Source of the DNA: an uncultured Verrucomicrobiae bacterium
Lineage (GTDB): Bacteria; Verrucomicrobiota; Verrucomicrobiia; Chthoniobacterales; UBA10450
DNA length: 64,000 bases
NCBI GenBank assembly: GCA_963834385.1
Contig: CAWIBO010000001.1
Span: 160,954 to 224,953 of the forward strand
Reading direction: 5' to 3'
Below, piece by piece: positions 1-64,000 of this stretch (position 1 is the first letter of the stretch; each line of letters begins with the position of its first letter). The notes beneath the pieces were generated by a model. That model was given only the letters and a program-made list of their open reading frames with translations, was not told the DNA's origin and made no database searches. The translations under genes and the position numbers were made by a program.

Positions 1-2
1 CC

Positions 3-926
3 CAGCTCGGGCTGGCCGCTTCCCATGAGCTTGCGCGCATGAAGAAGATGGACGGCTACATTGCCCTGCGCGGGAGCAACAATATCAGCGAGCTTTCTGA
101 TGTGCCGCCGGAGAAAATGAAAATGGTGGCGAAGAAGATGCGCCCCGTGCAGGACCAGCGGGTGCGCCATACCAAATGGGTCGTCCTGCGCTGGCCCACT
201 CCCTCCATGGCCCAGTTGGCCAACATGAGCACGGAAGCCTTTGAAGACTTCTACTTCAACGTCTGCACCCTCGACTACAACAAGCTGCAGCCGGGGATGA
301 AAGCGCTGAAAAAACTGATGGAAAAGACCGATCAGGTCGAGATCAAGGGACCGGGCACCGACCTTCGCTTCAGCATCAAGGGAATCGGAGCCGTGATTTG
401 CGGGGGCGACCGCAACATCCCGGATGGGGAAGTCTTCAGCTGCCCGGTGCGTGATTCCGTGCAGGGCCACGTCACCTTTAACGCGCCCACGATCTACCAG
501 AGCGTGGCCTTTGATAATATCCGGCTCGACTTCCGAGACGGCAAAATCGTCTCAGCGAAAAGCAACGAGACAAAGAAGCTGAACAAGATTCTCGATTCCG
601 ACCCGGGTGCACGCTACATCGGCGAATTCTCCCTCGGGTTTAATCCCTATGTCCTCCATCCGATGCGGGACATTCTCTTTGACGAGAAGATCGCAGGCTC
701 TTTCCACTTCACGCCGGGCCAGGCCTACGAGGAGGCCGATAACGGCAACCGTTCCCAGGTGCACTGGGACATGGTCTGCATCCAGCGACCGGAGTACGGC
801 GGCGGGGAGGTTTATTTCGACGGCAAGCTCATCCGGCGCAACGGCGATTTCGTTCTGCCGGCGCTTCGCTCGCTCAACCGCAAGGCTTTTGCCAAGGCCC
901 CAAAAGCAAAGCCGCGTCGCGACTGA
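3..926 (+). CDS. Aminopeptidase, M29 (AmpS/aminopeptidase II) family, 5'-truncated by window edge
   Basis: Motifs [31 protein letters not shown] typical of M29. Frame is open from base 3. Confidence 0.9.
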
Positions 927-962
927 TCAGTCAACGACGCGGCTTGTAAACCGTGCTCTTGC

Positions 963-3900
963 TTAGGCGCGTTTTGCGCTCGGGCTGAGCTGGAGATTGC
1001 TCAGCTCGCCGTTGCTGCCCACCTGGGCGGCGCCGATCTCGAAGACCGGGGCTCCCTCAGGCTGTCCGCCGCCGCCGGGGAGCTGCACATTGACCGTGCG
1101 CGAATTGGAATTCAGCACGATCGCGGAGATCTCGAACGAGGGTGAGAACTCAACCGTGGCGATGTTGAACCCGGCGGTCACGTTGACCGGGGCCCGGCCC
1201 TGCTGCGATGCCATCAGTTGCACCGGCGCAGTCTCGAAGTTCGAAACGAGCTGCACGCCGGACACGGTCAGGGCGGAGGAGCCACTGAAGCCGGGCTTCT
1301 GTTGTTGCGATGGCGTCAGGCGCAGAGTGCCAAGTGTCCCCCCTGCGGGCTGGATCGAGGCGATCTCGAAGGTCACCTGGAGATTCATGGCCGGCTGCGG
1401 CTGCTGCGAAGGCGCCAGGCGCATCGTCACAACCTTGGAGGTTGGGCGAACCTGGAGGGCCCCCATCTTGAAGCTGGGAGTCAGCTGCAGGGAGGCAATC
1501 TCGCAGGAAAGCGTCAGTTGCACGGCGGTCTGCGGCGAGCCCGCGGGTTGAGCCCCTCCGGCGCCCGCTGGGGCATCTTTGGTCGCAGTTCGAATCGCAG
1601 GTGGTGTTTGGGTCGGTTCAGGCATGATGTCAGGTTTGGTTTGCTGCTGAGCGGAAGGCTCGTGGGTGATAACTGGTTGTTGTGTCCCGGCCACGGCCGC
1701 GCCGCGAAGCGCGCCCAGCCCGGCTGTGCCCCCGGACTCCGCCGACGCACCGGCTTCCGGAACGGGCGGCGTCGAGGTCTCGAGTTTGCTGGTGATTGTT
1801 TCGCTGATGGAAGCCTCCGCCGCAACCGGCAAAAGCTGGGGCACCGGCTGGCCCTGCCCAATCGGATCGAACTCGACGGGTTCGGCGGGAGCATCAACAC
1901 TCCCGATCGCCTCGACCGGGGCCGAGGTTTCCTCCGCGGCGGTCCATGCCTCCTCTGCGGGAGCGGCGACCAGGGCCGGCTCCAGCGTGGCCGGAATCTC
2001 CGCGGCCTCGGGGTAGGTGGGAGCCTCCTCCAGAGGACGCACTTCGGAAACACCTTCCTCCACATCCGCCAGATCGGCGGGGGCAGGCGGCGGGAAGGAA
2101 ACAGGCTGGTGGCCGTTGCCATTGCCGTTGGTATGGCCATTGCCATTGGTGCGCGAGCCCTTGCCCAGGGCAATGGCGCTGCGGCGCACGGACGGTTCGG
2201 TTGCCTTCAGGCGAAGCGAGAGCTGCGGCGGACCACCGGCCACACGGGCATGGGGCACCACCTGCTCGAGGGTCCCGGCTTCTTCGCCAGTCTCTTCGCT
2301 CTCCCGCACGGCCCGCCGGGAGGCACTCACGGCGGTGCGGCGGCGGATCTCAGGCACCAAAACCCAGCCAAGAATGACCACCCCCGCTGTGACCAGTCCT
2401 CCCACCAGGACGTTTCGCGAGCTGAGAAAAGCGCGGGCTTTCTCGGCGAAACCGGGCGCGGCAAAATCTTCGACCTCTGCCGGGGCCAGGGCCGTGGCGG
2501 GCGTCGATGCCACCGCAGCCACCGCCGTTTCCTCCGCGGCCGGTCGGGCGGTGATGGAAATGGAAGCGCTGGGCTCAGCCGCCATTTCCGCCGGGGAAGG
2601 TGCGGTCAGCACCTCGACAGCGCTGGCCGTTTCGGCGAGGGAAGTGGTGGCCTGCATCCCCGGGATGGGCATGGCCTCGGCCGTGGCCAGTTCAAGACCG
2701 CGGCTCTCGGCGACCGAGGCTCCCGGGATCGGGCTTGGCTCAATACCAGGCGCCCCTTCGGCGGGGGCAATCGGCTCCGCCTGGGCGAGCTGCGAGGCAA
2801 TCGGTGCCGCCTGCTCGCCGGAACGCTGGAGCCAGCCGAGGTCGTAGAAAGATTCCGCGAAGATGGCGTTCAGTGCCGGCGAGTAGATCTTGTTGGCGGA
2901 GGTGACCCAGTCTTCCGCCTTGGTGGCGTTGTTCTGCTTGTACTCCCAGGCTGCCTGCGCGTAGTAGAGAGCCGGCGTGTCCCCGGTAAACTGGAACTGG
3001 TCCATCATCTTCTGCGCCTGCTTTTCCTTGCCCTCGAGCAGCAGCGTCAGAAAAATCTTGTACTTGATGAGCTGGGACGCCTGATTCTTGTCGCCTCCCG
3101 GCGTGCTGGCAAAGAGCGCCTCCAGGCGTTCGCGGGCCGTGGCGTATTCCTTCTTCTTGAAAGGAATTTCGGCAAGGTTGTATTGCGCTTCGCGCATCTT
3201 CGCATCGGCCTTTACCGCGCGGTTGAAATGCGTCTCCGCTTCATCGAAGCGACCCTGCGCCAGGAGCGTCTCTCCCCGCAGATTCTGGAAGTCGGCGGCC
3301 TTGGCCTCCTCGGGATCAACCTGCTCCAGCAGGCTGAACGCGCCGGCGGCATCGCCGCGCTGCAACGCCTGCTGCGCCTGCTCGAACTTGGCCCGGGCAT
3401 CCGCCTTGCTCCGCGCCGCTCGATCCGCCGGCGAGCTGATCTCAAGCGAGGCGCGGGTGGCACCGGTCGGCTTCTCCAGCCAGCCCACCGCGTAAAGCGA
3501 CTCGGCAAAGAGCTTGTTCAACTGCGAGGAGAACTTTTTCTCCGCCCCGGAAAGAATTTCCCGGGCCGCGTTGGCATCGTTGCGCTGAAGCGCCATGGCC
3601 GCCCGGCCATATTGCGCCGCCGGCGTCTGGGGATTCAGTTCAAACCGCGCCAGGATCGACTCCGCCAGATTGGGTTTGTTTTCGAGAACGTAGGTGAGCA
3701 AAATTTTGTATTCAATCAGCTGGGCCGCCTCCGACTGGATTTCAGACGCATTCGCCGCCAGCAGGGCCTGGAAACGGTTGCGCGCCTCCGTCCAGTTCTT
3801 TTGCAGGAACGGCACCTCCGCCAGGTTGAACCGCGCGTTCCAGAATTTGGGGTCGAGTTCAATGGCACGGGTCAGCGCCGCCTCCGCCTTGTCGAAGGCC

Positions 3901-4130
3901 CCCTGGCGCATGAAAATAACGCCGCGCAGGTTCTGCGACTCGGAAAGGTCCGGCTGCCGCGCATCAATCGCGTCGAGCTCGGTCAGGGCCTGGTCGTAAT
4001 TGGCTCCCTCAAAGGCCTTAAAGGCCTTTTCATACATCGATTCCAGCTCGGTTTTGGTGGGGGCGACGTTGTTGGCCGCAAATGAGCTCAAAACCAGCAG
4101 CGAAACGGTCAAAAATTTGCGGATCTTCAT
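963..4130 (-). CDS. Large TPR-repeat membrane protein: signal peptide, duplicated TPR module, Ala/Pro linker, one TM helix, C-terminal beta-repeat domain
   Basis: 1055 aa ORF. N-terminal MKIRKFLTVSLLVLSSFAA; TPR-like QNLRG...ARFNLAE occurs twice; hydrophobic VLVGGLVTAGVVILGWVLV. Confidence 0.85.
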   Translation of the reverse strand: MKIRKFLTVSLLVLSSFAANNVAPTKTELESMYEKAFKAFEGANYDQALTELDAIDARQPDLSESQNLRGVIFMRQGAFDKAEAALTRAIELDPKFWNARFNLAEVPFLQKNWTEARNRFQALLAANASEIQSEAAQLIEYKILLTYVLENKPNLAESILARFELNPQTPAAQYGRAAMALQRNDANAAREILSGAEKKFSSQLNKLFAESLYAVGWLEKPTGATRASLEISSPADRAARSKADARAKFEQAQQALQRGDAAGAFSLLEQVDPEEAKAADFQNLRGETLLAQGRFDEAETHFNRAVKADAKMREAQYNLAEIPFKKKEYATARERLEALFASTPGGDKNQASQLIKYKIFLTLLLEGKEKQAQKMMDQFQFTGDTPALYYAQAAWEYKQNNATKAEDWVTSANKIYSPALNAIFAESFYDLGWLQRSGEQAAPIASQLAQAEPIAPAEGAPGIEPSPIPGASVAESRGLELATAEAMPIPGMQATTSLAETASAVEVLTAPSPAEMAAEPSASISITARPAAEETAVAAVASTPATALAPAEVEDFAAPGFAEKARAFLSSRNVLVGGLVTAGVVILGWVLVPEIRRRTAVSASRRAVRESEETGEEAGTLEQVVPHARVAGGPPQLSLRLKATEPSVRRSAIALGKGSRTNGNGHTNGNGNGHQPVSFPPPAPADLADVEEGVSEVRPLEEAPTYPEAAEIPATLEPALVAAPAEEAWTAAEETSAPVEAIGSVDAPAEPVEFDPIGQGQPVPQLLPVAAEASISETITSKLETSTPPVPEAGASAESGGTAGLGALRGAAVAGTQQPVITHEPSAQQQTKPDIMPEPTQTPPAIRTATKDAPAGAGGAQPAGSPQTAVQLTLSCEIASLQLTPSFKMGALQVRPTSKVVTMRLAPSQQPQPAMNLQVTFEIASIQPAGGTLGTLRLTPSQQQKPGFSGSSALTVSGVQLVSNFETAPVQLMASQQGRAPVNVTAGFNIATVEFSPSFEISAIVLNSNSRTVNVQLPGGGGQPEGAPVFEIGAAQVGSNGELSNLQLSPSAKRA

Positions 4131-4224
4131 GGAGAAATGATCAAACTACCCGGTGAAAGTTATGACAAGAGAAAACTTGCCGAAGCAGCCCGCGAGGGGC
4201 TTTTCGGAGTGATTTTAGCACATT

Positions 4225-5085
4225 TCACGCCCTTTTTCGGGTTGCACGGGCCGGTTTCGCCCGGCGGGCTTTTTTCCCCTTTTGAGCCGGTCCGGCAGGA
4301 CGGTCGGGGGAGGCAGCCCGGGGCCTCAAACTCCGGTTCCCGATAAGGCGCAATCCCTCCAGGGTGAGATGGGGGTGCACCGCCTCAATCGCGGGAACCT
4401 GGGCGGCGATCAGTCTGGCATAACCACCGGTGGCCACCACCCGCGGAGCCTGACCGGGGAAAGCTTCCTCCCGAACCCGGGCCAGGATCTCCCGGACCAG
4501 GCCGCGGTAACCGAGCACCGCGCCCGCCATCATGGCCTCGCGCGTGGAGCGTCCGACCGTCCGGCGCGGCTCGCGCAAGGTCAGGCGCGGCAGCAGGGCG
4601 GTGCGCTGGTGGAGATAGCTCGTCATGGCTTCGAGGCCCGGCGCAATCACACCGCCAAGATAAGCGCCGCCGGAGGAGACGATGTCAAAGGTGACGGCGG
4701 TGCCGAAGTCGACCACGATCGCGGGGGTGCCATGCAGCTCGGCCACCGCCACCGCGTTGGCGAGACGATCGGCACCGATCGAGCGGGGCTGCGGATAATC
4801 AATCCCGATCCCGAGGTCGAGCGCCGCGGAGACCGCCACGATCTCTCTTTTGCCCGCGGCGGACCGGACGATCGCATCCCGGGCCGGCACGACCGAGGAG
4901 AAGACGATCGCGCGCACCTCGCGGCGCTGCAGAAAAACGCGCAGACGCGCGGCGGTCAGACGCGGCGTGGGAACGCGCTCGGGGCGCTCGACCCGGGCGC
5001 GGCTGGAGAATGCCAGCTTGGTGAAGGAATTGCTGATATCGATGAGCAGGTATTCCGCTTTCCTGCGCGCGCGCGTCGGTTTCAT
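4225..5085 (-). CDS. coaX: Type III pantothenate kinase
   Basis: LLIDISNSFTK, IGADR, VVDFGTAVTFD, GGVIAPG, LTLEGL motifs. Confidence 0.93.
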   Translation of the reverse strand: MKPTRARRKAEYLLIDISNSFTKLAFSSRARVERPERVPTPRLTAARLRVFLQRREVRAIVFSSVVPARDAIVRSAAGKREIVAVSAALDLGIGIDYPQPRSIGADRLANAVAVAELHGTPAIVVDFGTAVTFDIVSSGGAYLGGVIAPGLEAMTSYLHQRTALLPRLTLREPRRTVGRSTREAMMAGAVLGYRGLVREILARVREEAFPGQAPRVVATGGYARLIAAQVPAIEAVHPHLTLEGLRLIGNRSLRPRAASPDRPAGPAQKGKKARRAKPARATRKRA

Positions 5086-5180
5086 GGACAGGGGGCGGGC
5101 GTGCCGCCGCGGTGTTCCTAAATGATTCCCCTGCCGCTGGCAAACTTGCGGGTGCGGAATCGTCCGCGTAGCCTCGCCCT

Positions 5181-8407
<3,227 letters not shown>

Positions 8408-8491
8408 GCGCTGACTCTCAGGAGAAGGCCGGGGGGAAACAAGCGGTTCTTTCGTTGACAAAGATTTCGCCCTCCCCCCTTTATCGGCGCA

Positions 8492-9745
8492 ATGAAATGG
8501 CGCAATCAACTGCTGGCGCTGGTCTGCCTGCTGGTCTTTGCCGGCCTCGGCGTTCTCTACTTCCGGCATTGGGTGGTGCAGAAGCCATTCGGAATCATTC
8601 TCTTTATCGGGGAAGGCATGAGCCTCGATCGCCTAGCGGCCACGCGCCTTTACGCGGCCGGCGCCGATGTACCGCTGGTGCTGGACCGTTTTCCACACGT
8701 GGCCATCCTGAAGAACGCCTCCGGGGACTTTGCCGTGCCGGACGCGGCCGCGGCCGCGACTGCGTTTGCCTCCGGTTTGAGGACGAACAACGGATCGATC
8801 GGAGTCGACCGAAGCGGACGCCAGGTGCCTGGCCTGATGGAGAAGGCCCGCGCGGCCGGGCGGGCCACCGGAATCGTGACCGACGGCGAGGTGACGGCGC
8901 CGACGACGGCGGCCTTTTTTGCGCACACCACCCGTGCTGATGATGCGGGGGCAATCGCCAATGCCCTTGTCGCAGGCGATGGCCCCGATCTTCTCCTGGG
9001 CGGCGGCGGCCGATTTTTCTTTCCGGGAGGAGGCGAGGCGCCGCGCCCGGAGGCGCGGGACCTCGCGCGGGAGATGGCCGACCAGGGCTACGAAATTGTC
9101 CGGACGCAGAGCGAGCTGGAGGAAGCGGCGGATTGGCGCCGGCCGAGATTGCGTGGGCTTTTCAGTCCCGGTCCGCTCGCCTACAGCGCCGATATTGCCC
9201 AGCGGGCCGGGCAACCGCTTCTTTCCGACATGGTGCGTCGCGCCGTGGAACTGCTGCAATTCAATCGGGGCGGATATCTCCTGGTGGTCGATGCCGCCCT
9301 GATGCGGACAAGCGCCGAGGCGAACGAGGCTGAGCGGTTACTGAACGAAATGGTTGAGTTCGACCGGGCCATTGCGGTGGCCCGCCGTTACGCGGGCGGG
9401 TCAGCCCTGATCGTGGTGGCGAGCGACCGGGCTGTGGGCGGGCTGGCCGTGAATGGCTATCCCCAGATGCGCGACAGCGGAATCGCTTTGCTTGGGCTTA
9501 ACTCTGCGGGTCAGCCCTGGATGACCTGGGCGACCGGGCCGAGAGGTCCGGCGGAGGCCCCGGGAACCGGGGGAACGGGAGAAGTGGCCACCGGTCGCGA
9601 AGCGGAGCCGGCGGCGCTTCTGCTTCCGCGCGCGCTGCCGGTTGTCTCCGATGGATTTGCCCTTGGGGTCGGGACGGGGAGCGAGCGATTGCAGGGCGTG
9701 CTGGAGAACACCGCGCTCTTTTCTCTCCTGGCGGACCAATTGTAG
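8492..9745 (+). CDS. Alkaline phosphatase-family protein, membrane-anchored, with degenerate active site
   Basis: IILFIGEGMS, VPDAAAAATA, TGIVT, DLLLGGG, LSDMVRRAVELL, N-terminal TM. Confidence 0.8.
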   Translation: MKWRNQLLALVCLLVFAGLGVLYFRHWVVQKPFGIILFIGEGMSLDRLAATRLYAAGADVPLVLDRFPHVAILKNASGDFAVPDAAAAATAFASGLRTNNGSIGVDRSGRQVPGLMEKARAAGRATGIVTDGEVTAPTTAAFFAHTTRADDAGAIANALVAGDGPDLLLGGGGRFFFPGGGEAPRPEARDLAREMADQGYEIVRTQSELEEAADWRRPRLRGLFSPGPLAYSADIAQRAGQPLLSDMVRRAVELLQFNRGGYLLVVDAALMRTSAEANEAERLLNEMVEFDRAIAVARRYAGGSALIVVASDRAVGGLAVNGYPQMRDSGIALLGLNSAGQPWMTWATGPRGPAEAPGTGGTGEVATGREAEPAALLLPRALPVVSDGFALGVGTGSERLQGVLENTALFSLLADQL

Positions 9746-9761
9746 ATCGCCGGAAACGCAA

Positions 9762-9796
9762 AAACCCGCCGGTCGCTCAGGGCAACCGGCGGGTTT
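9762..9796. terminator. Hairpin between convergent genes, probable bidirectional intrinsic terminator
   Basis: aaacccgccggt (9762-9773) pairs with accggcgggttt (9785-9796). Confidence 0.75.
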
Positions 9797-9814
9797 GCGA
9801 ATCGCAGTGTTCGA

Positions 9815-11155
9815 TTAGGGACTGGTGGGAACGATCTGGGGAATAAAGGTGAAGGGAGGTGGCGGGGGAAGGTTCGGGGGCGGTGGTCCTTCCGCGGGGA
9901 TATCCTCGGGCATGTCCTTCGAGTCGACCATTTCCTTGGAGTCGATCATCTCCTTGCCATCAGCCACCACCTTGCTGTCGATGCTGTCGTTGGTGACATT
10001 GGCTTCGCTGGTGGTCTCGGTCGCCTCGCTTTCGGTCTCCGTCGTCTGGGCGGCGGCGAGCAATTGCTGGTTTTCGCTGGTCCCGCCGAAGGCGGCGATT
10101 TCAGCCACGGTAAAGGCGGTGTCCGCCGCGCCTTCCCCGAGCCAGCGCAGCATCAGGTAACGTCCGCTGGTTTCCGTGAATTCGACCGAAGTCCGGCCGT
10201 CCGTCTCGGCCATGGCCGTGGCCACCGGGCTCAACTGCGAGAGCGAGGCATCCGAGACCTGGGCGGAACCCGTGGAGACCTGCTGCAACTCGGAAGGCAG
10301 TTCCGACATGACATACACCTCGATGCGGCCGGGACGCGCTGAGTGAATCGCCGAGACTTTGCGGATGGAAGCGGCCTTGCCGAGATCGATCACCGCGGTG
10401 GGCGCGGCATCAGTCGTGGCAAAATCAAAGGTCGTGGTCGGATGCTCGTCGAGCATGTTGTTCGCCGCGGTCAGGTTGGTTCCGGAGCTGACGAAGACGG
10501 CCCGCGCCCGGCTGTGCAGGTCGGCCAGATTCGCGTTCATGTAGCCGAAGCTGCTTTCGCCCGACTTCTGGCTGACCGTGCGGGTGCGCGGCATGGTGAA
10601 GTCCGCGGTGGCGGCATTGGGATACACGCCGAAGGAAGTGATCTTGCCCGGCTGGGTGGCCTCGAAGGTGAGACGAACGTATTTGGCCTCGGCCGGCCCG
10701 ATCTTTGCCTTCACGGTTTCAGGCGTGATCTCCTGCTGGGCGACCGTATTCCACTGGGCGCTTTCGGCGGGGAGCTTGGCGTTGGAGGTGGCCACCGTGA
10801 GATTGCCGGCGGCACCGTTGTTAAGAAACGAGATGCTCTCGAGGTTCTCGATGGAGGGGAGCGTGAGCAGCACCGTGGTGGTTCCGGCGGAAAGCGGGAA
10901 GGCCGCGGCGGGGTCGCTGCTCAGGAGCGCGCTGGCGGCGGAGGAGTCCGCCGCGCCGGCGCTCTGCAGGACCTCGACTTCGGTGCCGAGTTTGGTGCGG
11001 GCGAGGTTTTCAGGATAGGCCGGCGCCTGCTCAACGGAGAGAGGCGGGACCTTTTGCAAGGCGATCTCGCCGGAGACGGGTGAGGTCAGGGCGAGAGGAA
11101 GAAGGAAGGCAAGATGCTTCAGGCGGACAAGGTGGGATGCGCTCATAATTTCCAT
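9815..11155 (-). CDS. Secreted protein with two discoidin/galactose-binding-like domains and a D[SG]K-repeat, Pro-rich tail
   Basis: Signal-like N-terminus; internal duplication (ENLART/ANLADL, KYVRLTF/RYLMLRW); VIDLG and VAEI motifs. Start at 11155 or 11146. Confidence 0.65.
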   Translation of the reverse strand: MEIMSASHLVRLKHLAFLLPLALTSPVSGEIALQKVPPLSVEQAPAYPENLARTKLGTEVEVLQSAGAADSSAASALLSSDPAAAFPLSAGTTTVLLTLPSIENLESISFLNNGAAGNLTVATSNAKLPAESAQWNTVAQQEITPETVKAKIGPAEAKYVRLTFEATQPGKITSFGVYPNAATADFTMPRTRTVSQKSGESSFGYMNANLADLHSRARAVFVSSGTNLTAANNMLDEHPTTTFDFATTDAAPTAVIDLGKAASIRKVSAIHSARPGRIEVYVMSELPSELQQVSTGSAQVSDASLSQLSPVATAMAETDGRTSVEFTETSGRYLMLRWLGEGAADTAFTVAEIAAFGGTSENQQLLAAAQTTETESEATETTSEANVTNDSIDSKVVADGKEMIDSKEMVDSKDMPEDIPAEGPPPPNLPPPPPFTFIPQIVPTSP

Positions 11156-11286
11156 AGCTACAAGAACCATAGTAGACAGTTCCCGCCCGTCTGGCAATAG
11201 AAAACTCCGGGCCCACCCAATTTTCTTTCGCCTCCGCTCGCCCCAGCCCACCAGCAGGCGGCTGTGGGCCGGCGGCCCGACTCCCC

Positions 11287-11871
11287 TTAGCGGGCGGCCA
11301 GCAAGGTGCTCGCCTTCACCGCCCGGTATTTCTTGGTCCCGGCGTAGGCATACATCGGGAGGTAGGAGCGGTTGCCATGCCGTTCCGCACGCTCCGCTGT
11401 CCAGTTCAAGGTGGGATCAAGGACGTAGGTGCCCGTCGGGGTCGACCATTCCAGCCAGGCGTGCGTGGACCGGCTGTAGATGGACTTCTTTCCGATGACG
11501 AGACGAATGTTCTTGGCTCCGCGCGCCTTCATCCGGGCATAGAGGGCCACGGCTTTCCCTTTGCAATCGGCGGAGGAACCGGTCGCAACTTCGTTCGGAG
11601 TCTTCCACTGCATCGAGAAACGGTAGGGAATTGAGCGGAGATCCCACATCCAGTTGTTGACCAGGTGGAGATTGACCTGCGCTTTGGGCGCCGCTTGCTG
11701 GGCCTTGGTCAGGATCGGCTGGATCCGGTTCATCTGACGGTCGTAAGGGGTGGAATCGACCGAGAAAAGGATCGGCTGCGCGAAACAAGAGGCGGCGCAG
11801 AGCCCGGCAAGGGTGGCCAGGGCAACCCAGACGCGGCGGAGAGAGAGCGGAGAGAGGCTTATGGTAATCAT
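11287..11871 (-). CDS. Transglutaminase-like cysteine proteinase (BTLCP/LapG-like), exported
   Basis: WKTP.E, ADCKGKA, HAWL, YVLD give a Cys-His-Asp triad; signal-like N-terminus. Confidence 0.8.
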   Translation of the reverse strand: MITISLSPLSLRRVWVALATLAGLCAASCFAQPILFSVDSTPYDRQMNRIQPILTKAQQAAPKAQVNLHLVNNWMWDLRSIPYRFSMQWKTPNEVATGSSADCKGKAVALYARMKARGAKNIRLVIGKKSIYSRSTHAWLEWSTPTGTYVLDPTLNWTAERAERHGNRSYLPMYAYAGTKKYRAVKASTLLAAR

Positions 11872-11890
11872 AGTTGCTATGACTTACATA

Positions 11891-11906
11891 AGCAGGGCAC
11901 GTGCCA
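11891..11906 (-). promoter_or_regulatory. Sigma-54 (-24/-12) promoter
   Basis: Minus strand TGGCACGTGCCCTGCT has GG-N10-GC spacing, about 20 nt upstream of the ATG at 11871. Confidence 0.7.
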
Positions 11907-11977
11907 GCCTTGGCCCACGCCCGACCGCGCGCCCCTCTCCCGGCTACACCAAGCCCCCTGGGCGAGGCAAGAATCGC

Positions 11978-12262
11978 CTACTCGGCTGATTCCATCGCGA
12001 GGACCTCCTCGCTGGTAAACCGCCCAACCCGGGAGGAACCCGCCGGCTCTGCCTCCTGCGACTTCTTCTTCTTCTTCGCTTTGGCCGTCGCTCTCCGGAC
12101 CGCACGGGACTTTGCTCCCTTTTCCTGCGGGATGAGCGACCCGGTAATGATGACCCGGTCGCCCCGCCGCCGGTCATCCTTCCGCTCCGCCGCGGATACG
12201 CCCGGGAGGACAAGGGTGAAGGCGAGGACGAGCAATAAGGCGAGACGGGCGAGGACGAACAT
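11978..12262 (-). CDS. Small secreted basic protein with a TonB-receptor-like N-terminal motif
   Basis: Signal peptide MFVLARLALLLVLAFTLVLPGVSA followed by DRVIITGSLIP. Confidence 0.6.
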   Translation of the reverse strand: MFVLARLALLLVLAFTLVLPGVSAAERKDDRRRGDRVIITGSLIPQEKGAKSRAVRRATAKAKKKKKSQEAEPAGSSRVGRFTSEEVLAMESAE

Positions 12263-12326
12263 GGCGCCTGTGATACCAAGCGGCGGAACAACAGGCAAGC
12301 GTTACCCACGCGCGATCGCGGTACGC

Positions 12327-12357
12327 AAAAAGGGCAGCGGCCGAAACCGCTGCCCCT
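12327..12357 (-). terminator. Intrinsic terminator downstream of the TonB-dependent receptor
   Basis: gggcagcgg-ccgaaa-ccgctgccc stem followed on the minus strand by a T-tract. Confidence 0.8.
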
Positions 12358-12380
12358 TGCAATGTTTAACTAAGTCCGGT

Positions 12381-15300
12381 TTAGAACTTCTTCGTCAGAG
12401 CCACGTAAACGAACCGTCCGGTGGCATCATAGATGAAGCCAGGGTAGCCGGTCGAGTTACCGCCGCCGCCGAACGCCTTCGGCGGATCTTCGCCGGTGAC
12501 GTTGTTGCAGCCAATGGTGATGGTGGTCTTGTCGAGCACACGCTGCCACATCGGCAGGCCGTAGTTGGCGGTCTGGGTGGCCGAGCTCTCGGCAATGGCC
12601 ATGTCCTTGCCGCGAACGACGTCCTTGCCGTCTTTCGAGAAGCCGGGGACCGGCTGCGACTCGACAGGAGCGGCGAAGGCGATCTCGTAGGAGCCCTGCA
12701 CGTCACCCATCCAGGAATGGCTGGTGTAGTGGTCGAACTCGCCGAGGCCGCCGCGGGGATTGCTGTTCTTGAAGAACGGCGTGTATTCGTGGAACCCACC
12801 AGTGTAACGCAGGGTTGCGTTGATATTGATGTTGTTCCAGGTCCAGTCGAGCTTCTGACGCGCTCTCCATTTGAGGTAACCGTCATTCGACGCGAAGACG
12901 TCGGTCGTCTCACCCGAAACCTCGGCTTCACGCTGTCCGGCCACGCCGGCGAACTCGAACGAGTCGAGATAGGTGGCCTGGGTGTAGGCGGTGAAGACAC
13001 CGATGCCGGTCTCGATCTGATACTGGGCGCCAAGGTCGATACCACGCGCCTTCTGTGAACCCGCGTTCAAGAAGGTGTAGTTCACGCGGGCGATGGAGTT
13101 GGTCCACCGGGTCGCGATCGACTGACTCACCCGGCTGCAGGGTTCCGGCGAGCTTCGCGCTGAAGCACGGCCGCCACGCTGGGCTGAATGACAACACCGG
13201 TGCGCTCGATGTCCCAGATGTCAGCTGAGATCGTGAACGATCCATACTGGGACGGCAGGAACTTCGGCGTCCAGACGAAGCCGGCGCTGAAGGAATGGGA
13301 GTCTTCCGGGGTCAGACCGGGGTTACCGGTGAAGGTAACCGGGGTCTCCGAGTTGGTACGAGCCGGGTCGCCAAGCGGCAGATTCGGTCCACCAGCCGAG
13401 AACGGCAGCGGATCGGTCGCACCGGTGAGCGCCGCGGTCGGGCTCGAGAAGAGCTCGAAGAGCGACGGGTTCCGGAAGCCTTTGCCCCAGGTCACGCGGA
13501 GCGTGAGGGTCTCGTCCAGCGGCTGCCAGCGCAGACCGAACTTCGGCACGACGACGTTGGTGTCGTTGTTGCGGAAGAACTCGCCGCGGACGGCCGCGGT
13601 GATGTCGAGCGCATGGAACATGCGGACGTTGTTGTCCGGAGCGAAGATCGGGATGGAGGTCTCACCAAAGAACGCATAGGACTTGCGGCCGGCGATGGTG
13701 ATCGCGTTCGGCGAGCTGCCGATCGTGTCACCGTCCAGGTTGATCTGGTCGGGATCCTGTTTCAGCGTCTCACGACGGAACTGACCGCCCATGGCGAAGC
13801 CGACTCCACCGGCCGGGAGCTTGAAGAGCTCGGTCGTGTAGAGAACGAAGTCAGCCGTGAAGAGCTTCGAGTTGTTGACGTCCTTGGGCTGGACGTTCAC
13901 GAAGTCAACCAGGGCCGCGTTCGCAGGAATCTCGACGCGATAATCGCCAAACGGATTGTAGGGGATGGTGGTGCCGATAAAGGAACCGCTCATCGGATTG
14001 AAGATCGGGTCGTTCGCATTCAGGGCGCGAAGCAGACGCGAGGTCGACTGAAGCTGACCCTGCTGAATCTGCTCGATCTCACTGTAGCGCATACCGCCAT
14101 CGTAACCCCAGGTGCCGTCAAACAACCGGTCGCCGCGAGCCCCGAGAGTCGCCATGAAGGCGTTCGTGGTCGAGTCGAAGATACGGTTGCCGAACTCGGC
14201 CAGACGGGCGCGGCTGCTGCCCGAGATGACCTGCTGGAACGGGTTGAAGGGGTTGAAGGCGTCCTCGGGGAAGAGCACGCTCTCGCGGCTTGGGCCGCCC
14301 ACAACCGCGCCTTCTTCGCGCGGCGGGATGGCCAGGATGGTCTGCCCCGGGGTATTGAAGTTGCCCGTGGCGGCCGGAGCCAGCTCGTTGTGGATCTTGG
14401 TCTTGTTATAGAAGAGATCGCCGTAGATGACGAACTGCTCGCCGAGCCACTGGTGGTTGAAGTTCACAAATCCACCGTAGCGCTCGATGTCCGGGAAGGA
14501 GCTCGAGAACTGGTTGAAGTTGAAGAACGACGAACGACCCGCGGTGAAGACAAACTCCTCGATCGCCCGAGTTGCCGTCCGAGAAGAACGGCGCGCGACC
14601 GAAGAAGGTCGTGCGGGTGCTGGTGGCGATGCTGGTCGGAACCGGCTGTCCCTGGTTGGCGAAGGCTTCCTCAATGGCGGCCTTGGTCAGCGAGAGGTTG
14701 AGCGGGCTGGAGTTGGTGCTGAGGAACGGAGGCACCGCCGAGAAACCGCGATCACGATTGAAGATCGAGTTGCGGAATTCGTAGCTGATGACGCCGTTAA
14801 CGTTGGTGCGGCCATCGCCGACACCGAAGAGCACGTGCGTCTGGAAGCGCATGCTGTCCTTGTCGAGCGTATTGCCGAGTTCAACGCGGGCTTCTGCGCC
14901 CTTGTAATCCTTGCGGAACTTGATGTTCACGACACCGGCGACCGCATCCGCACCGTAGGTGGTGGAAGCGCCGTCCTTCAGAACTTCGATGCTCTGAATG
15001 GCCGCAGCCGGGATGGAACTCAAGTCGATGAACGCCGTGGTGCCGCCCGCTCCGACGGGATAGGGGGCCACGCGACGACCATCAAGCAGGACGAGGGTTG
15101 CGTCCGGGCCGAAGCCGCGGAGCGAAACGCCCGTGGCGCCCGGGGTGAAACCGGTCGCGTTGTTGGAAATTGGAACACCGCCGGCATTGCTCACGGGAAG
15201 ATCTTTGATCAGCTCTTCCGCGGTGCGCTCGCCGGATTTTTCGATGAGATCGCGGTTAACCGTCAAGACCGGGTTCGGTCCGACTTCTTCCGCGGTCGGG

Positions 15301-15542
15301 ATGTTGGAACCGGTCACGATAACGCGATCGGTTGTGGCCACAGGGGGCTGGGCGAACGGGCTTGGCCCCGGGGCTCCACCAGTCGCGGCAATATCGCTGT
15401 CAGGGACAGCAACTGACGTCGACGCGGGGGTGGCCTCCGGGTCTTGCGCGAAAGCGCTCGACGCCAGAACAAAAGGAATTCCCACGCCTGCCACGAGAGC
15501 AAAGCGGAGTGATCCTAACGTCTTCAGTACGTTTCTTATCAT
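12381..15542 (-). CDS. TonB-dependent receptor, broken by three +1 frameshifts (about 14567, 13153, 13104)
   Basis: Plug motifs VIVTGSNI, SLRGFG, TLVLLDGRR, IEVLKDGASTTYGADAVAGVVNI; barrel motifs GNPGLTPE and C-terminal GRFVYVALTKKF; SD AGGAG upstream. Confidence 0.92.
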
Positions 15543-15612
15543 TAGTTTCTCCTATTAGGTTTGGTTAGGTTTGGCGCTAGGGATTACGGGAAGTTGCGAG
15601 GGCTGACAAGAC

Positions 15613-15639
15613 TTTTTTTCACAATTCGTGAATTTTTTT
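15613..15639. promoter_or_regulatory. Palindromic operator-like site in the divergent receptor/transporter intergenic region
   Basis: TTCAC-AATTC-GTGAA (15618-15632) flanked by T7 tracts, adjacent to a minus-strand TTGTCA -35-like box. Confidence 0.45.
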
Positions 15640-15775
15640 GAACGGGGCGCCTCGGCCCAATGTCGGGTCCCCTTCCATCCCCCACCCCCCTGGCCCCCTG
15701 CCCGGCCTTCCGCAGCCGACCCGGCCCGGACATAATTCTCTTGTGCCTTGCGGACTTTCCGGAACGGTGTCCGCA

Positions 15776-17059
15776 ATGCTTTTCCTCGCCGCGGTCGCCG
15801 CCGAACCCCATCCGCTGAGCATGCTCCCGTTTGCGGCGATGCTGCTCTGCATCGCGCTTCTGCCTTTGATCCTGCGGCACCACTGGGAACGCTTTTACCA
15901 TCTTATCGCGCTGGGGCTCGCCGCCATCACGGCCAGCTATTATATCTTCGGCCTGGAGAACAGCGGCCGCCTCCTGCACGAGCTGCGTGACTACGTTTCC
16001 TTTATCGTCCTGCTCGGTTCGCTCTTCATCGTCGCGGGCGGAATTCATTTCACCCTCCGCGGCGAAGCCACCCCGTGGCAGAACTGCGCCTTTCTCTTTG
16101 GCGGCGGCCTTCTCTCCAATGTGATCGGCACCACCGGGGCCTCCATGCTCCTGATCCGACCCTGGATCCGGCTCAATCGCCGGCGTTACGCCGGCCTGCA
16201 CACCGCGTTTTTCATCTTTGTGATTTCAAACACGGGCGGTGGCCTCACCCCCATCGGCGATCCGCCGCTTTTGCTCGGCTTTCTCAAAGGCGTCCCGTTC
16301 TGGTGGGTCATCCAGAACTGCTGGAAACCGTGGTTGATCGCCATCTGCGGCATCATCGCCATCTTCTATCTGGTGGACCGCTGGCACGACCGGAAGAGCT
16401 TTGATCCCAATCCCGCGGATGACGGCATTGATGCCGACATGAAATTCCAGGGGGCGCGCAATCTCTGGTTTCTCGGGCTGATCCTCCTGGCGGTTTTTGT
16501 GAACGACCCGCCCTTTCTGCGCGAGGCCCTGATGGTCCTGGCTGCGGCGGCCTCCTATTATTTCACGCCAAAGATGGTGCACCGAGCGAACAACTTCTCC
16601 TTTCTCCCAATCAAGGAGGTGGCGTGGCTTTTCCTCGGCATCTTCACCACCATGGTGCCGGTGCTCGATTACATGAAGGGGCATGCGGATACCTTGGGCC
16701 TGCGCAGTCCGGGCGAATTTTTCTGGGTCACCGGCGTCCTTTCCAGCGTGCTCGATAACGCGCCGACTTACCTGACCATGCTGGCGAATGCGCTTGGCCT
16801 GCAGGAGCTCAGCATCGAATCGGCGGATGATGTGCGCGCCTTTCTCCCGCTGGGAGGCCCGGTCCTTGCCGCCATCTCCATGGGCGCAGTCCTGTTTGGC
16901 GCCATCACCTATATTGGCAACGGTCCCAACTTCATGGTGAAGGCGATCGTGCAGCAACAGGGCAAGCCGGCCCCCGGCTTCTTCGGTTACATTTTCTTCT
17001 ATGCCCTGCCGGTCTTCCTCCCGGTGCTGGCGCTGGTCTGGTTCTTTTCCTTCCGCTAG
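15776..17059 (+). CDS. Ion transporter (IT) superfamily permease (putative Na+/H+ antiporter or citrate transporter-like)
   Basis: Many TM helices; IGTTGASMLL, SNTGGGLTPIGDPPL, LDNAPTYL, TYIGNGPNFMVK. Confidence 0.85.
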   Translation: MLFLAAVAAEPHPLSMLPFAAMLLCIALLPLILRHHWERFYHLIALGLAAITASYYIFGLENSGRLLHELRDYVSFIVLLGSLFIVAGGIHFTLRGEATPWQNCAFLFGGGLLSNVIGTTGASMLLIRPWIRLNRRRYAGLHTAFFIFVISNTGGGLTPIGDPPLLLGFLKGVPFWWVIQNCWKPWLIAICGIIAIFYLVDRWHDRKSFDPNPADDGIDADMKFQGARNLWFLGLILLAVFVNDPPFLREALMVLAAAASYYFTPKMVHRANNFSFLPIKEVAWLFLGIFTTMVPVLDYMKGHADTLGLRSPGEFFWVTGVLSSVLDNAPTYLTMLANALGLQELSIESADDVRAFLPLGGPVLAAISMGAVLFGAITYIGNGPNFMVKAIVQQQGKPAPGFFGYIFFYALPVFLPVLALVWFFSFR

Positions 17060-17067
17060 GATTCGTC

Positions 17068-17670
17068 ATGTTCACCGGATTGGTCGAGGAAGTTGGCTCG
17101 GTGCTCTGGATCCGGGCCACGGAACGCGGGACCCAGTTGCAACTGGCGGCGCCCGTCGTCTCGGCCGACGCGCGCCGCGGTGAAAGCATCGCGGTGAATG
17201 GCTGTTGCCTGACCGTTTCCGGACGCCGTGAATCCACCCTCACCTTTGATCTCCTGGAGGAGACAATCGAGCGGACCAACCTGCGCCATCTTCGCCCGGC
17301 CGGCCTGGTGAACCTGGAACGCGCCCTGGCCGCCTCGGCCCGGCTCGGCGGCCATTTCGTGCAGGGCCACGTCGATTGCGCCACCCGCGTGATTTCGTTC
17401 GAACGGGTGGGTGACGATTACCGCCTCGAGGTGGAACTCCCCGCCGATTACAGCCACTACGTGGCCGAAAAAGGCTCCATCGCCATCAACGGCATCAGCC
17501 TGACCGTGGCGGAAGTGCAGCCGGCCAGCGTCGTCGCCTGGATCATTCCGCAGACGCGCAAGCAGACGAATCTCGAAGGGGCGCGCACCGGGGACTGGGT
17601 CAACCTCGAGTTCGACATCCTCGCGAAGTATGTGGAGCGGATGCTGCCGCGCCTCCCCCGGGAGCGTTGA
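17068..17670 (+). CDS. ribE: Riboflavin synthase (alpha chain)
   Basis: MFTGLVEE, SIAVNGCCLTV, VNLERA, GGHFVQGHVD. Confidence 0.95.
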   Translation: MFTGLVEEVGSVLWIRATERGTQLQLAAPVVSADARRGESIAVNGCCLTVSGRRESTLTFDLLEETIERTNLRHLRPAGLVNLERALAASARLGGHFVQGHVDCATRVISFERVGDDYRLEVELPADYSHYVAEKGSIAINGISLTVAEVQPASVVAWIIPQTRKQTNLEGARTGDWVNLEFDILAKYVERMLPRLPRER

Positions 17671-17687
17671 GGAGAAGCGCCTGCGTT

Positions 17688-19079
17688 CTACTTCGCGCCG
17701 AAGCCCGAGAGGACGGCCGGCACGGTTCGGACCAGGATCTTGAGATCAAGCCCAAGCGACCAGCGATCGATGTAATCGAGGTCGAGCTTCACCCAGTCGC
17801 TGAAATTCTTCACCTGGTTGCGGCCGCTGATCTGCCAGAGACAGGTCAGGCCCGGCTTGACGCTGAGCCGGCGCCGCTGCGCGGTGTTCTCGAATTTTTC
17901 CACCTCGTAAAGGGGAAGCGGCCGCGGCCCGACGAGGCTCATGTCGCCGAAGAGCACATTCACGAGCTGGGGCAGCTCGTCCATGCTGGTCCGGCGCAGC
18001 CAGTGGCCCAGCGAGGTGATGCGCGGATCGTCCGCCACCTTGAAGACCGGCCCTTCCATCTGGTTGAAAGGCTCCAGTTCCGCCCGGCGCATCTCCGCGT
18101 CGTTCTTCATCGACCGAAATTTGTACATGACAAAGGGTTTGCCATGCTTGCCGGCGCGGAGCTGGCGGAAAATGACCGGCCCGGGCGAGGTGAGGCGAAT
18201 GAAGAGCGCGATCACGAGCATGGGAACGAGAAGGAAAAGAAGGAGCACAAAGGCGATGACGCGATCCATGATGGTCTTGACCAGGAGGGCCCAGGAGACA
18301 TCCGGGGTGGAACGGAAGACGAGCATGGGACGTCCGGCAAAGGCGTCGAAATCCGGCTTGGCGATGGAGGTCTGAATAAAGTCAGCCACCAGCCAGGCCG
18401 GCACGCCTTCGACTTCGCAGGCGCCGATGGCCTGTTCGACCCGGTTCAACTGCGTGTGGCCCGCGGCAAAGATGACGCGTGAGACCGCATGCTTGTGCAT
18501 CGCCTCCACCAGATCGGAGATGGGCTGCTTCTCGATGTCGATCCGCCCCGCCACTTCCAGGAGCATCTCCTGCTCCGGGGAAAAGGAATGCTCGAGCGCG
18601 GCGATATCCTCCGGCACACCCGCGAGCAGAACGCGCTCGCGCAACTCGCCCCGGAGCGCCTTGCCCCGGATCCACCGCACGATGATGCTCTCCTTGGCCA
18701 GGAGCAGGCCGGTGGCGATGAGGCCGAAGAGAATCGGGACGCTGCGGTTGGCCAGGGGCAGGCGCAGGAAGATGACGCAGCCGCTGACAATGATGCTGAG
18801 GTAGATCATGGCCCGCGCGATCTGGACAAATGACTTCCACTTCGTCTTGGCCAGGGGCGACTCGTAAAAGCCCTGCAGTTCGAGCAGGATGGGACCGAAG
18901 GGCATGACGACCACGATGAGCCAGAGATAGTTGGAAAAGGGGTCGATGCTTTTCGCGAGATCAAACCACGAGGTGCTGAAAAGGCGCAGGGTGTGCGCCG
19001 CCCAGAGCGCGAAAACGAAAAGGCAGGCGTCGATGAGCTGCTGGACCTGCGTGTTTAATTCCTGTTGCCGTGCGAGCAT
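17688..19079 (-). CDS. Polyprenyl-phosphate glycosylphosphotransferase (WcaJ/ExoY-like priming sugar transferase)
   Basis: YKFRSM, DDPRIT, SMDELPQLVNVL.GDMSLVGPRP, KPGLT..WQ. Start reassigned to 19079. Confidence 0.92.
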   Translation of the reverse strand: MLARQQELNTQVQQLIDACLFVFALWAAHTLRLFSTSWFDLAKSIDPFSNYLWLIVVVMPFGPILLELQGFYESPLAKTKWKSFVQIARAMIYLSIIVSGCVIFLRLPLANRSVPILFGLIATGLLLAKESIIVRWIRGKALRGELRERVLLAGVPEDIAALEHSFSPEQEMLLEVAGRIDIEKQPISDLVEAMHKHAVSRVIFAAGHTQLNRVEQAIGACEVEGVPAWLVADFIQTSIAKPDFDAFAGRPMLVFRSTPDVSWALLVKTIMDRVIAFVLLLFLLVPMLVIALFIRLTSPGPVIFRQLRAGKHGKPFVMYKFRSMKNDAEMRRAELEPFNQMEGPVFKVADDPRITSLGHWLRRTSMDELPQLVNVLFGDMSLVGPRPLPLYEVEKFENTAQRRRLSVKPGLTCLWQISGRNQVKNFSDWVKLDLDYIDRWSLGLDLKILVRTVPAVLSGFGAK

Positions 19080-19136
19080 GATGGCTGATTGAACGACGCC
19101 CTTCTCCCCGGGAAAACGGGCGACCAAGATATAATA

Positions 19137-19835
19137 ATGCAAACGGTGGTCAAAGGTGTGGAATATCTCTGCGCTCTCGTGGGCGTGGTCGCGCACCCTG
19201 AAGATCTGGCGCGGGCCCGTCGCCTGCGACAGAGACCCGACTTCCTCGAGATCCGGCTGGACGCCCTGGTGGAGATGACGCGCGACCCTGGGTTCAGCAG
19301 AACTCTGGATGCGCTGTCCGTGCCACTGATCCTGACCGCGCGCGATCCCGGGGAAGGCGGCCAAAACAATCTCCCGCTGGCCCAACGCCGCCGCCTGCTG
19401 AGGCAACATCTTCCCCAGGCCGCCCTGATCGACGTTGAGCTGCGCAATGCGCCACGCGCCGGTCCGCTTCTCGCTGAAGCGCGCGCCGCCGGGGTCGGGA
19501 TAATCCTCTCCCGGCACAACTTTGCCGCGGCTCCCGAACGGGCCGCGCTGGCGCAGGCCGTCGGGGAAGCAAAGCAATTGGGCGCGGACATCCTCAAGCT
19601 CGTCTTCCGGATCGAACAGGATTCCGAGCTCCAGCCCCTGCTTGATTTCATGGCCAGTGCGCCCCTGCCGATCAGCGCCATGAGTGTCGGGCCTGGCGGA
19701 GGACGAATTCGGAAACTGCTGGCCGGGGCCGGCTCGGTTCTGAACTACGGACATCTCGGCCAGCCAGTCGTTCCCGGGCAGCCCTCCCTCTCCGGGCTGC
19801 GGCAGGCGCTTTGTCCACGCCCCGGGCGGGAATGA
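19137..19835 (+). CDS. aroD: Type I 3-dehydroquinate dehydratase
   Basis: LEIRLD, ILTARDPGEGG, IDVEL, SRHNF, ADILKL. Confidence 0.88.
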   Translation: MQTVVKGVEYLCALVGVVAHPEDLARARRLRQRPDFLEIRLDALVEMTRDPGFSRTLDALSVPLILTARDPGEGGQNNLPLAQRRRLLRQHLPQAALIDVELRNAPRAGPLLAEARAAGVGIILSRHNFAAAPERAALAQAVGEAKQLGADILKLVFRIEQDSELQPLLDFMASAPLPISAMSVGPGGGRIRKLLAGAGSVLNYGHLGQPVVPGQPSLSGLRQALCPRPGRE

Positions 19836-19879
19836 TTGTGGGCCCATCTCGTACGCCCTCTGCTGCGTATACATATTAG

Positions 19880-20521
19880 ATGGCCAACCCCGACGAAGAA
19901 ACCATTGAGCTGCCGGCGGAAGTGCCGGTGATGCCCATCCCCGGTGCGCTGCTTTTCCCGAATGCGCTTCTGCCGCTCTATATCTTTGAGCCGCGCTATC
20001 GCGAGATGCTCGCTTCCGCTCTTTCGCGCCAGCGCATGTTCTGCGTTTCCCTGGTCGATCCCCAACGGCCGGGCTGGGAATCGACGAGCGACTTCTGCCA
20101 CGTCGCGGGCATCGGCTTGATCCGGGCCTGCGTAGGCCGGGCGGATGGAACCTCCAACCTGATCCTGCAGGGGCTGCGGCGTGTCCGCTTCACCGGCTTC
20201 ACGCGCGCTGACCCGTTTCCGGTCGCCAGCATCGAGGTGCTCGATTCCACGGAGACCGACACGGTCGAGACCGAGGCGCTCGGGGTGAAGGTGCTCGAGA
20301 TCTACGACCGCTTTAAAGGAACCGGGCGGCAGTTGCCGCCGAAAGTCGACGAATACCTGGCCGACCTGAGCGATCCCGAGATGCTGGCGGACCTGATGGC
20401 GGCGACCTTTATCAGCGATCCCTTTCGCCGCCAGCATGTCCTGGAGGAACTTTCCGTGAGCAAAAGGCTGCGACTGGTCATCCAGTATCTGCGTGAGGAA
20501 ACCGGCACAGCTGCGGCCTAG
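19880..20521 (+). CDS. Stand-alone Lon substrate-binding (LON N-terminal) domain protein
   Basis: LLFP..LLPLYIFEPRYREM, DG..NLILQGLRR. Confidence 0.88.
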   Translation: MANPDEETIELPAEVPVMPIPGALLFPNALLPLYIFEPRYREMLASALSRQRMFCVSLVDPQRPGWESTSDFCHVAGIGLIRACVGRADGTSNLILQGLRRVRFTGFTRADPFPVASIEVLDSTETDTVETEALGVKVLEIYDRFKGTGRQLPPKVDEYLADLSDPEMLADLMAATFISDPFRRQHVLEELSVSKRLRLVIQYLREETGTAAA

Positions 20522-21675
20522 GGCGCGCCGAGTCCCGCGATCCGCGCATGCTCCTCGAGCAGGTATCGGTCGGTCATCCCCGCGATGTAATCGCAGACGG
20601 TCCGGTGCAGGCCCTCGGCCTCAAGGCGTCGCGTGGCCTGTTCGCCCAGCAGGGAGGGATCGGTTACGTAGGCCTCGAAAACCTGCCGCAGCATTTCGCA
20701 GGCGCGCCGGTTCACCTCCGCCACCCGCGGATGATAATAAACATTCCGGTAGAGAAACTCGCGCAGCGCCCGGTTCGCCGCCGCGCGTTCCTCGCTGTAG
20801 CAGACAAGAGCCCGGTCATGTCGCCTGACCTCGTCCGCGTGGCCCACCCCTGCCGCCACCACCGCTGACCGGCTGCTGGTGATGACATCGCGCACCTGCG
20901 CATCGATGATGTCACGAATAATCAGCTTGTGGAGCTCCGGTTCCTGCACCCTGGGCCAGGTCGCGTCGACGCGGGCATGGCTCTGGCGCCAGACCTCCAC
21001 GCTCTCGAGCTGGGACGGTTCCAGGATCTGGAAATCGACGGCATCATCGAGGTCGTGGCTGTAGTAGGTAATCTCGTCGGCCAGGTCCGCAATCTGCGCC
21101 TCCAGGGAGGGATGACGATAGTCACCCCCCTCGCCCGGCAGGGAGGCAAAGCTTGTCTCGTGTTTCTGCAGGCCTTCGCGCACCTCCAGGGTGAGATTAA
21201 GACCGGGGAAATCGGGGTAGCTGCTCTCGAGCAAATCAACCACGCGGAGGCTCTGGCGGTTGTGATCAAACCCGCCGTGCGCCTGCATGCATTCCGCCAG
21301 CATCTCCTCGCCGGAATGGCCAAAGGGCGAATGTCCCAGGTCATGCCCGAGGGCGATGGCCTCGGCCAGGTCCTCGTTGAGCCCCAGGGCGCGGGCAATG
21401 GTGCGGCTGATCGAGGCCACCTCGATCGAATGGGTCAGCCTGGTGCGCAAATGATCACCGGTCCCGTTCAGGAACACCTGGGTCTTGTACTCGAGCCGGC
21501 GGAAGGCGCGCGAGTGGATGATGCGGGCGCGATCCCGCTGAAATTCGGTCCGGTAGGCATGGCGCGGCTCCGGTTGGCGCCGCCCGCGTGAATCGCCGGA
21601 GAACTGGGCGAACGGCGCGAGCGCGGCCCGCTCGTCCGCCTCCATCTGCTCGCGCGTCTTCCAGCCTTCGCTCAT
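20518..21675 (-). CDS. dgt: Deoxyguanosinetriphosphate triphosphohydrolase-like HD protein
   Basis: FQRDRARIIHSRAFRRLEYKTQVF, RLTHS, HDLGHSPFGH, DYIAGMTD. Confidence 0.93.
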   Translation of the reverse strand: MSEGWKTREQMEADERAALAPFAQFSGDSRGRRQPEPRHAYRTEFQRDRARIIHSRAFRRLEYKTQVFLNGTGDHLRTRLTHSIEVASISRTIARALGLNEDLAEAIALGHDLGHSPFGHSGEEMLAECMQAHGGFDHNRQSLRVVDLLESSYPDFPGLNLTLEVREGLQKHETSFASLPGEGGDYRHPSLEAQIADLADEITYYSHDLDDAVDFQILEPSQLESVEVWRQSHARVDATWPRVQEPELHKLIIRDIIDAQVRDVITSSRSAVVAAGVGHADEVRRHDRALVCYSEERAAANRALREFLYRNVYYHPRVAEVNRRACEMLRQVFEAYVTDPSLLGEQATRRLEAEGLHRTVCDYIAGMTDRYLLEEHARIAGLGAP

Positions 21676-22022
21676 TCGTCGCGCGGCTCCGGCACGTTCT
21701 CGCTCACGGAGAAGCGCTTTTGCAAGCCTCGCGCCTGGCGCCGGGTTTCGGCACGCACCATCAGCAGGTCAAAAAGAGCCAGGAGCAGGGAAAGCAGGGT
21801 GAGCCAGGCGCAGACAAACCAGAAGAGAAGAAAGCGAAAGAGATGTTCGCCCGGCGCGAGCCATCCGGAAAGAAAGGTGGACCCGGCCAGCACCATGCTG
21901 AGCGCGCCGCAGACGACCAGCGTCATGGCGGCGCGGCGGGTGCGCCGGTCACGGATGAGGCCGCGCGTCATGTGCGCGATAAACGACATCGCGCGGAGCG
22001 GTTTATCTTCCGGGCCGTTCAT
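21672..22022 (-). CDS. Small membrane protein with two TM helices
   Basis: Hydrophobic ORF between pdhC and dgt; its stop overlaps the dgt start. Confidence 0.7.
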   Translation of the reverse strand: MNGPEDKPLRAMSFIAHMTRGLIRDRRTRRAAMTLVVCGALSMVLAGSTFLSGWLAPGEHLFRFLLFWFVCAWLTLLSLLLALFDLLMVRAETRRQARGLQKRFSVSENVPEPRDE

Positions 22023-22069
22023 CCCTGCCTAGTTTGCGGCGAAACGGCCGCGGAAGTCGACGACTCCTT

Positions 22070-23406
22070 TCAGATGAGGAGGAGGGTCGGGTTCTCGAGC
22101 AACCGGCGCAGCTCCTTGAGATACTCCGCGCCGAGCGCGCCATCGATCACGCGATGGTCGCAGCTCATGCCGATCTCGAGGCGGCTTCCGGCCACGATCT
22201 GGTCGCAGTCGTCCACCACCGGTTTGCGCCGGATGGCGCCGACGGAAAGAATGAAGCCCTGCGGCGGATTGATGATGGCGGAAAAGTAGTCGATCCCGTA
22301 ACCGCCGAGGTTGGAAACGGTGAAGCTTCCCCCTGAAACTCCTCCGGCTTCATCCGTTTGTTCCGCGCGCGCTGGGCCAGGTCCTTCATCGCCTCGCTCA
22401 ATTCGCGGAGCGATTTCTTCTGGGCCGCGCGAATCACCGGCGTTACCAGGCCATCCTCGATCGCCACCGCCACCGCCAGATCGACGTCGGCGTATTGCAC
22501 GATGGAATCCTCATCAAAAGCGGCGTTTACCTTCGGCACCTTGGCGGCCGCATCCACCGACGCCTTCAGGACAAAATCGTTTATGGTGATCTTCGCCATG
22601 TCGCTTTCTTCGCCCGCCGCCTTGAGGTCGGCGCGCGCGGCCATGAGCGGGCCGGCGTCGAGATCGATATTGAGATAAAAATGGGGCACGGGTCCCTTGC
22701 TGGCCACCAGGCGCTCGGCAATAACCTTGCGCATGCCGCTGAGATGAATGCGGGAGGCTCCCTCCGGGGGACGGAGGGCCTGCGGCTTTGATGCCGCCGA
22801 CGCGCGTGGTCCTGCCTTGGAGGCGGCTCTGACGTCCTCCTCCGTGACCCGTCCTTCCGGACCGGTCCCGGCGACCGCGGCAAGGGAAACGCCAAGTTCA
22901 CCCGCCAGGCGACGCGCTGCCGGCGACGCCTTTACGCGGGCGGTCTCCTCCCCGCCTTTCTCCGCGGAAGCGGGCGCGGCAGGCTCGGGCGCTTCTTTCT
23001 TCGCCGGGGCCGCCGGTTTCTTTGCTTCCGGCGGCGCGGTCTCCTTCTCTTTTTTCTGCGCGGGGGCGGGCTTCTCGGTCTCGGCCGGTTTCTTCTCCGC
23101 CTTCTCTTTTTTCGCGGGGGCCTCTTTTTTCGCAGCCGGCTTTTCCTTTTCGGGCGCGGGCGCGCTTTCACCTTCCTCGCCGATGAAGGCGATGCGCTGG
23201 CCGACCTCCACCTTGCCCCCCTCCTCGACGTAAATCTCCGTGATGGTGCCGTCCTCGGGCGATTCCCATTCCATGGTCGCCTTGTCTGTTTCGATCTCGG
23301 CGATCACGTCCCCGGTCGAGACCTTCTCGCCCTTCTTCTTCTTCCACGCGACGAGGGTTCCCTCCGTCATCGTGTCGCTCAGTTTCGGCATCTGAATCTC
23401 AGGCAT
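22070..23406 (-). CDS. pdhC: Pyruvate dehydrogenase E2 dihydrolipoamide acetyltransferase, frameshift at the C5 run 22329-22333
   Basis: Lipoyl ETDKA; E3-binding ASPAARRLA. Restoring one G continues into SFTVSNLG...SCDHRVIDGA...LLENP, stop at 22070. Confidence 0.93.
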
Positions 23407-23427
23407 GGGACAAAATAGACTGAAAGA

Positions 23428-24411
23428 TCAGGCGTAGCAGACTTTCTTCACCGCCGCGACCAGCTTTTCCGCGCTGGGCAGGACGGCCTTTTCCCAGGTC
23501 TCGTTATAAGGCATGGGCACTTCCTCCTGCGCCACCCGCAACACCGGAGCGTCCAGTTGATCAAAGGCCTCGCGCTGGATCCGGTAGGAAACCTCCGCGC
23601 CGATGCCGCAGAAGGGGCGATCCTGCTCGACGATGACCACGCGGTGGGTCTTGCGCACGCTGGCCAGGATGGCGGGAAGATCGAGCGGCTTGATCGAGCG
23701 CAGGTCGAGCACATCGGCCTCCATCCCCTCGCCGGCCAGCGTTTCCGCGGCGGCCAGCGCCAGCGGGACCGTCTGGGCGTAGCAAATGATGGTGACGTCG
23801 GCGCCTTCCCGTTTCAATTCCGCCTGGCCCAGCGGGATGAGAAGTTCCTGGTCGGCCGGCTCGACCATGCCCTTGCTGCTGTAGAGCAGCTCGGACTCCA
23901 GGACGAGCACCGGGTTATTGTCGCGAATGGCGGTCTTGAGCAGTCCCTTGGCATCGCGCGGCGTGGCCGGGGTGCAAATCTTGAGCCCGGGGAAATTGGC
24001 GTAAAGGCATTCCGTCGCGTGCGAGTGGGTGGCGCCGAGCTGGTGGGCGGGCCCGTTCGGGCCGCGAAAGGTGATCGGGATGTTGAACTGCCCGCCCGAC
24101 ATCGTGAGCATGTTCGGGGCGTTGTTCACCACCTGGTCGAAAGCCACGAGCGAGAAACTGAAGGTCATGAACTCGATCACCGGGCGCAGGCCGACCATGG
24201 CGGCGCCGACACCAAGACCGGCGAAACCGTTTTCGCTGATCGGCGTGTCGATGACCCGTTTGGCGCCGAACTTTTCGAGGAGTCCCTGGCTCACCTTGTA
24301 GGCGCCGTTGTACTCCGCGACTTCCTCGCCCATGAGGAAAACGTTCGGGTCACGCGCCAGTTCCTCCGCGAGCGCCTCGTTCAGGGCCTGTCGATAAGTG
24401 ATCTCCCTCAC
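23428..24411 (-). CDS. pdhB: Pyruvate dehydrogenase E1 beta subunit
   Basis: GEEVAEYNGAYK, DTPISE, DLRSIKPLD. Confidence 0.95.
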   Translation of the reverse strand: MREITYRQALNEALAEELARDPNVFLMGEEVAEYNGAYKVSQGLLEKFGAKRVIDTPISENGFAGLGVGAAMVGLRPVIEFMTFSFSLVAFDQVVNNAPNMLTMSGGQFNIPITFRGPNGPAHQLGATHSHATECLYANFPGLKICTPATPRDAKGLLKTAIRDNNPVLVLESELLYSSKGMVEPADQELLIPLGQAELKREGADVTIICYAQTVPLALAAAETLAGEGMEADVLDLRSIKPLDLPAILASVRKTHRVVIVEQDRPFCGIGAEVSYRIQREAFDQLDAPVLRVAQEEVPMPYNETWEKAVLPSAEKLVAAVKKVCYA

Positions 24412-25385
24412 GTGCGGTCTCCGTTCACAAAAGTGTAATCGTAGAGCTCCTCGAGCGGGGGCTCGGGTGATTCCTCGGCGAACTTGACGCTGGCGAGGGC
24501 GGTTTCCTTCGCCTTTTTGTCCATGGCGTCGAACTGTTCATTGCTCAGTTTTCCCTCGCGGGTGAGCTGGGCGCGCAACCGCGTGATCGGGTCATCCATC
24601 CGGTATTGCTCGAGCTGTTCCTTGGTTCGATAGCTCGCCGGGTCGGACATGGAATGGCCGCGGTAACGGTAGGTGCGGACCTCGAAGAAAACCGGATGCG
24701 GTTCCCGGCGGATGGCGTCGACCGCCTCCTGCAGCTTGTCGCGGACCTCGCGGAAGTTCATGCCATCAACGACCACGCCGGGGATGTCGTAGCCCTCGGC
24801 GCGTTCCACGATCTGCTTGAGCGAGGTGGAGCGCTCCACGGAGGTGCCCATGGCGTAGAGATTGTTCTCGCAGATGAAGATGACGGGCAGCTTGTAAAGG
24901 GCGGCGAGGTTCAGCGCCTCGTGAAAGGCCCCCTGATTGATGGCGCCATCACCGAAAAAACAAAGGGTGACCCGGTCCTCCTCCCGGTATTTCGAAGCGA
25001 AAGCCATCCCGGTGGCCAGCGGCACATGCGCGCCCACGATGGCATGACCGCCATACATGTGGTTCTTCTTGTCGAAATAATGCATGGACCCGCCCAGGCC
25101 CCGGGAACACCCGGTGACCTTGCCGAAGAGCTCCGCCATGCAGGCGTCCGCCGAGGTGCCGCGGGCCAGGGCATGCGCGTGGTCGCGGTAGGCCGTGATC
25201 AGGTAATCGTCATCGCGGGTGGCGGCGACCGCGCCCACGACGACCGCCTCCTGGCCGATGTAAAGGTGACAAAAGCCGCCGATCTTCTGCGCCTGATACT
25301 GCTGGCTGGCGCGTTCTTCAAAGCGCCGGATCAACAGCATCAGCGCGAGCATCTCGACTTCGTCGCGTTGCTCCTGCGCGCCCAT
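24408..25385 (-). CDS. pdhA: Pyruvate dehydrogenase E1 alpha subunit
   Basis: GFCHLYIGQEA, GDGA..QG (TPP motif), YRYRGHSMSD. Confidence 0.95.
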   Translation of the reverse strand: MGAQEQRDEVEMLALMLLIRRFEERASQQYQAQKIGGFCHLYIGQEAVVVGAVAATRDDDYLITAYRDHAHALARGTSADACMAELFGKVTGCSRGLGGSMHYFDKKNHMYGGHAIVGAHVPLATGMAFASKYREEDRVTLCFFGDGAINQGAFHEALNLAALYKLPVIFICENNLYAMGTSVERSTSLKQIVERAEGYDIPGVVVDGMNFREVRDKLQEAVDAIRREPHPVFFEVRTYRYRGHSMSDPASYRTKEQLEQYRMDDPITRLRAQLTREGKLSNEQFDAMDKKAKETALASVKFAEESPEPPLEELYDYTFVNGDRT

Positions 25386-25391
25386 GCAGGA

Positions 25392-25979
25392 TTACGCGGT
25401 GTGCGGCAGCGCCGCGCCGGCCCGGAGACGTTCCCGGCGGCGAAGGGAATAGATGCAGGAGACAAAGAGCGCCGTGAAGACCAGGTCACTCACGACGGCG
25501 TTGCGGAAAAACATCCAGGTGGGCGTGGCCCCGTAGGCGGGAAGGCCAACCGTGAGCGCCTGGACCCAGCCGGCCGCCGTCTTGACGTAGCCGGCATCCG
25601 TCAGCCAGGAGAAGGTGTTGGTGGAGAGATAGAAAAAGGTGGAGGACGCGAGCGAGGCCGGCAGCATCGTGCGGAAAGAGGCCCGGTTTTCCAAGATCCA
25701 GCCAAAGGCGCAGATGGCAGCCAGAACCAGGTAACGGCAGATGATCAGGGGCGAGAAAAAGGGCTGGCCGTAAAACGAATTCAGGATGAGATCGGAGAGA
25801 AAAAGCCCGAGCAGAGGCAGGGTAAACTTCAGTTTCCCGGGCAAATAGGCCGCGCTGCAAAGGGCAATGGCGGCAAAAGGCACAAAGTTCGACAGGCCGG
25901 TCTGGCCCGACTGAATCAGGAGGCCCATGACCACGCGATAAATCACGGCCGCAAGAATCAACAACAGCGCAGGAATCAT
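25392..25979 (-). CDS. Putative small transport membrane protein (DUF6580-like)
   Basis: NFVPFAAIAL, LFLSD, FFYLSTN..W, AL..GLP..FF pattern; 5-6 TM helices. Confidence 0.7.
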   Translation of the reverse strand: MIPALLLILAAVIYRVVMGLLIQSGQTGLSNFVPFAAIALCSAAYLPGKLKFTLPLLGLFLSDLILNSFYGQPFFSPLIICRYLVLAAICAFGWILENRASFRTMLPASLASSTFFYLSTNTFSWLTDAGYVKTAAGWVQALTVGLPAYGATPTWMFFRNAVVSDLVFTALFVSCIYSLRRRERLRAGAALPHTA

Positions 25980-26041
25980 CGTGAGCAACTTTTAACCTTC
26001 CCCCTGGATATGCAACGAGGTTTTGGGTGCGAGAAGCCTCG

Positions 26042-26296
26042 TCAGGCCGCCGGCGTTTTCAGGAGCCGGGAAAGCCGCGCCTTGCGGCGCGAAGCGGTGT
26101 TCTTGTGCACGATGCCGCGCTTGGCCGCCTTGTCGACCGCGGAGATGAGCGCGCGGACCTGGGCCGGGTCGGTGGTTCCAGTCCCGGTCACGGTCCCCTT
26201 CTGCATCTTGCGCAGTCGGGTCATGACACTGCGGTTACGCAGGGTGCGGGTGGCTGTCTGGCGGGCGCGTTTGGCGGCGGATTTGGAGTTGGCCAT
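26042..26296 (-). CDS. rpsT: 30S ribosomal protein S20
   Basis: MANSKSAAKR...DKAAKRGIVHKNTASRRKARL; TTGACA box upstream (26341-26346). Confidence 0.97.
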   Translation of the reverse strand: MANSKSAAKRARQTATRTLRNRSVMTRLRKMQKGTVTGTGTTDPAQVRALISAVDKAAKRGIVHKNTASRRKARLSRLLKTPAA

Positions 26297-26374
26297 GGGA
26301 TTTTTTGTCGGGCGGGGAGAGTCGCGGCAAGGGCTCCGCTTGTCAAGAAAGAGCCCGGCGGGGCGTCGGCGCGT

Positions 26375-27073
26375 TCAGGCGCCGCGGTCGCGCGAACTGT
26401 TTTGCGCGATGCTGTTATGGAACGGGCTGGAGGGGCGCGTCCGGATATCGTCGTCGCTTTCCAGGCGGGGGCGAATATTGCTCCCGGGAAGGGGGCGCAG
26501 CGCCCCCTTGGGCAGCCGCGGAAGTGCGTCCGGAATGATGTTCACGATCGCGCCCAGCGGGACAAACTTGTAGAGGTTGGCCACGTCCCGGGCCCGCATC
26601 CGGATACAACCGTAGCTGGCCGGTTTCCCGAGGCGTTTTTCCTCCGGTGTCCCGTGGATGTAAATGCAGCGGGCAAAAGCGCGCGCGTTCTGCGGCTCCA
26701 GCCCGGACAGCCAGATGATCCGCGTGGTGATCGGATCGCGCCCTGGCGCATTCGGCGGAAGAATCTCCCCGGTGAAACGACGATGATGGAAAACCGCGCC
26801 GGTCGGGGCATTGTCCCCGATCTTCTTGACCACGCGCAGGAGCCCGAGCGGAGTGGCCATGCTGCCGGGGGTATCCCCGAGCCCGAACTTCGAGGTCGAA
26901 ACCTTGAAGGTGGCGATGCGCTTGCCATCCTGCACCAGCATCAGCTTCTGGTCGCGCACGCTGACGATGATCTGGTCCGGGATTTCGTCGACGGAAGCCG
27001 CGCCGGCCGGGGGGCAGGCGGCGCCGAGGAGAAGAAGGGCGGCCAGGCCCGGGCGGAGGGGGAGGAAGCGCAT
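26375..27073 (-). CDS. L,D-transpeptidase (YkuD family)
   Basis: TPLG, IYIHGT, SYGCIRM; signal-like N-terminus. Confidence 0.9.
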   Translation of the reverse strand: MRFLPLRPGLAALLLLGAACPPAGAASVDEIPDQIIVSVRDQKLMLVQDGKRIATFKVSTSKFGLGDTPGSMATPLGLLRVVKKIGDNAPTGAVFHHRRFTGEILPPNAPGRDPITTRIIWLSGLEPQNARAFARCIYIHGTPEEKRLGKPASYGCIRMRARDVANLYKFVPLGAIVNIIPDALPRLPKGALRPLPGSNIRPRLESDDDIRTRPSSPFHNSIAQNSSRDRGA

Positions 27074-27107
27074 ACCGGCCTTCCTTGTAGCCAAAATCAG
27101 GCCGTTG

Positions 27108-28612
27108 TCACTCCCGAACGAGCAGTTTCCCGAAGCCGGCCGGGTTGAGGCGGGGCCACCGTTGGCCCAGGGAACAGAGGGAAACGTAGAGAAACCCGAC
27201 CTGAAACATGATCAGGAACGGGAGGGAGAAAAACTGGCCATGCGAGATGGCGTAATAGACAAAGTAGGTGAAGTAGACCGCGAAAAACATTTCCACGATC
27301 GGCAGGAGCGACTTCAACGGCATGTAGCGGCAGGAACGCCAGGCCTGCGATTTTTGCTCAATCCCATACTTCGGCGTCCGGGCGAAGTCGGACTGGTGAT
27401 TAAACACAGCCTCGAGAACGGCACGGGCATTATTAATGGAGAGACCGACGCCGAGGGCAAGGAGACAGGGGAGGAGCATGATCTCGCGCAGCCATGTCTT
27501 CGGATGAAGCTCCCGCTGGGCGCAGATGTAGAACACGGCGACCGAAACCGAAGCCATGAGGAAAATCGGGAGATCGACCAGCCAGAGCCGGACCCAGCCA
27601 CTGGCCGGGCCGCCGCTGGTGGGGTGAAGCAGCACGCAAAGACAAGCCAGGAGCAGATAGGCAAAATTCGAGGTGAGGTGTGCCGGTCGCCTCCAGCTTG
27701 ATCGTGAGCGGGAGGTCGCTGCGCCAGATGGTAGGGAGAAGTTTCTTGCAGGTCTGGATCGACCCTTTGGTCCAGCGATGCTGCTGCGACTTGAAGCCGT
27801 TCATGTCCACCGGCAGCTCCGCCGGCGTGACCACGTCCGCGAGGAAAACAAATTTCCAGCCGGCCAGCTGGGCCCGGTAACTCAGGTCAAGGTCCTCGGT
27901 GAGGGTATCGTGCTGCCAGCCGCCGCTTTGCTCGATGCAGGAACGGCGCCAGAGGCCGGCCGTGCCGTTGAAGTTAAAGAAGCGGCCGCTGCGGCTTCGC
28001 GCCGTTTGCTCCAGCAGCAGATGGCCGTCCAGGAACATCGCCTGCACCCGGGTGAGAAGCGAATAGCCGCGATTGATGTGGCCCCAGCGGGTCTGGATCA
28101 TCCCCACCTTTGGATCGGTGAAAAAGTCGATGGTGCGCCGAAGCAAATCCGGCGGCGGCACAAAGTCGGCATCAAGGATGCAGACGAAATCGCCCGTGCG
28201 CTTCGTCGAGGCCGGCGGCAAGTGCGCCCGCCTTGAAGCCGACGCGGTCCACGCGCTGGATGAGCTGGACATTGAATCCTTCCTCGCGAAGCCGCGCGGA
28301 AGCGACCGCCGTGAGCTCGCGGGTGTCGTCGGTGGAATCATCCAGGACCTGGATTTGGAGAAGGTCGCGGGGATAATCGAGCTCGCTCACCGAGCGCAAA
28401 AGGCGTTCCACCACGTAGACCTCGTTGTAGATGGGCAGCTGGACGGTGACGCGGGGCAGCTCGGCAAAATGACCGGCCGGGACCGGGACCCGCTTCCGGT
28501 GCTTCAGGAAGAGGTAGATGATGATATAGCGGTGGACCCCGTAGGCCGAGAGGCCAATCAGCACGGCCAGATAGCAAAACGTCCAAATAAGATAACTGAC
28601 ACTTCCGTGCAT
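27108..28612 (-). CDS. Processive GT2 glycosyltransferase (cellulose synthase/CSLA-like), two +1 frameshifts (about 28195, 27684)
   Basis: [42 protein letters not shown]-terminal TM helices with F.RTPK. Confidence 0.9.
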
Positions 28613-28869
28613 AGGGTGGGGAAAAATGCCCGCGGGCGGCAAGGGCGACATGATGCCGCTTCCGAGGTTTGCGTCAAATCAAAAATGGGACTTTTCCCTG
28701 CGTAAAAACGCCTTTTCCCCACGGCAGAGCGGTCTCTTTCGATCTTTGCTCCCATGCCCGGCGCGGCCCTACGGGTCGGGCGCCCGCGGCCGGAAGGGCG
28801 GTGCGACAAAGTCCGGTTGCCTCCCCCCGGAAGGGGGTCGATTGATAAAGCCCGCCCGATTCATTCGTG

Positions 28870-31377
28870 ATGCGCTTTCCACTGTTCAGGACCAAGAAGG
28901 GGACCGGACGCTTTGAGCGTTTCAACATCGTCGTGGCGATCCTGCTCGCCGGGTGGGTGCCCTCGATCCTGATGCTGGTCGTCTCCTACACGATCCTGAC
29001 GGACACCCTCGAATCGAAGATCCAGCGGGACCGGCAGACCTTCGTAAAACTGATTGCGCACCTGATCGGCGACGACCTCGGGGCGACGGCCGCCATCATC
29101 GAGTATTACCAGACGCTGCCCGACCTGGTGAAGGTGCTGGACAGTCCGACACCGGCGGCCACGGGAGCACAGTGGCTCAGCCAGGCTTTCTTTTCCCATC
29201 CCCGCATCGACGGGATGTTTATCACCGATCCCCAGGGGCGCCTGATCGCTTCCGTCCCCTCCATGCCCGACAAACTGGGGCAGGACCTGAATGCGCGGCT
29301 CTGGCTGGAAGGGGCACGCGGCACGCCCGGGGCCTTCGTTTCCCCGATTCACGCGCGCGAATCGGACCAGCGCTCCGCGACCAAGATCGTGGGCGCGATC
29401 CGCAGCCCCGACGGAGTGGTCCACGGCTACCTTGGCGTGAACGTGCTGGTGGAACGGGTGGGACGCCGGCTCTCAACCATCGGGTTCAGCGACCAGTCAC
29501 AGTGCCAGGTCCTGGACCAGCGGGGCATTCAGCTGTTCCGCGATGATTTTCGCCCGGCGTCGCAGCCGTTCCAGCCGGAGACGTCTGAAATTCGCAGCGC
29601 CATCGCGGAGCAGAAGGGCACCGGCCATTTCGAAAGCGGCGGCAACCTCTACACCTTCAGCGAAATCGAGAACACCGGCTGGATCACGCTCGTGGTGCAG
29701 CCCCGCGCCGTGGCTTATCAGCCGGTGCAGGATCTCCTCGGCAAAATCACCGTGCCCGTGGCCTGGCTGATCGCCGGGACGGCCATCGCGGCCTGGCTGG
29801 CCGGAAAATTTTACAGCCGCCAGGTGGAAGCCTCCCGCCGGATCGAGCGCGAAGTCATTTTCAACGAGAAGATCCTGGCCAACATGCCGAGCGGCATTGC
29901 CCTGGTTGATCCGGCCAGCCGCCGTTTCCTCCAGGCCAATCATGCCTTTGCCCAGATGGCCCGGCGCTTTGGCCGGCTGCCGGAGGATCGCGACATCCAC
30001 AGTGCCACCTACGATGAGGTGAAGATTGCGCCCGCCGAGGCGATTGAGAAGGTGCTCTCGTTCGGCGCCCCCTTTCAACTGGTGGAACAGCCGTTCACTG
30101 ACGCGGAAGGCAAGGCCCGTTTTGTGAACATCAACCTCCTGCGGCTGCAGGGTCCGCAGCAGACCATCCAGGGCGTGCTTTACCTGGTGGAGGATAAAAC
30201 GCGCGACGTCACCCTGCGCCAGGAACTGATCGGGGCGAACGCGGCCAAGGACCAGTTTCTGGCCCTCCTCTCGCACGAGCTGCGCAACCCCCTCTCCCCC
30301 GTCATTGCCATGGTGGGCGAACTGGAGGCCAACACGCCCGACACCCCGGAAACCCGGCGCGCCCTCGAGGTCATCCGGCGCAATGTCGAGCTGGAGGCAA
30401 GGCTGATCGACGATCTCCTCGATGTCACCCGCATCTCGCGCGGGAAATTGCAGCTCACCTTTGAAACGGTCTGCGTCGATGAAATCCTGCAGCGCGCCTA
30501 TGAGATCTGCCGGGAAGACGTTGCGGCCAAGAACCTCGCGGTCGACTTCCAGCTCGGGGCGAAACGAAACTTCGTCGAGGCCGACCCGGCCCGGCTGCAG
30601 CAGGTCTTTTGGAACCTGATCAAGAACAGCGTCAAGTTCACGCCCGCGGGCGGCCGACTCCTCGTCGAGACGGTGAACTCCGCGCCGGAGGAGATCGAGG
30701 TTCGCATCACCGATTCCGGCATCGGGATCGAGGCGGACAAACTGGACAAGATTTTCAACGCCTTTGAGCAGGGCCAAAGCTCCATCACCCGGCGTTTTGG
30801 CGGCCTTGGGCTCGGCCTGGCCATTTCCCGGGCCATGGTCCATGCCCATGGCGGCACCATCAGCGTCACCAGTCCCGGCCGCGACCAGGGGGCCACTTTC
30901 ATTGTGCGCCTGCACTCAGTGGAAACACCGGCGGCCACGGCCGCGAAGGTCGCGCCGCCGCGCGACAAGGCCCGGCCCTCAGGGAACAACGGGGAGGCGG
31001 GTCGGCCCCGTCTGCTCGTGGTGGATGATCACCAGGACACCTGCATTGGGATGAAGATGATCCTGGAACGCCGCGGGTTTGCCATCACCCTCGCGCACAC
31101 AGCCGATCAGGCCCTGCAGCGCGCCGAGGAGGAAACCTTTGACCTGCTCATCAGTGACATCGGGCTGCCCGACCGGAGCGGCTACGAATTGATGAAGGAA
31201 TTGCAGAAACGCCGGCGGATGCCGGGCATCGCCCTGAGCGGGTTCGGCATGGAGAACGACGTTTCGCGGGCGCGCGCGGCCGGATTTTCCGAGCACCTGA
31301 CGAAGCCGATCAACTTTGAACGGCTGGAGGAAGTGATCAACAACCTGCTGCAGGCGAAGGAATCACCGGGCGCCTGA
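28870..31377 (+). CDS. Hybrid sensor histidine kinase (Cache-like, PAS, HisKA, HATPase, receiver)
   Basis: SHELRNPL, NSVKFT, DSGIG, GGLGLGL, VVDD...SDIGLPD...KP. Confidence 0.93.
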   Translation: MRFPLFRTKKGTGRFERFNIVVAILLAGWVPSILMLVVSYTILTDTLESKIQRDRQTFVKLIAHLIGDDLGATAAIIEYYQTLPDLVKVLDSPTPAATGAQWLSQAFFSHPRIDGMFITDPQGRLIASVPSMPDKLGQDLNARLWLEGARGTPGAFVSPIHARESDQRSATKIVGAIRSPDGVVHGYLGVNVLVERVGRRLSTIGFSDQSQCQVLDQRGIQLFRDDFRPASQPFQPETSEIRSAIAEQKGTGHFESGGNLYTFSEIENTGWITLVVQPRAVAYQPVQDLLGKITVPVAWLIAGTAIAAWLAGKFYSRQVEASRRIEREVIFNEKILANMPSGIALVDPASRRFLQANHAFAQMARRFGRLPEDRDIHSATYDEVKIAPAEAIEKVLSFGAPFQLVEQPFTDAEGKARFVNINLLRLQGPQQTIQGVLYLVEDKTRDVTLRQELIGANAAKDQFLALLSHELRNPLSPVIAMVGELEANTPDTPETRRALEVIRRNVELEARLIDDLLDVTRISRGKLQLTFETVCVDEILQRAYEICREDVAAKNLAVDFQLGAKRNFVEADPARLQQVFWNLIKNSVKFTPAGGRLLVETVNSAPEEIEVRITDSGIGIEADKLDKIFNAFEQGQSSITRRFGGLGLGLAISRAMVHAHGGTISVTSPGRDQGATFIVRLHSVETPAATAAKVAPPRDKARPSGNNGEAGRPRLLVVDDHQDTCIGMKMILERRGFAITLAHTADQALQRAEEETFDLLISDIGLPDRSGYELMKELQKRRRMPGIALSGFGMENDVSRARAAGFSEHLTKPINFERLEEVINNLLQAKESPGA

Positions 31378-31392
31378 GGCACCGTCGCGAGG

Positions 31393-31746
31393 TCAGCTCC
31401 CGGTCGAAGCCGCCTTGGCTCCGTCGCGTTTTTCCTCGGCTTCCTTCAACTCCCGGGAAAGCTTTTCCACCCGCTGCCGCATGATCTTGCCGGCCTTGAA
31501 CTTGACCGTGGCCCGCGGCGGAATGACGAAACTGCTGCCGGGCTCGTTGGGATTGCGCCCGACCCGCGGCTTGGTCAGCCGCGGAGCAAAGACGCCGAAA
31601 TTACGCAGTTCCACCGGGACATTGCGCGCCAGGCTGTCCGTGATGTGATCGAGCGTGCGCTGGACCACATCAAAGACCTGATGCTGCACCATCCCGGTCT
31701 GGTTGCTGATTGCTACAACGATGTCTCGCTTGGTTAGCTTGCCCAT
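31393..31746 (-). CDS. HU/IHF-family DNA-binding protein
   Basis: LTKRDIV, VELRNFGVF, GRNP, VKFKAGK. Confidence 0.92.
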   Translation of the reverse strand: MGKLTKRDIVVAISNQTGMVQHQVFDVVQRTLDHITDSLARNVPVELRNFGVFAPRLTKPRVGRNPNEPGSSFVIPPRATVKFKAGKIMRQRVEKLSRELKEAEEKRDGAKAASTGS

Positions 31747-31867
31747 ACCCACATTCGTATCGATTCCCAATAGCGTGGTGGTGGGTAAAAATGTCTAACT
31801 TTTTTCAGAATTTTTATCCCGCACAGAGGGAAAACGGCTCTCCGGGAAACCGTTGCCCAAAGCAAAC

Positions 31868-32296
31868 TTACGCCGCTTCCCGGCGGAGAAAGCGCTCCAG
31901 GTAGAAGGAAAGGAGGGTCATATTGGCCAGCGCTTTGCGCCGGGATTTCAGTTGTCCCTGCAGGATGCCCAGCTTGGTGAAGACGCCATTCCACTCCCCT
32001 TCCAGCCGGCGCACTTCGTCGTTGGTCAATTCCCGCACTCCCCGGATGGAAGCGCCGCGCTGGAGCACGTTCATCGCCCGGGCGGAAAGTTCGCCGAGGA
32101 CGCCCAGCTCGGTGAAGACGTGCTCGGTCTCCTGCAAAAGGTTGGAGCGAATCTCCGTGAACTGGCGCTCCTGCTCGGCGGAGATGATCGGCTTGGCCTT
32201 GTCCAGGCCGTAGGTGATCAGGTCGTGCAGGCGTTTCCAGTTCTCGAGCTGGAGCGCGAGCAGGCGAAGCTGTTTCTCAAGTTGTTTGTCCCTCAT
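31868..32296 (-). CDS. Hypothetical helical protein
   Basis: 142 aa ORF with normal composition, translationally coupled to the upstream gene. Confidence 0.75.
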   Translation of the reverse strand: MRDKQLEKQLRLLALQLENWKRLHDLITYGLDKAKPIISAEQERQFTEIRSNLLQETEHVFTELGVLGELSARAMNVLQRGASIRGVRELTNDEVRRLEGEWNGVFTKLGILQGQLKSRRKALANMTLLSFYLERFLRREAA

Positions 32297-33033
32297 GATT
32301 GGCTGGGCAGGCCGACGAGCTCCATGGTCTCGTCGAGCTTCTGCAGGTTATCGATCAGGAGATGGGCCCACGGCCGGTCCACCGTCTCGATCTGGCTGAT
32401 GATTCCTTCCTCGAAATAAAAGCGGCCCTGGCGCCACCGAAAAACTTCGGCCACGGCGGCCTCGCCTTCGAGGGTGCCGAAGACGGCATGGCGGATCGCG
32501 CCGTGCTGCAGGTAGATCTCACTGTTGCCCCGCCCCGATTTAAAGGTAAAACGCCCGCTGCGCTGGGAGAGGCAGCTCATCTGAAGAATTTCGGCCGCGG
32601 AAAACTGGTTCAGGTTGCCGATGAGGGAATGGCAGGGGTCGATCCCCTCGGTCGCGGTCACGAGGTTGCGGGCGGCCGCGGCCACGATGGCGGAAAAATG
32701 GCGGAGCAGGGCCCGCTCGCTCCGGTCGCTCCGCAAGAGGCTCACCTTTTGTTTGTCGGCGATGACCCATCTGGCTTCGCCGAACGGTCCCGGCGCCAGG
32801 CAGGTGATGCGGAGCGAGGGGAAATGCTGGCGGACATGCGTGGCCTGTTCCAGCGCGATGTGCTGCTCTCCTTCCACGATGAACGCGTCGAAGTTTTCCG
32901 TCAGCAGCACCGTGATGGCCTCGCCGAGCGAACGCACCACGCGGACCTCCGCCTGCTCGATCGCGTCAAAAATCGCCAGGGCCCGGTCCTGATAGACCGG
33001 GTCCGGGTTCAGGATAAGTAGCCTTGTTTCCAC
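32293..33033 (-). CDS. Pseudo-receiver plus DUF4388 (PatA N-terminal-like) domain protein
   Basis: GNL.QF...EILQM....RSG, IYL..G.I.HA, GEAAV..VFRW..G.F; N-terminal REC-like region. Confidence 0.8.
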   Translation of the reverse strand: METRLLILNPDPVYQDRALAIFDAIEQAEVRVVRSLGEAITVLLTENFDAFIVEGEQHIALEQATHVRQHFPSLRITCLAPGPFGEARWVIADKQKVSLLRSDRSERALLRHFSAIVAAAARNLVTATEGIDPCHSLIGNLNQFSAAEILQMSCLSQRSGRFTFKSGRGNSEIYLQHGAIRHAVFGTLEGEAAVAEVFRWRQGRFYFEEGIISQIETVDRPWAHLLIDNLQKLDETMELVGLPSQS

Positions 33034-33096
33034 GGGACGAGCTGGTTTAGCCAGCCCAGAAATAGCAGGAAGCTTGCCCGCGGGCGTGTCTTCGCC

Positions 33097-34044
33097 TCAG
33101 CGCCGCCATTCCCGCCGCGGCGGCGGGGCCGGGAAATGTTCAGGCGCCACCTCGTGCGCCGTCCGGAAATGCGTTTTCGCGACCTGGCCAAGGGCCTCCG
33201 GCCCTTCCTTCCCGGCAATCTCCCGCGCTGTCTCCTTAACCGCCGCCGAGACGCCCCGCCCCAGTTTCCGGCCAAGCGCCTGCCCCTTCTTCTCCAGCCA
33301 GTCGACAAAAGCCTCCCGCGCCAGGATCGAAGCCGCAGCCACGGCCGGGTCGGATTCCGCCTTGGTTCTCTGCTCGAGCCGGATCTTCTTTCCGTGCTCC
33401 AGCAGCGCCCCCTCGATTACCCGGGTATCGGCAAATTTATCCGAGAGCGCCCGCGGACAGTCCGGCCGCCGGGCCAGGAGGTTTTCGATCACGCGCGCGT
33501 GCCCCCAGCCGAGCAGGCTGTTCAGGTTGCCGAACTTCCGGTAAAGCTGGTTGTAGCGCTCGGGACCGATGAGGACCACCTCGTGCGCCGGTCCGATCGT
33601 CTCGCGGATGACCTTGGCCAGCGCCCGGATGCGCGCATCCGAACCGATGCGTTTGCTGTCCTGCACGCCCGCCTCCAGGAGACGACGGGTGATCTCGCGA
33701 TCGACAAAAGCGCCGGCAATGACCAGGGGGCCAAAGAAATCGCCCTTGCCGCTTTCATCGATGCCAAAATGCGGTTCGAACATTTCCGGCGAATGCACCT
33801 CCTCGTAGCCGAGACGCGCCTCCCCGAGAATATTCGGCTCCAGCTCGAACTTCACGAAATCCTCCACCCCACGTCCCTGCACCAGGACCTTTGGTCCTTT
33901 CTCGTAGACCGCGACGCTGAGCTTTTCCTTCTGCCCGAAGAAGAGGGTGTACGGTTTCGGCGAGAACTTGAACCCGCGTTCCTCCAGGAGATTTCGCAGC
34001 CGGCCGGCCTGTTCGGGGTTGAGGGCGGCGGTGAAGACGTTCAC
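33097..34044 (-). CDS. rnhC: Ribonuclease HIII
   Basis: N-terminal TBP-like region with KVLVQG; GIDESGKGDFFGPLV, DSK, VAAASILAR, KTHF. Start uncertain. Confidence 0.92.
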   Translation of the reverse strand: MNVFTAALNPEQAGRLRNLLEERGFKFSPKPYTLFFGQKEKLSVAVYEKGPKVLVQGRGVEDFVKFELEPNILGEARLGYEEVHSPEMFEPHFGIDESGKGDFFGPLVIAGAFVDREITRRLLEAGVQDSKRIGSDARIRALAKVIRETIGPAHEVVLIGPERYNQLYRKFGNLNSLLGWGHARVIENLLARRPDCPRALSDKFADTRVIEGALLEHGKKIRLEQRTKAESDPAVAAASILAREAFVDWLEKKGQALGRKLGRGVSAAVKETAREIAGKEGPEALGQVAKTHFRTAHEVAPEHFPAPPPRREWRR

Positions 34045-34056
34045 CCTTCGCTTGTA

Positions 34057-35124
34057 ATGGCAATTGCGGGCGAAGCCAACCAACTCCATGCCGCCCTCGC
34101 GTCATGGTACCGGAAAGAGGGACGCGATCTCCCCTGGCGGCAGCGACGTGATCCTTACGCCATCATGGTCTCGGAAGTGATGCTGCAGCAGACCACGGTC
34201 GCCACGGTGGCGCCTCGTTTCGTTCGCTGGCTGCAGCGTTTTCCCGACCTGCCCGCCCTCGCCGCCGCGGAGGAGAATGATGTCCTGCACGAATGGGAGG
34301 GGCTCGGTTACTACGCGCGGGCCCGCCATCTTCACCGGGCGGCCCGGCAGATCGCGCAACGCCCAGGCGCGTCCTTTCCCCGCACGCTGGAGGAAATTCG
34401 GGCCCTCCCCGGCTGCGGCGATTACACCGCCCGGGCCATCGCCGTTTTCGCCTTTGGGGCCGGCCTGCCGCTGGTGGAGGCCAACATCGCCCGCGTTCTC
34501 AGCCGCCTCTTTTGCCTGGCCACGCCGATCGACACCGCGGCCGGCCGAAGAATTCTCTGGGCGCAGGCCGCCCGTCTGCTCCCGCAGAAGCGCGTGGCGG
34601 AGTGGAACTCGGCCCTGATGGACCTCGGCGCAACGGTCTGCCGGGCGCGCGCGCCGCGCTGTGCCGTCTGCCCGCTGCGCCCGTTCTGCCAGGCGCGTGA
34701 CCCGCTGCAATACCCGCGCAAAAAGGCGCGCGCCGCGCTGCAGCGGCGCCTCGAACGCCACGCCTTTGTGCAAAGAAAACAGTCTGTGCTGCTCCGCCAG
34801 TCAGGCAAGCGCTGGCGCGGCCTTTGGATTCTCCCCACTGCCGCCAGCGCCAGCGCCCGGCCGATCTACCGGGCCGAGTTTCCCTTCACGCATCATCGCA
34901 TCACTCTTTCGGTCTGCCGCGAGCAGCGCGCGGCCGGGACGGGCGAACGCTGGTTCAGCCGGAGCGCCCTCAAGGCCGCCCCGATGCCTTCACCGCATCG
35001 TCGCGCCCTGGAAGCGTTGCTGGCTAGGAAGCGGAAAACGCCGCCACCGCCGCGCTCGTCTCGGGCGCAGTCGGACGGGCCCGTTCCACCCGCGAATAGA
35101 GCGAGTAACGCGGGTCGAAAATGA
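34057..35124 (+). CDS. mutY: A/G-specific adenine glycosylase
   Basis: RDLPWR, SEVMLQQT, WEGLGYYARAR, LPGCG.YTA, C-x6-C-x2-C-x5-C, FTH. Confidence 0.93.
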   Translation: MAIAGEANQLHAALASWYRKEGRDLPWRQRRDPYAIMVSEVMLQQTTVATVAPRFVRWLQRFPDLPALAAAEENDVLHEWEGLGYYARARHLHRAARQIAQRPGASFPRTLEEIRALPGCGDYTARAIAVFAFGAGLPLVEANIARVLSRLFCLATPIDTAAGRRILWAQAARLLPQKRVAEWNSALMDLGATVCRARAPRCAVCPLRPFCQARDPLQYPRKKARAALQRRLERHAFVQRKQSVLLRQSGKRWRGLWILPTAASASARPIYRAEFPFTHHRITLSVCREQRAAGTGERWFSRSALKAAPMPSPHRRALEALLARKRKTPPPPRSSRAQSDGPVPPANRASNAGRK

Positions 35125-36016
35125 ACTGGAAGAGGAGCCGCGTCCAGGAGTCGTGGCTCTTCAGCGTGTCGTAAAATTCCGGCGCCATCGCGCGCAAACG
35201 CGGCAGGTTGTTCCACGGGATGGAAGGGATGTCGTGGTGCTCGTTGTGATAACCCATGTTCAGGGCCAGCCGGTTGATCGGTCCGTAGTAGCTGTAAGTC
35301 TCCTGATCGGGGTCGTTGGTGTAATGTTCCTGGATCCAGCGCGCCCCGACCGGATGGAGGCCAAGCGAGAAGAAGAAGGAAAAGACGAGGTAACAGAACC
35401 CGGCCCAGCCGAAGAAATAGATCACGGCCACGTCGTAGGCCAGCGCGCACAACGTGTTGATCAGGAACCAGCGGTTCCACATCGTGATGGCCTTGAGTCG
35501 CGGCGGACGGGTGAGCTGGAAGACGGGGAAAAACATCAGCCAGATCGCCTTGCGCCACCAGCTATGGCCGACCAGGCGCGCCTCCCAATGATTGGCCAGG
35601 TCGGCATCATGTTCATAATCGCCCTGGTGGGTGTGATGCTTGAGGTGATACACGCCAAAGCCGATCGCGCCCGGGATGAGGTTGGGCAGATCGGCCGTGA
35701 TGGCGACGAACTTGTTCAGGACCCGGCTGCGAAAAACAAGGTTATGGATGGCGTCGTGGATGACGACATACATGGCGTGATTGGCGAAGGCGCCGAGGCC
35801 GTAGGCGAGCAGGAGGGAAAGCCACCACCAGGACCAGCCAAGATGTCCCATGAGCGCGGCCAGCGACGTCTGCAGGGCCACGACCGTGATGGTGATGGCG
35901 GCGGTCCAGGGATTGCGACCGACCAGGGTGCGCACCTCGGGGTGCGCCTTGAAGATGGCCCGGGCCCGCTGCGGATGGGGATGCTCGTCCTCGGAGGCGA
36001 AAAAAGAGTCGGTCAT
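35024..36016 (-). CDS. Sphingolipid delta(4)-desaturase/C4-hydroxylase-like (DEGS/DES1 family)
   Basis: N-terminal EHPHPQRARAIFKAHPEV; His boxes HDAIH, HLKHH, HNEHH; GLHP; ETYSYYGP. Confidence 0.85.
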   Translation of the reverse strand: MTDSFFASEDEHPHPQRARAIFKAHPEVRTLVGRNPWTAAITITVVALQTSLAALMGHLGWSWWWLSLLLAYGLGAFANHAMYVVIHDAIHNLVFRSRVLNKFVAITADLPNLIPGAIGFGVYHLKHHTHQGDYEHDADLANHWEARLVGHSWWRKAIWLMFFPVFQLTRPPRLKAITMWNRWFLINTLCALAYDVAVIYFFGWAGFCYLVFSFFFSLGLHPVGARWIQEHYTNDPDQETYSYYGPINRLALNMGYHNEHHDIPSIPWNNLPRLRAMAPEFYDTLKSHDSWTRLLFQFIFDPRYSLYSRVERARPTAPETSAAVAAFSAS

Positions 36017-36174
36017 GGCAAAGGGGGAAAGCGGGGAACCATTTTGCACCGGGCGAGGCGGCGTGGCAACACCGCACCGCCCGCGGTTTCCCCTGTTTCG
36101 GGGGCGCGGGGCGAGGCTTGATTTTGGGCCCGAAATGCCCCAAGTTCGCCCTCCACGTCGGAGAACTAATACTC

Positions 36175-36202
36175 TTGCCGCCTATAAACAGGACGATAGA
36201 AT
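36175..36202 (+). promoter_or_regulatory. Sigma-70-like promoter for the spt-like operon
   Basis: TTGCCG-N16-TAGAAT upstream of ATG 36286. Confidence 0.5.
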
Positions 36203-36285
36203 CGCCCAGTAATGTCATCTCAGCACGAACTGCGTGCGGCTTCTGAGGGCGCCCGCGAGGCGAGCGAAATCCCCGAAACACGTAA

Positions 36286-37629
36286 ATGAAGAACAAGAAT
36301 GGAGCGACGAACGCTCACAACCCCGCCCCTCCGGTGACAAACGGCGACGATTGGGAACATTCCCGGGAAGCCGGGGACAAAGGGGGCCTGGATGGCAGCC
36401 GCAGCCTGGCCGATTTCGTGGTGGGCTCGAGCGACGATCCGGTCAAGCCGCCGCCCGGTTTCATGGAGTGGTGCAGCGCCGCCGCCTGGGAAGCTTCGCT
36501 CTATGAGCCCATCCTGTTGCAGTCGGCCGACCGCCGCACGACCCTTTCCTACGAAGGCGCTCCGAAGAGTGTCATCAATCTTTGTTCCTATAACTATCTC
36601 GGTCTGTCCACGCGGCCTGAGGTGATCAAGGCGGCGCAGGACGCGCTCGCGGAATACGGGGTTGGCGCCTGCGGCTCTCCCACTCTCTCCGGCCTGACCG
36701 ATCTTCATCGCGAACTGGAGCGAAAGGTGGCCAAGTTCCTTGGTCGCGAGGATGCGATGCTTTTCAACAGCGGCTTCGGCGGTGCGCTCGGGACGATTTC
36801 CGGCCTGCTCCGCAAGTCCGACGTGGCGGTGCTCGATAACCGGTCGCACATGAGCCTGCGCGACGGCGCTCTCCTGGCCCGTTCCCGCCTGGAGCGTTTT
36901 GAACACAATGACGCCGAGTCGCTCGACAAGGCGCTCAGCCGCCGCACCGGCAAACGCCGCCTCGTGGTGGTGGAAGGCATCTATTCCATGGACGGCGATT
37001 TTGCCGACCTCGACGCCCTGCTCGATGTCGCGGAGGCGCACGACGCCAGCGTGCTCATTGACGAGGCGCACTCGATGCTCGGGTGCGGCGAGAACGGGCG
37101 CGGCGCGGCCGAGCATTTCCACGCGGAAGACCGCATCACCCTGGTCTACGGAACTTTTTCCAAGGCGTTTGCCGCCCTGGGCGGTTTCGTGGCCGGCCCG
37201 GCCGAGACGCTCACCTATCTCCGCTTCTACGCGCATTCCTACGTTTATTCCTGCGCCCTTCCGCCGGCGGTCATCGCCGCCATTCTCAAGGCGCTCGAGA
37301 TCGCGGTGGCGGAGCCGGAACTGCGGCACCGGCTTTGGGAGAACGCGAATTATTTCCGGGAGAAACTGCAGGGCCTGGGGATCAACACCGGCGCCTCGAC
37401 CACCTACATCATGCCCCTGATCATCGGCGATCGGACCCGCATGTATCAGCTGGGCCACGCCCTGCGCAAACGCGGTCTCTTTGTCGCACCGGTCGATTAC
37501 CCGGCCGTGCCCCAGGATCAGATCTGTTTCCGCGCCTGCGTCACCTCCAGCCATACCCGGGCTGACCTCGACGAAGCGCTGAACATTCTCGAAGACACGC
37601 TTGTCCCGGCGCTTCTCCAGAACGCCTGA
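36286..37629 (+). CDS. spt: Alpha-oxoamine synthase, probable serine palmitoyltransferase
   Basis: SYNYLGL, D..SH.S, EGIYSMDGD, DEAHS, GTFSK (SPT-type lysine motif) and gene context. Confidence 0.75.
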   Translation: MKNKNGATNAHNPAPPVTNGDDWEHSREAGDKGGLDGSRSLADFVVGSSDDPVKPPPGFMEWCSAAAWEASLYEPILLQSADRRTTLSYEGAPKSVINLCSYNYLGLSTRPEVIKAAQDALAEYGVGACGSPTLSGLTDLHRELERKVAKFLGREDAMLFNSGFGGALGTISGLLRKSDVAVLDNRSHMSLRDGALLARSRLERFEHNDAESLDKALSRRTGKRRLVVVEGIYSMDGDFADLDALLDVAEAHDASVLIDEAHSMLGCGENGRGAAEHFHAEDRITLVYGTFSKAFAALGGFVAGPAETLTYLRFYAHSYVYSCALPPAVIAAILKALEIAVAEPELRHRLWENANYFREKLQGLGINTGASTTYIMPLIIGDRTRMYQLGHALRKRGLFVAPVDYPAVPQDQICFRACVTSSHTRADLDEALNILEDTLVPALLQNA

Positions 37630-37654
37630 GGGCGGGGCGGCGCGCGGTTCATCG

Positions 37655-38599
37655 ATGTCGGCTCCGTATTCACAGGCCGCTTTTGGTCCGGCGCCGGTGC
37701 AGGCGACCTACAAGGCGCGCGAAGTTGAAAGCCTGATCGATATTTATTTTTATCGGCCGGTTGGCTTTTACCTCGCGCTCTGGTCCTCCCGGATTCACCT
37801 CACCCCGAGCGGCGTCACCGCCATCGGCGCCCTCTTCGGCCTGGCCGCGGGGCATCTCTATTACTATAGCAGCCTCGGGCTGAACCTGGCCGGGATGCTT
37901 CTGCACATCATCGCCAATGCGCTCGACAACGCCGACGGCCAGCTCGCCCGTCTCACCGGCAAGGGGAGCCGGCTCGGCCGGATGAACGACAGCTTTGCCG
38001 ACCACGTCATTTTCATCGGGATCTACGCTCACCTCGGTTTTCGTTACCTGCACGAGGGGGGAACGCCTGCCATTGCCCTTCTCGCCCTCGCCGCCGGCGC
38101 CTGCCACGCCTTCCAGGGCGGCGTGGCCGACTTCGTGCGCAACGCCCACCTCTTCTTCACCTCCGCCGGGACCCGGGGCGACTTTGAGCCGGTGCCGGTC
38201 CTGGCCCGGCAGTTCGCCGGGCTGACCTGGCGCCGCGAACCATGGCACAAGCTTCTTCTGCTGCTGCACGTGCAATTCACCCGGCGGCAGGAAAGGATCA
38301 TGCCCGCGCTGGCGACCCTGCGCGACGCGATCATGGCCCGGCATGCGGCCGTGCCTGCCTGGTTCGCCGCCGCTTTTCGCCTCCGGAGCGCACCCCTCCT
38401 GAAGTGGGTCAACCTCATCATGACCAACCCGCGCATGCTCGTGCTTTTCGCCGTGCTCGCCCTCGGACGGCCCGCCTGGTTTTTCATCGCGCAGCTGACC
38501 ATCTTCAATCTCTTTACTGCCTATCTTCTCTGGCAGCTCGCCCGGGCCTGCCGGGACCTGCTCGTCCGGGTGGAGGCAGGGGAAACCGCGGCCCCGTGA
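37655..38599 (+). CDS. CDP-alcohol phosphatidyltransferase family protein 1
   Basis: TPSGVT, LDNADGQLAR...G...D..AD. Confidence 0.88.
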   Translation: MSAPYSQAAFGPAPVQATYKAREVESLIDIYFYRPVGFYLALWSSRIHLTPSGVTAIGALFGLAAGHLYYYSSLGLNLAGMLLHIIANALDNADGQLARLTGKGSRLGRMNDSFADHVIFIGIYAHLGFRYLHEGGTPAIALLALAAGACHAFQGGVADFVRNAHLFFTSAGTRGDFEPVPVLARQFAGLTWRREPWHKLLLLLHVQFTRRQERIMPALATLRDAIMARHAAVPAWFAAAFRLRSAPLLKWVNLIMTNPRMLVLFAVLALGRPAWFFIAQLTIFNLFTAYLLWQLARACRDLLVRVEAGETAAP

Positions 38600-39735
38600 C
38601 AGCGCCGCCGCCTGCGGTTACCCAGGTTGATTCCAGGGCGGAACTCGCCGCCTTCATCAGGTTCCCCTGGCAGGTTTATCGCCACGACCCCGCGTGGGTG
38701 CCGCCGCTGCTGCTCGAGCGCAGGCAGTTTTACGATCGTCGAAAGCACCCCTTCTACCGCCACGGCGAAGCGGCGCTTTTCCTGGCGCGCCGCGATGGCG
38801 AAATCGTCGGGCGGCTCATGGCTTCCGACGATCCGCACTACAACAAGGAGCACGGCTCGAACGTCGGCTGCTTCGGCTCCTTCGAGGCCATCAACGATCG
38901 GACCGTGGCGCACGCGCTTTTCGAGGCCGGCGCGGCCTGGCTGAAGAAGCGGGGCCGCAGCGGCGTGCTCGGGCCGATCGATTACTCGACGAATTATCTC
39001 TGCGGACTTCTCATCAACGGATTCGAGCATCCGCCGACCATCCTGACCGGGCACAATCCGTCCTACTACGTCGATCTTTTCGAGAGCTGGGGCTTTGCCA
39101 AGTCGATGGACCTGTACGCGTGGTGGTTTTCTGATGCGACCGAGCCGACGGAGCGGCTGAAGAAACTGGCCGAGGCCATGCGCAAACGGCACCGGGTCAC
39201 CATCCGCCAGGTGGACGTGAAAAATTTCGAGGAGGAAGCCGGCCGGATCCGCCGGGTTTACAACGCGGCCTGGGAGAAGAACTGGGGTTATGTTCCCTTC
39301 ACCGAGGCCGAGTTCGACTACATGGCAAAAGAGATGAAGCCGATCATCGTGCCCGAGGCCGCTCTCCTCGCCGAGGTGGAAGGCGAACCGATCGGTTTTC
39401 TTTTGGCTGTGCCCGACATCAACGTCGCCCTGAAGAAGATCAACGGCCGGCTCTTCCGGTTCGGCCTGCCCCTTGGCCTGGCCCGACTGCTCTATCACAA
39501 GCCGCGCATCCGCACCGGGCGCCTCGTCGCCCTCGGCGTGGTCGAAAAATACCGGCGCCACGGCATCGCCGAGATGATGGTCTTGCGCGTGATGGATTAC
39601 GCGGTGAACAAGCGGCGCTTCAGCGGTGAACTGAGTCTTACCCTTGAAAGCAACGTCATGGTCAACCGTTTCATCGAGGCTGTCGGTGCGGAGAAGTATA
39701 AGACCTACCGCATCTACGAACGCGCGCTTTCCTGA
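38596..39735 (+). CDS. GNAT-fold acyltransferase, bacterial ceramide synthase (bCerS)-like
   Basis: FI.FPW.VY..DP.WVPPL, FG.FE, GLL..GF..PP, HNP.YY, YN.AW..NWG.VP, LGV...YR..G, YK.YR.Y; coupled to the upstream gene. Confidence 0.75.
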   Translation: MTAPPPAVTQVDSRAELAAFIRFPWQVYRHDPAWVPPLLLERRQFYDRRKHPFYRHGEAALFLARRDGEIVGRLMASDDPHYNKEHGSNVGCFGSFEAINDRTVAHALFEAGAAWLKKRGRSGVLGPIDYSTNYLCGLLINGFEHPPTILTGHNPSYYVDLFESWGFAKSMDLYAWWFSDATEPTERLKKLAEAMRKRHRVTIRQVDVKNFEEEAGRIRRVYNAAWEKNWGYVPFTEAEFDYMAKEMKPIIVPEAALLAEVEGEPIGFLLAVPDINVALKKINGRLFRFGLPLGLARLLYHKPRIRTGRLVALGVVEKYRRHGIAEMMVLRVMDYAVNKRRFSGELSLTLESNVMVNRFIEAVGAEKYKTYRIYERALS

Positions 39736-40841
39736 TGCCGGAGCCTGCATGCCACGTCCGGCTTCACCTGGATGAGGCGGCTGCCTGGCGGGTGGCCGGC
39801 CTTCTCCAGCACGAAAGGATCCTTTTCTGCCTGCAGGAAGTCGCCGCGGCCCGCGGTGAAACCTGGCGCGTCTCTTTCTCCCCTTCCGCGCCGCCGCGGA
39901 ACACGCCCCGCCCAAACGCTTTCCCCGACCTGCTCCTCGAGGAAACGGATCAGCCGGGCTCGCCCGACTTTTTCCTGAGCACCCGCTGGTTCGTCACTCC
40001 CGAGGTGATTCATCGCCTCGCGCAACTGCCGGCGGCCCCGGCCGGATTGCCCACGACCGACGAAGACCTGCGGCGGGCGGGCGCAGTTCCTCTGCAGGAT
40101 CGACAGGATGTTCCCGCGCTGGAGCGATGGTTTTTTGCCGACAGCGGCAAGACGCAGGACGGCCTCGTCTCGCGTTTCCTTAACCGGCCGGTCTCGCGTT
40201 TCGTCAGCCGCTGGCTGGTCCGGACGCCGCTCACGCCGAATGTCTGGACGCTCCTGCTTCTGCCGCTCCCGCTGGCGGGCGCATTTTTCCTGGCGCAGGG
40301 AAATGCCGCTGGCTTCGTCGCCGGGGCGCTCTTCTATCATCTCTACAGCATCCTGGACGGCTGCGACGGCGAGATCGCGCGGGCCAAATTCCTTCGCAGC
40401 GATTTCGGCCGGCGTCTCGACACGGCCTGCGATTTCGGCGCCACTCTTCTCATGGTGCTCGCCCTGGGCATCGGGTGCGGACGCGAGGCCGGGACAGGAT
40501 GGTGGGCCGCTCTCTATCCCTGGGAAGGCTTGGCCGCTGCTCTCCTGCTTTCGCTCAATGAAATGCTGCTGCACGCCCGGCCCGCCGAAGAATCAGGCGA
40601 ATCGCCGGTGTCGGGAGTTCTCTACGAACGTCACCGCAACCTCGTCGCCGGCTCGGGGCTGCTCAGGCTGGGCGACGGCTTCAGCTGGTGGCTGATCCAA
40701 CTGACCAAGCGCGACGTGGTTCTTTTTGCGTTTGTCCTCCTCGCCCTGGCCGGCCTGCCGGAGTGGATGCTCCATCTCCACTTCGGATTCGGGGTTGTCA
40801 GCTCAGCGCTGGCTGGCCGCGCGCTGCGACGCACCCGTTAG
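39735..40841 (+). CDS. CDP-alcohol phosphatidyltransferase family protein 2 (DIPPS-like)
   Basis: DGLVSRFLNRPVS, TPN, LDGCDGEIAR...G..LD..CD, RD. Confidence 0.88.
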   Translation: MPEPACHVRLHLDEAAAWRVAGLLQHERILFCLQEVAAARGETWRVSFSPSAPPRNTPRPNAFPDLLLEETDQPGSPDFFLSTRWFVTPEVIHRLAQLPAAPAGLPTTDEDLRRAGAVPLQDRQDVPALERWFFADSGKTQDGLVSRFLNRPVSRFVSRWLVRTPLTPNVWTLLLLPLPLAGAFFLAQGNAAGFVAGALFYHLYSILDGCDGEIARAKFLRSDFGRRLDTACDFGATLLMVLALGIGCGREAGTGWWAALYPWEGLAAALLLSLNEMLLHARPAEESGESPVSGVLYERHRNLVAGSGLLRLGDGFSWWLIQLTKRDVVLFAFVLLALAGLPEWMLHLHFGFGVVSSALAGRALRRTR

Positions 40842-41546
40842 ACGTTCCTCGGCGTGGCGGAGCATCTCCGGCGTGTCGATATCCTGCCACCAGCCGTCGC
40901 CGATATCGATGGCGCGCACTTTCCCGGCCTCGGCCATGCCGCGGACGCCGTCCGCCAGGCTGCAATCGCCGTCCTGCCGGACCGCCTCCAGAAAATCGAA
41001 GAGCTCCGGATCGCAAATGAAGAGGCCGGTGTCGACAGCGTCGAAGTCAGCGAGCTGTTTTCCGATTCTCCGCACCAGGCCGTCCTCCGTCCGGACTTTC
41101 ATGGCATCGTCCATGTCGAAAATGGAATCGAGTTTTCGGTCGACGGCGAGGTTGACGTAACCCGCCTCGGACTCGGCTTTGAGCCGGAGCAGGCTGGCCT
41201 CGTCGAAGAGATGATCGCCCATAAGGAGGAAAAAGGCCTTTGGCACATGGGCCCGGGCGGCGAGCACGGAAACGCCGTTTTGCTTCTGCCATTCGTGGTT
41301 CGTGATGATGTTCAGGCTAAGCCCGGCCGGCACCAGAGTTGTCAGGCCCTGGACAAGGAGGTCGGCGGCCGAGCCGACCACGGCGTGCAGCCTGCGGACC
41401 CCGGCGTTTTGCAGGGAGGAGAAGGCGCGGGAGATGACCGGTTGCCCACCGATGCGGACGAGCGGCTTGGGAATTCCTCCCCCGGCTCCCTGCAAGCGCG
41501 AACCCGCCCCCGCCATGAGAATCACGGCGTCTTCAACCTGCAACAT
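40803..41546 (-). CDS. NTP transferase, inositol-1-phosphate cytidylyltransferase (IPCT)-like
   Basis: AVILMAGAGSRL, PKPLV, NGVS, MGDHLF, VDTGLF, WQDIDT. Confidence 0.82.
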   Translation of the reverse strand: MLQVEDAVILMAGAGSRLQGAGGGIPKPLVRIGGQPVISRAFSSLQNAGVRRLHAVVGSAADLLVQGLTTLVPAGLSLNIITNHEWQKQNGVSVLAARAHVPKAFFLLMGDHLFDEASLLRLKAESEAGYVNLAVDRKLDSIFDMDDAMKVRTEDGLVRRIGKQLADFDAVDTGLFICDPELFDFLEAVRQDGDCSLADGVRGMAEAGKVRAIDIGDGWWQDIDTPEMLRHAEERLTGASQRAASQR

Positions 41547-41582
41547 CGCGAAACCAGAGCAGCGTTCGCCGCCGAAACCAAC

Positions 41583-42380
41583 TCAAATCCGATAGAATTT
41601 CCGGATGAGGCGCAGGCTCGCGCGCTGCGGGAGCAGGCGGACCGCCAGGGGCGCCATGATCGCCTGGAAAAATCCGCCCACGGTCAGGCGGGGCGCCGGC
41701 TCGCCGGATTCAATCACCCGCATGATCGCCTCGGCCACGATCTCCGGGCCGGGGGCGCGCTGGAGATTATTGTCGACCGAGCGCCAGACATTCTTCAGGC
41801 GGTCACTGGCGGCATCGCGCCGGCCGGCGTTCTTCACCGCCGCATTGAAGTTGGTGCGGATATCGCCGGGTTGCAGATCGACGATGCGGACTCCGCTTTC
41901 CGCCAGCTCGAGTTGAAGCGTCATGGTGAAAGCCGCCAGGGCGCTCTTCGCCGAGTTGTAGGCCGCCATGTACGGGATCGGCAGCCGAACGGCGAGGGAG
42001 GTCACGTTGATGATCAAGCCGCCGGCCCGCGGAAGCATGTCGGCCAGCGCGAGCTGACAGAGGGTTGCCGGCGATAGATAGAGCGTCTGGGTCAACTCCC
42101 GCAGCAGGTCGGGGTTCATGGTCTCGGTCGGACCAAAGTGCCCGCTCCCGGCATTGTTGATCACGACGTCGAAGTGTTCCGCTTCACCCAGGCCCGCGGC
42201 AAAGGCCTGGCGGACCGAAGCCGGGTCGGCCAGATCCATTGTGAGGGGATGAAAGCCGGGCCGGGCCGACAGACGCGAAGCCTCCCGCGAAGTGCCCCAG
42301 ACTTCGTGCCCGCGCGCCAAAAAAAGGTTGGCCATGGCCAGGCCGATGCCGGAGCTCGCGCCGGTGAGGAAAATTTTCAT
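41583..42380 (-). CDS. Short-chain dehydrogenase/reductase
   Basis: TGASSGIG, NNAG, YNSAK. Confidence 0.9.
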   Translation of the reverse strand: MKIFLTGASSGIGLAMANLFLARGHEVWGTSREASRLSARPGFHPLTMDLADPASVRQAFAAGLGEAEHFDVVINNAGSGHFGPTETMNPDLLRELTQTLYLSPATLCQLALADMLPRAGGLIINVTSLAVRLPIPYMAAYNSAKSALAAFTMTLQLELAESGVRIVDLQPGDIRTNFNAAVKNAGRRDAASDRLKNVWRSVDNNLQRAPGPEIVAEAIMRVIESGEPAPRLTVGGFFQAIMAPLAVRLLPQRASLRLIRKFYRI

Positions 42381-42397
42381 CTTTGATTACTTCCGGA

Positions 42398-43914
42398 TCA
42401 TGCGCTGGCCAGTTCCCGCAACGGGCGGACTCGTCGATAGATGAGCCAGGTCGCGCCGAAAAGCGCGAGGAAAACAAGCGCCCCGCCGACTTCTCCCCAC
42501 ACTCCCCCCACCCGAACGCGGACAAGGAGCGCCGGGATTCCCGCCCCGAGGGCGGCGAGAAGCGGCGCTCCAACATGACGGAACGGGCGTTTCCATCCAA
42601 AATCGATCCGCAAGGTGCGATAGCGAAGAAGACCCTGCACCACGTAGGGCACAAGGATGCCGAAGGCGGCGCCGGTCACGCCGAAAGTCGGGATAAGCCA
42701 GAGATTCGCACCGATCGCGACCGCACAGGTAACGGCCGAGTTCAGAAGATTGGCGCGCGGCCGCTGCACCATGATGGCGGTCTCGGCCAGGGCGACGAAG
42801 GCATTCGTGGCGCAGGCGAGCCCGACGATGGCCAGCCAGGGCGCGCCCTGGATAAAGTCCGGCCCATAAATCGAAAGGATGAGGCCACCGGCCAGCGTGA
42901 GTACTGCGACCAGCGGCAGGAGAACCCAGAGCATCCATTGCGCGACCGTGGCGAACGCTTCCTCCGCATGGAAATGATCGCGCCGGGCCAGGACCCGCGC
43001 GATGACCGGGCCAAAGATCGGGTTAAAGGACTGGTTGACCTTGCGCAGTCCCCCCGCCACCTCGACCACCGCGCCGTAAATGCCGACGACCGTCAAGGTC
43101 ACACCCGGGGCGCGGCCGATGAAGGCAGCGAGCATGATGACGTCGATCCGCATCACCAGGAGATTCAGAAGATCGTAGACGCTGATCGGCGCCGCGAAGG
43201 CGAGCAGGCCGCGCGCCTCCGCCAGCCAGCCAGCCCGGTTTCCTTTTGGCTGGTCACGAAACAGGGATGCCGCCAGCAGAGCCGCGACCAACCCCGAGGC
43301 CAGCGTCCCGGCAATTACGGCGACCTGCGGCGCGTAGGAGGTCAGGCCCAGTGCGAAAAGACCGACAAACGCGAGGGTGGTCACGACCGTCTCGGTCAGG
43401 CCACGGGAGAAGATGTCATGGCGCATGACCTTCATGGCGCGCGAGACGGAAGTGCTGACGCGATACAGGGCCACGCCGGGCAACGCGAGGAGCATGATGG
43501 CGGTGGCGCCGGCGATGCGCGGATCAAGCCCGAGCACCGGGCCGGCCAGTCCGACGCCCAAAGAGAAGATGCCGGCGACGACTGCACACTGCAGGACGGC
43601 CAGCGCGGTGGCCAGCCGCGCCAGGCGGCGACTGCGAAGATGATCGCCCGCCGCTTCGCTTCGGCCAATGAGGGCAACGACGGCATTATCGAGACCGAAG
43701 ACCCCGATCTTGCTCAGGAGATCGGTGGTGGCCCATGCCACCGAAAAGGTGCCGAGGGTGGCCGGTCCCAGCAGCCGTGCCACGAGAAACGTGAAGATGC
43801 CGCGGAAGTTTGAAGCCACCACCGCGAGGGTGTTGACGAGCGCCCCCTGTTTTAATTCCCGTCCCGTCTGGAACACCGGTCCCGGCATCGTGGCCGGCAC
43901 GGCCGGAGAAGCGG

Positions 43915-43918
<4 letters not shown>
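42398..43918 (-). CDS. MOP-superfamily flippase (Wzx/MurJ-like)
   Basis: ARLLGP..LG.F, RID..ML, VGIYG, LIP.FGVTGAA; 12-14 TM helices. Confidence 0.85.
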
Positions 43919-44619
<701 letters not shown>

Positions 44620-44682
44620 GGACGGGGCGCCGGCCGAAGCGCGCTGGACGCACTGGCGACGTTCTGGGAGAAGTGCGGGAGC

Positions 44683-45954
44683 ATGTTGGTCGAGTTACGC
44701 GTGATTATTCTGGCCGAAACACCGGCCGCGCTTTGTCGCCTCTGCGGCGTCACGATGTTAGAACGGTTGCTGCGCAATCTCCAGCGCCTTGGGGTGCGGG
44801 AGGCGATTATTCTCCCCGGGCCCGGGATTGATCCCGGCCACCTCGCGCCAGACTGGACCCGACCTGACCTGAAGGTGCAGGCGCAGCCGCGGCGCGCCAC
44901 CGGTCCCATGACCATCGACGAACTGATGCGCCTTGTGCCGGAAGGCCGGGCACTCCTGCTCAGGGCCGACGTTTATTGCGATCCGCGTCTTCTCCAGGCC
45001 CTGCTCGAGGCCACCGAAACCACGTTGCTGGTTGATTCCGCACCACCGGAGCACTGGCTAAGCCTGCTCAAGGTCGCCGACAAACAGGCCGAACTTTTTC
45101 TCTGTGGCCCGGCGCTGGTCACCCGACGGTGGCTGACGCAGAAGGATCACACGGCCTTTCTGCCGGAGACGCTCAGGCACGACCTGGCCGGGGGCGAGGT
45201 GGCCATTCTCGATGCGGCGGCCCAGCCTGCCTACGTGGTCTCGATGCGGCGCGAAATTCGGCCTTTCTGGTTTCCCGCGCCTTCGCTGCAACACGCCGGC
45301 CTGGCTGAGGGCCTGCTCCTCGATGCCGCGCAAAACGGGACGCTCGATGCCCCGGCCATTCTGCATGGCCCGATTGAGACGGCGCTGGTCTCGCGCCTCT
45401 CATGGACTCCCATTACGCCCAATCAGGTCACCTTCGTGACCATGCTCCTGGGCCTCGTGGTCACCGCCCTCTTCGTCACCGGACAACTCTGGCCGGGCGC
45501 GATCCTTGCCCTCGTCATCGGCATTCTCGACGGCGTTGATGGCAAACTGGCCCGGGTAAAAGTGGAAACCACCGCGCTGGGCCAGTGGGAACACGAGGTC
45601 GATTACGCCATCGAAACCTCCTGGTGGGCCGCGCTCGCCCTGCATTTCTCCGGGCAGCTCCCCTGGGCTTTCGCGTTTTTCGCGCTGCTTTTCCTGTCCG
45701 ATCTGGTGGATCGCCTGGCCAAGCGCCATGTGAAAAAGAAACTCGGACGCAACCTGGACGATGTAACCCGGTTCGACCGCCTCGTCCGTTTCATCGGAGC
45801 CCGGCGCAACATCTCCGTCTGGATTCTCACCGGCGGCCTGCTGCTCGGCGCCGCGCCAGCCAGTTACGCGCTGGTCTGCCTCTGGACCACCGCGACCGCG
45901 ACGGTTCACCTCTTCCGCGCGTTCCAGATTCGCCGCCCGGCCGGGCCCGCTTGA
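44683..45954 (+). CDS. CDP-alcohol phosphatidyltransferase family protein 3 with degenerate NTP-transferase-like N-terminus
   Basis: LCGVTMLERLLR.L..LG at the N-terminus; ITPNQVT; LDGVDGKLAR. Start reassigned to 44683. Confidence 0.85.
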   Translation: MLVELRVIILAETPAALCRLCGVTMLERLLRNLQRLGVREAIILPGPGIDPGHLAPDWTRPDLKVQAQPRRATGPMTIDELMRLVPEGRALLLRADVYCDPRLLQALLEATETTLLVDSAPPEHWLSLLKVADKQAELFLCGPALVTRRWLTQKDHTAFLPETLRHDLAGGEVAILDAAAQPAYVVSMRREIRPFWFPAPSLQHAGLAEGLLLDAAQNGTLDAPAILHGPIETALVSRLSWTPITPNQVTFVTMLLGLVVTALFVTGQLWPGAILALVIGILDGVDGKLARVKVETTALGQWEHEVDYAIETSWWAALALHFSGQLPWAFAFFALLFLSDLVDRLAKRHVKKKLGRNLDDVTRFDRLVRFIGARRNISVWILTGGLLLGAAPASYALVCLWTTATATVHLFRAFQIRRPAGPA

Positions 45955-45958
45955 TCGC

Positions 45959-47020
45959 TCAGGCCGCCACCGGCTGCGCGGGCTCGGAGGGCGCCGGATC
46001 GGCGTGGCGTGTCCGGATCAATTCAGGAACCCGTTTGGCCCGGGCCACGATTTCGCGACCGAGGACACGACCGGGATTTTCCACCATGAGCGAGGTGCTG
46101 ACCGCGCAATAAACGCCGCATCCCGCCTGGCAATCCTTCTTGCGATAATTCAGATACAGATCAGCCAGGGTCACATCCATGATGTTTTTGTCGGTGTGCA
46201 CCATGCTGCAGACCCAGAATTTTCCCTGCGCGGAGACGAAGAAGAGCTTGTAGCCGGCCATGCATGTCCATTCCGTCTTCTCGCCCCGGAGCAGCGACCG
46301 CTGATATTTGAGGATGGCTTCGCTGGTGTGAATGCGTTCGCCGCGCTTTTTCCGCTCGATCATTGAATCGATGAACGCCTCCAGTTCCTCTTTCGAGCCG
46401 CGCTCGACCCGGAACCGGCTCGTGGGATCGGCGTGGACCAGGCGCACCTCGGTCGGGATGCCGCGGGAGAGGCCGGTTTCGAGGACGGCACGCGATTCCG
46501 GCAGCGTGTCCTGGCAGATCACGCCGGTGATATGCAGGCTGATCTTCGAGTCCTTGAAGTAATCCAGCTTCGGCAAAATGGTCTTGAACGATTTGCGCGT
46601 GATCGGGCTCGGGGTCATCCGGTCGACGCTGATCTGCATCACCTGCAGGCCGGCTTCCTCGAGATCCTTGAGCAGTTTCCGGGTGAGGAGAAAACCGTTG
46701 GTGGTGAGACTGGTGGCAAAGCCGAGTTCGCGGCAATAGCGGACCAGCTCGACGATCTCGGGGTGCAGGAGCGGTTCACCGCCGACGAGCGCGATGCGCA
46801 TGGTGCCGAGATCGCGGATCTTTTTCACCCAGATTTTGAGGTCGGCCAGGGACGGGTGCGGCCGGCTGTTGTTGTACTCGGTGCAATAGGCGCAGTTCAG
46901 GTTGCACCGGTCGGTCACATAAAGACTGCACTGGAGCGGTTTCCGGTCGAGGAGCCGTTTCCCGGACTCCAGGACGTTATAGCCGGAGAACTCGCGGCCG
47001 ATCTTATCAAGCAATTTCAT
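45959..47020 (-). CDS. Radical SAM protein with C-terminal Cys-rich (twitch/SPASM-like) region
   Basis: CNLNCAYC, GGEP, TTNG, ISVD; CMAG...C...CQAGCGVYC. Confidence 0.9.
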   Translation of the reverse strand: MKLLDKIGREFSGYNVLESGKRLLDRKPLQCSLYVTDRCNLNCAYCTEYNNSRPHPSLADLKIWVKKIRDLGTMRIALVGGEPLLHPEIVELVRYCRELGFATSLTTNGFLLTRKLLKDLEEAGLQVMQISVDRMTPSPITRKSFKTILPKLDYFKDSKISLHITGVICQDTLPESRAVLETGLSRGIPTEVRLVHADPTSRFRVERGSKEELEAFIDSMIERKKRGERIHTSEAILKYQRSLLRGEKTEWTCMAGYKLFFVSAQGKFWVCSMVHTDKNIMDVTLADLYLNYRKKDCQAGCGVYCAVSTSLMVENPGRVLGREIVARAKRVPELIRTRHADPAPSEPAQPVAA

Positions 47021-47153
47021 GAGGGGGGCCGCCCGCGGGACGGGTTGCCATAGTAGCGGATTTGCCCCGGCTGTCACATGGAAATGCGACCGGTATCCCC
47101 ACCCCCGAGGTCACCATCCGCCTTTCATCCCGGGGCGCCCCGGTGCGTTCTGG

Positions 47154-47181
47154 ACAGGATTAACAGGATTTTTACAGGATT
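47154..47181. repeat. Three near-tandem copies of ACAGGATT
   Basis: Copies at 47154, 47163 and 47174 in intergenic DNA. Confidence 0.85.
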
Positions 47182-47253
47182 CCCTGGGACTGCTTCCGAT
47201 GGGCTTCCCAACCGTTTCTATAGTGGCTGTCCCACATAGGCGGCACTCGACCT

Positions 47254-48492
47254 TTACGCGCTGGAGCCGCGCAGGGTCACGACGGGGGCCAGCTGCGCGG
47301 CGCGCCGGGCCGGGACGTAGGAGGCAATCAGGACAGCGATCAGGGCCAGGACCGTGGCCCAGAAATAATGGCGCCAGTCCCAGGTAACGAGAAAGTGGTC
47401 GGCATAGAGGACACCCCGGATGCGGATCGGAATGCGCGAGACGCCCCAGGTCATGACCGCGCCCAACAGGCAACCGAGGATGGAGCCGGCCGCGGCGATA
47501 AAGGCGCCCTGCCAGAGGAAAATGGCGGCGATATCGTTCTGCCGGTATCCCATTGAGCGCAGGATCGCGATCTCCTTCACCTTGCTCAGGACCGACATGG
47601 TCAAAATGTTAAAAATGCCGAACCCGGCCAAAAGAATGATGAGTGAGACCGTGATGGCGGCGGACATGCGCAGGGTGAGAAAAAGCTGGAGATTGGCTTC
47701 CTCCCGGTCCTGCCAGCTCTGGGTCTCGTGCTGGAAAAGCCGTTCGAAGTGCGCCGCCAGGGCGGGGGCGCGCTGCGGATCGCGCAGCTTGTAGACGATA
47801 AGCGAGGAGCCGAACGGCTTCTTCAAGAGCGTCTGGGCGACGCGCACATGACAGTAAACGCGGGAAGCGTCGATGTTGCCGACCCCGCTGCGGGCGGTCG
47901 CCGCAACGACAAAACGGCGGTACTCGCCCCCGCGGGAGAGCAACTGGATGGCGTCGCCCGAGCCCACCCCGAGGATGCCGGCGAGACGGGTGCCAATGAT
48001 CACGGAAGCGGGGTTGTTCCGGAAATCATCGAAGCTGCCGCTAACGATCTGGTCGGCCAGGTTGGTCGCCTGCACATGGAGAACCGGGGTGACGCCGTAA
48101 AGATCAATGGTGGCGCTTTCAAACCCGGCCCGGCCGGAAAGAGTGCCGCGCAAGACCGGCGAACAGGCCACCACGTTGGAGAACCGGCGGCTGATGCGCA
48201 TGATTTCAGCGGCGTTGTTGATCCCTTCAAAAACACGACGCCGCGCCGCTGCGGCGACCGAGCCTTTCGCGGGCACGGCGAGGTTGTCGTAGCGCGGCTG
48301 GAAGCGCGAACGCAGCACCAGCGCGCCGTTGCTCCCCAGGGTCGAGTCGATGAAATCCTGCGCAAAACCGGCCGTCTGGGCCTGCGTAGTGATGAAAATG
48401 GCCACGCCAAAGACAACCCCGGCAAGGCTGAGGAGAAAGGCGCGCTTGCGGTGAAAAAGAAACCGCAGGGCGATGTAAAGCGGCGGCGTCAC
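47254..48492 (-). CDS. ABC permease, LolC/E / MacB-FtsX family
   Basis: GVVFGVA, large periplasmic domain, KEIAILRSMG, PARRAA.L.PV..LR. Confidence 0.9.
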   Translation of the reverse strand: MTPPLYIALRFLFHRKRAFLLSLAGVVFGVAIFITTQAQTAGFAQDFIDSTLGSNGALVLRSRFQPRYDNLAVPAKGSVAAAARRRVFEGINNAAEIMRISRRFSNVVACSPVLRGTLSGRAGFESATIDLYGVTPVLHVQATNLADQIVSGSFDDFRNNPASVIIGTRLAGILGVGSGDAIQLLSRGGEYRRFVVAATARSGVGNIDASRVYCHVRVAQTLLKKPFGSSLIVYKLRDPQRAPALAAHFERLFQHETQSWQDREEANLQLFLTLRMSAAITVSLIILLAGFGIFNILTMSVLSKVKEIAILRSMGYRQNDIAAIFLWQGAFIAAAGSILGCLLGAVMTWGVSRIPIRIRGVLYADHFLVTWDWRHYFWATVLALIAVLIASYVPARRAAQLAPVVTLRGSSA

Positions 48493-49640
48493 TGCATCGC
48501 GTCGTCGGAAGCGCGGCGGGTGCGCACCGGCTGGCCGGCGTGAAGCTTGTCCTGGTCCTCCACCGCGACCAGCTCACCCTCCTTCAAACCCTTGCGCACC
48601 TCACTTTTCTCGAGGGTCCGGTAGCCGATCTCCACGGAGCGAAACTCGACCAGGCCGTTGTGGATCACCACCACGCGATCAACCAGGAGCGCCCGGCTCG
48701 GCACCAGGAGAGCCTTCTCGCGCGTTCCGGTGATAATGTTCATCTCGCCCGTCATGCCCGCCATGAGATTGTCCGGCGGATCCTGCAGTTCGAGCACGAT
48801 GGAATAGCGCTGCGTTTCCGGGTCGGCCGCCGGCATGATGGAGGTGACCACGGCGGTCAGCGTGCGGCTGCGATAGGCGTAGAGCTGGACGTTGGCCTTC
48901 ATGCCGCTTTTTACCTCGCCGACGTCCTCCTCGTTCACCTCGCCGGCGATATAGTTCTTGCGCGAGGAAACAGTCAGCAACGGGTTCCCGCTCGAGACCA
49001 GTTCGCCGTCGAGGACCCGCAGATCGGAAAGGATGCCGTCGATGGGCGCGCGAATCTCCGAGCTGGACATCTGGTCCTCGAGCTTTTTGACCGCCTCGCG
49101 CAGTTCGCCCAGGTTGCGTTCGCGCTCGATCTCCTCCGTCCTGACCGCGGCTCCGAGGCGGGCGGCCTCGCTTTTGGCGCGTTCCAGCTCGACCACCGGG
49201 ACGTTGCTGAGCGCCGCCAGTTTCTCGAGTCGCTGCACGTTGGCCTCGGCCACCTTGAGCGGCTCGGCCGAGGCGGTCGGGATCTGGGAGCGCTCCAGGG
49301 CGGCGCCCAAATCGGCCTGCGCCTGTTTCAACTGCCGGGCCGTGGCCTCATCCGCAATGGTGGCCAGCAGATCGCCCTTGGCCACGGTCTTGCCGATGGC
49401 CCCGCGCCCGATCGAAAGCGCGTCGCTCAGGCTGATATACCCCGAGTTTTGCGCGCGGACCTGAATGACAAAGGCAGGCTCGATCCGCACCGTGCCGTAG
49501 ACCGCGGAGATGGCGGTGCCGCGGCGCACCGTCTGCACTTCCACGACCGGAAGGAAAAAGAAATAGTAGGTTAGCGCGACAAGCAGAAAGACCGCCGGCA
49601 GCAACCACCAGATGAACTTTCGGGGAGCAAGGAGATTCAA
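48489..49640 (-). CDS. Periplasmic adaptor (membrane fusion protein)
   Basis: N-terminal TM, coiled hairpin, IRAPIDG, V.EED...VK.G, L..GMT, GL.EG. Confidence 0.9.
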   Translation of the reverse strand: MNLLAPRKFIWWLLPAVFLLVALTYYFFFLPVVEVQTVRRGTAISAVYGTVRIEPAFVIQVRAQNSGYISLSDALSIGRGAIGKTVAKGDLLATIADEATARQLKQAQADLGAALERSQIPTASAEPLKVAEANVQRLEKLAALSNVPVVELERAKSEAARLGAAVRTEEIERERNLGELREAVKKLEDQMSSSEIRAPIDGILSDLRVLDGELVSSGNPLLTVSSRKNYIAGEVNEEDVGEVKSGMKANVQLYAYRSRTLTAVVTSIMPAADPETQRYSIVLELQDPPDNLMAGMTGEMNIITGTREKALLVPSRALLVDRVVVIHNGLVEFRSVEIGYRTLEKSEVRKGLKEGELVAVEDQDKLHAGQPVRTRRASDDAMQ

Positions 49641-49652
49641 GACAGACTCGAA

Positions 49653-50981
49653 CTAATCCAGCTTCCCCGTCGTGTCTTTTGAAAATTCGAGATAGCGGCC
49701 GGTGGCGAGGTCCCATTCCGCAAGAGTCACCTGGTGCTGGTAGGCGGCGGAGAGAAGGCCGCTCCGGGCATCGAGCAGGTTGCTCTCCGCCCCGCGAAAA
49801 TCGAGCACGGACGCGAGACCTTCCGCAAGGGAACGCCGGATCATCTCGGCGTTTTCGCCGGCGTCCTCGGCCGCGGCGGAAAAAGCGCGATGCCGGGCGG
49901 CGATGGCCCGCAGCTCCGCCTCAAGCCGGGCCAGTTCATTCGGCACCGTGGCTTCCAGCCGCGCCAGTTGTGCTTCATTCGCGCGGGCCGTTTCCTTCCT
50001 GGCGTGGGCGGCGCCACCCACCTCCCCGTTGTCGATGACCCGCCAGGTGTAGGTCACGCCGGTCCGCACCTCGGAGGAAATGATATCGTCACTGCGCTGC
50101 GGGGTGCCTTCGTTGCCGCGCCGGGTCTCCGAGACCGGGATATAGTCGCCGGCCACGACCGCCGTCAGCGCCGGATAGTAACCGGCCAGTGCGATCCGAT
50201 ATTCTTCGCGGGCGCTTTGAACCAGGCGACGGGCCAGCTCGAGATCGGGGCGCCGCTTCAAGGTCGCTTCCGTTGCCCGGGCGAGATCGTGTCTGGTCGT
50301 GGTCATGGCAAGGCTGCCGGAGGGATCGCGAAGCTGTGTCCCGGCATCGAGCCCGGCGCCCATGGCGGCATGGAGTTCAACGAGGGCGCCGCGATAGGAG
50401 CGCAGGGCCGCCTCGACGCGCGGATCGAGTTCGCGCGCGAGGAGCGTGGCGCCGATCAGGAGATTACGCTGCCCCACCCCGGCCTCGTAAAGCGCCTCCT
50501 GCGATTTGATGTTGGCGTCGAGAGCTTCCCGCTGTGAACGACGGAGCGATTCCAGCTCGCGGCTATACAGCGCGGTGAGGAAAGCGATCCGGGCGCGATG
50601 GAGCTGTTCCGACACCGCAACGTTGAACTGCTGCTGGGCCACCAGCAGGGCGACATCTCCCCGCCGACGCGAGGGCGGAATGGCGGCATTGAAAAGCGGC
50701 TGGGTGAAAACGCCGCGGGCAAAAGCGAACGGCTGCGTCGAAGCTTCGCCGGAGCGTTTTCCACCCTGCAAACCAAGGACCACGCCGAGCCGCGCCTGCG
50801 GCCAGGTCACGGCATGCAGGGTCAGACGATAACCGGCCGCCTGCTCGAGCTGCGTTTTCGCCCCAAGGATGGTGGGATTGTGCTCCAAAGTCTCCTGCAA
50901 CGCCTCGTCGAGAGTAAGCGCTCCCGCCGACCCCATGGAGACGAGGAGCGCAAAAATGGAACCGTGCAGGAACCTCCTCAT
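49653..50981 (-). CDS. TolC-family outer membrane protein 1
   Basis: LTLDEAL...L.HNP, RPDL, YYP.L, G..S.LD; signal peptide. Confidence 0.88.
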   Translation of the reverse strand: MRRFLHGSIFALLVSMGSAGALTLDEALQETLEHNPTILGAKTQLEQAAGYRLTLHAVTWPQARLGVVLGLQGGKRSGEASTQPFAFARGVFTQPLFNAAIPPSRRRGDVALLVAQQQFNVAVSEQLHRARIAFLTALYSRELESLRRSQREALDANIKSQEALYEAGVGQRNLLIGATLLARELDPRVEAALRSYRGALVELHAAMGAGLDAGTQLRDPSGSLAMTTTRHDLARATEATLKRRPDLELARRLVQSAREEYRIALAGYYPALTAVVAGDYIPVSETRRGNEGTPQRSDDIISSEVRTGVTYTWRVIDNGEVGGAAHARKETARANEAQLARLEATVPNELARLEAELRAIAARHRAFSAAAEDAGENAEMIRRSLAEGLASVLDFRGAESNLLDARSGLLSAAYQHQVTLAEWDLATGRYLEFSKDTTGKLD

Positions 50982-52399
50982 CGCCGGCCTTTCAGGCGCG
51001 CCGGCGGCCGCGCCAGATGCAGCAGGCGAAGGTCGGCGTCCTCCGCGACACGGTTTTCAACAGCGCGCACTTTCTTGTCGAACTCGGACGAAGGGGAACG
51101 GCCCCGCGCGCGGTCGAGGCGGGCCAGCGCTGCGTTATGCAGGTAAATCGCACTGAGACGGGTGGCCTTGGTCCGGGTGATGTCGGAAGCCGCCTGCAAA
51201 ACTTCGAGCTGCGTTCCCAGCCCGGCAGCGACGTTGGCCCGGGCCAGCTCGAGGGACTCGGCGGCCGTCTCAACGTTTCGGGTCTCGGCCGCGAGCACGC
51301 GATCCGCCTGCTGGAGATCGAGAATGGCGTTTCGCACTTCCATGGCCACGAGCAGCCGGGCTGAAGCCAGCGCCTGCGCGGCGGCCGTCTGCCGGGCGCG
51401 GGTGGCCTGCATCCGTCCCTTGGTGGCGAACCCATCGAAAATTTTCCAGCTCGCGTTCACGCCCACGACGTAACCGTGATTCAGTTCCTCGCCCACGGCC
51501 GGATCGCGTTCGCTGTAAACCTCGTAACCGCCAAACATATCCACCTGCGGACGCAAACCGGCGCGGTCGACCTGCAACTGGTGTTCCTCGATCGCCACAT
51601 CCGCCTGGCGCGCCAGAATCTCGGGCCGGTTGGTCTCCGCCTCGGCCAGGGAAGCGTTCAAATCCGGCTTCGCCGGGCGATACTCGAGCTCTCCCGCGAC
51701 CCGGAAGCTTGGGCCTTCCTGGTATTCCTCCGGGTCCATCCCGAAAAGGTCAGCCAGTTTGAGATGCGAGAGTTCCACCTGTTTGCGCGCGTCGATCAAC
51801 TCCGGCTCCTCGCTCGCCACCGCCACCTCCGCGCGCCGGACATTCAGTTCGCCCACGGTGCCGGCACTTAGGCGTTCCTGCTGCGTCCTGAGTTCCTGCT
51901 GGAGGACGGAAAGCGACTGCTGGCGCACCTGCACCCGGGCGCGGTTAAGGAGCAGCTCGGCAAAGGCGATGCGCACATCCATGATCACGCGGCTGGTCAC
52001 GGCCTCGAGTTCCAGGCGCTGTTTGGCGCGGTTCAAACGGGCGATGGCCATTTCGTGCGTGGTTTTCCCGCCCGTGTAGAGATTCTGCACCACGCGCAGG
52101 TTGGCGTTGTAATCATCCTCACGCAGGCGCGAGTCCTCCTGCTGCTCGCGTTTCCGGTAAAGGCCGCTGGAAAGCAATGAAGGCAGATAACCGGCCCTGG
52201 CCTCGGTCACGCCTCCCTGCGCCGCGCTCAAGCGGGCGCGCGCAATGGCGATATCGCGATTCTTTTTCAGCGCGAGCGCGATCCCCTGGTCGACATCGTA
52301 AACGGGGCCATTCCCGGCATCCGCCCCGGTGGGCAGGGTCAGGAGCAGCGCCAGGAGGATACCGGCAAAGATGCGAGAAGCGTTATGGCCGGCGAGCAT
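50978..52399 (-). CDS. TolC-family outer membrane protein 2
   Basis: AL..N.DI, YLP.L, NRPEI, W.IFDG, GLGTQLEVLQA. Start reassigned to 52399. Confidence 0.88.
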   Translation of the reverse strand: MLAGHNASRIFAGILLALLLTLPTGADAGNGPVYDVDQGIALALKKNRDIAIARARLSAAQGGVTEARAGYLPSLLSSGLYRKREQQEDSRLREDDYNANLRVVQNLYTGGKTTHEMAIARLNRAKQRLELEAVTSRVIMDVRIAFAELLLNRARVQVRQQSLSVLQQELRTQQERLSAGTVGELNVRRAEVAVASEEPELIDARKQVELSHLKLADLFGMDPEEYQEGPSFRVAGELEYRPAKPDLNASLAEAETNRPEILARQADVAIEEHQLQVDRAGLRPQVDMFGGYEVYSERDPAVGEELNHGYVVGVNASWKIFDGFATKGRMQATRARQTAAAQALASARLLVAMEVRNAILDLQQADRVLAAETRNVETAAESLELARANVAAGLGTQLEVLQAASDITRTKATRLSAIYLHNAALARLDRARGRSPSSEFDKKVRAVENRVAEDADLRLLHLARPPARLKGRR

Positions 52400-52527
52400 G
52401 GAGCAAAGAGAGCGAGGATCCTGGGGAGAGGAAGGACTGACATGACAAAAGAAAAAGGGGTGCCCGCGAGAATAACCATTGTAACAGATCAGGCTAGACC
52501 TAACTACCCTGCCAGCCGGACGTTGCC

Positions 52528-55500
52528 TCAGGCCGGGGCAGGCGCCGGGAAGACCCCGGGAGAAGCACCCGCCGACAGCGCGGCCAGCCGCTCCCATTCC
52601 CGCTCAAGCTCCTGCTCCTGGTAAAGCAGAAAAGAACCGGTGGCGGTGGCGTAAAGCGCGGTGGTCACCTCATTCCCGGTCAACCGGCGAATCGCCTCAC
52701 GATATGCGGCCATCTGCGGCCGGTAGCGTTCAAGCAGGCGGGACTCTTCCCCGCGCGTGATCCGGTTGGTTTTCCAATCCACCAGGAGACACCGCCGGCC
52801 TTCAGGGTCGTGCACCAGGAGATCGATCACACCCTCGACGCAGTTGCTCGCGTCCCGGTGCCAGAGAAAGGGATGCTCGGTCCGGACGGTCGCGCCGGTT
52901 TTCGCAAGAAATGAGGCGATCGGCGAATCCTTCCAGGCCTTGCGGAAAAGTTCCCACTCCGTCAGCGAGCGTTCAGGTTGGGGTGAGCCGGGCTGAAGAC
53001 TATCAAACGCCTTCTGCCAGTCCCTTGGCGGTGTCTGCCATGGGAAATGCTGGAAGAGAGCATGCCACCATCCGCCGTAAAGGGTGGCCGGGTTGTCCAT
53101 GAGGGAACGGGCTGCGACCGGTCCTGAACCCGGCGGCAGTTCAGCCAATGGTTCGAATCCGCTCGGGTTCTGTTTCCGGACAAAGCGCGCGGCGCGGACG
53201 CGGGCGTTCTCAACCGCGGATTGATCCAGCGGCGCAAGACCGGGGAGCGCGGCCGGCGTCGCGGCTGCGGGGGAGGCCTGACGTGCACCGGTGGCAGCGC
53301 AGGCAAGAGCCTTCTCCGGCAGGCTCTCGAACCGAAGGGTGTTTGTGTCACCAACATCGCCCCGGAGAAATTTCAGCTGGGAGTAATCGGCGGCGCGGCC
53401 CGTCTTGGGCGAGAAGAGCGGACGATCCAGGGCGAGAACAAGAGTATGCCGAGCCCGGGTGAAGGCGACGTAGAGAAGACGCTCCATCTCCTGCCGGCGC
53501 AGGAGGTTGTAAGCCTCCTTGATATCCTCCTCCCGATCTTCCTTGTGCAGCGCGGCGATCACCTCGTTCGAGCCGGGCACACGAATCAACGACGGGTATC
53601 TCGGCGAGGGGGGAATGATGCGGCGGCCCAGGAAAGGGAGGATGACGGCGTCCCACTCCGACCCTTTGGCCTTCTGCGCGGTGATCAACTGGATGGCGTT
53701 CTCGTCGGAAAGCCGGACGGGCCGCGGTCGCTCCATTTCGGCGCGGAGCTGGTCGGCGAAATCGGCCAGGGTCGCGCCCGCGGCGCCGGCTTCGGCCGCC
53801 AGGGTGAGAAGGGTGGCGAGGTCGCCGAGCGGGTTGTTAAAATCAGTCTCCGGAAGCAGGGCGAGCCGCTCCCGCAGGGCGGTTTGCTCGACGATTTGCG
53901 TGACGGCGGCGAAGAGAGGCAGCTCCAGGACCGAGGCGCGAAGGGCGGCCAGCGCCGCGATGGTGGAGGAAACGCGACCGGCGGCGGCCACGGGCGTCTC
54001 GATCTGGAAACGCTCGCCGATCCCTTCGGAAAATTGAGCGAGATCATGATCCGAGAGGCCATGGACCTCGCGCAGGACACCGACCAGTTCGTAGCCATTG
54101 CGGGGCTCAACCATGATCACGCAGAGGGCGGTCAGCCACGCGTAGGCCGGGGAATCCGCCTGGAGATCGCTTTCCGATTGCACCTCGGTCGGCAGTCCGG
54201 CCTCGCGCAGGGCAAAGGCCATGGTCCGCAGCCAATCCTTGCGCGGACAGAGAATGGCCACCTCGCGCCAACTGCGCGCGCGCAGCTTTGCCGGACCGGA
54301 CTTCTTCAACCAGCGGGCGAGCTCCCGGGCTTCGGCGCGCGCAACCTCGCGATCCTTCGGTTTTTCCATCCCGGCGACGAGCCCGGCATCGAAGGAGAGC
54401 CGGATAACCTGCCCGGGCAGAACACCGGGGCGCGGTTGCAACGTGACGTAATCAACCTGGCCCGTCGCCCCGTGCAGGATCTCGCGAAACGTTTCGTTGA
54501 CGAAATCGATCTGGCGCTGATCCAGGCGGAAAGTGACGGAGAAAGTGAGTTCGCCGCCGCTCTCGGCTGCGACCAGAGCGTCATGAACCCGGCGATACAA
54601 CGGGAGATCCGCCCGCTCATGCCAGATCGACTGCTGGAAATCACCGACCATGCAAAAACGACCCGGCCGCGGCGGATCAACCCGTGTCTCCAGCCAGCGC
54701 CCGGTCGCCTCGGGCGGCCGGGTCATTTCGAGCAAAACGGAAAACTGCGCCGGATCGGTATCCTGCGCCTCGTCCAGGATGATGATCGGATCGAGCTGGC
54801 GCAGGCGCCGCGCGGCTTCCGGATGTTGCAGGAGTTCGTCGGCCAGGGCGATCTGATCCGCATAGGTCACGACACCGCGTTCCAAACGAAAGTTCCGGTA
54901 ATCGCGCTGGACCTCCGCCGCCACGCAAATGGCGGCCTGGTTCACCCAGCGTCGCAGCGGGGCAAAGGTCTCGGCCCAGAGGCCGTCAATCTTCTGCGCC
55001 TTGGTGAAACAGATGGGCCAGCGCAGGAAACCGGCACCGGCGCGATAACCTTCCTCCCACATCCTAAGCTGTGCGATCGAATTGGCCACCGTCTCGCTCC
55101 GTTTCACGCCAGCCAGCGCCTGATGAAGCGGCGCCAGGTCGACATCGGGACGCGGTCCCGGGTGGGCGGGGTGCAGCAGAGCGGAACCGGCCGAGCGTCC
55201 CAGCTCCATGATGTGGCGCAGCGAAGCCAGTTGCAAAAGGGCCGCGCGGCTTTCATCCGCGAGCGACCGGCCCACCCGCGCCTGCTGCTGGACAAATTCG
55301 TTCCAGAGATCCTCATCGTCCGTGACCAAACCCAGGGGGGCGGGGAGGCCGAGGTGGTGGCCGTGCTCGTTCAGCAGCCTGAAGCAGAAGGAATGGATCG
55401 TCCCGAACCAGGCCTGATTGAAAGCGGCGAGGATATCCGCGCCCGGATCCTGCCGCATGATCTCCTCTCGCGCCCGCTGCTGCATTTCGTCCGCCGCCCG

Positions 55501-55686
55501 GTTGGCGAAAGTCAGGACGACCAGGCGAGGCAGCGCGGCCAGGGCGTTGCTCGATCGGGCCAGGGCGACGATCCGATCTGTGACCGCGCGGGTTTTTCCC
55601 GAGCCCGCCGAAGCCACAACGGAAAAGTTCCGGTCGAGCTCGGTGGCAAAACGAAGTCTTGCCGATTGATCGTGCGGCTCGCTCAC
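52528..55686 (-). CDS. addA: AddA-type UvrD helicase/nuclease
   Basis: ASAGSGKT, TIHSF, DEAQD, VGD..QSI, KGSEW, LYVAFTRA, GVIDL...DWKT. Confidence 0.88.
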   Translation of the reverse strand: MSEPHDQSARLRFATELDRNFSVVASAGSGKTRAVTDRIVALARSSNALAALPRLVVLTFANRAADEMQQRAREEIMRQDPGADILAAFNQAWFGTIHSFCFRLLNEHGHHLGLPAPLGLVTDDEDLWNEFVQQQARVGRSLADESRAALLQLASLRHIMELGRSAGSALLHPAHPGPRPDVDLAPLHQALAGVKRSETVANSIAQLRMWEEGYRAGAGFLRWPICFTKAQKIDGLWAETFAPLRRWVNQAAICVAAEVQRDYRNFRLERGVVTYADQIALADELLQHPEAARRLRQLDPIIILDEAQDTDPAQFSVLLEMTRPPEATGRWLETRVDPPRPGRFCMVGDFQQSIWHERADLPLYRRVHDALVAAESGGELTFSVTFRLDQRQIDFVNETFREILHGATGQVDYVTLQPRPGVLPGQVIRLSFDAGLVAGMEKPKDREVARAEARELARWLKKSGPAKLRARSWREVAILCPRKDWLRTMAFALREAGLPTEVQSESDLQADSPAYAWLTALCVIMVEPRNGYELVGVLREVHGLSDHDLAQFSEGIGERFQIETPVAAAGRVSSTIAALAALRASVLELPLFAAVTQIVEQTALRERLALLPETDFNNPLGDLATLLTLAAEAGAAGATLADFADQLRAEMERPRPVRLSDENAIQLITAQKAKGSEWDAVILPFLGRRIIPPSPRYPSLIRVPGSNEVIAALHKEDREEDIKEAYNLLRRQEMERLLYVAFTRARHTLVLALDRPLFSPKTGRAADYSQLKFLRGDVGDTNTLRFESLPEKALACAATGARQASPAAATPAALPGLAPLDQSAVENARVRAARFVRKQNPSGFEPLAELPPGSGPVAARSLMDNPATLYGGWWHALFQHFPWQTPPRDWQKAFDSLQPGSPQPERSLTEWELFRKAWKDSPIASFLAKTGATVRTEHPFLWHRDASNCVEGVIDLLVHDPEGRRCLLVDWKTNRITRGEESRLLERYRPQMAAYREAIRRLTGNEVTTALYATATGSFLLYQEQELEREWERLAALSAGASPGVFPAPAPA

Positions 55687-58673
55687 GACCAGTTCTCCTC
55701 TCCCAGCGCCAAATCGGGATGAGTGGTTTCCCAGCGTTCCTCGACGATCTCAGGCTCCACCGCGAGCATGGCCAGCGGATACTCCCGGGTGAACGAGTAG
55801 GCGCTGCGCAGGGAGCCGCGGAACCCGAAGATGCCGGTGGCCTGCATACGGGCGAGTTCACGGAAAGCAGCCTGGCAGTCCGCGAAATCGTCGAGCGACA
55901 ATTGCGGCGACAACGCGGAAATCCTCGCGGAGGCGAGGCTGACGAAAATCATCTCGCCCCCGAGCTGCCTGGCGGCATGGGCGTAAAGAGCGAGCTGCAG
56001 GGCATCGCCTTTGAGGACTTTGCGGCGGACCTTCTCGAGACGGTGCTCAGACCGGCTCAGGCCGCGCTCGAGAGAGTCCCTGTTGCCGGTCTTAAAATCG
56101 ACGATCCAGAGCTCGGGGACCGCGAGTGACTTCGGTTGCTCCGGCGTTCGCGCCAGCAGGAGATCGGCGCGTCCGCGCAGGCGGAGGAACGATCCGTCGC
56201 CCAGATCAATCGGTTGCTCCTCCAGCCGCCACTCCGGCACCAGCCATTTCCAGTCCGCCGCCGTCCCGAGGATGCGTCCCAGGACCAGGGCGAGACAAAG
56301 CGCGCCCTGCCACCCGCTTTCCCACCAGTCCGGCAACGGCCGTCCCGCCTGCCGGCAAAGCTCGCGCACTTCGTTCCGTTTTCGTTCGGCCGCTTCCGCC
56401 ACCCGCCGGCCGATCTCGGACGCAGAGGGAAACGGCAAAAAGGTGTCGCGCTCGTCCGCCAGGGCGGCGAGCCAGTCGTGCGTCCATTTTCCCGCGGTGG
56501 CATTCCAGGCATACGTCAGATCCTCCTCGCCTTCCACGCCCAGGTAGCGCCGCAACCAGACCTGCGCGGGCGCGCGCAGCAGTTCCTCGGTTTCACTGAC
56601 GCTAAACGAGCCCGCCGCGGAAGGGGGCGTGCGCAGGGCAAAATCGTATTCACCGGCCGGGCCGTCCGTGCGCCGCGCATCGTAGGCCACTCTTGTTTGC
56701 CGGATCTCCGGGGTGGCCGGCATGATTGCCGGGAGGTCGAGGGCGGATTCCTGCAGCCAGGTGCGGGTGGTCTCGCGCAGGGCCCGCATTTCCTGGCGGG
56801 ATAAGGCACGCCCGTGGGCCTCATGATAGACGCGGTTAAGAAATTCGCCGGGATTTGAGATGCGTTCCGGCGCCTCCTCCTGGACGACGCTGGCGGTAAA
56901 GGCGAGGCCATGATGCGTGTTCTCGAGGAGGCTGGTGAACTGGGCACGAGCCAGTTGATGCTGCTCGGCGGAGCCGAGATAAAGGGCGCCTCCCTTGCGC
57001 ACCGCGAGGTGCCCCTCCCCTTGCCGGCCGCGGCGGGTGGCTGCGCGATTGATTGTCCGCGCGTCTCGATTCAACGACTCGATCTGCGCGGCGGGCAGAA
57101 AGTCCCCCGCGGGCGAGCCGGGCCAGATCGATTCGTTCAGACCGGCGAGGATCAGGTGAGACCATGTTTGATCTTCCGCCTGGGCCGGCGTCAGCAGATG
57201 GATGCGGGCAAACGAATGCGCGCCGGAATGATCACGGGTAACACGCACACTCACTGCGACCTCCTCGAGCCAGCGAAGGAAAAGCGTGCGCGAAAGCGGC
57301 GCGCGCAGGCGCTTTGCCCAGGCTCCGTGTCCCTCAAGCCCCTGCCGGCGCTCCTCCCAGCCCAGTTGCGTGAAAGCGCGTTGCGTCTCGCCGAGGAAGT
57401 CCGAGAGGGTGGCGCGCTCCGGCAGGAAAACAACGCGGGTGAGGAGGGCGGCGAGCTTCCCGTCGTCATCGCGTGCCGCTTTTGTCAGCATGGCCAGATC
57501 GTCGATGGCGAGGTCTCCGAGGGCCCTGGACAGGGCATCGCCAAGGCGCTGACGCGAGACATCCTTGAAAAAAGGATGCTCGTGGGGAAGAGCGGTGAAA
57601 AAGCGCAGAAGCGCATGCAAACGCGGCGTGCGCTGCAACTCCAGCCAACTGTGAAAAACCGGTTCTTCGAAAGGGCCGGGGGCCAGCTGGCCCATGGCGT
57701 CATAATGGGGCAGGGCGAGCCGGTTCAGGGAGGCCGCGACCAGGCGCGAAAGCGCGCCGGCCGCCGGAAAGAGAACACCGAGACGGTGGCAATGGTCGCT
57801 CGCGAGAAAGTGATGGATCGCGCCAACGATGGCATCGGCCTGCTCCCGGACATCAAGGCCCACCAGAAAAAGCGGGGGAACCTTTTCCACCGCGGGCGCC
57901 GGCGGCGCGGCGGCGGGATGCGCTTCGCCAAACTCCTCTTCCCACGAACCAATCCAGACCGCATCAAGGTTCTCTGCCTCCAGCCGCGGATATTGCAGAA
58001 GGACGGTGGCGCTCGCCGCCGCGCGAACCGCCGCCTGCAGCAGGTGCCAGCTGGACCAGTGTCCGCCGTGAAAACCGAGCACAAGGAGATGACTGAAAAG
58101 AGGACGGGAACCGGCGGCGGCCTTTAACGCCTGCCGATCCGCGGCGATCTGCAGATTGAGCCTGCTTTCCCGGAGATACTTTTGGAATTGCTCGACGACC
58201 GGCAGGAAGACGGGAAGATCAACCGCGGAGAACTCCGTGCCACAGGCGCCGAGTTGCTCGAGCAGATGCCGGAGATGTCCCGGGGAACGCCGGACGGAAA
58301 GCGCGGCCAGTCCTGCCGCGGGTGAGAGGGTGTCATTATCGAGATTCTCGGCGGCAGCGGCGAGAAGGAGGTTCAGATCCTCCGCGCGCGAGGGGTAACT
58401 GTCCCGGTCCGACGGAAGCGACGCGCGCAGCCAGGCGGGCGTGAGGAACTCCACGCCAAAGAGCGAACGGCCCTCGGCGAGCAAACGCGCTTTGAGCGCC
58501 TCGGCCTGGCCACGGGTTGGCACCACCACGGCGGCGCGATGATCCGGGGACAAACTCAAGGAGGCCACCCGGGCAAACCAGGAAGACGCTCCTTCCTCCC
58601 AGGCGGCCTCGGGATTGGCGGCAATCAGCAGGGAAGGCCCGGCCGACGGCTGCAGTTCAAGTTCCAATTGCAC
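55683..58673 (-). CDS. addB: AddB-type inactive helicase plus PD-(D/E)XK nuclease
   Basis: AGLNE..WP, FSVS..E, GRADL, VDFKTG, LQLALY; coupled to addA. Confidence 0.8.
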   Translation of the reverse strand: MQLELELQPSAGPSLLIAANPEAAWEEGASSWFARVASLSLSPDHRAAVVVPTRGQAEALKARLLAEGRSLFGVEFLTPAWLRASLPSDRDSYPSRAEDLNLLLAAAAENLDNDTLSPAAGLAALSVRRSPGHLRHLLEQLGACGTEFSAVDLPVFLPVVEQFQKYLRESRLNLQIAADRQALKAAAGSRPLFSHLLVLGFHGGHWSSWHLLQAAVRAAASATVLLQYPRLEAENLDAVWIGSWEEEFGEAHPAAAPPAPAVEKVPPLFLVGLDVREQADAIVGAIHHFLASDHCHRLGVLFPAAGALSRLVAASLNRLALPHYDAMGQLAPGPFEEPVFHSWLELQRTPRLHALLRFFTALPHEHPFFKDVSRQRLGDALSRALGDLAIDDLAMLTKAARDDDGKLAALLTRVVFLPERATLSDFLGETQRAFTQLGWEERRQGLEGHGAWAKRLRAPLSRTLFLRWLEEVAVSVRVTRDHSGAHSFARIHLLTPAQAEDQTWSHLILAGLNESIWPGSPAGDFLPAAQIESLNRDARTINRAATRRGRQGEGHLAVRKGGALYLGSAEQHQLARAQFTSLLENTHHGLAFTASVVQEEAPERISNPGEFLNRVYHEAHGRALSRQEMRALRETTRTWLQESALDLPAIMPATPEIRQTRVAYDARRTDGPAGEYDFALRTPPSAAGSFSVSETEELLRAPAQVWLRRYLGVEGEEDLTYAWNATAGKWTHDWLAALADERDTFLPFPSASEIGRRVAEAAERKRNEVRELCRQAGRPLPDWWESGWQGALCLALVLGRILGTAADWKWLVPEWRLEEQPIDLGDGSFLRLRGRADLLLARTPEQPKSLAVPELWIVDFKTGNRDSLERGLSRSEHRLEKVRRKVLKGDALQLALYAHAARQLGGEMIFVSLASARISALSPQLSLDDFADCQAAFRELARMQATGIFGFRGSLRSAYSFTREYPLAMLAVEPEIVEERWETTHPDLALGEENWS

Positions 58674-58744
58674 CCGCCGAAACTAGCAGATGCCACGGAC
58701 AAACGCTGTCCTGGAGAAGGAAGCAAAGGCGGATTGGGCCGTTC

Positions 58745-60967
58745 TGGCAGGGCGATGCAGGTGCTTTGCTGGCCTGGTCAGATTCACATCCGCGCCGACT
58801 AATTCGTTCCACTGGCGTTGACACGGCGTCAAAGTTCGCGGCGGAAACGGCTGGTTTGCTCAGCACTTTGGAGGTTGCGTGATTCACCGAATCGATCGCC
58901 GGAGATCGACGCGCCGGCTCGAATTGACATCGCCGAGCAGGACACCCATGGCGGCGGAAAGGGCCGGAGTGCTGTTACCTGCACTATCGGTCACCGCGTT
59001 GAGCATGACCACGATCTGTTGCGCATTCGCAACGTTGGTCAGATTCACGATGTATTCCGTCGGATCTGTTCCGAGGCCATGGCTTCCAATGGAGGCGCTG
59101 CCACCGGTGATGGCGGCACCTCCGACATGCGCCACCGGGTTTCCGAACTTGAAGACCATGGTGTGCTGGCCGGCGCCCGGCTGGCCGACGCTCATTTCAA
59201 CGCCGACGTCTCCGGTCAGGGGCAAATCAATCGCGAAAGCCTGACCGGGGTAGCCATGGGTTTTCGCGGGAAAGAGCTCACAAGCGTGACCGGGGTGGCT
59301 TCGGCCAGGGCAAGGTTGACGGCGGCGGAGGCGTTGATTCGGCCCCAGCCGTAGGTGTTGTTCGGCACGACGGTGTTCGAGTCGGGAGGGACGCCGCATC
59401 CCTCGTTGGTCGTCTTGGGCACGGCCGACTGCTCGATGATATCTTCGATTCGATCCACATTACCCGCCAGTTTGGGGTTGGCTGAGATGACCAAAGCGAC
59501 CAGGCCGGCGACGTGCGGCCCGGCCATGCTGGTGCCGCTGAGCGGGGCGTAAGCGTTGTCGCTGGCGCGCTGGGCAGAGCGAACATTTGAGCCGGGTGCG
59601 GAGATGTTCGGCTTCAGGTAAAATGGGCTCGAAGGATTTTCAGGATCGGCTGCGGCCGCGCCGCGACTACTGAAGCTCGAAATGGAGTCTGTCGTATGCG
59701 TGGTGGAGCCGACGGTGAACGCTTCGGGATAACGTGCCAGCGGATGGAAGATAGTGTTGCACTCCGGACCATCGTTGCCGGCCGAGGCCACGTAAAATAT
59801 GCCGGCGGCCCGGCTGGCCTGGAGCGAGTCCCGCAAGGGGTTGGGATCGGTGGGGCAAGCTTCCAGGCAGCCCCAGGAATTGTTGACCACGTCGGGCGCC
59901 TTGGCGGGATCCGGCATGGTCCCGTCAATTTTCGTCGGCGCGATCATCCATTCCATGCAATCAAGGTAGGTCGGGACGGTGCCAACACCTCTCACCAGGT
60001 TGCGGCAAGCGATCCATTTTGCCTCCGGCGCCATGCCGATCTGATTATTGCCGCCGTCCGAACCCGCCATGGTCCCGGCGGTATGAGTGCCATGTCCGCC
60101 ACCGAGAAATTCGTCGTCGTCGCATGGGAAGGGCGAGGGCTCGCCCGGGACACCGCCGCCGTTGCATGGATTGGTGGGATCGATCGTGCCCGTTTCGGTG
60201 CGAATGCCGTCCCACCAGTTGTAATCGTGGACGGAAGACGCAGCCGAGCCGCCCCAGCCGCGATATTGATTGCGAAGAGCGTTGTGCGTAAAGCGGACAC
60301 CGGTATCGGCCCCGGCCACGACGACGCCCTGACCACGATAACCCAGCGCCCAGACGTCGTCCGCATTGACGATGCCAAGACCGGGCTCAACCGCGGTGAT
60401 CAGGTTGATGCCATCGGTGCTGTTATTCTGCCTGGAGGAATTCGAGGCCTCCGTCACGGGCGGAAGCACGAGTGAGCCGCGCCCCACCGGATAAATCGCG
60501 GCGACCTCTGGAAGCAGCGCCACCGCCTCGATTAGAGTGAGATCGCCCTTTGTTGAAATCGTGTTCGAAATCCAGAAGGAACGATAGCTGGCGCCGGCCT
60601 GGTCGAGGAGCTGCCGGACCGTAGGTTGTGTCGCCTCAGCCACCGCCGTCAACTGCTGATAAACATGCGCACCCTTGTCAGCTTTGGAAGCAAGCGACGC
60701 AGCGCCGCTCAAGTCCGCCTGTTGCGCCATGTAGATCATAAACTCGGTCGGACCCGTCGCAGCCGCGCTGAGAACACGAGCGTCCACCTTGGCCTGCCAC
60801 GCCGGGACTAGACCGGAAGGATTCCCCGGAGCGGATAGCTTCACGCCGCCTCCTTGCGCGGCTGACCAGCTGGCATAACCGAGCAAAGAAGCGCCACACG
60901 CCAGAGCGCAGGCGGTGACAAGACGAAGGCGAAAGATGCCGGATTCAGAGGAGAACGATATTTTCAT
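58745..60967 (-). CDS. Secreted S8 subtilase with C-terminal SRKxHG and dockerin-like module; C-terminus disrupted by several indels
   Basis: ADTG, HGTHTAG, NNSWG, SAGN, GTSMAGPHVAG. Continuation KTHG..IDLPLTG...LLGDVNSSRRVD lies in another frame. 3' end approximate. Confidence 0.85.
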
Positions 60968-61095
60968 AGGGCGAAACGGGATTAAGGATGCCAGCCATGC
61001 CTGGGAATGAGGGAAGTCCCGGCGGTCAAAGCCTTATTCGGAACTGGAGGGAGATATGGGTGGCTCCTGGCCGCAAATTCCTGACGTTATTACGC

Positions 61096-63999
61096 TCAAG
61101 GGAGGGCCGAAAGGTTTTCGCGCCGGACCACCGTGACATCCCCAGAGTCGATTCGACCACTCGAGTTAACATCGAAACGCATGTTCGCAGCTCCAGCCGT
61201 CTGCAGGTTTCGTTGCCGAACCGCCGTCAGGTCGCCGGAATCAACGCGCCGGCTCTCATTTATATCAGCCAGAAGCACGGCCATCGGAACACTAACATTT
61301 CCCGCCCCGTTCACATCGAGAAGGTTGACGGTCAGGGTCTGTGCGTTGCTGACGTTCTGCAGGTTCACGGTCACCTCGGTGCCGTCGGGGCTCAGAGCGG
61401 GTGCGCCCGAGCCGTCGCGCTGCGCGCTGTGTCCGGAGGCTGGCGTCACGCTCGCGTCCGCGACCGTTACCGGAGCAGCAAACTTGAAGACCACCTGATG
61501 CCGATCGGGAGATGCATTATTGATCCGGCATTCGATGCCGGGGCCGCCGGTGAGCGGGAGCGGGATATCAAATGTTCCCACCGTCCCGTGCTGCTTGCGG
61601 GAAACAACACTTTCGGGCTCAACTCCGCCCGGCACGGAGAACGAGACCATGTCGGTGGTAATCGGGCCGCACTCTTTCACCTGCCGCACATAAAGGGTGT
61701 GGCCACCGGGAGTCAGGTCTCCCGCCCCGAGTTCCGCTTCCCAGGTGTTGTCTTCTTCGGTCGTGGTCGCCAGCTGCGAATTGGAAAAGGTTGGGTCGTC
61801 GAGCGAATACTCAATCTCGCCATTCAAAAGCGGTCCCTGCCCCACCACGTAGGTAAAGGCTCCGGACGCGTCCACCTTCAGGGGCAGACTGGTGGGACTG
61901 AAAATGCTCTCGCATGATTCCTCCGTATTGTCGGGACACGGGACCAGCGGCCCGCGCTCGGACATGGCATAGCCGGTGACGGTCTTTAGCTCGGCCCCGT
62001 CCGGCGGGGCGCCCACGAGGGCTCGCGGGATCGTGAGGGTGATCATGCCCGGGGTGCCGTTGGTAATGGTCACGCCCACCTGCATGGAATCGGTCAGCAC
62101 AGGATTATAGGTGATGAATTTCTTGGAGGTGGACGACCGAATCACACCAAGGGTGCCGGTTCGCGCCACGGGCACGCCGGCGCGGATCTCCGCCGCGACC
62201 CAGAAAACCCGGTCGATCGGATCGACCGTCGATTCATCGTAATCCCACTGTGTCAGGTAAAGCAGCCCGTCGCCTCCCGTGGCCGGGGCCGCCGCCGCCA
62301 GCGCGGCGGTGCTCAAATCGGCCACTTCCATTTTCACCGTGATGGTGGCGGGATCGTCCGTGATCGTGACCTTTCTGATATCGAGGGCGGGAACGTTCGC
62401 TCCGATCGTGGGTCCATGATCCGGGAAACGGGCGTCCCCCAGTTCATCACGGTCAAATGTTCCCGGCCCGAGGCCATGGGTGCCCATGATCGTGTAGCTG
62501 GGCGTGGTGATTGATTCTCCATTTGTCGGCTGGGCAATTTCGACCGCGGCCGGCGCCTGGTCGACGTCGCCGATCGAGGCATAAAGACTGGGCCCGCGCG
62601 TTTGTTTCGCGAACATGACATAGGGCGCACCCGTCACCTGCGGCGCAGCGGCAGTCACCCCGGATTGGTTGGTGTTGTCGTTGTAGGTGATCATGGCCGC
62701 GCCCCGGTGATCGAGGGTGATGGAAGGGAATTCGAGGAAGCTGCGGTCGCGCGACCCCGGCGGCACGGCCAGGTCGCAATTCAGGCCGGAGAGACAGATC
62801 TCGCCAAAGTGAATGAAATGCTCGCTCACCTGCGAAACCTCGAACGACGGCGTGGCCGCGAAAGCGTCGAGTGTCTGCGCCATGAAGATGTGCCAGCGAT
62901 TGCTGACGGCGTTGCCCAGTCCTTCCGTGCTCTGGTACCAGACCACATTGGCGCGCCCGGCGTCTCCCGCGATGATCCAGGGCATGATCTTGGCCGCGGG
63001 CGCAGCAATCGGGCTGACCACCTTGGCCGGGGACCAGGTGGCCCCAAAATCCTGCGAGGTGGTCATGCGAATACGCGAGGCATCCGACCAGACGGCGTAG
63101 ACATTTCCGGCGCGATCCACCGCCGCGACCGGGAAAACGGTCGAGACCGAACCGCCCGGCGTGATCACGGTGAGATCCTGCACCGTGACCGGTCCGCCGG
63201 TATCGGGATCCTGGATGCGCAGCATCTTGAGGGTGCCGCCGGTGTAATAGATTTGGTAGGCGACGATGTATTCTGTTCCGCCGATATTCCGTTTTGTTTT
63301 GTCTGTCACCAGCGGACCGGATTGGGTCACGGTCCCGATCGCCTGCGCATCGAGCCAGGTCAGCCCGGCGTCCCGCGTCCGATTAAGATGAAAGTTTGGG
63401 CCAATACTGACGGCCAGGTTCCGGGTGGTCATGTAGCCCCGGCCGTCGCCGAAGGCACCGCTCCACTGGCGGTCGTCGGTTACGCCGGTGAGATCGCCCA
63501 CGCCAATGCAGGAGAGCGGACTGACTTTCGGGAAGGTGTTGCCGCCGTCGTCCGACACCGCCGTGGTCACACAGGCGCCGGCAAGATCGGAATAATAGAA
63601 CCGGCCGAGCGCATCGAAGTCCTGGTGGGTGTCGCCGCCGCCGGGCGCGGTGACGGCGTCGCGCGTGATCGGACTGCCGAGCTGAATAAAGGTGCGGCCG
63701 CCGTCGATCGACTTCCAGAGGATGCTGACGCTGGTGCTGAGGCCGAACGGGACAGAGATGAAGGGCGAACCGGCCGGGGTGTTGGGAGCTACCTCCACCG
63801 GGGCGGAATTGATGAACGGTTCCCCGCTGGTGGCGGAAAAATCGACAATGGTGTTGTGGCTAAAGCCGATGGGCGCGCAGGCTGGCGGCGAGAGACGCGT
63901 CCCGTTGCCGCCGCCATTCGACGAACCCTGGTCATTTGCCCCCAGTCGCCACTCGGGCGCAGGCACCGCCGCGAGAGCAGCCAGGGATACGGAAACGAC
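61096..63999 (-). CDS. Large secreted Asp-box (BNR/sialidase-like) beta-propeller protein with C-terminal dockerin-like module, 5'-truncated
   Basis: SIDGGRTF, SDDGGNTF, TRDAGLTW, SQDFGATW; tail DINESRRVDSGD...DVNSSGRIDSGD. Confidence 0.85.
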   Translation of the reverse strand, partial: VVSVSLAALAAVPAPEWRLGANDQGSSNGGGNGTRLSPPACAPIGFSHNTIVDFSATSGEPFINSAPVEVAPNTPAGSPFISVPFGLSTSVSILWKSIDGGRTFIQLGSPITRDAVTAPGGGDTHQDFDALGRFYYSDLAGACVTTAVSDDGGNTFPKVSPLSCIGVGDLTGVTDDRQWSGAFGDGRGYMTTRNLAVSIGPNFHLNRTRDAGLTWLDAQAIGTVTQSGPLVTDKTKRNIGGTEYIVAYQIYYTGGTLKMLRIQDPDTGGPVTVQDLTVITPGGSVSTVFPVAAVDRAGNVYAVWSDASRIRMTTSQDFGATWSPAKVVSPIAAPAAKIMPWIIAGDAGRANVVWYQSTEGLGNAVSNRWHIFMAQTLDAFAATPSFEVSQVSEHFIHFGEICLSGLNCDLAVPPGSRDRSFLEFPSITLDHRGAAMITYNDNTNQSGVTAAAPQVTGAPYVMFAKQTRGPSLYASIGDVDQAPAAVEIAQPTNGESITTPSYTIMGTHGLGPGTFDRDELGDARFPDHGPTIGANVPALDIRKVTITDDPATITVKMEVADLSTAALAAAAPATGGDGLLYLTQWDYDESTVDPIDRVFWVAAEIRAGVPVARTGTLGVIRSSTSKKFITYNPVLTDSMQVGVTITNGTPGMITLTIPRALVGAPPDGAELKTVTGYAMSERGPLVPCPDNTEESCESIFSPTSLPLKVDASGAFTYVVGQGPLLNGEIEYSLDDPTFSNSQLATTTEEDNTWEAELGAGDLTPGGHTLYVRQVKECGPITTDMVSFSVPGGVEPESVVSRKQHGTVGTFDIPLPLTGGPGIECRINNASPDRHQVVFKFAAPVTVADASVTPASGHSAQRDGSGAPALSPDGTEVTVNLQNVSNAQTLTVNLLDVNGAGNVSVPMAVLLADINESRRVDSGDLTAVRQRNLQTAGAANMRFDVNSSGRIDSGDVTVVRRENLSALP

Positions 64000-64000
64000 G

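Follow-up and report, generated by a model that had tools for sequence, protein, structure and literature searches.

A candidate inositol-phosphoceramide synthesis locus conserved across a Chthoniobacterales family

We analysed a 64,000-nucleotide stretch of DNA (the window) from an uncultured Verrucomicrobiae bacterium and found a locus whose synthesis genes probably make an inositol-phosphate ceramide; we put the probability of this reading at about 0.6. A ceramide-type backbone is highly probable, and an inositol-type head on that backbone is rather likely. The candidate lipid would likely resemble fungal or plant membrane lipids. The synthesis core was conserved across one Chthoniobacterales family, and records titled Ca. 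Udaeobacter carry it.

The locus comprises 15 ORFs between mutY (ending at 35124) and addA (52528-55686), with intergenic gaps of -70 to +236 bases. The 15 contiguous genes reported by the first-pass annotation are all real, and the families that it named were recovered by profile and motif search, including an alpha-oxoamine synthase (AOS) with GTFSK at residues 289-293. The genes form more than one operon, since the strands alternate and the cdp3 and radical SAM genes split the ATPase from the permease. The features are as follows.

35024..36049, minus strand: DEGS-like sphingolipid delta-4 desaturase / C4-hydroxylase, accessory (PF08557 and PF00487 above cut-off; His boxes HDAIH, HLKHH and HNEHH)
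36286..37629, plus strand: AOS, likely long-chain-base synthase of a divergent SPT-like clade (PDB sequence and fold match, PLP residues, tree)
37601..38599, plus strand: CDP-alcohol phosphotransferase 1 (cdp1), likely first head-group transfer (PF01066; full DxxDGxxAR..GxxxDxxxD motif)
38596..39735, plus strand: GNAT acyltransferase, bCerS/YghO family (full-length identity to GNATs of spt loci)
39735..40841, plus strand: CDP-alcohol phosphotransferase 2 (cdp2), IPCT/DIPPS-like (PF01066; full motif; NF041135 at 60.9 bits, far under cut-off)
40803..41546, minus strand: IPCT-like cytidylyltransferase, predicted CDP-inositol maker (best PDB matches A. fulgidus IPCT 4MND/2XME)
41583..42380, minus strand: SDR, likely 3-keto long-chain-base reductase of KdsR type (TGASSGIG at residue 6; YNSAK; NF049977 match)
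42398..43984, minus strand: Wzx/MOP-type flippase (PF01943; ~10 hydrophobic segments)
43915..44619, minus strand: LolD/MacB-type ATPase of a tripartite ABC operon (PF00005; TIGR02211 at 241.7 bits, below the cut-off of 307.75)
44683..45954, plus strand: CDP-alcohol phosphotransferase 3 (cdp3) (PF01066 and weak PF12804; best PDB match AF2299)
45959..47077, minus strand: radical SAM enzyme, accessory head-group or chain tailoring (PF04055; five conserved C-terminal Cys)
47254..48492, minus strand: LolC/E-MacB-type permease (FtsX/MacB) (TIGR02212 at 160 bits)
48489..49640, minus strand: periplasmic adaptor, membrane fusion protein (TIGR01730 above cut-off)
49653..50981, minus strand: TolC-family outer membrane protein 1 (PF02321)
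50978..52399, minus strand: TolC-family outer membrane protein 2 (PF02321, TIGR01844; ATG at 52399, then a signal-peptide-like N-terminus)

The GNAT starts at 38596 and has 379 aa, matching the public gene call, in which the desaturase has a shorter start (330 aa). For cdp3, 44683 is the most plausible start, as the longer upstream ORF runs antisense to lolD. The locus had been described as complete, which it is not: the gene for inositol-3-phosphate synthase lies at C1:116884, ~80 kb from the cluster, and a fatty-acid hydroxylase gene lies on contig C5 of the same genome (completeness 89.6%). Three further PF01066 genes outside the cluster could serve ordinary phospholipid synthesis.

Gene distribution was surveyed in 36 genomes of the family and 24 other genomes of the order, and synteny in 25 stretches of 20 kb from family genomes, each centred on the region of the GNAT gene. 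The ceramide-synthase-like GNAT was present in 34, the SDR in 33 and the AOS in 32 of the 36 family genomes. The inositol-phosphate synthase (33/36), the IPCT-like cytidylyltransferase (31/36) and the DEGS-like desaturase (18/36) were each found in 0/24 of the other genomes of the order. Around the GNAT, a CDP-alcohol transferase occurred in 25/25 stretches, the SDR in 23, the cytidylyltransferase in 22 and the permease in 18. The AOS gene was linked to the GNAT gene in all 25 loci, within the stretch in 19 and just past its edge in the remaining 6. Given this recurrence of partner genes, the grouping exceeds chance, and the gene set was co-conserved across the family, as the first-pass annotation required. 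The flippase was found in 14 of the 25 loci and the radical SAM gene in 12; the latter enzyme and the desaturase are accessory. A HAD hydrolase occurred in 7/25 loci and was absent from the 64-kb window. Two genomes, G007 (94% complete) and G013 (84%), gave no match to any of the seven genes searched.

The best PDB sequence match of the AOS was the serine palmitoyltransferase (SPT) of S. multivorum (280 bits vs 241 for Kbl), which was also its best fold match (E 7e-44; model pLDDT 90), with near-equal fold scores for SPT and Kbl (TM 0.81-0.82 vs 0.80-0.81). The PLP and catalytic residues were intact in this fold: G80/S81, H138, S185, D210, H213, T241, S243, K244 and S273 of S. multivorum SPT correspond to G130/S131, H188, S234, D259, H262, T290, S292, K293 and S322, respectively. 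The AOS is longer at the N-terminus and shows YNY, as in Sphingomonas Spt. It differs from SPT at Arg82 (Pro) and Asn117 (Ala), and the AOS and its family have GTFSKA where GTFSKS is described as characteristic of SPT (PMC10196870); specificity is reported to be unreadable from first-shell residues (PMC13692747). The AOS fell below all NCBIfam cut-offs (Spt models 330/640, 308/500 and 254/670 bits), and the bioF model (341 bits) and the BioF/Kbl subfamily model (337 bits) scored slightly above the best Spt model. In a quick 39-row tree, it was placed outside the 13-row Spt clade (SH-aLRT 98), and a joint clade with Spt was neither rejected nor shown (p-AU 0.06).

An assignment as BioF or Kbl was rejected, as the AOS scored below their cut-offs and grouped with neither in the trees; grouping with either was an outcome that the first-pass annotation had named as refuting its reading. 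The genome's own Kbl (663.7 bits, cut-off 493) and BioF (435 bits, cut-off 426.45) are encoded elsewhere. A cysteate acyltransferase (CFAT) was likewise rejected: a Cys replaces the trans-subunit lysine (Lys280 of COCFAT), and rows L163-L166, apparently CFAT-like from their lysine, form a separate clade. The proposed Spt identity stands for the SPT-like fold and residues, but not for a canonical Spt. Because the AOS lies outside the canonical clade and passes no Spt cut-off, we can only infer that it uses serine. Two Eremiobacterota/Xenobia loci have a member of the same AOS clade close to a bCerS-like GNAT. The nearest AOS comes from a Myxococcales genome, which gave no bCerS match.

The GNAT was 32-42% identical over ~370 residues to GNATs of spt loci from E. 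coli, Sphingomonas, Roseomonas, Rubrobacter and a Bacteroidales genome, with 38% to a GNAT encoded immediately after an above-cut-off Bacteroidota Spt and 37% to E. coli YghO, which adjoins spt-acp-epimerase-lptFG. In a GNAT tree it was nested among GNATs of spt loci. We assigned it to the bCerS/YghO family via spt-locus GNATs other than Caulobacter's, and ceramide synthase activity is predicted. The SDR lacks a signal peptide. It was the genome's best match to the KdsR model NF049977 (146 vs 111 bits; cut-off 400) and scored higher on an uncharacterised family than on that model; in family f6 it sits behind FabZ/ketosynthase genes. The epimerase-type reductase CerR was not found in the locus, and the genome, at 89.6% completeness, showed only generic epimerases (22-32%). 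The arrangement spt-GNAT-epimerase occurred in 7 loci of other families, and the SDR in none of those genomes; the SDR and CerR-like genes are thus complementary in distribution. The desaturase, with PF08557 and three His boxes, is of DEGS type and fits a desaturase or a hydroxylase. The earlier claim of a ceramide-type backbone agrees with a bCerS-family GNAT adjoining an SPT-like AOS, a KdsR-like SDR and this DEGS-like enzyme. Delta-4 unsaturation or hydroxylation, also claimed, is consistent with the DEGS-like gene, but as an accessory feature of half of the family genomes.

The cytidylyltransferase matched the A. fulgidus IPCT structures at 110-113 bits, with the next PDB match at 83 and the rest at ≤42. 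IPCT is thus its closest solved relative, and its gene co-occurs with that of inositol-phosphate synthase, in line with the inositol-type head group suggested earlier; the enzyme is predicted to make CDP-inositol. Among the CDP-alcohol transferases, cdp1 has no N-terminal NTP-transferase domain and its best PDB matches, which are weak, are PIP synthases. The N-terminal extension of cdp2 is degenerate, and cdp3 has a degenerate NTP-transferase domain and a variant motif, G-x-x-E-x-x-x-D, in 13/13 family members. The PDB matches of these transferases were weak and did not indicate the acceptor. The five C-terminal Cys of the radical SAM enzyme were invariant in 20/20 rows, which comprised three subtypes, and may hold an auxiliary cluster.

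These assignments suggest the following route. The AOS, with its SPT-like fold and catalytic residues, would form a 3-keto base by condensing serine and a long acyl-ACP/CoA. Reduction of this base by the SDR would take place in the cytoplasm and, on the pattern of Bacteroides and eukaryotes, would probably precede acylation. The GNAT, judged by its family, would then add the second chain by N-acylation. Delta-4 desaturation or C4-hydroxylation by the DEGS-like enzyme would be optional, as would the action of the fatty-acid hydroxylase encoded on contig C5. Inositol-3-phosphate synthase would supply inositol phosphate for conversion to CDP-inositol by the IPCT-like enzyme, and cdp1 would move phospho-inositol from CDP-inositol onto the C1 hydroxyl of ceramide. 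Further phospho-polyol units may be added by cdp2 and cdp3, as in Caulobacter CPG2, and the flippase would carry the lipid across the inner membrane.

We compared the locus with known systems. Caulobacter crescentus CC_1168-CC_1152 has Spt, bCerS, CerR, ceramide (di)phosphoglycerate genes, a flippase and LptF2/G2 (PMC11324152, PMC11087976, bioRxiv 10.64898/2026.04.12.717747). Both loci bring together an AOS with a bCerS-family GNAT, a nucleotidyltransferase with a CDP-alcohol transferase, a flippase and transport genes. However, the AOS here belongs to another clade, an SDR replaces CerR, and a DEGS-like desaturase, an IPCT-like enzyme, three CDP-alcohol transferases and an adjoining tripartite ABC-TolC operon are present; homologues of the ceramide kinase, ACP, acyl synthetase and LptF2/G2 were not found with the queries used. 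The SDR-type 3-keto base reductase resembles the KDSR BT_0972 of Bacteroides thetaiotaomicron (PMC9278070), albeit far under the KdsR cut-off. A putative alternative cluster for inositol lipids in Bacteroides vulgatus and Prevotella, with MIPS, an NTP transferase, a CDP-alcohol transferase and a HAD hydrolase (bioRxiv 10.1101/2021.04.26.441525), shares the combination of inositol-phosphate synthase, NTP transferase and CDP-alcohol transferase with a proposed route via CDP-inositol, whereas that route is proposed to run via phosphatidylinositol and its genes lie apart from the backbone genes; it is unconfirmed in both. The Archaeoglobus IPCT/DIPP synthase (4MND, 2XME) and AF2299 (4O6M) and the Rhodothermus IPCT/BEPIS likewise combine an IPCT-like cytidylyltransferase with CDP-alcohol transferases bearing an N-terminal NTP-transferase-like domain, but these systems yield a solute or ether-glycerol lipids and come without genes for a ceramide backbone. 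The gene combination claimed as new was not found described in the published literature; the accompanying statement that no such pathway was known in the lineage is too strong, because 22 Verrucomicrobiota MAGs with Spt-like genes have been reported (PMC11334938).

Two other readings of the synthesis genes were considered. The locus might hold two pathways, with the AOS, SDR and GNAT making a plain or glycosylated ceramide and the cytidylyltransferase and CDP-alcohol transferases making either an inositol glycerolipid of the Rhodothermus BEPIS type or di-myo-inositol phosphate, a solute. The best matches of cdp2 and cdp3 to the bifunctional IPCT/DIPP synthase model and AF2299, and the glycosyltransferases in 19/25 family loci, are consistent with this, as is the statement, given second-hand in PMC4587543, that the sole CDP-inositol lipid route elucidated so far builds on dialkylether glycerol and not on ceramide. 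However, cdp1 is sandwiched by the AOS and GNAT genes with overlapping stop/start codons, a CDP-alcohol transferase accompanies the GNAT in every family locus, cdp3 is closest (36%) to the transferase of a Roseomonas sphingolipid locus, and CDP-alcohol transfer to a ceramide lipid has a precedent in Caulobacter (PMC11324152); we consider two pathways unlikely. Still less probable is an AOS that accepts an amino acid other than serine, or a special branched acyl chain, giving a ceramide-like aminolipid, e.g. a 1-deoxy base, instead of a serine-derived ceramide. The AOS clade has PKS/FAAL-fused and beta-branching-cassette AOS enzymes as its weakly supported sister group (SH-aLRT 83-91), its nearest outside homologues (55-56%) lie in ACP-AT-FabA-KS-HMG-CoA synthase-enoyl hydratase cassettes, and its active site differs from that of SPT as described above. 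A 1-deoxy base, however, would have no C1 hydroxyl for the neighbouring phosphotransferases, and the CFAT lysine is absent. Furthermore, SgaB of Pseudomonas MYb115 SgaABC, a non-canonical PKS-linked AOS, was shown to be serine-specific and pairs with a KDSR-like SDR (PMC12134224), in a system that, as opposed to the present locus, has a PKS and no bCerS-family GNAT. We retain the inositol-phosphate ceramide as the preferred product.

The same lipid might have the ABC-adaptor-two-TolC operon as its dedicated outer-membrane route, as the first-pass annotation had proposed. The operon resembles MacAB-TolC and LolCDE-type (FtsX-domain) systems in its ATPase, FtsX/MacB permease, adaptor and TolC, but its ATPase and permease are split and it has two TolC genes. 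The permease is not the housekeeping LolC/E (TIGR02212 160 bits vs 315 for a contig C2 gene), and an adaptor and two TolC genes share its operon. In the family, the permease often lies near the GNAT, as counted above, and is ≤ ~6.5 kb from inositol-phosphate synthase, at the far end of the operon, in 22 of the 32 genomes that have it. In this genome, the operon is interrupted by cdp3 and the radical SAM gene; G007 has neither the lipid nor the operon module; in G041, which belongs to a different family, an Spt-clade AOS lies next to the operon; and, with just two LptF/G matches, the genome has no second pair as in Caulobacter. Among 301 Verrucomicrobiota genomes, however, the permease was found in 41, and 32 of the 38 carriers outside the family had no GNAT match, so the operon is not restricted to genomes with lipid genes. 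In 20 of these 38 whose loci were fetched, the tolC-adaptor-permease-ATPase order was intact in 20/20, and no AOS, GNAT, CDP-alcohol transferase or cytidylyltransferase lay within ~9 kb. The permease is absent from families with the canonical spt-GNAT-epimerase, G012 has the lipid and pump modules ~620 kb apart, and TolC channels usually discharge cargo to the outside. With the operon conserved across Verrucomicrobiia and mostly lacking lipid genes, the case for export is weak: the operon is more likely an older pre-existing neighbour, and a dedicated exporter is doubtful. Common neighbours of the operon in the 20 loci from outside the family are alternative complex III and sugar epimerases.

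Bacterial sphingolipid genes were already known, and the cluster puts specific enzymes to three questions: whether ceramide synthesis can start with an AOS from beyond the Spt clade, in which case Spt-clade surveys would miss such genes; direct CDP-inositol transfer to ceramide, proposed for Bacteroidetes and unconfirmed; and the role of bacterial DEGS-like proteins. A broader, tentative possibility is that the whole family makes eukaryote-style (glycosyl-)inositol-phosphoceramides via an independently recruited non-Spt-clade synthase, a reductase acting in the eukaryotic order, a DEGS-like enzyme and a so far hypothetical direct CDP-inositol-to-ceramide transfer. Relatives might add GT-C/PIG-V-like sugars or amino-inositol, and the TolC-type pump may have been co-opted for export. 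Ca. Udaeobacter is highly abundant in soils. In a soil lipidome, ceramides, phytoceramides and 2-hydroxy ceramides increased in drought and were read largely as fungal, and that study asked for unknown bacterial ceramide producers (PMC9969633). If the broader possibility is true, some of these soil lipids now called fungal would be bacterial. The Chthoniobacterales family including Ca. Udaeobacter is a candidate source of drought-linked soil ceramides.

Sequence and domain searches of the window recovered the 15 open reading frames, with the protein families that the first-pass annotation had given them. Two longer frames, of 672 aa at 43936-45954 and 497 aa at 38242-39735, were rejected as full genes, both being upstream over-extensions. 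The host genome is 2.9 Mb long and 89.6% complete, with the window on contig C1. The GC content of the cluster equals that of its flanks (about 0.62-0.66) and thus gives no hint that it is a recent island. The nearest homologues of the AOS, at 71-76% identity, come from records titled Verrucomicrobiae, Spartobacteria, Chthoniobacterales and Candidatus Udaeobacter, and the genome from which the Udaeobacter-titled record comes encodes the GNAT as well, at 60%. We infer that Udaeobacter belongs to the same Chthoniobacterales family as the window, f1.

The cluster is a real, family-wide lipid gene cluster. One fixed set served for every gene: 36 genomes of the family and 24 from elsewhere in the order. 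G002 and G014, both unpublished, are counted in these tallies.

Occurrence of genes in family genomes and in other genomes of the order
GNAT: 34/36 (one a distant 29% type); 12/24, at about 30%
AOS of the cluster's type (E below 1e-190): 32/36; 0/24
Cytidylyltransferase: 31/36; 0/24
Inositol-phosphate synthase: 33/36; 0/24
SDR: 33/36; 3/24
Desaturase: 18/36; 0/24
Permease: 32/36; 3/24

The core gene set is present in most of the 36 family genomes, which bears out the co-conservation that the first-pass annotation had looked for; since kin genomes are not independent, it is a family trait and not repeated co-evolution. Genomes G007 (94% complete) and G013 (84%) gave no match to any of the seven genes searched. 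The GNAT was found in 29 of the 301 genomes of a phylum sample. Synteny was examined in the 20 kb surrounding the GNAT in 25 of its 34 family carriers. A CDP-alcohol transferase was present in all 25, the SDR in 23, the cytidylyltransferase in 22 and the AOS in 19, along with the permease (18), flippase (14), radical SAM enzyme (12), fatty-acid hydroxylase (12), desaturase (10) and a glycosyltransferase of one kind or another (19). The window therefore represents one arrangement of a fixed core and a variable tailoring set.

Several relatives (L021, L025, L039, L061, L062, L067, L068) have waaA (Kdo transferase) just upstream of the AOS gene, where a diacylglycerol-kinase-family gene is also found in some of them; both genes lie on contig C2 in the window's genome. 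In a locus of another family, L041:12279-15668, a Y1 transposase-like match (PF01797) lies inside the valyl-tRNA synthetase, resembling in-frame insertions in alaS and leuS of the window's genome.

Among solved structures, the AOS matched S. multivorum SPT best by sequence and, in a Foldseek ranking, by fold, with a small margin over Kbl. Its NCBIfam scores (bioF, 341; BioF/Kbl subfamily, 337; Bacteroidota Spt, 330) were all below the cut-off. BioF and Kbl were ruled out by the separate tree placement of the AOS and by the genome's own Kbl and BioF, both over the cut-off, and CFAT by residue comparison and tree. In quick tree searches, with support by SH-aLRT only and with eukaryotic LCB1/2, HemA and SgaB left out, the family AOS formed a group with proteins of Myxococcales and Eremiobacterota (SH-aLRT 99). 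As the first-pass annotation had anticipated, it stood apart from BioF/Kbl, but it also fell outside the canonical Spt clade of 13 rows, to which spt from other Chthoniobacterales families belongs. Weakly placed sisters of the family AOS were AOS domains fused to PKS/FAAL and, in beta-branching cassettes, AOS genes of Bacteroidota. A reduced tree was built by dropping 26 redundant or long-branch rows of 63 and adding 2. Constraining the AOS and Spt to one clade cost 15.8 log-likelihood units (p-AU 0.06).

Of the SPT residues listed in the accessible part of PMC10196870, the AOS retains those for PLP and catalysis and shares YNY with Sphingomonas Spt; it differs at Arg82, Asn117 and the final serine of GTFSKS. 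We read the AOS as working like an SPT by context, but by cut-off, tree and motif it is not a member of SPT. A PKS-linked AOS has been demonstrated to be serine-specific, according to excerpts of PMC12134224. The nearest outside AOS homologues (L074-L076, L102, L114; AOS at about 10000-11200), from Myxococcales, Eremiobacterota/Xenobia and Bacteroidota records, lie in a cassette of ACP, AOS, acyltransferase, FabA, ketosynthase, FabG, HMG-CoA synthase and two enoyl hydratases, which may make methyl-branched long-chain bases. Two of these cassettes are adjoined by a bCerS-like GNAT, glycosyltransferases and an FtsX permease.

The full length of the GNAT aligned with E. coli YghO (37%, E 1e-65), which adjoins spt, acp, an epimerase, an acyl-AMP ligase and lptFG. 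GNATs of Sphingomonas, Roseomonas and Rubrobacter loci aligned with it too, and the AOS genes of the E. coli and Sphingomonas loci passed Spt cut-offs. A Bacteroidales genome has an over-cut-off Spt followed directly by a GNAT (38% to the cluster GNAT) and an epimerase. The cluster GNAT nests in the tree among the GNATs of these spt loci; a search of the PDB gave no informative match. Locus context, together with the available portions of the Caulobacter papers (PMC11324152, PMC11087976, bioRxiv 2026.04.12.717747), points to this family as the bacterial ceramide synthase (bCerS). An actinobacterium also has an operon of ceramide type: on a Rubrobacter radiotolerans plasmid, L144:7701-11068 holds a Spt-clade AOS, a GNAT (42% to the cluster GNAT) and a reductase, then an LTA-synthase-family gene.

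No other gene of the genome resembles KdsR as closely as the SDR, at 146 bits against a cut-off of 400, and in the PDB it matched only generic SDRs; no close CerR was found in the window's genome (89.6% complete). In other families, spt-GNAT-epimerase occurs at seven loci, all in genomes lacking the SDR, so the SDR and epimerase-type reductases replace each other within the order. In family f6, however, FabZ/ketosynthase genes precede the SDR, which counts against this reading. With the canonical-type spt-GNAT(-epimerase) operons of other Chthoniobacterales families (L041-L052), one order holds two distinct sphingolipid systems. The desaturase has a PF08557 domain and three His boxes. Its partner in relatives is a fatty-acid hydroxylase (PF04116); the orthologue of that hydroxylase in the window's genome (63%) lies on contig C5. 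The radical SAM enzyme gave a poor single-sequence model (pLDDT 45) and generic radical SAM clusters only in the Atlas.

The closest solved relative of the cluster's NTP transferase is A. fulgidus IPCT. The gene for inositol-3-phosphate synthase is at C1:116884 in the window's genome; in 22 of 32 permease-carrying relatives, it lies within about 6.5 kb of the permease, just past the second tolC. The catalytic motif is complete in two CDP-alcohol transferases, cdp1 and cdp2. In the cdp3 subfamily, a one-residue deletion and a change of the third Asp to Glu are shared by 13/13 members, a pattern that suggests a conserved variant, not decay. The weak matches of these enzymes do not reveal the acceptor from sequence. 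They are unlikely to be housekeeping PgsA/PssA, because three better PF01066 matches sit elsewhere in the genome. In the text available, CDP-alcohol chemistry on a ceramide lipid is described in Caulobacter (PMC11324152), a CDP-inositol route is proposed but unconfirmed in Bacteroidetes (bioRxiv 2021.04.26.441525), and a CDP-inositol ether-lipid route in Rhodothermus is cited second-hand (PMC4587543).

Seven of the 25 family loci (for example, L024:1-4879) have an extra module beside or between AOS and GNAT, or in place of cdp1. It comprises a related CDP-alcohol transferase, a HAD hydrolase, an NTP transferase, a 270-aa protein (its neighbours in the Atlas lack names; a few carry RimK), a class III aminotransferase and a Gfo/Idh dehydrogenase, and suggests an amino-polyol head, possibly amino-inositol or amino-sugar. 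Sugar decoration of a GPI- or GIPC-like kind is suggested by genes for GT-C (PMT_2), PIG-V-like and YdjC deacetylase proteins within the clusters of relatives (L021:9694-11205, L026:483-1709, L070:11842-12702). At G000:C2:1050385-1051787 in the window's genome, a homologue of the relatives' GT-C gene is spread over three reading frames (frameshifts or assembly error).

The first-pass annotation had also proposed delivery of the lipid to the outer membrane. That the ABC-adaptor-TolC operon is a dedicated exporter of the lipid seems doubtful. Its linkage to the lipid genes is tight within f1, and in G041 a Spt-clade AOS lies next to several glycosyltransferases and the tolC-tolC-adaptor-permease-ATPase operon, and an SDR orthologue is about 9 kb off. 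The operon is nevertheless intact, with lipid genes absent, in 20/20 loci fetched from the 38 non-family permease carriers, of which only 6 had a GNAT match. The permease orthologue occurs in 41 of the 301 phylum-sample genomes, including 25/26 of f19 and 5/5 of f23, where the GNAT occurs in 6/26 and 0/5. Matching to models rejected the permease as the genome's housekeeping LolC/E, and comparing it with cluster representatives brought up no named protein. Two LptF/G matches were found in the window's genome; in Caulobacter, transport uses LptF2/G2. Among sequencing runs no RNA run was listed as carrying the sequence, which weighs neither for nor against.

Alternative complex III genes follow the operon in many Verrucomicrobiia (L232, L234, L236-L238, L242-L245). 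L177 (G041:C58:9956-17329) and L182 (G038), of families f6 and f3, have a Spt-clade AOS and no bCerS match; the bCerS profile search of G007, G038, G041, G055 and G066, run without a positive control, gave none.

In the literature searched, mostly without subscription papers, we found no description of the cluster or of sphingolipids in f1. The first-pass annotation's statement that none was known stands for the cluster, although Spt-like genes have been reported in 22 Verrucomicrobiota MAGs in the accessible text of PMC11334938. Taxon lists of Stankeviciute et al. 2022 and the PMC11334938 supplement may already include family members. The product is most likely an inositol-phosphate ceramide (probability roughly 0.6), every step being predicted. 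The cluster newly combines known enzyme types, and its parts have precedents; the long-chain-base synthase among them is non-canonical.
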